Source of the DNA: Paraspadella gotoi
Lineage: Eukaryota > Animalia > Chaetognatha
Length of the DNA: 64,000 nucleotides
Reading direction: 5' to 3'
NCBI GenBank assembly: GCA_051294375.1
Contig: CM119265.1
Span: 16,684,005-16,748,004 of the forward strand
The notes under the pieces are model-generated. The model did not search any database and was not told the origin of the DNA. It saw nothing but the letters and a program-made list of their open reading frames with translations. The number at the start of each line of letters is the position of its first letter. The stretch's first letter is position 1. Made by a program: the position numbers and the translations under genes. Of the stretch, positions 1 through 64,000 are shown piece after piece.

Positions 1-391
1 CAAGAACGGCAAGTTTGTAGTTCTTACCAATCAAAAGTTTGCCAACTGACTCGATGAAGGTGCTCTTGCCGGCCCCGGGGGGGCCCGTCAGTCCAATCCG
101 AAATGACTTGGGGACGTCGAGATTGACGCGACGATTATGCTCGAGCACCATGGAAAGCAATTTTTTGGCATCAGCACGCTTGCGAGGGTGCACTGATTCC
201 ACCAAAGTGACACTGCGCGCGAGTGCGGCACGCTCCCCCCTAACGATACCCTCAAAAAGATCGTGGACACTTGGTTGTTTCACTTTGAAATGGGAAAAGT
301 TTGATTCCCACCGTCGAGCACAGATTGGGGTGTTCGGCAGTCCCTGATGAAATCGAAAAAAACGATTTGCCGGGAAGCAGATTTTCGACAT
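1..391 (-). CDS. MMAA: MMAA/MeaB-type mitochondrial GTPase (methylmalonyl-CoA mutase chaperone), 5' part; runs off the window start
   Basis: Not in the ORF track. Minus frame from ATG 391 reads MSKICFPANRFFRFHQG...GERAALARSVTLVES...SFRIGLTGPPGAGKSTFIESVGKLL, i.e. MeaB/ArgK signature, P-loop and an Arg-rich presequence. Confidence 0.9.
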   Translation of the reverse strand, partial: MSKICFPANRFFRFHQGLPNTPICARRWESNFSHFKVKQPSVHDLFEGIVRGERAALARSVTLVESVHPRKRADAKKLLSMVLEHNRRVNLDVPKSFRIGLTGPPGAGKSTFIESVGKLLIGKNYKLAVL

Positions 392-441
392 TTTTTAAAA
401 TCCTGTACATGTATATGACTATGAATGAGAATGAGATAGAT

Positions 442-1722
442 CTAGGTAAGTGTAACGTTTTTTATTTTTTCTAAAATCGTCCCTATGATCTTATTCAAGT
501 ACTGTTCGGTATTTTCATCTTTGATGAACGAGGGAAAAACGTTGAGTGTAAAATCGGGTCCAAAGCGCTCAAACTCGGAACATTCTGCAGGGACTTCTTC
601 GGAAATTTCTTTCTCCAAAATTGCAGCTGTCAATAGGGTCCAGCATTTGGCAGTATTCACGTGATTATAACCGCCTCCGCCTAAGACTAAAGTAGGAACT
701 GGGCAAAATCCTCTCAATGACTCCAAACAACGCCGCATGCCTAATGGAGTAAGATTAAAGGCGAGGTTGGGATCGCCGGAAATGCAATCAGCGCCGCACT
801 GTACGACGACGGCATCTGGTAAAAATTTTTTTGAGACTTCGCCGACTATTTTACAAAAAGTATAGACATATTTGTCGTCCCCGATTCCGTTTTTAAGCGG
901 AACGTTTACGCAGTGACCCAGACCCTTGCCGATACCCTCCTCGTCGACGCCGCCGGTGCCAGGAAAAAATCCCGCCTCAAATTTGTGAAGCGAAACCGTG
1001 AAGACCGAGTTAGTGTGCCGAAAGGCTTCTTGCACGCCGTCGCCGTGATGAAGGTCCAAGTCGATGTAAAGGATTCGATTAAAAGTCTTTGACAACTCGT
1101 GAACGGCGATTACGACGTCGTTTGCGTAGCAAAATCCCGAGGCTCGATCCCGGTGTGCGTGGTGCCAACCGCCCATCCAATTTATGGCGATACCGCACCG
1201 ACCTTGCGTAAGGGAGCGGGCAGCCGCTAGGGAAGCGCCGACGCAAAGTTGGACAAAATCAAACGTTCTCTTCGTCGGGGGACAGTCGTAGGCCAAACCG
1301 AAGTCCTCGCCGGATTGGTCGACGTCGTCGTCTTCGTCAGCGGCGTTTGAATCGCGTAAGTAATTGATGAATGACGAATCGTGAAAGGAAATCAATTCGT
1401 CGTAAGAAGCCAAATCTGGTTTAATGATCCTCGTCTCCTTCAGCAATCCGTAACTCTGAACGAGCGAATGGAGCAAGAGTGCTCGACCGGTAATTTGTAC
1501 CAACCCGTTGCACCGCAAAAATAATCGCTCGGAGAAGACGTAGCCGACTGATGATGGAGCTAGATAAGGTTTACTAACTGTGAGGGACGGTAGAAGGACT
1601 GGAGTGTCTCGAGAGTAATTTCCGATTTTTTTACGAAACCGCCCATCGAATGAGCCATTATTAGCAAGAACGTTTTCGTCGTCGTCGTCGGAATTTAAAT
1701 CGTATGCACTGCAATGGGACAT
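442..1722 (-). CDS. HDAC8: Class I histone deacetylase 8, intronless
   Basis: GLAYDCP, AINWMGGWHHAHRDRASGFCYAND, YIDLDLHHGDGVQ, GGGGY motifs; WxGGWHH is HDAC8-typical. Likely ATG 1722, directly after TTCCAG. Confidence 0.93.
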   Translation of the reverse strand: MSHCSAYDLNSDDDDENVLANNGSFDGRFRKKIGNYSRDTPVLLPSLTVSKPYLAPSSVGYVFSERLFLRCNGLVQITGRALLLHSLVQSYGLLKETRIIKPDLASYDELISFHDSSFINYLRDSNAADEDDDVDQSGEDFGLAYDCPPTKRTFDFVQLCVGASLAAARSLTQGRCGIAINWMGGWHHAHRDRASGFCYANDVVIAVHELSKTFNRILYIDLDLHHGDGVQEAFRHTNSVFTVSLHKFEAGFFPGTGGVDEEGIGKGLGHCVNVPLKNGIGDDKYVYTFCKIVGEVSKKFLPDAVVVQCGADCISGDPNLAFNLTPLGMRRCLESLRGFCPVPTLVLGGGGYNHVNTAKCWTLLTAAILEKEISEEVPAECSEFERFGPDFTLNVFPSFIKDENTEQYLNKIIGTILEKIKNVTLT

Positions 1723-1903
1723 CTGGAATAAGCCCAACTCTGAAATCTTTGATCGAATATCGTATATTGTAAAAAAAGAGTAGATAAATTCCTGGCACAA
1801 TTTGATAATTTAATTTCATGATTAAAAAAAAACGAACCCAAACGCCAAAAAAAGTTTTATAAAACATCACATTTTCAGTCTGTTAAAAGAAAAAAATGGA
1901 GCT

Positions 1904-2359
1904 TCACTTGCAGATGCCGATGACCCCGCAAGCCAGCCTGGCGCCAGCATTCCCTGTAATGAGGCTAAGATCATGGCCTCCTTTGCCAAGATCGTCGACG
2001 TCGGCGTGAACGACCACAGCTCGACCGACGATGCTGTTAGACCCTGTCAGCGATATTTTCCTGTCGGAAATTTTGACACGAGCGACGCCGTCTTCGCCGG
2101 CTTCTACGTTGCCGAGGTCACCGACATGGCGCTCTTCGTCCCCAGGGGCGCCATGGGTCTTGTCAGAGGGATTGAAGTGACCTCCGGCAGATGTGCACCC
2201 GTTAGTGTGGTCCCCGAATTCGTGGATGTGAAAGCCGTGCAGCCCGGGAGCGAGACCCTTAATCTCCCCGCTAACTTCGACGACATCGCCCGTCTGAGCA
2301 AAGTTAACCACACCTTTGACTTGCTCGCCGACGAGAACACAGACAGATTTTACAGACAT
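1904..2359 (-). CDS. SOD1: Cu/Zn superoxide dismutase, cytosolic, intronless
   Basis: [42 protein letters not shown]; ATG 2359. Confidence 0.97.
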
Positions 2360-2802
2360 AATGAATTGTGATTGGCGAAGCTTTTCGCTACGAGGTAAGT
2401 ACTGAAATTGTTCATCAAAGGAGAATTGCATAAGTGGTCAATTTTCAACGATTCCGTTAATTTTAGCACACAATTTAAAATAATTAGACCAGCAGCTTCA
2501 AACACAAATTTGACTCGAATCCAACTACTTATCTTACTGATATTCCAACATAGTAAATGAGTAAATAAATTTATGTAGTTTCGTAATAATCAACGAAGAA
2601 TATAGTACGCATTAGAGGTCAAAAGTCTAATTTAAAAAGCAAATTATCAACTTTTAAAACTTATTCAGGATAGACGTATCCCAATTAGACGTATCCCAAA
2701 TATCCCAAACACAAAACTAGTAATATCGTTTAATGTTAATGCTTTCACAGCCAGAAATGTAAATAAAATTTTAAGTGCTATGTACGTATTTTCCAAAATT
2801 AC

Positions 2803-5800
2803 TTAAGATTTAACATGTTCCAACATGCAGTGTTTTGGATTGCAATAAACGTGGTCGTAAGCTGGCAAACAATCGGTCAATGAACATGTCATTTCTTGCC
2901 AAGGTAAAACGTGAGCATTTGTCAAAATCTCTCCAGGCGTAACGTGAAAACGAATGGGAACGCGTGTAAGGCGTCGTTTCGACACGATATTACCTCGCGC
3001 CGATATCTCCACGTAGGGTACGAGCGGAAGTTCTTTGACACCTTGAACACGGTTAAATATTACGCTACCGCGCCGATCGCGTGCCGCACAAATTTCATCC
3101 AACTGGAAAAATCGCCACAAGGAATGGGAGGGCGAAACCGTGTCGGAATCAAACCCGATCGGCTTGTCCGTCCGTTTAAATGACTTATCGGGAGATTGCG
3201 AGGGAGTCAGAGATCGCAGAAGATCGGGAAAGGAGATTTTGTTTTCTGACTGGCCACTCGCCGGACTCGATTCTGCCGCGCGAGTTTTATTCCGTCGTCG
3301 CGAGCTGACGAATGGCGACTTGATGACATTTGAGAAAGAATCTTCGGAAAAAGGAGGTAATCGTTCTCCGTTTCCTTGAGCAGACGCCGCCACTGAAGAC
3401 TCTGCGTCGCCGCTACCACCGCGATCAACGCAGAGAGTCGATTCTCGGGAGGACAGCGATCTTCTCAACGGCGTCAAACTTTTAGACTTTCGTGAGCAGA
3501 GTTGTTTTTGTAACTTGCGCATCTTCCACAAACGAAAGGCGTCTTGGAGAACGACTGCAGCAGCTCGGACTCGCAGGAAGTGACGTCGATCTTTCAGTCT
3601 TCGAAAGAAATTGGTGATGATGGCGGCCGCGGCCTTAGCTCGTTCCACACCGCGCCTCACAACGGCGCCGCGGTAGTGACTTTGAACAGCGACTACGGCG
3701 CGTTTTACTTTTTCAAAGCGGCACCGCGCGAGATAGCCTCGAAAGCTGGCTTGAATAAGGACCGCGCAATTGATTCTCCGACGGTGACAGAAACGCCGCC
3801 ACGCACACTGAATGATGAAGGCTTTGTCGTGAAGCCTTTGCTCGCGACGCTCCTCCAAAGTTTGAAACTGCGTCTCCGACAAAAAAATTTTTGATTTTCC
3901 TGCCATAACGCGATCGGTTTCGGATTCAGAAAAGACATCTGTCATAATCGACATGACCTCAATTCGTTTAGGGTCTCTCAACATCGTTGAAGTTGGTTTG
4001 TTCACTGGACTATTTATCCGGGGCGGAAGTTTCGCTGGACTCCTCGCGGGACTTTTTACAGGACTTCTGGAAGGACTCCTGGAGCTGGAGAGACCGACAG
4101 GGGATGTAGTTTTTCTTTTCTGTGGCATCTTTAATCCCTCGTAGGTAACTCTCCTCTTACGGCGATGTCTAGCTACCGAAGTGATCCCAGTAGCCTCCGT
4201 TTCCTCGACCGACCCTGGAATAACGTCCGGCATTTCCGGCTTAAATTTTAGTCTTAACACCCGGTAGCGACGCAGAAACTCGTCGAAAGTGAGGCGAACA
4301 GGACAAAGACGTTTTGAAATTGCAACAGTTTCAAGGACGCCGGTGGCACACAGCTGCTGCCTCACCGTGGCGATCTCGAACATGGAGACGCCAGCGTTAA
4401 CGGGTTCCATGCCATGAAAGAAGCCAGGGTTCAACGGGGAGGGTTTGATGCAGCGGATGTAATGCGGGGTCGTCGCTCGGAGGTGTTGCATTAAAGAATC
4501 AAGGGAGGATTTAAATTTTGATAGGAGAGTCTGGCGACGGCTCTCACCTACAAAGTAAGGAAATTCATTGGTCGTTTTATAGGTAAAGTTCAATACAAAA
4601 CAAATAAATTTTCGATTAAAATATAACCTGGCAACAGGTTTGGATTTTCCCAACCAGCGAACATTTCTTTTAAGAACCAACTCTCCGACTCTTCGACCAA
4701 ATCAACGAGATCCTGAGCAACTTTGTCTCGATTTTTTTCCACCATATCTTCGAGGGAATATTCGACTTTGCCCGCGTAGTGAAAGACTGTGAAAGCCTCT
4801 TCTGGAGTTCGATGTCGGACGAGTTCAGGCGTTCGAATCGGCGAAGAGGTACCCGAGGGAACGCGTTTAAGGACTGGGCTGCTCAGATCTTGAATTCGTT
4901 GAGCCAATCGGAGATTATCAATGTCTCGGTTTAACTGACATTCCTCGTTTAGCATGCCTCAATGGAAAAACAAAAGAATTGTATTAAAATAATAAAGTAA
5001 ACAGCTAAATGAAAGTCTTACCTATAACACTGTCCGGACCTTTCTCCAAAGCTTCAAGACAAGGACGATTGTCGTTGTAATCAATATCGATCCAATCGAT
5101 TTCCTCTCGCCTGATATCTTCTTGTAATTGCTGCAAAATTGGATAGTAAAAATTGATGCTAGCTCCTCTAAAAAAAATAATTATAATACCTTTAGTTGTT
5201 AACACATATTTTAAAGCATATAAAAATAATTCAATTTTTACCTGCAAATATTGATGAACGTAAAGTTGCTGTAATTTTTCATTGGCAAAATTAATGCAGA
5301 GTTGTTCCAAACTGTTGTAGTCTAAGATTTCGAATCCGTAAATGTCAAGGAGACCGATGCGTGAAAATGTTTTTGTTTCCTTAGTTACGAGTGAATTAAC
5401 GTAGGCGATGATCCACTCGAATAGCCTAGTGTAGAGAAGCTTGCAGAGAGCGTCTCGTTTATGTTTACTATCTTCTACGGTGCAGCGGCCGATTACTGTG
5501 CTGGTTCTCTTCATTCGAGTCGTACTAAAAAAAAAAAACAAAAAAAAAAAAACGAAGCGCATTATGCAGATGTAAATAAGCGAAAGGTTCAGTTAGCAGT
5601 ACCTAAACTTTCTCGTCGTCAAGACAAAACGCAAAGCCTCTGGTAGCAACTTGAGCAACGAAGCGGCAGAGTCGAGTGCCTCATCGTCATTCTTCCTTTC
5701 TTTTTCGTCGGCGTCGTCATCCACAAAATCTATTTCGCCGAGATGCAAGATGGCGGCAAGGACGGCGAAAATTTCCCCGACTTGGTCTTCACTCATCTCG

Positions 5801-6985
5801 GCGTCGCGCATTGCTGCCAGCGTCGTCTCGAAATCTTCCGCGTCGGCTTCCGTTCTCAAAGAGGAGTTGCGCGCCAAACGAAATTTTTCGGCGATGTTTT
5901 CTAGACCAAAACGCCGCGCAAAACCTTCCTCGCCGCCACCGCTGGCCAGCAGCTGGTAGAAAACGTGAAAGTTTCTCTCTTTAGGCGCTTGCCGCACGAC
6001 GCGAGTGCTCTCCAGCAAATAGGTCTCCACTTTACCACCGAGGGTGAATGCGCCTCGGTCGAACTGAAGCTGCACAAATTTGCCGAACCGCGACGAGTTG
6101 TCGTTGCGCTGAGTCGAGGCGTTGCCAAACGCCTCTATTACTGGGGTTGAGGCCATCAGGTGTTTTCGAATCAGAAAAGCCGGAAAAGTTGCCGATGGGC
6201 AACCCGGTGAGCAAAAGCCTGGAAAAAAAGGAAAAAACGTTTAGTGGTTTAAATAAATAACTAACGACTTCAAAAATAGTCTACCAGTGTCTGGAGTGGA
6301 AGCTCGACTTTGATCCTCGTAATTAGAGGCATTTTCACCTCCGTTGCGGCCTCCAACAGCCGCGAGGTATTTCATCAAGTATCTCGTAGATTCAGTTTTT
6401 CCGGCGCCGGACTCGCCGGAGACGATCACCGATTGGTCTACCGATTTTCCCAGACTGATAACATTAATACGCTTTTAAAGATCTATCTAAAAAATAGTTA
6501 GCCTATTCATCGCACTAACCCGTGAACCATGCTGAAAAATGCCCACTTTGCAACAGAAAAAACGTGCGGGGCCATGGATTTGAGGGGACCGTCGTGAGTG
6601 TGATATTCCCAGATTCGTTTCGTTGAGTAGAGCGCGGGAAAATCGCGCAGGGGGTTGAGAGCTAAGAGCGCTACTCCGGCCCACGTGTAGAAGTTGCAGT
6701 TCTCGTAACGTGTCTCCAGACATTGTAACACTAACGACTGGTTTAGCGGCTGAAGGGTCGTCAAATCGTCTACTTTTGTCAGATCTGTGCCAGATACACA
6801 AACAAAAAAATATATAAGAATAACCGTTAAAAATTTAACGAAATTTTCCGATTTTTCTCAAACTTACCTGAAACTCGCAAAGAAGTCACATCTCGCCCAT
6901 CATACGCCTTATCACCCGAGGGGTTTTTCTTCTTCTTTGGCTTAGGGGGAGGTGGAGGAGGCATCGCCTTCGAACGACTGGACAT
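2803..6985 (-). CDS. MYO19: Unconventional myosin, probably class XIX (mitochondria-associated), multi-exon
   Basis: GESGAGKT P-loop, [42 protein letters not shown], several IQ motifs, short tail with RVPIRFH resembling the MYO19 tail. ATG 6985. Class assignment is less certain than the myosin call. Confidence 0.78.
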
Positions 6986-7252
6986 TTTCTATATCATCTT
7001 AATTTCAAACGCAAATAAAAATCGCGAATAATTTTTGTAGCGAATTGTAATAATAAATAAATAAATAAACAAATTAATAAATTCCGCTCATCAATACTAG
7101 TAATTCAAAACAAAACGCTTTCAAGCCCCTTTCAATTTTTGTTGTTTCACAATTATCTGATAATTTAAGCTTGACCCCGACGTGGGATGATTCGCAATGA
7201 TAAAAGCAAAATTACCGCAGTCTTTATTCAAATATCCCTAGTGGTCGACAGT

Positions 7253-8130
7253 TCAAACACTTCTCTCTGGAGTGTTGATGTAGACTCTCTTGAAGGAATC
7301 AAATGCAATAAAGACGCAGGTCCTGACCACACCGCGGAGAATGTTGACGCCGGCGCCCTTCATCATCGACATGAAAGCCTCGTTCTTGAGGATCTGCGCG
7401 GCGCAATCAATGGATCCCTTGTACTTGACCGCCGGTGCCCGACGTCATCATCATGCGTCGACGAATTGTGTCGATGGGGTAGGACATCAAAGCAGCGGTC
7501 ACCGTGACACCATAACCCAAACAGAAGAACACCAAGAGACCGGCATCGGGGCCGAGAAGGATCGGCTTCAGAGAATCGTAGAGACCGAAGTACATCCCTC
7601 GGTAAACGAAGATGCCAACGCAGGAGATGACGAACCCGCCGTAGAGGCCTTGGATGCCGTCTTGCTGTACACGTCGATGAAACCCTTGTACTGACGTTCG
7701 CCGCCCTTGGCGTCATTGGCCAAATGCGTTCGGGCGAAATCCAACGAATACACGAACAAAAGAGACAAGGAACCGGCATCTTCCGGAGAGAATATTTGAA
7801 CCGAATTTGGTCACCTAAGAAGCGTCTATGGGGACGTTGAAAGCCTCCTTCACCTTGTCATTGAACGCGAAATTGAGAGCCGGCGCCGGAAAGTATCGCA
7901 GGCAATTGGCCATATTGCCGCGCCAAAGCGGGTAGACGTCATCGGTTCTGATGTGCGCAGTCGATCACACCCTTATAAGGTTTGTCAAGACGAACTTGTT
8001 TGATCATTTCATCTTGGTTTTGAACGAGCAGCTTGACTCTCTCGATAGGGGCGGAATTCGTCTTAGATAAGACAGCAGCAACGCCTGAGAGTGCGAAATT
8101 CTCAGCGAATACCAATTTCTTGTCGGCCAT
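7253..8130 (-). pseudogene. ADP/ATP translocase pseudogene, intronless
   Basis: [63 protein letters not shown] spread over different frames; about four frameshifting deletions and an in-frame TAG near 7816. Confidence 0.9.
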
Positions 8131-9674
8131 TTTAGAATGCGGTCTTTTCCCCTTAGAATTTTAAACAAATTGAATGTACTCAATAATTGAAAAAAAGAAC
8201 CATAATGATAATACAACTAACAGTTTAGGAAAACCGTTATGACGCAAAAAGACGATTAAAGCAACTGTTTAAAAATTTTAAGTCTTCCAACACATAAAAT
8301 GGGAACGAAAATATTTCTGCCTTCTTCAGCTTCCAGAATTTGTAAATTTACTAAATTTATTTTTTAACATTTTTTAAAAAAAATTTTGCAAATTGAAAAA
8401 AAAAAACGTACATGGTGACCATTTGTAACCTGTAAAGATTTTATCATTTTGAAAAAAGATTTATGAAAACAAAATGAATATATTTTTTTATGTATAGATA
8501 TAATATCCTTCAGTTTACTTTTAGTTGAACAGTGAGTGGTAAAAGTTATTTGGAAAATGACCTCCCTGATCGATTGCTCAATGTTTTTAAATAAAAAATC
8601 TGTCTTATTTTTCAGCACGATTTTTTAAAAAAATATTTAAAAAAATATATATCCCTATCAGAACATACAATTCTACTTTGTAGTCTTAACCCTCAACAAT
8701 AACGAATCATAAATAACCTTAATTCCATAACAAATTATCCTCTCCACCCTTTTCTGTTCAGACTTTTAAATATTTTGAAATTCTCAATAAATGACTTCTT
8801 AACAAGAATGAGGTCTAATATCTAATTAGAAAACTAAGGCAGAAAATAACTTTTAACTTTGTGTTGTATAGATGTTCCCTCTTTTTCCAGAAAACAACAC
8901 TAACGTCCCTCTCCCCATAACATTATAAAAGAATATACTATAAATCAAGAATATAATTAAATATAATATATAGTAAAATTTATTGAATTCTTACATATAT
9001 TTTAAAATTGTAATATAAAATTTATTCAAATTTATTAAATACTTACATTTATTTTACAATTTTAAAATTTAATTTAGTAAAACAAATAATCTTGCAATTT
9101 TTCAAATACTATATGCTAATTTTCATATTACAGTTAGAAATAATATTAAAGAAATTCAAACAAAAAATATTTGAATCGATATGAAACATTTTAAAAGATC
9201 TTGATGATGAGAAGCTTCCTACAAATGCACACTTTTACAATTTTCAATTATAAAAAATTGTAAAAAAGTATAATAACATTGACAATGTCACTAAAAATAG
9301 TGACCTATTCACCGCGACCACTCGCTGGACTCACCTAATTTAGTAGTGGGTAGAGACCATGCGTACGACAGCATGACCTAGGGTACACGACACACCAATA
9401 GTCACAAAATCATAAAAATGTATTCATCTTATCATAAAATGTATGCATCTTATCTTTATATATCTTTTTTAAAAATATTAAAATCTTTATACTTTTTTTT
9501 CTAGCGGCGGTCTCAAATGGCCACGACGTATTATTTCTTAACTTGAATATATATATATTACATATATATCTAAGTTCAATTTCATAATTAGAAACTGAAA
9601 ATATGCCGCGTGAAATATTATAATAATTTTTAAAATATATTTAATCTGTCTTTTTTATATCTTATAAATAAATA

Positions 9675-10250
9675 CAGAAGGCTTCATATTATAAAATGAG
9701 GTACCCCTTTTTTGTGACCAGAACGTTCCGAGAAAACTACTGGACCAAATTTATTGAAATTTAGTATGAACGAGCCCTATGTGAATACAAATAGAACTAT
9801 GGAGGTGAATTTCAATATTTGACCCCTGAACCGAGATATGGGGCTCCGGAAGGGTCACCCTTAGCGGCAAAAAATTATCAAAATTTTTTTTTTAAATTTA
9901 AAATTTTAATATTTTAAAATTTAAAAAAAATTTTTCATTATTTTTGTTTTGAACAGTTGCATAGACGTTTACTTTTCCACAAAAACGTATTTAAAACTAT
10001 TTATTACCACAAAAATATTAGTTTACCTTAATTTTTAGCTGCATGAACTTCAAGTCAGTTTTGGAATAATTTGGGAAAATTGGAAGTAAAATGATTAACC
10101 ATGCATCTTCAAACTATGCTTAATTATTGAAAATTTTCAATTTTAGTATTAAATTTTTTTAAAATATGTTTAAAATATGTCAATGCAACTGATGCCACTA
10201 AAAAATTTCAAAAAATGAGGGTACCTCATTTTATAATATGAAGCCTTCTG
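9675..10250. mobile_element. MITE, Tc1/mariner-type non-autonomous DNA transposon
   Basis: ~32-bp perfect TIR CAGAAGGCTTCATATTATAAAATGAGGTACCC at both ends, flanked by TA on each side; no ORF. Confidence 0.85.
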
Positions 10251-10474
10251 TATAAATAATCTTGTTGAAAAAGCTTACTTGTAAATAAAAAAAATGGATT
10301 GAAAATGATGCAAAATTTCAATAGAAGGTTAACTCTCGCAAATCGAAATTTATTTGATACAAATTTACAAAACAAAGGTTAGGAGGGGCTACAAACGTGT
10401 AATCATTTATTTATCATCAATAACTTCAGCTTCCTGTTCTCCAACAATCTTTATGGCACTTATATTACAATATA

Positions 10475-13400
10475 TCAAAATTTCTTAACCCTATCATCAA
10501 ACCCATATACTTTTCTATAAGCATCATTTTCAATCAGTATGGATTTTAAAATATCTATCGGTAAGTAAGTTGTCTTTATTATTTTTTCATTCCCCCCACA
10601 AAGCAAGGCGGGCATAAGCTCGTCGACGTCAACCTTTCCATGTTTCGCTATTGTATCTCTCATCTTTGGTGGAACTCCTCTTCTCGTCGTCGAAGTCACG
10701 TTTCTTCGAACGTGTTCCTCCGTTTCGCGCTTTCTACGTTCGAAGGTTTCGATGCATTGGTGTCTGCGATTTTGATGTTGATTCTGTAGCGTCTGAATTT
10801 GAGCGTCGTGCTTTCGTCGAAGTTGTGCCCCGACTCTGAACATGTACTCTTTCGGTTGGCGCTCAGCCTTGAGCCTATGATCCAAAAGGTGGACCTCGTG
10901 TTGCTGCTCCATTTGGCAGAGTTGAAGTTGAGCTTCGTACTCGGACTGGAAATGTTTGAGCAATTGCTTCAATTGAGCGTCCACGTCCTCCAACTCGCGC
11001 TCCAACACGCCGTCGACGCACTTCTGAGCTATGATTTCCTCGTCAGATTTCCTTTCGTCCGTCGTTCGTTTTCTCTTGCGCCCGACCCGTGCCCTCATTC
11101 CCAGCTCTGTCTCCGCCGAACGATACAAGGCGAATTCGTTGCGTTCAAGAAGCGACCGCCCCACTAAAAGGTCGCCGTTCTTTTTGAGCCGACGCTTGCG
11201 AAAGTTAGAAATGGTCAAGTTGTGATCTTGCTTGGGAAATTCGGCTAATTTCCACTTTTCCCTAACTAAACGAGACATCTCATCCTCGTTCTCGATTTTA
11301 ACAGTTTTTTTAGCCCCGTCCTCATCGTAAATCTGAATGACCTTTGGCCCTATTTCGGGAAGAATCTCCTCGACGATACTAAGTCCAGTATCACCTTGAT
11401 TCGAACCGAGTTCGTTCCATATTTTCGAATCCCAAGTTCCATCTCGGCGTAGGATCACACTAGTAGCAGAAGTCCTGGAAAGGATTTCGGCCACGAGCGC
11501 ATCAGTTTCGAACGTTTTCACACTTTTCCTACAAAGCGGGCAAGTCTCGTCCCCAATATTGACATTTTTAAAAATAAATAAGCTGGAAATGTCAAGAGTT
11601 TCCACATGCAAGCAGGAATTTGCTTTAACTGGATGATGTAACCTTTCCAAGCTGAGGGGACAGAGCAGACTCAAAATATAATCGTCCGAGTCTTGGTTGT
11701 TTTCAAACCATTTACGAATAAATGAGGATTGCTCGCGAGTATCCCATCGAAAGATTGCATTAACTTCCGACTCTGCTACCCTGATAACCCTCGGACCCTT
11801 GAAAGAGGTTCTCGAATCGGATTTACAACCTATCGTCTCCTTTTCTAACGGCCTTTTTTCTGCGTCCTCGAAATCTTCAACGTGGATTCCATCGGAATCT
11901 GAATTTATCGCTTCGACGGACGGTGGACCAATGGATAATATGTCAGGTTCCACCGCAATGATTGCCTTCGAAGATGAGGCGGCCGGGGATTTTTTGCCTT
12001 CTGAAGTTACAACGGGAGATGTTGCATCTGACGAGGGTACTTTTAGAGATGAGGTTACTTCTGTTGCGTAGGCACCTGCTTTGGATACTTCGGTAGCAAC
12101 GTCAACACATGAAGAAACAACAGACGAGGATAAGATAGGCGATTCTTTGGGAGGCACGGTTGCGGTAAGGGGGGCAATGTCGGTTGAGGCTAAATGGGAA
12201 TCTGCAGATACAGGTTTTCCCGAGTTCGCAACGAGCGAGTCAGGATCGTTCCGAAATTCTCCCAAACAAATGACGGATTCGTCAGACTGGGAGTCCTCAA
12301 CGTTTAAAACGGCATCGAGAAACTCTGGTTCAATATCAGGATTTTGCACGACCGTCTTTTCGCCTGGATCTTCTTTAATTATACAAACCTCTTTGTCTTT
12401 TGGTGGACTTAAGTCCCTGCTTACCCCAGGGTTTTTTTCGACGTCTTCAACGCCGTCATCGTCAGTCTCGATCCCATCAGAATCGTCCCTGTCGGCGGAT
12501 GATTGAGGATAATTCGACCTAAGGCACAAACGCTTTGTCGGAGGGGAGTTGTCTTCTCCCAAGAGCCTTCTAGAGATTTCGTCGAAATCTTCTTCGGAAA
12601 AGCAATTAACGGGGTCTCCATCGCCTCCGCTTCCTAAGTCTCCATAGAGCAGATCGTCTTCTAGAATTTCTTCGTCGGATTTACCTTGGTTGTACCCTTC
12701 AAATATACTTGAAGTGTAGCTCTCCTCCGCGTTGGAAGGCGGAAACTGGCCAATCTGAGTTTCCTGTTGCGGCAAGATTCGGCGGTTTTGGTCCGGCATT
12801 GCATCGTCGATCGAAGTGTCGTTGAACGAAATCGGTCTGAAAGGAATCCGTTTGAAACGGCGAGATTCGGTATCATTTTTTGCGGCGACAATGGGCGTAG
12901 AAGTGTAATTCGGCTCGCGTGTTTCGCAGAAAGACTCGCATTTCGCAGAAGTTTCCACTGACAGCAAGTCGAGCTCTTCGTTTGGCTGCTCAGTATTGAC
13001 AATGGCGAACAGTTCCGGGGCCGCCGGTTCGGAAGAGGACGGAATATTTACCGCTTCCTCTTTGTTAATAGCATCCGGCTTGACGCTATCGTTGGAGCAA
13101 TCGACCTTGAGTTTGACAGTCACAGAATTTTCAGCTTTCGTAGTGAAAACCTCTGGGGACAGTGCAGGAGGCGTTGTACTTCGGTCGCTCGCCAGATTGT
13201 TGACATTTATCACTGTAAACCACAAAATCGTTAAATTTACAAATCTTTCTACAATTCAAATATATATCGTACGTATATTGTATATCAATAATTTACCAGT
13301 AGCTTGTCCATCAAAGGATGAGTTTTCATCATCGCCTTCGTGAAGAGAAGGATCATCCTCATACAAAAAATCGAGATCATTCTCAATATTAATCTCACGA

Positions 13401-13483
13401 GGTTCTGATTCTGCCTCGGTTTCGCAGGGCTCTTCCAACAACGAATTAACGTCGTTGATAAGGTCTTCCAGCTCGGACATCAT
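10475..13483 (-). CDS. SP-RING (MIZ zinc finger) protein, putative SUMO E3 ligase, two exons (intron 13213-13296)
   Basis: LSLLCPLSLERLHHPVKANSCLH...CPLC matches the SP-RING pattern; long acidic N-terminus and C-terminal coiled coil; ATG 13483. Confidence 0.72.
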
Positions 13484-13802
13484 AAAACGTGTCAAACTCC
13501 ATTCACTAATCGGTCCAACTGTATAGCAAAAGATTCTAAAAAAATATATGAGTTAAATTGAGTCTGCGTCAATTGCTACATAGGAGTAATTTTCAACATT
13601 TTCAAGCTTATTTTCACATCTGAAAATAAGTTGATCGACATTGATATGAGTGCATTAATAATATATAATGATTACTAAATAAATCCAACTTAAGACGACA
13701 ATGAGATCAATATTTAATTCCCTACTATTTATAAAAAAAGTTACATATCTAATCGTAATGACATAACTAGCGATAAAGATCTTATATGTTTCCCGTTAGC
13801 AT

Positions 13803-16800
13803 TCAAAAATACTGAGCAAGACTCGACCAAACTTCAGCCGCAGAACCACAGTTTTGAACGATTTTCTCCACATTTAAAATCCTATCGTGAATTTTTCGCC
13901 AATTTACTTGGGATTTTTGCTTAGAAGTCATGTTGTTCAGTTTTTCACTTAATTTTTTTAACAAATAATTCAACCAAACGACGTTGGTACGTGGAGTATG
14001 GGACTTCCAATCGTCGTTATTTTCTAGTTGCATCAGGCGGTAGCAATCAAACTGATAGTCGCCATTCTCGCAACCCTCTCCGGGACCCTTAAAAAGGTCG
14101 CCGTCGTCACCGAGGTTGGTATAGCAGGTGAAGCCATCACGATGCAATCGTGACAAGGTAAAGTCAATGATAGAGACCTTGACGGAATATTCGCGTTCCA
14201 TCCTATTTCCACCGAGAACGTTTAAAATCTTCGTCGGCTTATTAAGCTTCTTGACGAGCACGTTGCCCCAGTGAAGGTCGCGATGCTCGAACTCTAGCTC
14301 GGCCTCTCCCACGGCCATCGCCAACGTCGTTTGCTCGAACACGGCCCAAGCGTCCAGCGGGCGCGAAAATTTAAACTTTTCTAAATCTACTCCGCCATCG
14401 CAGAATTCAAAGACGAGAAACAACTGTTCGTTTGGAAAGAAGTCAGGTCGGTCGTTAAAACTTTCATTCTTTTTCGCCCAATCATCCCACTTTTTCAGAA
14501 GCTCCGAGGGATAGCAGCCCTTAAAAACGGAGGTCCGGTTGACCGTAATGAAGGAAGAAGTTTTGTTGCCTCCGAAAGCATCAGACAAATCGCTCAATTC
14601 TTTGGTTATAACAACCTCGGAAAATATCTCGCAGTAAGTTTTTTGTTTCTCGTCGTTGACGAGAAGTTCGCCTTCAATGGGAATGATCTTGAGTACCGCG
14701 GAGTTTCCAGTATTTTTGTCGATACTAAGGTATACTTCGCCAAATGTCCCCTCGCCGATTTTCTTCATGGCCGCCATTTCCTCTATGGAGTAAATTTGAG
14801 TGAACGGCAGTTCCGTCGTCTGTTCACAGATGTTGAGAACGCGAGCGCGAGCGTCCGCTGCCTGTAAACTTTCGTTGAGCGAGACGACACCGACGGGACT
14901 CTTAGGAGAAAACAAGGAAATGTCGCGCATTGCCGACCGCAGATGAGAAACCAAGGGAGAGTCACGAGGAGATATCGAAGTTTGGTTGAGGATTTTGGCA
15001 TTTTTAACCTGAGGATTTCGATCCAAGATTGGAGATAAATGGATATTTTTACCTGACATACAGTTTTCGTTCGCATCGATGCTCTTTGTCGCCATTGCAA
15101 CTGATTTCATGCCTAATAATGTAATATCTTCGTCGGACAGACGTGATAACTTGACGAAAGGAACTTTTGTGCCAAGGGATCGAGTTAGCGTACCTGACGA
15201 ATTTCCGCTAGAACTTGGCAAAGAATGAAGCTTTTCATTCGACAGCCGATTTAACAGGACGAAAGGTTCCTTTGATAAATCAACGCCAAAGTTAAGACTC
15301 TTCGACACTTTTGCAACATTTTTTGGTACTTCCTGTCTCGAGGTCGAAATTAATGGAGTTTTGGGTTTGACGAATTCGTCGATCATCGTTGCGAAAGTGG
15401 TCCTTCTAGAGACTCGATATTTAGTCAGTGCCGGCGAAGAAAAATTGGAGTGTTTTGTCTGGGGCGAAGCGAATAAACACGGCGACTTAAATTCCCCATC
15501 AGGAGAAAAAACTAGTATTTTGCTACGTCGTAGATTTCGGGCATATGATTTGCGTATCGACCGATGTAATTCGGCAGTTGCTACTGGACCCGCTTCCTGT
15601 ATACGGGTCGACCGCCGGACGGGACCTGGCTTCGAAAGCGGGGGAAGAGGTAATTTGAAAATAGGCTCTGGAGACTGTAACAGGTCTTTCATCGATGGTA
15701 AAGCTTCCCTGCAAGGAGCCTCAGAGTCCAACTGCTTTTGTATTGCAGTTCGCGAAACTTTTGTGTCATCACCGGACGGCGAAATTATTTCAGGTTTCGC
15801 GGTATTCGCTTTAGCTATTGACATGTCTAAAAATGTCTTTCCGTTGCGTAATCTCCGAGAGGAAAATGGAATTGAATCAGACTTCTGTGAATAATTATCT
15901 ATGTCTGTTTGAGGCCTCAGGGTCACTGTTGTCGGTGAAACAAGTTTTTTAAGACCAACGTCTCGCTGATCAAAGCTAGACTTTATGTCTTCAAGGTCAT
16001 CCTGATATTTTGGGGTGGAAAAGTTTTCCTGTTGGTTCGCCGGCGAAAATGGCGGCGAAAATCTCCGCAAAGATAAATCCGCTGGCGTCAACTCCCCAAT
16101 CCCGGGAGCAGCTGATACAGCTGCTGCTGCTGATACCGCCGCAGCTGCCTCTGCCATCTGTTCCTTGACGTAGGCCACTAAACCTTCGAAGTGAACTTCA
16201 TCGATTTTGTTTTCCTCCATAAATTCGCGAGAGATGACGACGGGATCGTCGTCAAGGTAATAACCGAGATATCTGGACTCGCCGTTGACAATTATCTCTA
16301 TGAGATGATCGTAGTCCGGATGAAAAGACGGTAAGGGACCCGTAACTGGGAAGGAGCGGTTCCGGGGGCGAACCCCCAACGACGGAGAAGAGCGCACAAT
16401 GGGCAAGGAAGAGCAAAGAACGTTTTGGCTTAAGGGAGTCGCGATTCCTGGCGATGGGGATTCGGTCGAGCACGGCTTGGAAATATCTTCGTGGGTCAGA
16501 AACTTAACGGCTTCATAGGAGGGATCGCACGATGTCGCGGCATCTAGCACAAAACCGCTGGCGGTATATCGGGTCGGATCGATTGTGACGGACTCGATAC
16601 CTGAAGAGGGATGAACACCGATTTCTTCACGTCGATCGATTCCGCTTTGATCTTTAGCGAATGGGTTTCGGTGGCGACGTTTCCGCCCGGTCGCCCAGCC
16701 GACGACGCTCTCTTCGGCGATGTGACTTAGATTCCGATGTTGCGGATTCTTGTAAGGAGAAGGCTCCAAAAGGACATTTTCTTTGTCTGAAATCCATGTA

Positions 16801-19231
16801 TTATATCATTATATGATTATCAAAGAATCACAGACATTAAGAATACGGAATGACTCCTAAGCTTACCGTCAAGATCCTCGATCGCGGATGAAGATTTATA
16901 AACACGACTTATACTTTTTGTTGGGCTATCGAAGACGCTGACGACCGAATCGGAAGTCGGATCTGGAAAATCTAATAGGACAAGTACGGCATATTGCATA
17001 AGAGAATGAAATAATTTTCCTTTTTTTTGCTCTTTTATAACAAACAATATTACCGAAAATCGAAGAAAGTTCGGAAGCCTCTATTTCCTGGAGTCGTCTA
17101 CGTCTTCTCGTTGTCACATTATTCGAACATATTGCATAGGATTTCGCCTTTTTTTTCTCAGTATCTTGCGGGGTTGAGAGTTCCAACAGCAAAGGAGGAA
17201 TTGGTTGCAGAATCCCCCGAGGCCGATCGCCTGAACACAAGAAAAAGATACTTCACTCACTCCACTTCATTCAACTCACCAACCTCGCTTACTCACCTTT
17301 CACTGCGAACAAGGGTGTACTGGTCGTATTCGAATGTGGAATCAAATTTCTAACCGTCGTAATTTTGAAGGGCTGATGGTCATGGTCATTGTCTTGGTCG
17401 TCAATGAGCGAATTCGATTCGGGACTAACAAAACTTATATGACTCAAGTGATGAAGCTGGTCAGCCTTTTTAGGCGTCGGAATAAGAAAACCGGGTGGGG
17501 AAGGATCTTCTTCCGTAGAAGGATTAAGGTGGTCGGCATTGGGGATAGGTTGGGGAACCGACGCGTCGGTGGCGGCGAAGGACGCTGAAGAAACGGCATC
17601 GAGGGACCTGGTGCTCCGTTCAAAATTTGAAGACAAAAAGGCATCGGATCGAGGGAGGGGGGACGACTGAGGACGTTGTTTCCTTTTCCTTCTAGATTTT
17701 TCCCCTCGATATCGGTGATTAGCCGCATTGCCCCTCGACGTGCTTTCACCCAAAGTCGCTTTTTCCCAACTGTTTTCTTTTTTCGGCGAGAGGAGATCCA
17801 CATCCTCGATGCCTCCGAATCGCGGGGAAGGCGCCGCGGCCTCGACGACCAATTCGAATTCGTTGATGTCTTCAAAATCGGGAATTTTCTCCACAGCGGG
17901 AGCGGGAGCCGAAGCGGGCTTGGGTTTTTTAGCCTATTACCGGGAGAAAACGACAGGATGAGTAAATAGTTTGCTTTGATTTAATTGGTTAAATTCATAC
18001 CTCAGTTTTGGACGATCTTTTAGTAGTCCTCGAGTTGATCTTGGAAAGTTGTGTTTTTGACGTAGATTTCTTAACTTTTTTCGTCTGTCTCGTTGGTAAC
18101 TTAAACTCGTCGGTCGTATTGACATCGTCCAAATTATTTTTCTTCTTCGCTTTCCTTGACGGAAGGCGTCTTTTAGAAACCTTCTCCGAGAGAGAAGAAA
18201 TCTATAAATTACAAAATCAACAGTTGTAAATTAAAATAAAATTAAGCAGATTTTAGACCAAGTAAAAATTTAAGGTCCTTACGTGAAAACTGGAATCCGA
18301 AAAGACGCCGTTTGTAGCAGACACGAAATCAGCTTTAGAATAGCTGGTCGACTTTTCTAGAGGAAATTAAGTGAATATTGCTCAACCTTTTCGAAATATT
18401 TGATATATTCTATCTTTAAATATATGATATTAACATGTCTTGAGGTGAAATGCGAAAGTTTGTTATTAGATCTATTGAAGAGACAGTAATTATTGATAAG
18501 TGTTAATGACAGAACCGTTCAATATAAGCAGTCCCTGAGCTTCGGATCAGGCTGTAACACCATGTTACAGGCGAGTTAAGCGCCCCGTCCCTCTTAAATG
18601 CCAGACGACCACCGGGCTAGAACCCCGGACCTTTGGGTTGGGAGGCGAATGACTTGCCTCCGGCACCAATGGCCGCTGATGAACGGTTGGTGGATTTTAG
18701 TCCACCATACAATCATTATTATGACATGAAATTTGTGTTATAATCCTTTCTTTCGTTGTGATTATATATTAGTTATAAATTAATTCAAACTTTGCCTTTG
18801 ACATGAAATTTAAAATTTGACCTAATACCATATATTAAAAAAGCTCATGGGCCAATAATAATATTTTTTTTTGGAACAGTTTTAAAAAACTATATTCTTT
18901 ACCTTCTCCTGATTCGGAACGAAGAGAAAAGGAAAACAAATGTTTGCGAAAATCAGTTTCATCTTGGTCCCCATCCTCGTCGTCCTCAATAAGCCTAGTA
19001 TGATTATTATGAAATTAATATAGATTCTAGAATAGTAAATAGAACGATAAAGGAATTTTATTGTTAACAAATAACGATTTTTATCATCTAGACGGACACG
19101 TCCTTCGGACATGTTTCGATTTTATTTTTGTAAGCCTTCATGAGCTCAAATCAATTACAAATTACTTACGGTCCCGGTGTAGAAACCGGTTTTCGAGCGT
19201 ACGTCCGCCTCGGCATGCGAGATGTTGCCAT
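13803..19231 (-). CDS. HASPIN: Haspin (histone H3T3) kinase, multi-exon with long disordered N-terminus
   Basis: KIGEGTFGEV, FEHRDLHWGNVLV, IIDFTLSRL, DYQFDCYRLM. Proposed first exon MATSRMPRRTYARK (ATG 19231) resembles the haspin RTYG motif. Upstream exon joins are less certain. Confidence 0.85.
18476..18709 (-). mobile_element. tRNA-Gly-like SINE, copy 1, in a Haspin intron
   Basis: Reverse-complement homolog of 58720-58953; tRNA-like head with A/B-box-like motifs and CTCCCAA anticodon loop. Confidence 0.75.
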
Positions 19232-19358
19232 CGTTTCTATGTAATCTAGGTTAATGACGACGAATATGGGTCAATTGTGTCATGGTTTTATACTTAATTT
19301 GCTTCTAAGAATCAACGAAAATTGAAAGAATGTTTAAGTAAATCATAACAAAACTGAG

Positions 19359-20384
19359 TTATACCCGAGTCTGAACACAAGTTAACTTGACAAATTTGCC
19401 TTGTTTATGAGAATACATAAGACGAAATCGTGAATCGTCCGGTAGAAGCGGAGTGAGAGAAAAGTCCATTTTTGAAACCTGGTCGCTGTCGTCGATTAAG
19501 ACTGGAAAAGTCAAGATCGGCTTTAGTTCGTAAGCGAAATCGAAAAATCTTTCCAAAACGGGTAGCAACGAAGACCCTCTCCACCGAAGCGGATTTGAGA
19601 AGATGAAGAGAGAAACATCACTTGAGGCCCATGGTGTTGTCATGGTAACGGGGGATTCTACTCCGTTTGACGATCCGGAGACGGACTTACGATTTCGAAC
19701 AAAGTTGATGACTTCTCGAAGGACGGCGCAAACTTTGGCCAGTTGAAAGTCACATTCTGGATCTGTGTCGCTTATGCCGGCTACTCGGTGAAAATCATCG
19801 ATTAGGATTGCATCTGAAACATTCGTAATTTTTGGGTAAGTGCAATATTTTCAGATCGCTCGATAGTAAGAAATTAGACCGTGAACTTTATGAACTCTAC
19901 CTGGCAGACTGGTCACCTTAGTAAACTCCATAAGGCCCGTAAGAACTTCGGTGAATTCTTCGCGGGTCTTTACGTATTTCACTAAAATCCTTCGAGAAGC
20001 GTAGGAATCGTGGAGCGGCATCCCTTGAACAGGCACAGGTTTTCGATCAACCCGTTCGCAAATGCACAATACACTTTTACCATCCGAGACGAAAGACATG
20101 GCTGCTTGCCACCACAACGAAGTTTTCATCGTTCCCGGATCGCCTAACCACACAAACGAAAAAAATCGGTTGGTCAATTGAGTCACTAAATGCACAAGTT
20201 TTTGCAAAAGAATCGGGGTCTCCTCACCGAAAAAAAGAGCGTCTCGAAAATTTATATGCCCTTCGTCGCATGGGTCGATAATTTTTAAAGGGCGTCCTTC
20301 TAAAACGGGAGCGGGTAAAAAGTCATGGACGGGAAAAATGCGGGAGAGGAGAGTTGGAATCTCTAAAGTTTTTATTTCGGCCAT
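19359..20384 (-). CDS. SWSAP1-like RecA-fold ATPase (Shu complex), two exons
   Basis: VWLGDPGTMKTSLWWQAA Walker A-like, ILVKY, and LPDAILIDD Walker B across intron ~19814-19900; layout matches SWSAP1. Confidence 0.68.
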
Positions 20385-20399
20385 TTTGTGGCGAAATTG

Positions 20400-21242
20400 T
20401 TACTTCGCGTTGCTTTCGATCGCGGACGCGCCTCCGACTTGTTTTCTTAGCGTCGAGAAGTGTTCATGGTAGTGTCTGATCTTGTCCTTGGGATGAAAGA
20501 CCTCGTTGGTCTTCGAAGGTGGGACACCGGACTCCTGCGTCCCGAGAATTCCGCCCGCAACCTCGTTGATCAGTTCGCGACAGTCGTTGAGAACAGCGCA
20601 GGGTAAGTACTCGACCTCGAGTAGAATGCCCTTGACGCTTGGACCGACGGTGACGATGCCGACTTTCAAGAGGAAATCGTTCCACTCGAATCGCAGGCCT
20701 TTGCTCTCGATCTTGGCGGCTTTTTTGACGAAGAGCTGCTTGAACTTGATCATCAAAGAATCAAAGTTGGAATCAGCGACGAGGACGACGCCGGATTCTG
20801 TGAGGGAGAACACCGTCAGAGGGTGCTCCGAGTCGTGAAAAACGTAGACGAAGCGCGAATCACGAATTTGATTCGAAGTACCAGGTACGAGTTGCTGCGA
20901 GAGAAGTAAGGGGGCGGCGAAGTTAATTTGGTTGTTAGTTGCTTAGATGAGAAACAGTTACACTTCACTCAGCCAATCCGAAAGGCTCAGCAGTCGTAAT
21001 GACGGAGTGACGGTACTAGTTTAACCGCACCTGTGGGAAGCCCCACCCAGCTGGGCATCACTGGCAACCCTGCTGTTGCCATAATAAATTATTACCTGCA
21101 ACTGGTAAGTTTCGCAGTCGACCGTGAATGTCCCCGATCTTTTCGCACCCAACGCTTCAATTCGCATGTGAAGGAGTTCCGCCGCCTGAGTCGGACTTTT
21201 TCCCTGGGGCAATGGCCAATTCACCAAATAGGCAACTCCCAT
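20400..21242 (-). CDS. MED20: Mediator subunit 20, two exons (intron 20895-21095)
   Basis: MGVAYLVNWP...GTFTVDCETYQ, VLVADSNFDSLM, KIESKGLRFEWNDFLLKVG, KGILLEVEYLPC. Confidence 0.92.
20969..21083 (-). repeat. Short structured element in MED20 intron, related to the split-repeat element at 46577-47660
   Basis: Shares GGGCATCACwGGCAACCCkGCTGTTGCC, CTAG..TAACCGC and TCAGCCAA..GGCTCAG blocks in the same order. Confidence 0.7.
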
Positions 21243-21436
21243 CGCTGTCCAAACAGAAAATATAATATGTATTGACACATGTTACGTCTATTATGTAATT
21301 GCTATCGAGTCAAAATCAAGCATACTTTAAGAAACCTAAATAAAGTTAAAAACAGCAACACGACACTCCAAAATAATTGAGACAGAGTTTATGAGGTCCC
21401 GGCGTCGTCTGTCTTATATCTGAACAACGGAGACAA

Positions 21437-22891
21437 CTATTTCTCTTTTTTATCCTCGCGTTCCTTCTCCGCATTGGATTTCCGTTTTTGGGGAATTGGA
21501 TTGTTTTTGCATTGTTCGTAAAGCTCTGTGATCTTAAAGTCCTTCATCACATTGGCCTCCGTGAAAACGTATGGAATTACGGTTTTACCGACGATGTCTA
21601 TGTACGGTTTTCTCATCTTTTCTTTGCCGTTTTCGAACAAGATGAGCGTGGGCAATTGTCGAGTTTGCCGCAAGGCCGACACATCGATATTGTACTAGTG
21701 GGGATAAATGATCAGATTTAAATCTCCTTATTTTTTTTAATAAGATTGCTTAGTAGGGTTAAAGTTTGGAATCAAAATTTAGCAGTTATAACTTGATAAC
21801 TATTTTATTAGTGAATACTAATCTAAAGTTTTTTTTATTACTAATATAGTAGCCCAGGCAACTTATTTTATAATTTTTTTATTTTATATATAAGTTGACT
21901 GAGCTACTAATGTCAAAATTTTAAAATAGTTTAATTCTGTAAACAGATTCCTCATAAAAAGTTGATAAAAAATATAAATCTTTTTTAAAAAGTTGGTTAA
22001 AATTACAAAAAAATATTTTTAAGCTGGAAACAAAAAATTTATATAGTTTTTTATATTTTTCATTAATTTAATGAAATAATTTTTTTAAAAAAATATACTT
22101 TCTTTTGTCAACTTTTTGCAACGAATCCAAATCCGGTCTTAGATTTTAAAAATTTGTATTTTTAATTTTATCCTATTATATACTTATTATACTTATTATT
22201 ACTATATATAAAATTAAATGATAATTTTACCTAAGTATTTTTATGGGTTTTTATTTGTATTTTCTATATGCTAAATTTTAATTTCATACAATTTTATTAT
22301 TTTCACATCGCTCAATTGCTTAGTAACCTGCTTGGCAATGTCAGGGTATCGCCCGACGTCTAGCTTTCCGAACTTAAGATTTTCCAAAGAATACTTGTTG
22401 GATATCTCGGCGAAAACGGGAACGAAATCGACGCATGCGGGTGACCAGGCGGCGTAGAGCTCGACAATCCATGTCACTCGCGTCTCACGTTCCAACTCGT
22501 GAGAAAGGAACGGGCCTCGAAAGTAGGTTACGTTCTCTGGCCCTTCGTAGGCCGGTTCGGGAAACGCCACCATAACCACCAAGCACGCCACAAGGTAGGT
22601 CAGGCCTAATAAAGGTTCCTCCCGAAAGAAAAGTACAAGGCTGGCCACCTTGGAAAACATACAGGCTTTGCTCACGTACTGGACCCAAGTAGTGCTTTTC
22701 CTTGTCTTGGCCAGTATGACGCAGACGCAAAACATAAGTGTCTCCTGGTCGCGCCACTCGAGGGTGCATTCTTCGAAGACATAGTGACATAGTAAGGGGA
22801 CGTGTTTGAGGAGGATGAAGGCGACAGCTAATAACAAATTGACGAGATAGTGGGGGCAAAGAAACCGCCGAATATTGTTAGTTAGCTTCAT
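21437..22891 (-). CDS. TMX2: Thioredoxin-related transmembrane protein 2 (intron ~21695-22327)
   Basis: PEPAYEGPENVTYF, WIVELYAAWSPAC (SxxC), LKFGKLDVGRYP, RQLPTLILF, C-terminal di-lysine. Confidence 0.92.
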
Positions 22892-23192
22892 TCTCTTTAT
22901 TATTCCAAAATCCGCTTCCAGTTTTTTTAGCAATATTCAGTTTGATTATATAATATTGCTAATGAAGAAACGCATGTCTAAAATTACTACAGTATCTATT
23001 GAAAAATTTTGCGTAATTAAATCATTATTATGCATGAATACTACCTCTGAACCTAGCACTATGACCGATTATAACAAATACTTCCACTATTTTTTATGTT
23101 GTATCCATAAAAGAAAGTGAGTGACTAGACAAATAAGGACACATTAATACAGATTAAGCGACTTACAAGGACACTTTTTCTCTGAGAGAGCG

Positions 23193-26215
<3,023 letters not shown>

Positions 26216-26373
26216 TATCGAAACAAAAATTTCCTATAAAATCATTCTTATCGGAAGAAAAAAAACAATTTAACTAACAAACATTAACTAATTCAAATAA
26301 CTAAAAAAATAGCACAAAAATCAAACAGCTTAAATCCCACACGATAACAGCGATATAGACGAAAAAAATATTA

Positions 26374-29300
26374 CTACCGAGTGTTTTTTTCCCTCCGCAG
26401 CAACGACTTTTTCAGTTTCGCCTGTTTCTCCCTAAAACTCGTCTTTTTCTTCTGTCTCATCTTTTGCTTGACCATCATAAAAGGTTGACGCTTCTTTTTC
26501 TGCTTCGAGTTTTCGCTGGCAAAAGGGTTCATCTTGTCCTTTTTTCCGCCAAATTTTGTTCTTCCTTCCCTGCCCTTCCTGATAGCCTCGATTTTCGCCT
26601 GCTTGTCGCGCTTCCGCTTGACGTGGACGCCTTCTATGGCGCCGATCTTGAGCAAGGGTCCGTCGTGATCGGAGTCGACGTCGCTTTCCTCATCGTCCGA
26701 ATCCTCATCCACCTCGGCGTCCGCTTTTCGCTTCCGATTCTTGGGATCGAGACGGATCTCCTTTTCGTTTTGCCGCGCTTTTATCTTCCGAAAGTCCTCC
26801 TGCGTAAAGACGTAGCCACTGGCACTAATTTCTCGCGCCTTTTCCATTCGCTCGCGTATTTTGGCCACGTCTAGTTGGGCGTTTTTAGCACCTTGCGCTT
26901 TGATCTCCTCTGCCTTCTCTCGACGAATCTCCAGTTTCCGAAGATGACGTTGACGGCGTCTTTCCTTGTCGGATTTGGCATTCTTAGAGGAAAAACGGGC
27001 GGACGAGGCAACTGAATCGATGGTGCTAGCAGCGCGAGAATCTGTGACAGACTTATCTTCCTCAGAAACGTCGTCGTCCGAGATGAGTTCGCTATCATCA
27101 TCATCATCATCGTCGTCGAGGTCATCATCGCTATCACCTTCTTCCATTAGTTCGAGGTTTTCGTCGTCATCTTTTTCCTCATTCTCCTCCTCTTCGGATT
27201 CTTCTGCCGAGTCTTCCTCATCCCGATCTTGCAGATCCTCTCTCTCTTCGTCGCTACGACGGAGATTTTCCTCTTCTTCCTCGCTCCCCGCCCGGTCCCC
27301 AGATCCCCCGTCATCATCTCCGTCATCGCCTACGCTTCCCGTCAACACCTCGGCACCGGACACTCCTTCGGCGACCCTCGACTCTCCGTAGGCCGTTTTT
27401 GACCCGCCACGCGCTAACTTCTCCTTCCGGGCTTCCGTCATCCGGCCCCGATCTTTGCGTTTCAACATCTCGGGAACGAGCTCGCGGAAAAGACCCAGGA
27501 GGCTTCGAGCAGCCATAGAGATAGGTTTCGCTTTTGAGTTTTTGTAAGTGACCAAGTCGCCGAGCAGGTCGTCGGTCATTGTGAGAGGAGCACGAGCGCA
27601 TACCTCACGTACCGCGTTGATACCTACTGCGACGACCTCATTAGCATTCCGCTCTGTTACAAAGTTGTTGACGATTGTGCGGACCATGGGCTCGAGGATC
27701 TCCGGCGGAACGAGTTCGTGAGAAGCCTTTTAAAATCAATAAACACATAATTCATAAATAATTCCAATCTGTTGCGCCGCAGCGTTTTTATTTTTCTTTT
27801 CCGAATGATCACGTAATTATATAATTATAAAACTTGTGTAACAAATCTTTTAAGATTGATCACTTCTCTTCAAAGTTTCAACTAAGACAACCAGTCATAA
27901 CCAATCATAACACAAAATATGTAGCATTACTTGGTAATCATGTGACCATATTTCTGAGCGGTTATGTTAATATACAAATATGAAACACATGCACAAGAAA
28001 TATTTAGGAATGTCTCACTAATCTGCTATATATTATAAAATAATTTAGTATTTTGTGAATTATGATGTATTGAATTTCTGGTTATATGATGGTGAGGCCG
28101 AGCTACCTCGACTCTCTCTCTCTCTCTCTCATTTCCCTCAACGACCACATCACCTCAGAACTTGGGTCATTGGTCTCGTCGTCCTGGACTTCAACGGGTT
28201 TCTTCCGTCGTGGCCGTAGCCACAAGGGACAACGAATTCAACCTTTTATCCCGTAACATCGTTTTGTCTCTCTACTCTGTAACCATTATTTATTTGTCTT
28301 TTTATATTGTTGGACACATCAATATCATTGTATTTATCCTTGCATTTAACATTGTATTTATCATTGTGTTTACTCCCTATGTTGTGGTCTTTCACAATGG
28401 CTCTTTTTAGTGATCGCGCGACTTCGCAAGTATGATTTATACGCACATCAAAGGTCTTATAGCACCATAACTTTTTACCAAATATTAACTTAGATATAAT
28501 GTTATTGGAATTATAAGCATTTGAAATGTAAATAGGACAGATCGACCGAAAAGTGAGGTATAGAATTGCTCCGCGAGTACTTACGGCGCAACTAAAAAAG
28601 GTAGAAATTATTATAATATAAGCAGAGTTTTCAAAAAGAAGATTTATTACACGTACTTGGGCCCCGAATAATAAAATTTTAGGAACTTCTCGTTGGTGAG
28701 GTTGCATGAAGCGCTGAAGATAAGGATAGAAATTGAAGAGAAAGAGTCCGTGGACGCCAATCAAACGCGATATGAGATCCAACATCATGAGTTTGACCTA
28801 AATAGCAGGGTAATATAATAAGCGGAGATGTAAGATTTGAAACATTTGAAAAATATAAAAGTCATTAACATCATTAGTCACTAGTCAGACAATGAAAAAA
28901 TTTTGAACCTATCTTGAAAAAGGTTTCAATTTAAAATATTTTATCGTTTTTTAGATGAAAAGGTTCTGAGGAAACTTATTAGAGAATATTAATAATAGAC
29001 AATGTTAAACTTTAAAACATTTAAACTTTAAAGCCTGCCTCGCCCACAAAAAATTAGCTTTTCGTGACCAAAAGCATATTGATTCGATTTAACACATCCA
29101 GTCACTGTGCCAATAGTTTCTAATTTAGCGTAATCGAGATTTACAATTGTTTTTGTTTGCTCAAAGTCACGCACTAGTAGTACGAGTAGGAATAATTTGT
29201 TATTAAAATCTAAATTTTTTTGTTTTAAAAAAAATAATCTATCATAAAAAATATACATAATATACAATATACATCATATATAATATATTTATTAAATATA

Positions 29301-32300
29301 TATAAACATATAAATTATAATTTAAAAAAAATCAAATGAATGGATAATTTTTATATTGGTTGTACCAATTTCATATATTTTGCATATAATATGTTTTGAA
29401 AAGAATGTTTTTCTTCTCGCCATTTCCTTACTGTAAAACCGTTTAATTTTTTTTCCTTTTAAGTTTTGAAATCTAACTTTGAAAACACTTTGACCAAAAA
29501 GCGAAGTTCTCCTTCCGGTTCATCTTAGTGCGAATCTGGATAAGTAATACAGAAGGCCTTTGGCCTCTTATTATAAAATGAAATCGGGTTTTTTTTCTGA
29601 CCAGACACGGTTGTGACCACACTGCTCGACCCATGAGACGAGATATAGGTCCCCCAGGGGATCATCAGTCATCACCCATGGTCAAAATCACATTTATTAC
29701 CAACAAAAAATAGTTTACCCGAATTTTTATGTTCATGCATGAGCATCATTCGTTCATGCCGGATTTGGAATAAATCGGGAAAGTTGGGAGAAAAACGATA
29801 AACCATGCATCTCAAATGTTTTTTTTATTTGTATAAGACTTGATGCTACAAAAAATTATAATTAACCCCTGGGGTCCCGACCCGGGTCCCTGTATCTCCT
29901 CTCAGGGGTTGAATATAAAAATTTACCTCGATAGTTTTATTTATTTAGTTATAGGATTCTATATGCAAACTTTCATAAAATTTCATCAGGTAGTTTGGTG
30001 GGAACCGAGTCTGGTCAGAAAAAAAAAACCGATTTCATTTTATAATATGAAGCCTTCTGTATACTTTCAATTGTCATTCAATTTCTTTCATAACCAGTAC
30101 CAATAGAACTATTCCAATAATTCTAATTTCGCTAAATAGTTTCCGTAAATATAGAAATAACCTCAAATCTTTCGGTAGTTTTTTCCACTTGAGTCATAAG
30201 TTTTTCCGCGAATCCTTGGGGATCGTGCAGGAAATGAAGAGCCGCCGCGTCAAAAGCATCCGATTTCTTTTTCTTTCTTTCTTTTGCCCTTAATTTTGTT
30301 CTGGCTCGATCCAATCGTTTTTTTCGCTTCTTTGTATGTTTTCCCACTCGATGAGCCAGGAGCATCTTTATAGTGGATAAAAATAAGCATATAACAGTTG
30401 TCTAATTTTACGAATACTTATTCTGACACGTGAAAAAAAGTACCTGTTGCTCATTTTTGTTCGGCTCATCGTCCTCGTCGCTGTTTTCGCTATCATTTTT
30501 GTCGTCATTATCTTGACCCAGAAAAAAGTGAAGGGCGGCAACGAGAACCTAATAATCGCGTCTAATTAAATTAATTTCAACCGGCGTCCTCGTTTCCCGA
30601 TTCAAGAAAAACCTTCCCTCCCCCCGGTGATTGATTGGGATAAACTCGCCTTTGTAATTGGTGAGAAGCAGGCAGTCGAGATGGCATTGACAGTCTTGGC
30701 GTCTCGCCAAACATTCTTTCGATAAAGTTCTTTCATGATGTCTAGCGAAAGTTTTACGGCTGTGCGATTGTTGTCACTTAACATAGAATACATGAAGTTC
30801 TGAAGAAAAAAATTGAAACTTCGTTAATTTTATTTTTTTACGTATATGTTAATTTAAGGCAAAGCACATTGACAATTCTTATTAGAATGCCATATATCTC
30901 AAACATAGATTTCAGAAAGGTTTCACTTCAAGAACGTAAACACTACATTAATGAAATTTTATGATCTTTTGAGCAGCCCTTATTCGTCCTTGAAAGTCCT
31001 TTAAAAAATGAAAGTGATTATACCAAAGTCTGGAGTCCGGTGTGGGTACAAAGAGCTGCTCGAGGGGAGCGGAAAACTAATATTTTGTTTCTTAAATCAA
31101 AAGCCGACAGGCACTAACTTCGCGGACTCGTTCTTTCCCTCCATCTCTCTCTCCCTTTTTCGCTTCCTACGAGATCGTAGTAGATTCGTACGAGCATAAA
31201 ATCGAGTGAACTGAACTCGTGTCACTCGACGTCGCAAAAGGCGTTTGGCCCGAATAGACGAAACAGACGAATTATATTTGCTCTCACTTCTCTGTCGAAC
31301 TCGATCGTTGCTGACATCAAAATCAACGAACTTTCGTGTCAACCGTTAAAATTTCCTCTTTTTGTTTTCGGTACAATGATACCAACAAAAGGTAAGAAGC
31401 TTCCTTTTTATTTAATATTCTTAAACAGTTTAAACGTTATCCGTATTTAAATTCAAAGATTGTGGAAAAAAAACTGCCTTCACTGAGGAAACCGATCGGG
31501 ACTACCTTTGCGGTTGGTTTTCTGTGAGGCCAAAGGCTTTACAAATCTTCAGAAATGCGAAATGGGCTTTGCTATTTTTGTGCTTGGGTTCAATTTTGGA
31601 AGGTCTAGTGGTAAACGGGATCGTAAATGTAGTTTTATCTACTTTGGAAAAGGTAGCAATTGTAAAGTATTAATGTTTTAAATTAAAATAAATTTAAAGT
31701 GAATAATATCTCCAGAGATTTAACCTGTCTTCAAGAGAATCTGGGCTCATTCGAGCAACTAACAGTATTTCCCAAATGATAGCAACATTCCCCATAAGCT
31801 ACTTTGGAGGGAAAGGATCGAAACCGAAATATTTGGGAATCGGAATCTTGAGCTTGGGCTTAGGTAAGGACCTTAAGTGAAAAATTCTAAATAACATTCA
31901 CAATATAAATGATTACCAAATTATAACACAACGTAGAAACTCAAATTCCCAATCTTTACCGAACTTTAGGGGCGCTTATTTTCACGACACCTCACTTTCT
32001 TAGTGACGTCTACTATCCAAGTGAAACAACTGAGGGTCTCGATTTCGTTCGGCTTTGTAAATCTCAGTGGAACAAATCGTCTGGGTTTGAGAGCAGGTGT
32101 ACTGCTATATACCGGTTAAAGTTAACAATTATTTATAATTTCACCCTTTTTATTCAGAAATAAAGAAAGTCACAATCACTTAAAGTATTTATTCTTCTTG
32201 GGTCAAATTCTTCATGGAATCGGTTCGGCACCTTTATGGACTATAGGGGTAACATATTTAGATGACAATCTTCCTTCAAAATCAAGTGCTTTGTACGTCG

Positions 32301-35300
32301 GTATATTTTACGCATTTGCTGTCATTGGACCGGCAATAGGCTTTTTAGGTGGTGGTCAGTTATTGAAGGTTGGTAACTCAATTTATATGATAGATACAAA
32401 AACATATATAGTTAACTAACCCTAGGGAAATTCACATACATCAAACATTTTTTCTTTAGATTCATACGGATTTTGACTATATTATAGATTCGCCTATAGA
32501 TTACAACCATCCTAATTGGGTAGGACTTTGGTGGATGGGATTTTTACTAGTTGGAATTTTAAGCTTCGTAGTAGGGTATACTCATCTTCATAATAAAAAT
32601 ATTGCTCCTGATTTCAGAATCTTTAAATTATCAGCTCTACATTATTTTTGCAGGATCATTTTGTTGTCTTTCCCATCAAAGCTACCTGGATGGGAAAGCA
32701 TTCAAAAACAGAAGTTTGCCGAAGCCCAGCACCTGGAAAAGCATACATTTATTAAGCCCGATAAAACGTTAACAAAATCTCAAAATATTTTTCATAGAAT
32801 ACTCAAACCATTGTGGACTGAAATAAAAATACTATCCACAAATTACACTTATCTTTGTATTTGCTTTAATCAAACGACTGAGGGATTAGTTTTTGCCGTC
32901 TTTTCTGCGTTTATGCCGAAATTTTTAGAATCCCAATTTTTACTTTCTGCCTCTGACGCCGCATTCTACGTCGGAATAATCGTTGTATTTCTCGGCTCGT
33001 TTGCAATGGTAATGGGTGGCTGGATAGTGAAACAATATAGCCTCGGTTGCAAAGCAATTTTACTGCTCATTACATTTACGTCGTTGCTGCAACTACCCCA
33101 GGTGCGACAATAAAGACACGGTTTAAATTTTGGTATATTAACAAATTAACTTCTACAGATAATGGCGTTCCTATTTATGAGATGCGATGACGGTTTGTTT
33201 GCAGGAATAGATTATCCTGTTCAGTACAAACCGGTAAGCAGTTCAATTCACTATTTACAGCAGAAAATGACCTAATTTGAAATATTAAATCCAATCAATA
33301 ATTCTAGGAACATATCCCTTCTTTAAGTGAAAACTGCAATGCAAACTGCAATTGTGGGGATAAATTCGATCCTGTTTGTGGGTCCAACAATGTCCTTTAC
33401 TTCAGTGCATGCCATGCTGGTTGTAAAGATGAGAAAAAAGGCACCGGTAAAAACTTTGTTTTTAATTTAAAATTTCACTTATTTAAAATGGACTTGTTTT
33501 GTAGACCATACATATTACACAGAATGCTCTTGCATTCAAAATATCACGTTTGGCAATATATCCAAAGCGGAAAATGGGTTCGCAAAGGTCGGGAGGTGTG
33601 ACAGAGATCCTTTCTGCAATCAGAAGCAATTGTATCCCTTTCTATTCCTATTCGCTACTATTATTTTTCCTATGCTTTCTGCAACTGCGCCAGCAATGCA
33701 AGCAACACTTCGTTGCGTTCCAGCGAGGCTAACGTCAATTGCAATAGGGATTCAGGTAATACCGCTAACCTCTAACAATTACAGTAAGACAGACTAAGGC
33801 TAAGACTAAAAAGAGAAAAGCAGGAGGAAGACAGGGAAAAAGAAGGAGGCGGCCAGAAGCCTATGCTCTGATTCACGTACTTTAGTTTGTTTTCACTTTG
33901 TTTTTTCACAGTTGGTTATGTCAAGATCTTTAGGAGCCGTTCCAGGGCCACCCATTTTCGGCTCAATCGTTGATTCAGTGTGCCTTATAAGCCAAACCAC
34001 TGCTCAAGACGAAGGTCAGTATTAACTATGTAATACGTTTTAAGTAATAATTATTACGTGGAAGATAATTAGATAATGTGGACTCAATACATTCTTTAAA
34101 TTCAAAATTCGTTGCAGAAAATGCTTGCGCAATCTATGATCAAAAGAATTTGGGATTACTCATGTTTTTTATTGCGGTTACATGGAAGTTTTTTTCTTTT
34201 TTATTTATTTTTGCAGCTTGGTTCTTTTATAGATCTTTACTCATCAGGTAAAAAAAGAGAGAAATGATCACGTTTATTGTGTATGTAAATAGGATGTAGG
34301 GTTTCAGTTAACTTACTTTTCCCAGAAACCAAATTCAACAAAATGAAAAAGATAACGAAGAAAAAACCGATCAAACGTACGAAGAAAGGAGCGACTACAG
34401 TACCCAACTATAAAAAACTTTACAATTTTGAATTTACCTGAAGTTGTGTATTCACAGAGTTTTGTTTTCGTTTCGCGTTCATTGTTTTTATATCGTTGAT
34501 TATATGAGAATAAAGAGCTTTTCTTAACTCTTTATCTTGGCAACGAAACAACTTGAAAAACAATTCCAGGATGACCCCTATGAGAAATATAAAGAAGTGA
34601 ATTTCAAGCATATTTTATCACAATCTAGGCCAAGTCAAACAAGAAGTAGTTGTGTATAACTCTCCAATCTGCAATCTTTTTCCCTATTGCTTGGTCTTAA
34701 ACATACACAAACATTACTATTTCTCCTTCCGTTATCTTTTAACCAACATTCATTCACATAAACAATTCCGCAATATTCATACCGTTTATCCACATTTACT
34801 CACAAATACAATTTTAAAATATTTATACCAAAACTAAACTATACACACTTACGCATTTAATAAAATTCTGTTATTGTCTCAACTTTTGTCCTGTAACTTC
34901 TGACTTGACTCAAATTTAACAAAAAAAAAAAAAAAGATAAGCGCTTAAGCTATTTTTATTTTTAAGCCCTTATATTCAAACTTCCCCAATGTCATGAAAG
35001 TAATTTTTATTACCAGGTTGAATGAGACCTTTCCCACGTAAAAGCATTAAAGCTCGGCACATTGTAAATCTTAATTGAGAGTGAATGTTAGCCGAGTGTT
35101 GATTCAATATTTCCTTGAGTTCGTTAGGAAATTCTATCAAAACTTCCGGATAACAATGCGCCACCTGAGGACAAGATCAGATCTGAACTTAGGAGTAAGA
35201 ATTGCAATAGATAATTTCAAAAATAAAACCTACTTGAGCCATGAAGGTAATCATTTCGGCTAATTCTTTGGACTCGACATCTGGCTTGATGAAAAATATC

Positions 35301-35428
35301 TGCAACAAAGCTTGATAATGCCGATATTGTTGATGAAACTCTTCTTTGTAAGCATCTTTGTCTCTCTTAATCAGATTTTGTAGCTGAGGTAAATTAATGG
35401 GAAGCCTGTTATGGTTTTTGTCTCCCAT
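26374..35428 (-). CDS. SDAD1: SDA1 homolog (60S biogenesis), ~8 exons; largest intron hosts a nested gene
   Basis: [73 protein letters not shown], acidic tract. Confidence 0.93.
29550..30059. mobile_element. MITE of the same TIR family as 9675-10250, in an SDAD1 intron
   Basis: TA-flanked ends CAGAAGGC...TATTATAAAATGAAATCGG(T)nCTGACCAGAC and its inverse ending GCCTTCTG. Confidence 0.8.
31376..34413 (+). CDS. Organic anion transporting polypeptide (OATP/SLCO, family 4-like), multi-exon, nested antisense in SDAD1 intron
   Basis: [65 protein letters not shown], Kazal-like [37 protein letters not shown]. Confidence 0.9.
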
Positions 35429-35556
35429 GTTCAGTTTCGTTTATAACCTATAGAAACGCAAACATCGTAAACAATAAAATGAAATAAGGCAGAAATTTCA
35501 ATTATGTAATATGTAATTATGTATTTATTATTCAAACACTTTTTTGAAGAAAGCAA

Positions 35557-38406
35557 TTAGTCAGAATCATCGTCTTCCTCCTCGCCTTTCAGCCCTCCAA
35601 AAACCTCCTTGGGAATTGACGCCTTTTCAATCTCTATGCGCTTTCCTTTTTTCATAACAGGGGGCTCCTCTTCATTTTCTTCATCCTCGTCAATATCGAT
35701 CTCCTCTGGGTTGGCGATTGGTTGCACCCTCTCCTCCAGTTCGTCGTTGGACGTCTCTCCTCTCACGAACAAAATATTTCCGGTTTTCATCTTCTCTGCA
35801 GCGTTTTCTTTTCCGGCAGCTCTTTCTGCTTGTTGCTCCAGCGCTTTCATAGAATCGCCGCCGGAAGAAGCTGCAGCTGCTGCTGCATCACCCGAACCAC
35901 TCGCGTTGGCCAACATCTGGGCTGTCATGAAGTTAACTTGCGTGTTGAAGGTGGCTTGGACGCTACGTTTGATCCTCAACATTTCTCTGACGGTGTCCTC
36001 GTTGCCGTGAGCCACCTCAAAGGACTTCCACGTTTCCCAAAAGTCGGTAGCAACACGAGGATCGCACATCTGCGAGCAATGGGCGTAGATGGCTCGCCCG
36101 CGATCGATCTCTCCCAATTTGCGCTCAAGGTCGGCGAAACGCATGCACATGGTAGTTGCCTCTCGCGGCTGCAAAACTTCGATCGCTTTTTCGTAAATCT
36201 CCCGCGTGTATGTAACTCCATATATCTCCGCGGCACGCTTCAGATAAATATTAAACATTTCGTACTGCTCTTCTGGCAAAACTGAGGCCGGAGCCCGATC
36301 GTAAATAGCCATGGCGTGACGGGCCATTCCGTGCTCTTCCTCTAGTTTCGCATAAAGCAGGTAAAGTCCTTTCGCAAATTTCGGCGGGACGTCAGCGAGA
36401 CATTGCTCGAACAAATCGCGAGCGCGTTCCAATTTTTTGCCGCCGTAACGACCAATGAATTTTGTCAAGTAAGTATTCCAGATGTCGTAAACGTTGGGCC
36501 AACGGAAGAGGGACACACCCTTCTCGTAGGCTTTGAAGGCTTCTTCAAAGTAATGGTTTTCCTCCAGGAATGTCCCGAAGTTCATGATAATCTGCGGAGT
36601 GGCGATGCGTAGTTCGATAATTTTATCATAAACAGCCTTGGTGGTTTTGAACGTTCCGAACGATTCTTCAAGGTCCGCGTATAGCGACCACAGCTTCAAA
36701 TTTCTGTAGATCCTATTTTGGACGGGTTCCGAGGCATCGTGGTAAGCGGCTCTCGTCTCAGGGAGCGCGGTGGCCCGCCTCATCAGCTTGAGCGCGTCGT
36801 CGTAATTCTCGTGGCGAATCTCCATTTCCGCCCACTCGCTCCAGACGGCCGCCAAATCGTCGACCTGTTTGAAATTGACCAGAATCGCCTTTTCGAAAAT
36901 TATCCTGGCGTCGTCGATTTGATCGTGTTCCTCATAGAATTTTGCGAAGGCCACCCACAAAGTGTTCAGCTTGCCGGTAACAAGAGTAGGATCTACCGTT
37001 TGAACGGCTTCGGTGAAAGTGGCGATCTGCTCGTGAGGTTTTCCTTCGTACAATTTGACGCGTTTGAGCCACTCGGCGACATTGTGCGGGTTTTGCCTGA
37101 GAAGCACGCTGTTAAGCAGCAAGGGTCGTCGATCCATAAGATCTTCCAGTCGAGCGAGGCGCATTTCTAACTCGTTGTCGATCTCAGCCTCATCCTCGGC
37201 GCCGACGCTTTCCATACGGCCGCTGATGACGCCTTCCTCAAACTGGGCGTAAGCGTCGAAGACTTGCGTAAAGTCACGAACGGTAGTCACCGTCTGAATG
37301 GCTTCCTCGTAGACGTCGCGAGCCTTTTCGAAGTTTGCGTTACGAGTGTAGTAATCGGCGAGAGAATTCCACAAGAGACCGATTTGATCCGTAAATCGTT
37401 TTATTCCTTGGCGGATAATAGCATCCACGCGCAGAGACTTCACCTACGGTGACCAAGAACTTTTTTTAAAATTTTCAATCTCAATTAGAAACCATAAATA
37501 ATAATACGTCCAAAAAGAACTGACCTTGTCAGGGTTTTTCGTCATCAAGTCACAAAGGTCGTGCCACAATTGATGCTTGCTTTTTCCCTCCTTTGACGTG
37601 AACTTTTCGTCGTTGACGATATCGCCCATTTTGACAGCAGCCTCGTCAAGGCGATCGCTGGCTACAAGGTACTGGATAAACTCTTCGGCATCTTCCGGAC
37701 AAAGCTTCATGTAGCGTCGATAAACACGCAGACCTAGACTCAAATAAACCACATTCATAATTAACAATTAAACAATAGCTTATTAAGGTTTGTTACCAGT
37801 TTCCGGTATTTTGTGCCTCTTAATGAATTTAATGTATAGGGGCCATATGCGCCTATGTTGAGTGAGCGGAAGCGCACGCAGAGCCCGATCGAAAGTGTGA
37901 CGCGTGTACGTTATTTTTTCTTGAGAAACGAGAAACTGACAATACTCCATCCATATTCTTGGCATCTGTGAAAAATTAGTACTTAGTTATATGCTCACTT
38001 AAATCCAATAATTTCAAGTGCATTTCCGACCTTGTGCATGAAAACGAGAGCCCGTTCGTGCGCATTGTTAACTTCCTCGAAAACTGGATCCGTGATACAT
38101 CGATTCTTTATTTGATTACGCCGAAGTTTTAGGTAACTGTACCACAGCTTGTAAGATCCCGGGAGCTCTCGCAAAGCACGCTCGTAAACCTGATCGTTAA
38201 GTAAAACGATACAATACACAAGAGAACGAGTATTAATAAGAACTTAAGTAACCTATATACCATACCATGTTAATAATGTTTGTTGGAGCGTCCTTCTTGT
38301 GTTCGATGTATCTAAACCAACACTTGATGGAGCAGGGATTCCGAAGAATTTCTTCCTCATAAGGAATATCATCCTCCTCGAAGATAATGTCCTTTTCCTC
38401 ATCCAT
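35557..38406 (-). CDS. XAB2: Pre-mRNA splicing factor SYF1/XAB2 (HAT repeats)
   Basis: YEEEILRNP, YERALRELPGSYKLW, MPRIWMEYCQFL, LLRQNPHNVAEW, HGNEDTVREMLRIKRSVQA, NPEEIDI. Confidence 0.96.
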
Positions 38407-38525
38407 CGAAGCAACTTTTAAGTCTTATCTTAAGAGAAACAAAAATTAAGACAAGTTCAACGTAGTTACGGGGATGCAAAGAAATGAATGTTAAATCAAA
38501 ACGTGAAATCTGAAAACAAATGTTT

Positions 38526-41356
38526 CTAGCTGTCCTCGGACTTTTTTGCTCTTTTCTTAGGAGTTGGGTCTTCTTGAACGCTTTCGTCAACCGCATGTCT
38601 CTTATCGCCCGCCTTTTCCTCTTCTCCGTCTCCTTCGCGAAGCCAGTTGACGATCGCTTTAAAACCCTGAACCCCCATCAGCGCGTTGACGAGGGAGTGG
38701 AAAGTCGCTTTCTCGCCTTCTTCCTCAATCCACGTTTTAAGCATCTTGAGACAGTGCTCTTCCGGAGTGCCACCGTCGACCTCGAAGGCAGCCATTTCGT
38801 CCTCGGCGAAGTTGAGCTCGTGACCCAGTTTACGGTACAACTTACCGGTGGATTTTTCTGCGATAGCTTGTAAGAGTTCGATGGTGATGTCCCGTTCCAT
38901 CCAAGATTTTGCGTCCGCTTTTTGACCAGATTTCAACAGTTCGTCGTCCTCGTCGACATCGTCGGCAGCAGCACCGTGAACAGCGGTTGATCCGTCCGCA
39001 GCGGCGTCGTCGTCCAGTTCTCCATCTTCTTTCGCCTTTTCTTCGGAACCGCCTTTCTGCAATCGCGATGCAAAGTCTTTTCCGACCTTGACAATGAGCG
39101 CCTCCAGACCTTGACTCAGCTTTTTGTTTTGTTGGTTTTGGTTGGAAGGAGGAGCCCAAAAAAGGTGGCTCTTGCGAGCGAGAAGGCGTAAAGCCCGCCA
39201 ACACCACCCTTGGTCGTTAACGAGTTTGTACTCGTCTTCAATTTGAGCCTCGGGATCCGACTGAAAGAAAAAAATAAATTTTAATTAATAATTACCTAGA
39301 CCAATGAAATAAAATAATTTTGGAGCGAACTAACTTTGGAGCCTACTTCCCTGTTTTGTATTAAAAGTTTTATCCAAAAATTTCATTCTACTATTTTCAA
39401 GAGAGCAATGAGGACAATTTAAATTTCCATATTACCTGCTCAACGGCCTCTTCCAAAAACGATTCGAGGGTGGGTAAATAAATTCGGTTCTCACTGGCGC
39501 AAGCTTTTAAATTATCGGGTTCCAAGTTCCAAAGCCTCGTCAATTCGGCAGCACCCATTTTTATCGTTCCATCACCTGAGTAGAAAAAGAGCTACGTATA
39601 AGCAAGAGCAAAGGTACTCAGATTTAAATCCAGGATCACGCCGCGCGACCTTCCAAAATATCTTCTCCCATAGGTTTTTTCCTCGGTTTTCGAATAATAG
39701 GGACGGCGGCGTTGATTTTTCCCTTGTCGAAAGGAGGACATCCTTCGTTCTTCCAATTGTTCCAAAATTCCTCCCTCGACAAAATATGTTTGACGGACTC
39801 GGCAAACTGCTCGCCGTCTGGTGGAGTTTCCTTTAAAAATAACACGATTAGAAGGGACGCGTTCATCATACAATCCCACATCGTATCTAAATTTATAACT
39901 TACCTTAAGAAGGGAATAAACTTTTTCAGTCAAGACTGTCACCGCGGCATCCTGCTCTTCGTTGAGAACAAGGTTGGGCAACTTAAACTTGACCGGCGCG
40001 TTAAGATATTGAAACACAATGAGAAGCTGCAACAGGATGTTTCGTCGAAAAGTGGAATCGTTGAGTTGAAGGTCAAGCAGCTTCTCGTTGGTCAAATACT
40101 TGGCAAAATAAACGTCATCGGTAGACCTGTCGGCCGTTCTGCTACTGTTCACTTTTACATCGTCGAGTTTAAAGTTTTCAAAGACCTTTATGACGGCAGA
40201 GAGGTGACTGGAGAACAATTTCCAGTTGTTTTTGTCGTACAATTTGGTGGGTCTGTTGAAAAAGTCTTGAAGAGACCAAAACTTGCGGTATAGGGCGTAA
40301 TCGACGACGTTATCGGCGTAGTTCTTCTTCGGTTCGTCGACGACCCCGTCGTCTGCGGCGGAATCCAACTCTCCCTCCTCTTTTTTCGCCGTTGTCGTCG
40401 GGGTTTCGCTCTTTGAACTGTTGTAGATCGTTTTGTTGTCGATGTTGAATTGAGAAACGAGGTTGAGCCCGGACTTCTCCTTCAGCGGAAAGAGGTGGGC
40501 CAAAAAAAGTTGAATACGACCACAGAAAATCGTGTTCTGTGAGCGGGAGAGTCGACGAAGGAGGTCGTTGCACATGCGTAAAAGGTAGTTCTTGCCCTTA
40601 TCGAAGAAGACCTCGTGCTTCCAAGTGTCGACGTGATCTTCGACGAAGCGAAAGAAGGGTTCGCAGTCGGGCAGCGGAGAAGTGTCGAAGATGTCGGACA
40701 TCATAAGGAACGGGCAGAGCGGCGAAGCCATGTTCTGCTGGACAGATTGGATGACAAGTGCCATCAGCTGGCGATAAGATTCCTGCTTATTTTTGGTAGA
40801 ATCTTTGGAACGTAGAATCTGGTCCAGACAATCGCGAAAAGCCTATAAAAAATTCAGGTGGGAGATGGTAAGCCTACTAAGGTCCTTTAGTAGTGGATAT
40901 TTATTACAAAATAGTGTTTGGTAATATAAGAACAAAAAATTCGAATCTATGTTGAGTTTCGCAAGAAAAAAAAAGTTCTGAAACTCATGTAAAAATTTGT
41001 AAAAAAATTATTACTCATTCTTTACTTGAAAAATTATTACTATACAATTATTATTATACAATTTTAGCTCTCATTTGAATGCCATGTGGTATATACTGTT
41101 TCCACTATTGGTTTAAAAAATGAATAAAACATAATTTTGTCATAAAAAAATATTATGATTATGAGGACCCGCCCTCATGCTCTACCTGATCCATGGCCGT
41201 CTTTTTCTCACTCTCCGACACTGATTCCAAAACCTCGTAAGAGGCTTGAAGAGGAGACATCTCAAGTTCCGATCTACCTTTAGAAACTTCCAAGCAATCT
41301 TGCATAGATTCTGAAAATTTTGATCTCATAGCCACGAAGCCCATTGCGCTAGCCAT
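38526..41356 (-). CDS. THOC1: THO complex subunit 1 with C-terminal death domain
   Basis: [78 protein letters not shown]; death-domain-like tail. Confidence 0.95.
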
Positions 41357-42064
41357 CTAAAGAAAAAACAAACAATTTTTAAGCATAATAGATATAAAAA
41401 TACGAAAACAAAGTACGAGTGGGTTCGAACGAAATTTATCGCAAAAAATATTTACTAAATTAAAAATTATCAGCGACATTTTAATTTTTTTTGTAGGGTT
41501 AGGCCATGAATGTATGTGGCATGCTAAAACGACTACAAAAGAGGCGCCTTGCTCTATCGTTAAAAACGCAATTTTGTTTAATGATTGCATGAAAAAGGGC
41601 AAAAATATTTTCGAATTATGTATTGTGATCCACGTTGATCCAGATTTAAGAATTTTCTTAATTATTCCCCCGGGCCCCCGAGTGGTAACTATTGTTTCTT
41701 TTCATTGATAAATATACGTATGAACATTCCCACTTTATTAAATTTTGAATGATTTTAAAAGAAATCTGATAAAGCACATCTGGAATGGCTTTAAAAGAAT
41801 TTAGCGATATCATGGCATAACGATAGCAAGATGACGAATCATGATTTTGAACATCAAAGACTGGAACTCATGCCCAAGTTATGAAAATTAATAAAAATCA
41901 AGTTTAACTTTATAACTAGGGCTTGTCTCTAAGCCTTCAAAAGCGGAACGTTACAAAATGAAGATTATATATGGCCTCAGACGTGAGTAGAACCAAAAAA
42001 ATACATTCACGCACTTTTTACATTAGATTCCACAAAAAAAGAATAAAAACTACTGGTTGAGAAT

Positions 42065-42685
42065 TCACACATCGATTTTAACATCAATCCCGCTTCCACT
42101 GGCTTCCCCTTCGTCAGTAAGTTCGCCCGTTGCTCGTTTTTGTTTCTGACGCCTATTGCAAAACCACACCCTAACGACTTCGCGGTCGATCCCCAAGGAT
42201 TCGCTGATTAGATGGAGTTCTTCGGAAGTCGGTCGTGGATTCGATTTGAACGCTTTCTCGAGCGAGACTTTGACTTTGTTCTCGATCGAAGTGCGCTTTC
42301 GACGGCGAATCCCGCCTCCGAGCGGGCCCAACTCGCCGCGAGCGTACGAGACGGCGACTTGCGGGTGTTTGTCCTTGGTTTCCGCCTCTTCGAGCCACTT
42401 TTGAAGAATCGGCTTCAACTTACACATGTTCTTGAAGGAGAGGTTAAGAGCTTCGAAGCGGGAAACCGTGGTCTGTGAAAAGTCATTTCCGTAGAGTTGA
42501 CCCAAGGCCAACCCGACGTCGCCCTGCGTGAAGCCGAGTTTGATTCGCTTCTGTTTAAACATTCGTGCGAAATCCTCTAGTTCCTCCAAGTCGGGAGTTT
42601 CTTCCTCGGGGGGTTCGCATCGTGTGATGATGGCGACGTTGAAGGCTCTCTCCCGAGAATCGCCATCTTTGGCGCTTTTCATCAT
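42065..42685 (-). CDS. Compact POU class II (Oct1/nubbin-like) transcription factor
   Basis: [27 protein letters not shown]...[28 protein letters not shown] (class II) and homeodomain [12 protein letters not shown]; true N-terminus uncertain. Confidence 0.88.
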
Positions 42686-43008
42686 AGTTTTAGCTTTGAA
42701 ACTCGCGATGATTGCGCGATTTTCATTAAATCTTTCAATTCGAGCCTAGAACAAAGTATTAATAAAAAAAGTAGCCTCAGCCTCAGAGTTATAAATAAAA
42801 GAGTATGTATGATAAAAAACCTTAAAATTTAAATTTGATATTTACGGAAAAATCTAACGAAGCTTTAGGTTGTTTTAAAAGTTTTAAGTGACAGCTTTAA
42901 AATATTTAATCCTTAACTTAAGAGAGGATATATGAACTCAACACGAACATTTTCTTTATGACAGAAAAGAAGACAAGACATGGAAATCAAAAGGGTTTCT
43001 CCCACAAA

Positions 43009-44836
43009 TCATTCGCAATAATTGGACTTAATAGGGACGATATTTTGAGATACATCCCGATAATGCAAACTATTTCGTAACGCTTGCGCGGCGTGGTTCA
43101 ACTGCATAGCAGCATCCGGATGAGCATTTTGGTGCTGTAGAAGGGCACATTCTCGTTCAAGCATGTTGCCTACACCTTCTAAGAGTTCCAGGAATCCGAA
43201 AGACAGCGCTGCCCGACGTAGTCGGTTTAATTCTTTATAAAAATTTTGTAATTTATCGGGCAACTTTCTGGCGTGCCGGAGAATTTTCTGAATGTCCGTC
43301 TGGAGGCGGTCAGGTTTGATCCAGACGACACAGTTTTGAGAGTAGCTCCTCTTCTCCTGGACTTGAACGGGAAAGGGCGATTTGTCCTCGTCTTCGCCGT
43401 AAGGATTCTTATCCAGAAAATCGGCTGCGGGAACAAGTTTGTCGAGGTCTCCGAGCCAGGGCAGAGTGTGCGTTCCGGGTTCCAGGAGAGAAATCATAAG
43501 ATTGGACTTTTTTTTGCTGTTGGCCCAAGAGTAAATCATGCCGTACCACTCGTCACCGGCGATGACCAGGGCCACTTTATTCTCACGACGAAGACTCCCG
43601 TGCAACAGGACGGTAAAGGAGGGAGTCTTGGCTTCTGCTTCGACCTGGTCTGGGGTTAAGGCAACGGCGATCGAGACGCTATCGTTTTCTTTTCCCGGGG
43701 ATGCGGCGCCGGACGAGGAGGAAGCGGCCTCGGTTTTTTGTGGAATCGGAAGGATGAGGTGCCTGATTGGAATTGGAACAGTCAGGTGATGCGTTTAAAT
43801 GCGAACTAATTTATTTCACCGGCAGATACCTAGACACGCTCGGCGGACTCGCGATGTCTCCAGTGTTAACGAATCCGATGATGTCCAGAACAGATGAAAC
43901 GTCCTTCCTCGTCTTTTTGAAATCAAATTGTTTTTCAAATGTCAGAGGCGGAGGATAAAGTTGTATCTTGGCAACGAGGTGACCACATTTAAGAGTTCCA
44001 TAGAAGGGGGAGAAATATTTGTCCGCGAGCTTAAGAACGGTCTGTTGGACGACCTTAGCATTCAGTGTCGGCGAATCTGGTCTGAAAACGCTTCCCTGAC
44101 CACCATTCATTTCGATCAACTTCTCGAATAGCGGAACAGTTTTGTCTAAGTAGGATTCTTTTTTAGGTGTCAGCAACACAAAGTGTAGCTTGGATGAAAA
44201 CGGTAAGGGTAGAGGAGATCTGATGTGTACACCGGGGAATAAAATTAAGGCTGGTTTAATTTTAAAAGAATTTGTTCATTAACTTGCCTGTTTTGATGAG
44301 AAGCTCCATCAGGATTGTAAAACGCTGAATTTCCTGTTTTTATCCACTTTTCAATAAGACTCGGTAGCGAGGAGGATCCTATGCCAGGTCCTCCGTCGGT
44401 AAAAACAATTACCTTGATTTTTATTTCATTTTTATTTCATTTTATTTGGTAAATTCAACCCATCCAAATTTTCTTAAACTACCTGAACGGGCGTGCCCGA
44501 ATCCCAGTCGTCGGTGACCGATGCAGCCGCTCCGATCAGCCCTGCCTCCAAGCACGTCTTGTCCGCGACGACGCAGCCTTTGAGTTTGTCGCGGATGAGA
44601 CCGTAGTCACGCGTGAATGTTACTAGGGACTCCCACAAGGACGAAAACTGAAGCAGTGAGACGTACTCTAACTTGCAGTTCGTTGTTAAATAGTCGAGGA
44701 GTGTGTTGACGCCGGTCACGGCGAGCGAGAGCACATTGGAGCGAGACATTGCGTGAGGCGACGCCGGATCGGCGGATGTGTCGCGCCACCCCCGCGCCAT
44801 AGACAGTGAAACGTCTAGCAGGATCAACGTCGGCAT
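43009..44836 (-). CDS. INTS14: Integrator subunit 14 (VWA9)
   Basis: MPTLILLDVSLSM, NCKLEYVSLLQFSSLWE, VFTDGGPG, VLLHGSLRRE, WYGMIYSWANSKKKSNLM, FYKELNRLRRAALSFGF. Confidence 0.93.
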
Positions 44837-45704
44837 GTTCGTAATTCTATCAGGAAACAGAGCGAGTAAAAAAAAATTACAGAAATAGTTGGATTGTCTC
44901 CAGAGGACGCCGATAACGGAATATTTCGAATCATTTCATGAAACGTAAATTCATAGTTTTCAGAATCTAAAGATCAAATAAATAAATTGCAATCAGATTT
45001 TTTATTTAAAGTCGGTTCTCAAGGATGGAATGTGAATATATCTTAACATAATAGATAACACGAAAAGGCTTTTTGAGGTTGTGTAAGAACGGATATAATT
45101 ATAAAAACTACGATAGCTTTAACGACTTTTTTGCCAACCCGTACAACATATTGTAACAATACTAGGAGGGTAACACTGACCTGAACTAACGAAACAAAGA
45201 ATTTAAAAATAATGTAATAATCTAATTTAGAGTTAGCCGTTTGGCTTTTGAAAAAAAAAATACGCCTACTGTTAGTTCTATTCTAATTGTTTGACTAGTT
45301 TTGGATGTAAAAATAAACGGTTTTCTCACGAAATCACAGAGGGTACGAGGACGGCAGGAAAGGCAGAATTCCGAAAAAAACTTAAGAAAAGGCAAAGTGT
45401 TTTCTATGAAAAATCAAAATATAAAAAACATGGAACGTAAAAAACGGATAAAATTCCCGATGAAACCGCTATCGCAACATTAAAAAAAATCTAATTTATC
45501 TTCTCTTTTTATATTCATCAAACTTTCATTAATAATCAAATTGTTTTAAAAAAAATCACCAAAGTAAGGATAACAAATTGCATAATTTTTTCTTCTTAAC
45601 GATATAAAAATAGAAAGCAACATGAAATAAAGTTTCTTCTTCCCTTTTGATCAGTGACAATTATTTCTTTCTTTAAAAAAGCGCGTGAAGAATGAAGTAG
45701 AAAT

Positions 45705-48700
45705 TCAACGAACAAAAACGTCGTCGTAGTGATCCAAAAGCAACAATGTGAAGTTATTAATATGTTGCATAGCCGATAAATTCGCCGGTGCGCCTGTCAA
45801 GAGTCAACTTATGGATAACAAAAAGTTAAAACCTTGGCACTTTCGTTTTCGTCGTGATTAAATGAGACAACATTCTAAAATATTACCCAATGACTGAAAA
45901 TTATATATACATTATAAGAATAGAATTTAAAAAGTAAACAAAACGAAAAAAATGTTAGCTATGTATTAAAAAAGATATGAAAATACTAAAAATCAAAATA
46001 TATATAGAAAAAAAAAATAGTTTAAATATTTACTGATCAGAAATAGTCGAGACAACCTTACCTTGAGGCCATAGTAAATTGGGTCCAAAAACTATGGACA
46101 AGTTAGAAGACGTCATTTTGTTAATGTGTGACTGCGCGACAACTTCAACTAAAAACGTCATAATGAACTTGAGGACCTGGTAGTTCTCTTCTGGCAGACG
46201 AGTTGTGATTAGTTGGCTCGCGACCTTATATTTAAAGACGGATCTTTCATCAGTCGAGTAAAAACAGAATATTAACTTGCTCTTTACTTTGGTGCAAATA
46301 TGATTGTAAACTCGGAATAAAACAAATTAAACAAACCTTCACTCGGACGTCCCTGTCCATGTCCCAGAGGGAGAGGATGTGATTGTAAAGTTCGAAGGTG
46401 AGCAGGGGTTCAGGAAGTTCCCTCAAAAAGGTTTTCAGAATCACGGCGGGAATGTGCACGTCACCATAGGCAGTGAAGTCCACGGTCTCCCCTTGGTCGA
46501 AACGCGCTTGGACCTCTTTCACGTCCTTGGCGTTTGCGGATCGTCTAACGAAAGAAAAATTGAAAATATGATGATGCTGTGGCGGTATATTCACACCACC
46601 TCACGTCCACCATCCGTCAGCCAAATCCATTGGCTCAGATGCTTAGTCTATTACAGTGGTATTTACAAAGGTCAACGTTTTGACCACAAATAAACTGGGG
46701 GAAACGAGCGGGGTCAGGTTGTTATGGTCAAGTGGTTTGACCGAGGTTGCATGTTCTTCATGTTCGTCCACACATCCCCCCACCAAGCCTTTGACCGGGT
46801 GGGGAGAAGGCTTGAGAGAAGTTATTGAGCTGCGTCGTTGTTTTCTTCGTCATCTTCCGGCGGTTGAAGCATTGTCGGAAGGACGTTAAACAGATCGGGA
46901 ATGGATGATGATTGTCGACGAGCAACTTGGGGCATCATGGATGACGCGAGAGGCGCCGCTTCCGTTTCCGGAGGCGGTGCGACTTCGTCGTTGACGGTTG
47001 GAGCCGCTACTGAAGCGCGACGCGGGCGACCTCGTGGGCGTGCCCGCGGTGGTTCAGGAGGAGCGGCTTCGTCGGTGACGGCAGGTTTAATCTTGTTTAA
47101 TCTTTTACCTCCTAGGGTAACCGCGCCAGTGACTGGAGGCGTCACTGAGGGTCGGAAGCCCCCAAAGCCAACAGTGAGATGCCCCATCCCAATGGGCATC
47201 ACAGGCAACCCGGCTGTTGCCATAAGTGGTGAGCCCTACTATCGAACACGCAACCTTTTCAGGGTACGCTACGACAAACGCCTATGCCCCTGGGGTACGC
47301 TACGCCTATGCCCCCACAACTCGCGCTCTCTCTCTCCCACTATGGTAGCAGTCTTGTCAGACACCTCTCAGGCTTGAGGAACCTGAGTGATGTCTTGGCC
47401 CGGGGATCCTGTGGCGGTATATTCACACCACCTCACGTCCACCATCCGTCAGCCAAATCCATTGGCTCAGAGGGGGAACACACCATCCCAGGCGTAGTTT
47501 TCCTTCCACAGTCCTAACGACTTCCCTCTGCGTTGGCAAAGCGAGACCGTCCTAGGGTAACCGCGCCAGTGACTGGAGGCGTCACTGAGGGTCGGAAGCC
47601 CCCAAAGCCAACAGTGAGATGCCCATCCCAATGGGCATCACAGGCAACCCGGCTGTTGCCCTAATGCGATCTTTCAATGAAAAATTTTAACGACATAAAA
47701 CCTGAATATTCCCTCGCAGTCGAGAGCGTGGCACTGAAGGTAAGAGATGGTCTGCTGGACGACGGGTGGTACTGCTTCCCCCTGGTGCTCGCGCAAAAAT
47801 TTGAGCGAGACGCGGAACTGCTGCGAGTCCAAGGGGGCGAGGAATGTCGCGGTCGTTCGAGCAGGGACCACTGAGGTAATAAAGTTGTACGTAGACGTAG
47901 AGTAAAACTCCCCCAAAATGAATAACAGATATCCAACCTGGTCTGTATCGTTGTACTAATGCTCGGTCATAATCGAGAACCTCCTTGGGAATGACTAGTT
48001 GGTCGAAATGCAGATGCTCGTTCAATTCGTGAAGGTAATTCATGTAGATGATCTTAAATCATAACGTAAAAGAACTTTCAAAAAAGGCCAATGTAAAATC
48101 AAATATTTATTCTATTCAGTATTCTGTGATTCCATTCTGATGACTAAGAAAATTTTTTAATCCCAAAAATTCCCTCAAACTAACTTTTCTCCCAAATTTG
48201 GCCGAAATGAGGGGACGGAATAAGGTGAGCACAACTTTGACGAAATTAGAGGGATGCACGATCATGAGCTGCTTCAAGTTCTTTTTGTACTTTCGATCTG
48301 AAGCGTAAAGCAAAGCGAGATATCATCGTAAACATAAAGACACAGAACCCCTAGAATCAACAAAATCAACTCGCCTAGATCGTAATAAAGATCCTTGAGC
48401 AATGACAAAGGCGGCTTGTTATGGCTCCTCATTCCGAAATGAAAGTAAACGATGATGTAATCGTTGATGACGTAATGGTCTAACGTGGCCTTCAAATAGC
48501 GGAGCAATTTCCGGTGGTCGAGAAGCTTGTTTGACGGCAACTTGCAGGCAGAGAAGGTGATGACCTTCCGCCCAAACTTGTCGTCGCCCGCGACCTCAAA
48601 GATGCTGAAGCGCGATATGTCGTCGTAATTCTCGGTTTGCGGTTCCATCGCCGCGTCGCTCTCGAACTCTAAGCGTCCTATTGAATTTATAAAATTAAAG

Positions 48701-50030
48701 CTCTAAATACAAAACGGTGAAAAACAAATGCTGGCGTGAAAAAACGCACCCGGAGTCGCCAGCGCGGATTCAAAATCTTCCTCGGCCAGGTAATCGGGTA
48801 GTGATTCACCGCTTTCTGAAGCCCCGAAGCCCAAATCGGAGGAGCCAGCCCCCAAGTCACCTTGCACGAATCCTCCCCCAGTATCTTCCATCGAGGCTAA
48901 ATGATGTCAAGAATGAAAAAAACATTTTCAAAATATATATACCTTCAAATAAACAGAGCGTGCGGAAAAGAGAAAGCATGAATGTGTGAAACACACTTAC
49001 CTGAATTTTCGAAATTTTCAAAGACCGTGTTAGGACATTATCAAACGAAAAAGGTACAACACTGATTTGCTACACTGCACAAGGCACAACTCATTAATTT
49101 AGCATCCGAATTCCGGCTTAAATCGGAAATGATCAAAATACAAGACTCCTCTTTTTCGAAATATCGAAATGGATAGCGAAGTTCAGATAATTCATATATT
49201 CATACAAAAATCATTTTGCTTACGTTTAAAAGTAAGGTAGACTTATTTTAATTTTAACTTTAAAATTTGAAATAAAATTATTTGAAAAAATGAAACCATT
49301 TCCTCTGGTAAAGGTGATAGCGTTTACAGTTTGAAAATTTCCTCTCATCAATGTGCAACTGATGTGACAAGAAAACGTGCGAGGTGGGATAAATCATTTC
49401 TATTAAAAAAGACCTGATAAATCTAGATCAGTGACATCGAATTCGAGTTGAGGCTCATGATCAAATTGTGAGAAGAAAATGGCCTCTTCCGGAGTTCCCT
49501 CATGATAGTTGTTGAATTCCATGGAGGCGTTACGATCGTTCCAATCTAATTTCTTTCCATAATTTTCCTCATTGGCTCCATCACCATCATAGGTTGCATT
49601 CTAGCAAAATTGAATTATTGAAATGAAAAAAAAATTATATCCATATTCATCTGATTCCCACAAATATCAGAAATATAAAACTCCTAGTTAGAAGACTCTC
49701 CCGCCATTTGCGCTGGAATTATTAAGGTACGGGATCGAATACACATGTACAAAGTCCAAACACTAAATTCCGGCCTGGGGCCCAGGAACACTTGTTATTA
49801 AAGTGACGCATCGGTGCCGGTAAACGCATCCTACAGTCAGATCCGAGATCCCCAGAGCATGGCAAACTGACGGAAAAGTTTTCTGGGACACAACAAGACA
49901 CCCCATCTAGTGACGCTCTCTTCACTATCACATTATTGAATCAAAAAACCACCTGATCTTCGTTTCCACTGGTACTGAATAGGTTGTTGTGACTGTCGTT
50001 TCTCAGCGGCGGATTCATTTTATTATTCAT
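45705..50030 (-). CDS. BCH/CRAL-TRIO plus RhoGAP protein (ARHGAP1/8, RhoGAP68F type)
   Basis: [79 protein letters not shown]. Phase-compatible upstream exons 49953-50030 and 49414-49600 (EPQLEFD). Confidence 0.88.
46577..47660. mobile_element. GC-rich insertion with split direct repeats A-B-A-B in RhoGAP intron
   Basis: A (63 bp) 46577-46639 = 47409-47471; B (~111 bp) 47110-47221 = 47550-47660; multiple hairpins; no RT or recombinase ORF. Confidence 0.75.
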
Positions 50031-50508
50031 GTTAAAATACAGGAGGTATTAAGAGAGCACCAAGGACAGGTGCTCGAGGGCGGTAGGAAAGCAGGGGTAG
50101 TGACAATATAAATCATTCGAAAACCGCATGCAAAAAAATCTACGGAAGCTCGCAAACACGAATGAATCGAATGATGAACGTAACTCATCTACAGAATTTT
50201 ACATATTTATCCAGGTTTAAGAAAAAAGAGAAAAACTATGACAAAGTTTGTCTTGGTCATTTAAAGTCAAGCTTATTTCATCATTCGAACCCTTCTTCGG
50301 TGGCTTCATCTACTCTACTGGAATTCCGAGAAAAAAGGGAGACTTGATGACGTCACGAAAACAAGGGCTTACGGTAGAGAATTAGTTCCTCGGTTTGTTC
50401 ATGGGTTTTTGACGTTAGGGGTGAAAAAAAAACACCTACATAAAAAACCTGTTAAAACAAAACACAATATCTTCAAAATTGACAAAGACATAACAGGATG
50501 TCAGGAAG

Positions 50509-52346
50509 TTATAACACAGTTGACAAATAGTTTAAATAACCAGGGGATCTGTTCGTCACAAAATCAAGTTCCATGATGCCCTGTTCGGTTTTGACCGCTT
50601 CCAACTGGATGATTCTCTTATCGATGTAAAATTCGACGGCGCTAAGAAACTCAGCTCGGTCAAAGTAAGGCACTCGTAAAGGATAGAAGGGTTCGACGGC
50701 GGCGAACCCTTCGCCACCGAGAATCTCGGGTGGACTGACGCATTTCCTGTCGAATGGTTTCTTCGTCCTGTTCATGATCCAAGGATCCTCAACAACGTCG
50801 GCGTCGACTGAGGCGACAACGGCACCGCCGCTCCAATCAGAACGAAGCATCTTCTTAAAATTGTGGACTAACGACACGGTATCAGGAGGGACGAATACTT
50901 TGGGACTTTGGTCTGGACGAGGCAACGTCGTCGGAGTCCAAAACAGGTTGATTCCGTCGAGGGAAACGAGGATGTTCGTGGGCTGGGGGAGGACGCGGCG
51001 AGTTCTTCGCTTAGAGCATGATAACAACTCGCGAGGAATATTAAAATGATAGCATTACCCGGGAACAGTGGGTGGAAAGAAGTCGCAATTCTCTCAAGAT
51101 CGCTCCAATGCAATCCGAAGAATAACGAACCCTGTCGAGCCCAAAATCTATCAATGCGTTCAAATGTGATCCTATTAAAAAAAAAAAAACTTATGAGGCA
51201 TCCTGATATCGGAAAACAGAGCGCTACAGCTTAATATTTGAAGCTACAAATTTTTATATTTAAACGCAGCGAAATTGTATCGTTTCGGTCGATTAAAAAC
51301 GAAGTAAGAATTATCTTTCTGATCATCACCTTCGGGCGTCTCTTCTCGCATCGTCCACTTGTAAGTTTTTGTGGTGACGAGATCCTTCCTCGTCGCTAAA
51401 ATGACGGCGTTTTGAACACGAAAGTTTCTCAACCAATCGGCGCCCACATAAGGGAGGTCGATACGGCGGTCGTTCCATGAAGAGATTTCTGTCTGTTTGT
51501 CCCTCTGATAATTATAAAACCATTCAAGAGGCCAAGGCATTTGGACAATAATCCAACCTATCGCGAATTAATTCAAATTTAAGTTTTCCTTTAACTTTTT
51601 AAGTAATACGATTACATTTATTCTATTAAAAAATGGTGTTCGGTAGAAATCTAAATAATCAGGTACTATGTATTATTTTATTCGTGATTTCAAAGGTAAT
51701 TGAAGATAGGATTAATCATTAAAGATAGCTATTACCTATGCTTTACTATTGCAGCTTTCTATCCATATTAACATTGTTATTTATTTCAGAATACAAATTT
51801 AGACGGAGCTTTCCAAAAAGAAAAATTAAAGGGGTTTTGGGTATTAAAACAAATCCAATTTCAACACTACTAGCCTTTAGATGACGCGTAGTGAATTACG
51901 CTGTTGAGCGTCATCGTCTTTCCGGCACCGGGGCTTCCGTAGATCAAGTACCTTCTAGCAGGCTGCTCATAATCAGCCCGAGTCAAACAATCTCGCAATT
52001 CCAGGAATGGTCGACGCACCATAAAAGCAGCCTCGTTGACCGCATTTATTTGTTTTTGGAATTTAAGGTCGAGGCCATACTGAAATATTTGGTTGTACTT
52101 GTCCATAGGAATTGTGTAAAACAGTCCGATGTCGGTTTCGTTAAATTCGGCAGGGTCTCTTTTCGAAGTTCGAAAAACGACCGACTTCCTGGGAAGATTA
52201 AGGATTTCCGACTCCCGAGCATTTTGACGAGAAGCAAATAACGAACTGGATAGGCTCAGGTATCGACTGATCACGTTCAATTTGGAGATTCGAACAATGT
52301 TTTCTGCGAACACCGGAACTAGTGAAAATGTCATTCTTACTGCCAT
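50509..52346 (-). CDS. DAP3: Mitoribosomal protein mS29/DAP3
   Basis: EAAFMVRRPFLEL, RYLIYGSPGAGKTMTL, DLPYVGADWLRNF, YKWTMREETPEG, ILVSLDGIN, DWSGGAVVA. Confidence 0.9.
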
Positions 52347-52481
52347 ATTCTGCAAAATTGAGAAAGGAAGCTTCTGATCGAAACAAAATTCTTTTTTAAT
52401 CTGAACGAAAAAAAAATTTAAACGAAAAACACGGGATAGCTGCTCTTCTGATCAGTTATGAGAATTCATCGATCGCCTGGT

Positions 52482-52988
<507 letters not shown>

Positions 52989-53007
52989 TTACTAACCAAA
53001 GGATTTT

Positions 53008-53062
53008 CTCTGACCGACTTAATCTTAATCTTCAGTGAAATCAGAACAGCGGTGAGTCAGAG
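53008..53062 (-). promoter_or_regulatory. Conserved 5'UTR stem-loop of RPS20a
   Basis: CTCTGAC-TCACCGCTGTTC...AAGTCG-GTCAGAG; 7-bp closing stem; blocks shared with copy b. Confidence 0.75.
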
Positions 53063-53228
53063 CCAAAACTGAAATACACTTTAAGGAGAAACGAATGGAA
53101 TTTATTGAAAATAAAAACTTGAAACTTAACAAAAAGAATAGCGATTCCACAATGCTTAAAAAAAATTTTAATTTACTTTAATAACTTTGATTTGTTTTTA
53201 GAAAAAAGAATTTTGTAACGTTTTTTTT

Positions 53229-53734
<506 letters not shown>

Positions 53735-53763
53735 TGTGGAATCGGTAATTCTCGAGATACAAT

Positions 53764-53807
53764 TTCTGACCGACTTATTCAAGGTTTTGAACAGCGGTGA
53801 GTCAGAA
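53764..53807 (-). promoter_or_regulatory. Conserved 5'UTR stem-loop of RPS20b
   Basis: TTCTGAC-TCACCGCTGTTCAAAACCTTGAAT-AAGTCG-GTCAGAA; compensatory terminal pair relative to copy a. Confidence 0.75.
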
Positions 53808-53893
53808 GGTTTTTAAATAACTGTAACAAAAAACACAATATGGCACAAACTAAGTTTCAGTCGACACGAAACGAGTAACAAAAACGGTTTTGT

Positions 53894-55619
53894 TCATCGA
53901 GTCCGAAAAATCTTCAAATTATTGTCCGCTCCTCCGGTCAACATCAAATCATGAATGGACCAATCAACGGCGAGAATCTTATCCTCGTGTCCGCTCATGT
54001 TAAAAAGAGGGGCGTTAACGCTCCGGAGATCCCAGAGTTTGGCGACAGCGTCGTAGGAGCCGGAGAGCAAGAGATGCTCGTTGGTTGGCGACCACGATAC
54101 GGAGGAGACCCATCCTGTGTGATGAGTCAAAGAACTTTTGACGACTGCTCCCTCGGTGGATCGAGGATCGTAGATTCGCACGTGGCGATCCGTAGAACTG
54201 CCGGCTAATAAGTTGTTCAATGGCGAGAAAGAGATGTCCGTGAAAACCTTACTTCCTACAAGTTAAAGAACATTCAGGAATTTAACAATCACTGCCACAT
54301 CAAATATTCCTAAAATATAAAAATAATTACTAAAAATATTCTATTTATTTGAGTCAGTTATTAACACTAACAGACAATTACAATACTTTTCAAACTTTAC
54401 AAACTGACCTTGAATGAGTCGTTCTTCCTTAGCCGTTTCGATGTCCCATATCTTTATAGTGTGGTCCCAAGAGGCTGAAGCGACCTTGGGTCCGTCCATC
54501 CACTGGAGGCCCGAAACGCCCTCGTTGTGAGCGGTCAGGGTCATGAGTGGCGTTCTCGTGTGGAGCCTGGCTTTATCTTCCTTGGCGTCGACTTCGTCAA
54601 TGGTCTTGGATCGCTTGAATTTCTTCTTAATTTCCTCCTCCTCTCCCGTTCCTAAGGTTTATCACTTAATTTTCTTCAAACCAAAGTACAAAGAACGCCT
54701 CAATTACCTGGCTCAGGTTCCAAACTCGTGGACCAAATTTTAAGAGTTTTGTCCCAAGAACCAGAGAGGAATCTTGACTTATCACTATTGACACAGACGG
54801 CGTCTACACTGCCAGAATGACCCCGGCATACGTGCATACGTTCTACTGACGTTTTGTTGAAATCCATTGCCCAAATGATAAGAGTCTGGTCGTGAGCACC
54901 ACTAAAAAAGGTAAATGAATTGGGGGGTTAAGTTTGACTCTACTTAATACAAATCGTTACCAGCACATAGTCGTGGTATAACTAAAAATAATTGTACCTG
55001 ATAAAAGAAGAAACGCCATCGTTAGTTACGTTAATCCAACCAAGGGATTTTATTGCACCGGAATGACCAGGAATAGTTAGAAGTTTTTCGCCATCCGTGT
55101 TCCACACGTTGACCGTGTTGTCGTAGCAACCACTCAAAATATACCTGACATCATCTAAGAAAATGATAACACTGTGCCGAGGAAGTGGCGTGGACGTTAT
55201 TCGCCGACTCACCCCTTGTTTCCGACGACGGCGGCCACCCAATCATCGTGCACCAAACTGTCGTCCGGCTTTGGCGAGGGAAATTTCTCAACATATTCGA
55301 GTTCTATCACAGTTTCGGTGGAGAGGTTTTTGTCGACGAAGCACTGTGACAAAGGGACGCGAAGCAGCTCGCCCTCAAGAAGAAAGTCAAACTCGATGAA
55401 TCGAAACTCCGCGTCTTCGCCGGAAATGGCGCTTTCCTCCTGTTCTGCGGCGAATTTTTCCTTCAAAAGACCGTTGATGAGGTTACTAAGCTCGGGAGTT
55501 TCCAGCGCGGCGGAAACGGAAAAAGGCGAATCCGAAACGGCATGCTGAGATTGCTTGGTAAAAAATTTGACTTGGACGTGTGACGCACAGACCTCATCTT
55601 TGGGAGGGTCAACTTCCAT
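53894..55619 (-). CDS. WDR12: Ribosome biogenesis protein WDR12/Ytm1 (NLE domain plus WD40)
   Basis: VQVKFFTK, EFDFLLEGELLR, TETVIELEYVE, HDDWV, ILSGCYD, SASWDHTIKIWD, DRHVRIYDPRSTEG. Confidence 0.94.
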
Positions 55620-55748
55620 TGTTCAATCGGTATTGAAGCTAAATTATAGGAAATACAATGATAGGAATAAAAACAGAAAGTCGTTACAAAGTATTATAAA
55701 AATTAGCACCTTGATAAAATTAAGATGAAATAGGGTAAGATAACACAA

Positions 55749-56786
55749 CTAAGGAAGTTGACTATTTCCTCGGTGACAGCACTGAGAAGGCGGAGCGGTC
55801 CAATTGTAATCGTATGAAAGTCGAGAACGAAACTCTCCCTCCTTTCCACCACATATCGAACCAGTCCATAAAAGATTTTTGTGTTTGAGCCGAAGTTGTT
55901 CCAACGACTGCTTGTGGGTCACCAAGTAAGCCGTGAAGCATCCTCGAGATTTAAATTCTGTGTCGAATCGCGGGTCATGAACCCGACGAACGTCTAACGG
56001 AGCCAACCATGTCCCCATGGAAACGTCTTCGTTAAAGAACAGGCGGAGTTTCCGGGCGTTTTTTGCCACAAACTCAATGAGGCTCTCCGAGATTACGTAG
56101 CCGCCACCCAGCGCGTAAGGCAGATAGAGGTCGCAAAGATTCCACGTCTTATCCGACCATTTCCCTTTTTTAAAGGGTCTGGCTCGGCCATCGAAAAATC
56201 CCCAGTAAAGCCTGGGATGAGGATCCGTATTGGTCTTCAGTTCATCGACAATGGCGTCGATTCGAGCGAATGAGTCGTCGTCCATTTTGAGGACGTAATC
56301 AAAGCGAAGATTTGCGTGGACCCAGGCGTACATCCACAACACCTTTCTAGTCAGGTTTGCGTAAGAATCGACAAGGTTCTCCAGGATCAAGAGGTCACCG
56401 TATCGTTCAGATTCGATCGTCAGTTCCTCTTTTGCGGCGGTTGTTAAACCGGCCCCACCGACCACAAAAAGAGTGAGCGAGTCTTTTGGAGACGTCGAGC
56501 CATCTCGCAGGGTCATCCACGTATTTCGAGCAGTGTTTCTCTCTTCTAACTTGCGAGGAGCGCTGATGACGCAGACCAAAAGAACGACGTTTCTCCCGAA
56601 GAGCAACGACGAAGCGCTTCCAGCTGCGTCCTCCAAATCCGGAATTACAGGGAGACGGGACAGAGTAAAGAAACGGAGCGAAAGAAGAAAGGTTAATGGG
56701 AGAATTAAGAGCAATATCAACTTTTTGGGGAACCGTCTGAAGAAAACGGCGAGAACCAAAAGTAGATTTCTCCATAGCTGGGGCAT
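55749..56786 (-). CDS. B3GALT6: Beta-1,3-galactosyltransferase 6 (GT31), intronless
   Basis: Type II TM anchor, DSYANLTRKVL, YVLKMDDDSFARID, LYWGFFDGR, LCDLYLPYALGGGY, EDVSMGTWLA, HDPRFDTEFKSRGC. Confidence 0.94.
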   Translation of the reverse strand: MPQLWRNLLLVLAVFFRRFPKKLILLLILPLTFLLSLRFFTLSRLPVIPDLEDAAGSASSLLFGRNVVLLVCVISAPRKLEERNTARNTWMTLRDGSTSPKDSLTLFVVGGAGLTTAAKEELTIESERYGDLLILENLVDSYANLTRKVLWMYAWVHANLRFDYVLKMDDDSFARIDAIVDELKTNTDPHPRLYWGFFDGRARPFKKGKWSDKTWNLCDLYLPYALGGGYVISESLIEFVAKNARKLRLFFNEDVSMGTWLAPLDVRRVHDPRFDTEFKSRGCFTAYLVTHKQSLEQLRLKHKNLLWTGSICGGKEGEFRSRLSYDYNWTAPPSQCCHRGNSQLP

Positions 56787-57760
56787 CTGGGCATTTTTGT
56801 TGCAAAATAGCAAAGAAAAAAGGGATTTTTAAGGGAGTTACGCTGAGTGCAAGTGAAAAAACATCAGAATTTAGTTTTTTTAAAATAAGTCTGCGAGATG
56901 ACGAACTGATGTTATAAAAGAGCTTCCATGGAACTTGAAAGAGGCTTGGTGCTCGAGACAATGTCAGCTGTGGTCACTCTGGGAGAGTAACACATTGCAA
57001 GCCGCCATGTCTCTCCAACAGAACTCTTTGTTCGATTCTATCGAAATAAAAGCGCGCTCAGTTTAAAACGTGGACTCAGTTCGGAATCGAAACCTAAAAA
57101 AGAATGAAAAAATTTAAATTAGTTACCACAGTCTGTGGCACAGATTAGACAAAGTAAGATGTTTATAAATTTCATTAAAATTTTAACTATTCAAGAAAGC
57201 GAGTTTATTAACGGAAAAGGTAAAATTATTATACACTGACGAAAAATTCTTGGAACTGTTGTAAGGTATTTGTGAACGAGCATGCTTTAACTTTAACAGT
57301 AAATCAATCCAATCGGAGACAAAAAAATTGTGCACGTGTTCGAAATGGAAAAGATTCGAAAGTAAGGAACAATGCCTCTTAGCCGTAGACTCAGCTGCAG
57401 CCCAAGCGAGAAGGATGAGGAATGAACTGTCTTTTTTGTTTAGACTTTTCTGGCAGGTTGGTCGCCGGATCGTTTGTTCACACAGCTTAGATTGGCTTGT
57501 CATGCTCATGGCCGGTCGGAGAAACAACGCCACCATCAGACCTTTTTTGAATCGAACGCAAATTTAACGATTATTGCGCCCTTTCCCCAATATCTTTTGG
57601 TTTGGTTCTTTTTAAAAAATAAATTAATAAATGCTGTTTTAATATTTATACATAGAAAATAACATGATTGATAAATAATGATAATAATAAATAATAAAAT
57701 AATAATAATTTTGCAAATTTTCATTAATTAGATAACACTGACCTGCCCCTCCCAAAATGA

Positions 57761-58400
57761 ATTATTAGATATAATGATAAGTAAGAATTTTTAAAAAGCA
57801 ATATATATATAATTAAATAATATAGATTAAACAATAAAAACCTTTATAAAATATAAAAATCTTAAAGAACTATTTTTTCCGAAAGAAATAAAGACAAAAT
57901 AAAAAAATAGAAAAATATAATTAGAAAATAGAAAATAGTGAAACAAGTAATTTTGCAAATTTTCATAACAACAGCAGCAGCAACAACAACAACTAGCAGA
58001 ATTCTCAGTCAGGGAAAAATCAAGGAGAAAAAAAAGGCATAGAGCCTAACCTTTCGCTAAAAATATAATCAATTTAAATTGTTTCACTCTAAACAGTAAT
58101 AGTGGTCACTGGTCAGTGGTCACATACAACAATAAACGATAGACAGAGTATGGACAAGGCGAGAAGCTTCGCTCCGATATCCTCTGTCTGGAGATTAAGA
58201 AAAATTCGCCTAATTTAAAAAAAAAATTTATTCCGTTTATTTTTTCTCTGGGGATAAAGGGAAAAAATAAATTATTAGATATAATGATAAGTAAAAATTT
58301 TTAAAAAGCAATATATATATATATATAATTAAATAATATAGATTAAATAAAAAACCCTTATGAAATATAAAAATAGAAAATAGTGAAAAAAATAATTTTT
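57761..58400. repeat. AT-rich direct duplication (~100-170 bp units starting at 57761 and 58271)
   Basis: ATTATTAGATATAATGATAAGTAARAATTTTTAAAAAGCAATATATAT... present twice, 510 bp apart. Confidence 0.7.
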
Positions 58401-58719
58401 CAATTTTGCATTCGAAACACGACAGTTTTCTGTAAAAGGAAATAATTAAATATATCTAAATATAACTAAATATAACTAATGATATCTAATGAATTTATGA
58501 CAGGTTTCTGAAAGGAGAAATCAAAAACAACAATGTTATTTGTACAGGTGATAAATTGTGAAAAACAATGGTTCAAAAAAACAAACTGATAATGCGAAAT
58601 ATTTTATATTTATATTATATCAAGCAGTTGTAAAAGTCAAATTCGCGGAAATGAAAAAGAAAGCAATTGTAAAAAAACCGTATTGGATTTTTAAAAAAAT
58701 AGTATAAGTAATTTAGTAT

Positions 58720-58953
58720 TATGGTTGACTAAAATCCACCAACCGTTCACCAGCGGCCATTGGTGCCAGAGGCAAGTCATTCTCCTCCCAACCCAAAGGT
58801 GCAGGGTTTTAGCCCGGTGGTCGCCGAGCAGATAAGAGGGACAGGGCGCTTAACCCGCCTGTAACACGGTGTTACATTCTGATCTGAAGCTCAGGGACTG
58901 CTTATATTGAAGGGATCTGTCACTAACACATAACAATAATTACTGTCTCTTCA
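58720..58953 (+). mobile_element. tRNA-Gly-like SINE, copy 2
   Basis: GCGGCCA...TGGTCGC acceptor-like stem (58753-58824), CTCCCAA loop, then ~130 bp body shared with 18476-18709. Confidence 0.75.
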
Positions 58954-60659
58954 GTATGAATAAAATCATAATATTCTGTACGAGCGGAATATTATAAGTT
59001 AAGTGTATATTTTGTATATTTTAGGAAAGATACTGATAAACTTTGATAGCAATTTATTGAGTTGGATTGTGGTCTCGGTTTATCAGAAGAAGAGCGTTTC
59101 CCCTTTGAAGAGCAATGCCAATGGAAAGCCGACACTCATATTTTCAGCCCATCTATCGTTTATTACAAAATTAAAAATATTCTCAGTTTGACAATTGTTT
59201 TTCTCTCATTCTCGCGAGAATATCAAATTGTTGTTTTTTCTTTCTCTTTCCAGAAAAAAAGCCGCTACAAGAATTTTAGGTTTTACACTCCTTAGTCTAT
59301 GAGGTTATTTTGCCCCATCGATCTCGTCTCGTGTTTTGATAAATATGTTCTTTTGACTTTTGTTATTTGAAAAAAATGTTCTGTAGAGGGTGACATCGTT
59401 CAACTAAAACTACTTGGAATAAGAAAAGAAAGATATAAGAACACAGTTTTAAGCCAAGTTGTTAGTCTTACTCTTAGCCCTAATGGTAAAAAAAAATCAT
59501 ATATAACCTTGTTCCCCGACAAAAATTTATCCCTTTCTATTCAGCCTCTTAGTCTTAGATATTATGAATTCTCATTAATGATAGGGGTAGCCCCAATTAA
59601 TGGGGTGAGTCAAAAATTTAGAATGAGTACATGCTCAAACGAAAATTTATACTTTCAATGAACAAAAAAAATTGTATATGGCTCTATACCCGAATAATTA
59701 TTTTTTAAATATTTATTTATAGATAGGAAAGGCCAAATTTTTTTATGATAAATTTTTTTATGATAAGTGAGTCAAAAATAAGAAAGACTAAAAAATCGTC
59801 ATCATCATCATCTTTCGATGATTTTATCAGTTTTTTGTATTTTCATTTAGAAAACAGAGGAATTTTTAAAAGCTTTGATTATATCTCTCTTTTAACTTTT
59901 TATGCTCTATCAAAATCCGGCGAATCCGAAACTGTTCTTAAAATTAAAAAAAAAGATTTTGAAATTTTATGATATTATAAGGATATTACTATAAAAAAAT
60001 TCAATTAATGATACGGTTATGCATTTTTTTTTTTGAAAAAAAAAGCTTAATTATTTTTTATTACATTGTTCATTTGCTTAATCTTTTCATCACTTCATTG
60101 AGTAAAGCCATCAGCTTATTAGCACTAGGTCGGCCATAAACTGCCTTGGGGGCCTGGAAAACCCTCAAGCCTGGTTCCAAGCCCAGGACCCGTTCCATAG
60201 CTGCTGAGGAGGCATAGAAGATACGCATAATAGTCTTCAGCCAACTTAGCGTCTTATCCATAATTCTTTGAAATATTATACAACTTCTTTGCCAGGTACT
60301 CTGGGAATGAATAAACGAGACTGTGAGAGTCTTGCGCCTTATTTTCCCAGAAAGCCCCATTTTATCTTAAATTCAAAATTAGTGAGGCGACTTACCTTCG
60401 GTCTCTCTCTCTAAACCCTTCCTCTCTCCTCTTTCTTCGAGCCGGTCTATTCCACACGGTCACTTTGCCATAGCTTTGGCAATGACCTTAGATTGACCGG
60501 ACACAGTAATAGGGCCGAGGCGACCGTAAGGTCAAGTTGGTCCGGGCGATGATAAAAGTGGATCAGGAGAGAGCTAGACTCACTTCTTTTCTACTTCTCT
60601 TAAATCGTCACAATTCTTCACTCTCTCTTCATATTTATTATTACATTCTTCGTCTTCTA

Positions 60660-60985
60660 CATTAGGTTAATTTTTTAAATTATAAATTAGGTTAAAGCTT
60701 TGGGCCAAGGATTAGGTTAATGATTAAGGTTAGGGACTTGGTTTGTGATTAGGGTTAAGGTTTGCTTCAAAAATTTATAAATATATTAAGGATAAAAAAA
60801 TTGGGGCAAAAACGAAAAACGAGTTAAAGGTTAATGTTAAAAATTAGAGATAAGGGTTTAGGGTTAAGTTTCAAGATTTGGTCAGGGTTAAAGATTAGGG
60901 TTAGGGTTTGCTTTATAAATTTATAAATATATTTATTTTAAATATTAAAGTTAAAAAAATTTGGGCAAAAACGAAAAAGCTTTTA
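60660..60985 (+). repeat. Degenerate TTAGGG/TTAAGG-rich repeat with internal duplication
   Basis: TTAGGGTTAAGG, TTTAGGGTTAAG, TTAGGGTTAGGG; block GGTTTGCTT...GGGCAAAAACGAAAA occurs twice (~60760 and ~60905). Confidence 0.55.
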
Positions 60986-63900
60986 AAAATATACAGAGAA
61001 TGATATATAAATTATCTAAATAATAATTGATAATAGAAAAATGCTGATGAAGACTCAAAAATCAAAGTCTAAACATGTCCTTTTTTATATCCAAAAAATA
61101 ATTGTTAGTAATAAATAAAAACTTTGTTTTTTTTTAAAAAACAGATTTAAAATTCTTTTAATCATAAAAACAATAAAAAAAAGTCGAAAGAATCTGTTTT
61201 TTATAATATATTATCTATTTAAATGATTATAATCTAAAAAAATATTATTTATCAACGCAGAGAATGGATTATCAAGTAACTTGCCTCGCTTGGCTTCTCT
61301 GTCTTTTTTTCTGATTGACCAATCAAAGAGGAGGCTTCTCTCAGGAAACCGACGGAAGAGAAACGAGAGAGGGAACTGGATTACTCTTCAACTTACCTTC
61401 AAGAAACTAACATCAAACTCTTTATTGACTATTTGTAATATTGTTTATTGCCTGCCTTTTTTTCTGCATAATCTACATATTTTGTATGTTAATTATCATC
61501 ATCCCCACGTGTTCTTATATCAATAAAACTCCTCCTATTTCACCCGTAATAAACTACGCCTACCTCCTTCATTGTGGTGGCAGCTGTGACATTCGAACCC
61601 TCACCTCCGAAGGCTTTATTTTCTTAAAAAGCACCAATTCAACTGAAATTCGAAAATAAATTAAAGGATAAAGCTTAAGGTTTATTTAAGGTTAAGGATA
61701 AGGTTTAAAGTTTTGATATAAATTAAGGTTAAATATTATGATTGAAATTAGGTTTGCAGGATAAAGGAATAGAAAGGCAGCGCTTTTGGAAAAAAGAGCC
61801 AAAAATTCAATTTAAAAACGAGTTAGAAAATGAAAACCCATTTTCAAAGCTAACTTTTTTCACACATTGTTAAAGAATAAGTCATAAGTCATAAGTCATA
61901 AATGAACTTGGCAATTTCTATTTGACTAACTTTCAAAATAAATGAAATAAACCCTGGTTTGCTAATGGCAGCGTTTTTCTAGCGGCGGGTTTAAAATTGT
62001 CACCTCGTACATTGTACAATGTACATTGTACGTTGTACAATCCGGATATTATGGAAAAGACGCGGTTTATAATTATAGTCACTCTTGTTTTAGTGAGACA
62101 GAAAAAAATTCTTCGCTAAAAAAATGTTACGTTCCGACAAAAATTTATGACGCGAAATTCCGCTCGGATGTCACACACTTTGTTTCCTGGGAAGATGAAA
62201 GGTTTTTCAAAGGATCTCTTTTTCGTCCCTCATAACCTAATGTCGGTGGATTTGTTATCAGTTTATGAAGGCCAGGGTCAACGGCAAACTAAGACGAATA
62301 GGCTCGCGCGCAGAGCTACTGAGGTATTCAGACGGATCCCGGGAAATCTAATTTATCCAATGGAAACAGTATATATCCATCATGTTACGGCGCGCAATAA
62401 AAAGAGGAAGGCGTGACTTATGGCTTCCATTTATTTTAACTCCAATTTCCTTGTTGGATCCTTCCGCAGAAGAGACTCTCCATCTGTTATATTGTGTATT
62501 CTCCGCGGGGAAGCGAGTCTCGTGACAGAAGCGTTTATCTTCGATCAAGGGAAAGGAATTTACAAGTTCTCGCTCCGCCCAGTAATTTGTTATGTTGCCA
62601 GGTGTTTCGTTAAAAAACGAATTGATTGATTTTTGTCATATTTACGTTTTTGTATCTTTTTTTGTTCAAGATTAAAAAAATATTATAAATTCAAAACATT
62701 ATGTAAAAAAGCCAACTCTTCATGCGAGCGATACGACTATCTTTCAATTCCTCACTTCCTCTTCTTTCCTCTTTTGACATTCAACCCTCGTTCATCCTCG
62801 CGCGTCTTCGAATGGCGGCATAAGAGTTGACCGGAAGTTGTTTCGGGGTCGCGGGTCGAAAACCTTTGACCTGTCACTCCCCTTTTTTCCATGCCACGCC
62901 CACGGCGCTGTCCACCCACCACGTCGCCTCAAAAGGGGGCGTCGCCCTAAATCTTCTTCGGCACTGACCCTTTCCCCCGGATTTTTTGTTATCCTTCGCA
63001 ACGAGAAAGGGAGAAAAAGGGTGAGAGTGCAGGAGAGTGGGAGAAAGAGAGGGCGTTTATGGAAAGTCAGACAACTGCTTTTCAAATAGCCTAAGACACA
63101 AAGAAGAAGGTGAGAGGGGTAAATACTAAATAGGATATGCCGACTATAGCGTTATTAATATTTTTATACAACGCATCACTTAATAATAATTAACAAAATT
63201 GACGATGAGGCCCAAAAGAAATTCTCTATAGTCTCCATTCCACATGAGGCGGAGGAATTGGTGTTTACCGTTTAGCCATGAGGAATTGTGCTTTTTGGAC
63301 TAACTTTGAAAATGTAGTTAAAAATGGAAAGTCGAGAAAAAAGTGACGACATGAACAAAAGAACAAGGGAGTAGATGGGAAGCGAAGCTCGGCCTTTGAA
63401 CCGAGATCGGAAGCCTGCCTTCATTTATGGAAAAAAGGGAAGATCTTGCCGGCATGGACCCACATTACCTCACCCCTTCTCGGTTCAACCCGCCATTAAC
63501 ATTTGACCGGGGACCGGCGAGTTCAATTCTCCCTTTTCACTATTTTTTCTTCTGATTCCTAATGTTGTCGTCACCTCAACCGAAACGTGACGTTTCTTGA
63601 ATCTTCAGAATCGTCTGATGGTCGAATGAACGATGAAGACGCCACGGAACTCTAGGTGAAATTAAAAAAAAAAAAAAAATTAGCAAACAAACAAGGGAAC
63701 TGTAAAACGTTTTCGTCATCGTTATCGTGAGATGAAATCGTAAAGATTATCGAGGCGAAAATAATTACGGGCTCGAAAAAGAAACGAAATTAAAATTCTA
63801 GAAAGGAGTCCACGCGTCCGCCATCTTTTATCGAAACAAAAAACGAAAAAAAAAAGAAGATAAGAATTCGAAATTCGAATTGGATTCTCCATTTCTCTCT

Positions 63901-64000
63901 CTTTTCTGTCTCTTTCCTTTTTTCATGCCTGTTTCTCTACTTTTTTGTTTTGCTTATCCGCAATCGCAGAATGAAAGCTCATGAGGCCTTGGAGTTCATT

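Follow-up and report, generated by a model that had tools for sequence, protein, structure and literature searches.

A one-strand array of 21 genes in a likely chaetognath genome, probably transcribed as one or a few polycistronic units and resolved by spliced-leader trans-splicing

The minus strand of the window, the whole 64-kb stretch of DNA that was analysed, was found to carry 21 housekeeping genes and an ADP/ATP carrier (ANT) pseudogene, arranged head-to-tail over 57 kb. The arrangement is best explained as a directional array that probably gives rise to long polycistronic pre-mRNAs, one or a few in number, likely resolved by 3'-end cleavage and trans-splicing of a spliced leader (SL), and the host genome is likely that of a chaetognath (arrow worm).

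In transcription order, all on the minus strand, the array begins with an intronless galactosyltransferase (B3GALT6-like, 55749–56786, PF01762), followed by an NLE and WD40 protein (WDR12-like, 53894–55619, Pfam, with introns taken from RNA contigs), the RPS20 paralogues a (53229–53734, PF00338 and RNA contigs) and b (52482–52987, Pfam and RNA contigs), DAP3/MRPS29 (50509–52346, PF10236 and RNA contigs), a CRAL-TRIO and RhoGAP protein (ARHGAP1/8-like, hereafter ARHGAP, 45705–50030, Pfam and RNA, with a 5'UTR intron at 50290–50140), INTS14 (43009–44836, PF20504/PF19435), an intronless POU-homeodomain gene (42065–42685, PF00157/PF00046 and an RNA contig), THOC1 (38526–41356, PF11957) and XAB2/SYF1 (35557–38406, homology search and Pfam). 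SDAD1 (26374–35428), with SDA1 Pfam matches at 30823–26377 and putative 5' exons, is followed by a long coiled-coil protein (23193–26215, an ORF with CCDC186-like as candidate label), a membrane thioredoxin (TMX2-like, 21437–22891, PF00085), MED20 (20400–21242, PF08612), an uncharacterised conserved ORF with a single homologue (P0138) starting 15 nt past the MED20 stop (19359–20384), Haspin kinase (13803–19231, PF12330) and an SP-RING (zf-MIZ) protein (10475–13483, PF02891, under the curated cut-off), the last of a 17-gene block. Beyond the ANT copy (7253–8130) lie a myosin gene (MYO19-like, 2803–6985, PF00063/PF00612), Cu/Zn SOD (1904–2359, PF00080), a histone deacetylase (HDAC8-like, 442–1722, PF00850) and a MeaB/MMAA GTPase (1–391, PF03308) that continues past the window edge. 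Of the 22 loci on the minus strand, Pfam identifies 19, either directly or through a domain, with RPS20 present twice, and it yielded no informative family for the coiled-coil gene at 26215 or the ORF at 20384. The labels B3GALT6, WDR12, ARHGAP1/8, TMX2, CCDC186, MYO19, HDAC8, MMAA and POU class II go beyond the Pfam names and are what we take these genes to be. A search with the RPS20 N-terminus gave weak matches only, and an Rfam scan of the window gave no match at E ≤ 1.

The co-orientation of the 21 genes and the ANT pseudogene, claimed in a sequence-only reading, was confirmed with Pfam and the ORFs, and all 21 of its stop-to-ATG gaps were reproduced on recomputation (129, 159, 241, 135, 478, 868, 323, 708, 119, 128, 158, 301, 194, 15, 127, 319, 2344, 267, 443, 181 and 50 nt). 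The median gap is 194 nt, with 12 of the 21 below 250 nt and 16 at or below 330 nt; short-gap co-orientation is as in SL-resolved animal operons of the chaetognath and tunicate type. The sole plus-strand gene found, described in that reading as nested in an intron, is an OATP transporter lying antisense within an SDAD1 intron (31434–34251, ends approximate); its pieces at 32126–34022, between SDAD1 exons, gave the only Pfam matches among the 63 + 2 plus-strand ORFs scanned. Upstream of 57.1 kb, none of the 14 ORFs tested on both strands matched Pfam. The chance figure of 2^-21 attached to the run proved too strong, because the two RPS20 genes form a pair of tandem paralogues and the ANT locus is a retrocopy. 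Counting 20 independent loci gives p = 1.9e-6, which comes to about 0.04 across the genome for some 21,000 possible starts. That random strands would give a run this long in roughly 4% of cases genome-wide speaks for a compact animal genome of the ordinary kind, in which each promoter is independent, trans-splicing is absent and the run is due to chance or to an assembly artefact, a reading taken up below with the RNA.

A single unit of all 22 loci, one of the options in the sequence-only reading, is not supported. The ANT copy was inserted by retroposition into an AT-rich gap of 3.5 kb; it masks the true distance between the SP-RING and myosin genes (3,489 nt) and, when it is left out, the run falls into 17 genes (46 kb) and at least 4 genes, 3.5 kb apart. 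The copy lacks introns and carries multiple frameshifts, as seen from Pfam and the sequence. Directly 5' of it, on the same strand, lies a genomic SL relic (8186–8160) in which 24 of 27 letters equal the 3' part of chaetognath SL2.0 (3 mismatches; 0 of 100 shuffles as good), and the pseudogene is therefore regarded as a retrocopy. No convincing target-site duplication and no convincing poly(A) tail were found at the copy. An SL-bearing ANT mRNA would have been retroposed into the gap between the two blocks. Similarly, in the sections available of the work on dinoflagellate SL-marked retrogenes (PMC5585692, PMC6050394), a retroposed mRNA is recognisable by an SL relic in the genome, whereas the case here is one decayed animal pseudogene.

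SL sites were seen or deduced at four genes. For ARHGAP the tail was read as letters, 9 nt only: the 5' end of its RNA contig carries nine foreign letters, TTGTTTAAA (RNA strand), joined exactly after the AG of genomic ...TTAACAG at 50448 (minus strand), 60 nt beyond the DAP3 stop. These are the last 9 nt of all SLs of forms 2, 3 and 4 in Table 3 of PMC2481426, with a chance of about 3e-5, and they occur once in the window DNA, inside the ANT relic, 42 kb from 50448; the leader is absent from the upstream DNA within the 64-kb window. At the other three genes, contig starts and arithmetic point to minus-strand acceptors. The THOC1 contig aligns from the exact CTTTAG/ATG boundary at 41356 over 172 of its 181 letters, leaving nine unexplained 5' letters, and for RPS20b a contig begins after CCTTAAAG at 53078, 28 nt past the RPS20a AATAAA at 53106, as judged also by depth arithmetic. 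For the first gene, B3GALT6, a 3107-nt contig begins exactly after genomic TTTTTAG, the likely acceptor at 57093, with leader letters absent; RNA of low depth (8) further upstream on the minus strand (57144–57522) is a possible outron, and the 30 foreign letters at its contig end (57522) had no match within the window. Four of the five free contig 5' ends lie directly after AG (p ~2e-5 at an AG frequency of 0.043), and starts without a shared G are consistent with an A-ending leader competing with the AG acceptor. SL addition at downstream genes is thus direct at one gene (50448) and deduced for THOC1 and RPS20b; at the six others with RNA aligned (WDR12, RPS20a, DAP3, INTS14, POU and XAB2), no separate SL-started contig was seen among the matches listed. 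An acceptor matrix trained on 19 introns gave best sites in 20 spacers no better than those of shuffles (combined p 0.71) and of the opposite strand (p 0.65); its top spacer site coincided with the RNA-supported acceptor at 50448 and at 53078. AATAAA or ATTAAA was present in 12 of 21 spacers only (the ARHGAP spacer being taken from the wrong stop), and poly(A) signals were therefore not mappable from sequence.

The nine-letter tail and the 24/27 relic, compared with Table 3 of PMC2481426, match an SL sequence specific to the phylum Chaetognatha. An early-branching nematode, considered at first as the host, was set aside when the leader tail was found to agree with chaetognath SLs. In a quick tree of 37 rows, built without a chaetognath reference protein, the window protein fell outside the sampled phyla, and named chaetognath sequences were absent among the protein homology matches. 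Some half of the genes in chaetognaths undergo trans-splicing but only 18% are called operonic, and an SL alone is therefore no proof of an operon; no operon-specific SL has been reported in these animals.

The evidence from RNA consists of assembled, unstranded contigs from one public run (X1) of one study, judged to be RNA solely from its GT-AG joints; runs X2–X4 gave short or low-depth matches only and were excluded from support. Gap-free cover was found at all nine junctions with RNA aligned, out of the 21 in the array, and extends from B3GALT6 to XAB2 over 10 genes. The stop-to-ATG span lies within one contig at five of the nine and 30-nt contig overlaps join two more, so that contigs, which are assembled and not single molecules, span or link seven of nine junctions; at the remaining two the upstream contig passes the acceptor by 11 nt (DAP3–ARHGAP) and 22 nt (POU–THOC1), and no contig extends at least 31 nt across either of the two SL-tailed junctions. 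One intron, 317 nt long, is free of RNA cover, and DNA background is therefore not the source of the cover at junctions. In the B3GALT6–WDR12 spacer, a GT-AG intron of 71 nt (55639–55709, minus strand) is spliced in RNA (joint 55638/55710) and links the B3GALT6 3'UTR to WDR12 exon 1. A high-depth intronic repeat showed no hammerhead core and no unusual fold (z -1.6).

The contigs are 99% or more identical to the assembly and collinear with it across junctions, which speaks against an ordinary genome with independent promoters, as do the exact match to published SL ends at the AG boundary, the independent SL relic in the DNA and a Spadella BAC in which 14 of 14 named non-transposon genes with stated orientation share one strand. 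Although the unaligned nine-letter tail is similar to the T-rich stretch of the genome upstream of 50448, this reading is very improbable and already largely refuted. The SL tail at an intergenic acceptor, the genomic relic and the continuous RNA at the tested junctions strengthened the operon idea of the sequence-only reading. Of its nine-gene THOC1-to-SP-RING block, the THOC1–XAB2 part alone gained RNA support, and the best-supported block is B3GALT6 to XAB2, 10 genes. Its spacer of about 100 nt, like that of C. elegans SL2-type operons, was not supported, as upstream RNA reaches or passes the next SL acceptor at three junctions, with 3' ends taken as RNA contig ends.

A contig covering two genes does not demonstrate that one molecule spanned them, and genes initiated separately would give the same picture where their UTRs overlap. 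The genes may instead be monocistronic and SL-trans-spliced, with a promoter for every gene or small group of genes in the preceding last exon or 3'UTR, outrons lost via the SL and co-orientation reflecting collision avoidance in a compacted region. Most trans-spliced P. gotoi genes lack an operonic call, no SL-tailed contig is joined to an upstream contig, promoters could fit the gaps of 868, 708, 443 and 3,489 nt, and contig depth changes stepwise between neighbours (207, 1023, 617, 228, 443, 146, 217, 171); operon mRNAs, however, also show depth steps, and contig depth is a poor measure. With one acceptor 60 nt beyond the end of the DAP3 reading frame, another 28 nt beyond the RPS20a AATAAA, and gaps of 15 and 50 nt, separate promoters would be needed repeatedly inside coding exons, and the cis intron connects the B3GALT6 3'UTR with WDR12, which makes this alternative unlikely. 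Stable di- or polycistronic mature mRNAs (B3GALT6–WDR12, INTS14–POU, MED20 and the ORF 15 nt behind it), read by re-initiation or leaky scanning with an SL at some genes only, would fit the fully spliced contigs that traverse several ORFs, spacer intron included, the single unbroken INTS14–POU piece at flat depth and the absence of AG from the 15-nt MED20 gap. Graph assemblers, however, discard the short tips left by a leader if another path reads through, so that some SL starts would be expected to stay hidden; an acceptor within the last MED20 codons could serve the gene after MED20, and SL sites were seen or deduced at four genes. This proposal is accordingly considered improbable.

In the preferred reading, that of polycistronic precursors resolved by trans-splicing, Pol II would start upstream of 57.5 kb and transcribe past successive poly(A) sites, and each downstream gene would be recapped by a leader ending in AAA. 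The SL acceptor would coincide with the 3' end of the preceding gene or even lie upstream of it, and where the junction is tight a given precursor may therefore supply just one mRNA of the two. Alternatively, a cis donor within the 3'UTR upstream may take the acceptor (B3GALT6–WDR12). One likely unit would run from B3GALT6 to the SP-RING gene (17 genes, 46 kb), where the gaps of 868 and 708 nt may hold internal promoters, and a second would take in the myosin gene and those after it; that all 17 genes form a single transcription unit is possible but doubtful.

Long one-strand arrays with SL trans-splicing are also found in the directional gene clusters of kinetoplastids, which hold tens to hundreds of nearly intronless genes with universal SL addition; in contrast, the window has cis introns and an antisense nested gene, and trans-splicing reaches no more than about half of the genes in chaetognaths. 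C. elegans operons hold up to 8 genes, and for the hybrid operons of Caenorhabditis the explanation is internal promoters. Caenorhabditis operons hold up to 7 genes in C. briggsae and usually have a specialised SL2 and spacers of about 100 nt, whereas chaetognaths have no operon-specific SL. They are polycistronic housekeeping clusters, as here, with SL1-type operons lacking an intercistronic region and hybrid operons receiving SL1 and SL2 (bioRxiv 10.1101/2021.09.24.461604). Tunicate operons (Ciona PMC2760879, PMC7986045; Oikopleura PMC4122922) share little or no intercistronic DNA and one unspecialised SL with the window, but belong to another phylum with another SL and mostly hold two genes, with maxima of 6–7 in Ciona and up to 11 in a review statement. 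The closest likeness is to chaetognath operons (Paraspadella gotoi PMC12460157; Spadella cephaloptera RPS14–PCNA PMC2481426), which, in the portions of these papers at hand, have in common with the window the 3' end of the SL, genes with housekeeping, ribosomal and mitochondrial functions, one-strand runs in the Spadella BAC and a near-zero distance (3 nt in Spadella) from 3' end to next acceptor. In the same portions, the longest published Paraspadella operon has 9 genes under a 250-bp rule and consists of ribosomal, ubiquitin and proteasome genes (PMC12460157), a set different from that of the window, where unbroken RNA spans 10 genes and the sequence points to 17 within 46 kb, inside a 21-gene run; upstream RNA past the next acceptor and a cis-spliced spacer intron joining two genes are not described there for chaetognath operons. 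The mechanism is known, and the array is longer than the published maxima found, 9 genes for Paraspadella and at most 11 for tunicates, and may surpass every animal operon reported so far; part of it is possibly listed in the operon table of P. gotoi.

SL relics on retrocopies make trans-splicing detectable and a contig assignable to a phylum from DNA alone. The overlapping 3' ends and SL acceptors, and the spacer intron competing with the leader, are natural tests of the order of cleavage, cis-splicing and trans-splicing. Animal operons are regarded as short, with 2 to about 11 genes, the chaetognath maximum of nine resulting from the 250-bp cutoff; a 17-gene unit, if true, would be about twice the longest reported and would have been fragmented by distance-cutoff annotation. 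Tentatively, arrow worms may hold kinetoplastid-like clusters of housekeeping genes, here a single unit in which Pol II would transcribe 17 or more intron-bearing genes (46 kb), possibly at least 21 (>57 kb), with all poly(A) sites read through and SL acceptors overlapping upstream 3' ends. An array of 17–21 genes would mean that animal Pol II escapes termination over tens of kb and many poly(A) sites while cis introns are spliced, and would shift chaetognath genome organisation toward the trypanosome model.

Six-frame translation and Pfam scans placed 21 protein-coding genes and one ANT pseudogene on the minus strand, running from 56786 to the left window edge in the order galactosyltransferase (B3GALT6-like), WDR12-like, RPS20a, RPS20b, DAP3, RhoGAP (ARHGAP1/8-like), INTS14, POU, THOC1, XAB2, SDAD1, a coiled-coil gene, TMX2-like, MED20, an unnamed ORF, Haspin, an SP-RING gene, the ANT copy, myosin, SOD, HDAC and MMAA-like; symbols going beyond Pfam names are labels that we presume to apply. 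The single orientation claimed in the sequence-only reading was thereby borne out, and its 21 stop-to-ATG gap values (median 194 nt, n = 21) were all identical on recomputation. Its statement that the sole plus-strand gene is intron-nested also held, as the 65 plus-strand ORFs scanned against Pfam gave no match except OATP pieces between SDAD1 exons. OATP (31434-34251, plus strand) is a multi-exon gene nested antisense in SDAD1, so that a predicted read-through transcript would traverse it. The co-orientation chance of 2^-21 proved too strong: with the tandem duplicate and the retrocopy left out, it was 2e-6 per site and ~0.04 genome-wide. Without the ANT retrocopy, an AT-rich gap of 3,489 nt divides the array naturally into 17 genes in 46,312 nt and at least four more, while a strict 250-nt rule on coding coordinates yielded blocks of 5 (6 with the spliced-leader (SL) site), 4, 4 and at least 3 genes. 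CpG was not depleted (o/e 1.27). The best match of XAB2 was a protein at 83%, followed by proteins of hemichordates, annelids and brachiopods at 69%. In a quick tree (37 rows, 36 of them picked from 120 matches for taxon spread, with no chaetognath, rotifer or nematode rows), the window XAB2 and the 83% protein shared a long branch outside all sampled arthropods, trochozoans and deuterostomes. Together with the leader match described below, a chaetognath source is highly probable.

RNA contigs were compared with 37200-57199 (four runs) and 49940-57600 (X1 alone), covering nine of the 21 junctions between neighbouring genes. X1, the one public run with this region (0.66 of words), consists of unstranded contigs, which derive from RNA since GT-AG and GC-AG introns are skipped, and carries no DNA background since the 317-nt DAP3 intron has zero cover. 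Two of the 21 RNA-supported introns are GC-AG (51874-51558 and 48374-48298, minus strand). Single contigs cross five of the nine junctions from stop to ATG (B3GALT6-WDR12, WDR12-RPS20a, RPS20b-DAP3, INTS14-POU and THOC1-XAB2), but contigs are no single molecules, and one spanning two genes is not proof of a single transcript. Contig overlaps of 30 nt link RPS20a-RPS20b and ARHGAP-INTS14, and the upstream contigs of DAP3-ARHGAP and POU-THOC1 extend 11 and 22 nt, respectively, past the start of the downstream contig without joining it. Every spacer base of the nine junctions was RNA-covered, two spliced introns excepted; of these, the one at 55709-55639 falls entirely within the stop-to-ATG spacer of B3GALT6-WDR12, and its splicing connects the two genes. 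The gaps of 868 and 708 nt are candidate internal promoter sites, although both were covered by RNA. A 440-nt-period repeat in the ARHGAP intron (46545-47701; related piece at 21028-21084) showed very high X1 contig depth (bin means 8,900-17,600) and back-jumping joints, with no Rfam match and no hammerhead core found.

The ARHGAP contig opens with nine letters found nowhere nearby, which read TTGTTTAAA on the RNA strand; the join falls exactly behind genomic ...TTTTAACAG at 50448, 60 nt beyond the DAP3 stop. Among the chaetognath leaders listed in PMC2481426 Table 3, all those of forms 2, 3 and 4 end in this 9-mer (chance of a match ~3e-5), and their longest common suffix there is nine letters, where, we infer, the assembly graph would stop if several SL variants were used. 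Depth arithmetic, which reproduces the tested depth bins, gave two further sites: alignment of the THOC1 contig begins precisely at the boundary of CTTTAG and ATG (41356) and leaves 9 letters unaligned, and at 53078 a contig starts exactly after CCTTAAAG, 28 nt past the RPS20a AATAAA. At 57093, TTTTTAG directly precedes the first base of the B3GALT6 contig; AG thus precedes four of five free 5' ends (p ~2e-5). Among the contigs listed, none started with an SL for the six other downstream genes with RNA examined, and an acceptor-strength test on the array spacers failed to support acceptors. Independent evidence comes from the DNA: TTGTTTAAA occurs once in the window, as the end of a 27-mer that differs from SL2.0 at 3 positions (0/100 shuffles). 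This 27-mer immediately precedes the ANT copy, which lacks introns and carries several frameshifts, so that a trans-spliced mRNA inserted by retroposition is the best reading of that copy. The suggested SL trans-splicing accordingly gains from the tail at 50448 and from this relic, with the tail read as letters at that one site only (9 nt).

Related MITE-like elements with terminal inverted repeats occupy 9672-10253 (SP-RING/ANT gap) and 29562-30062 (SDAD1 intron). A 237-nt element occurs at 18473-18709 and 58720-58956 in opposite orientations (90% alike), and what we take to be a B-box-like stretch suggests a SINE. MED20 and the conserved unnamed ORF are separated by 15 nt without AG (20400-20384, minus strand), making a true dicistronic mRNA, or an acceptor within the last MED20 codons, a candidate arrangement; the ORF has one homologue (P0138) and a stretch that is presumably P-loop-like. 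The RPS20a/b 5'UTR hairpin TCTGACTCACCG...AGTCGGTCAGA is kept in both copies (53806-53765 and 53062-53009, minus strand) amid diverged flanks, with one compensatory pair between them, fold z values of -3.8 (copy a) and -0.4 (copy b) and an allele at 53057 that turns an A-U pair into G-U; it is a possible autoregulatory element.

Co-orientation, continuous RNA over ten genes, the SL tail, the cross-gene cis intron and the SL relic form the direct evidence, and the 21-gene array is probably an SL-resolved operon array. Polycistronic transcription would start upstream of 57.5 kb, the RNA would be cleaved at each gene's 3' end, and SL addition would recap downstream genes at acceptors at or inside the upstream 3'UTR. 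A single unit of at least 17 genes is rather doubtful. A depth-8 contig lies upstream of the array (57522-57144); it opens at 57522 with 30 letters that neither occur in the window nor resemble the SL and may come from an upstream exon, an allele or a chimera. Degenerate TTAGGG-like repeats occur upstream at 60709-60942.

In the available text of PMC12460157, nearly half of P. gotoi genes are trans-spliced, 18% are operonic under a 250-bp rule, no operon-specific SL is described, and the longest operon holds nine genes; ubiquitin and proteasome genes are among them but absent from the present array. SL addition is also reported, in the text available, as common in non-operonic chaetognath genes, and the accessible part of PMC2566580 places SL genes in the 5S cluster. 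From similarly partial sources, operon maxima are 6-7 genes in Ciona (PMC2760879, PMC7986045), 11 in tunicates (PMC4122922) and 7 in C. briggsae (bioRxiv 10.1101/2021.09.24.461604, which also describes SL1-type operons without spacer). No animal operon of at least 17 genes was found in the literature searched, which covered few subscription papers; the array is a real feature with a known mechanism and a size above the published range found. The accessible portion of PMC2481426 describes a two-gene operon with 3 nt from poly(A) site to acceptor and remarks on one common orientation of other BAC genes; its Table S5 gives 19 of 24 rows as plus, 4 as minus, all in transposon-labelled rows, and 1 blank. 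In that table, each of the 14 named host genes of Spadella BAC 35A21 (~120 kb) for which an orientation is given lies on the plus strand, which suggests that long directional clusters are phylum-wide.
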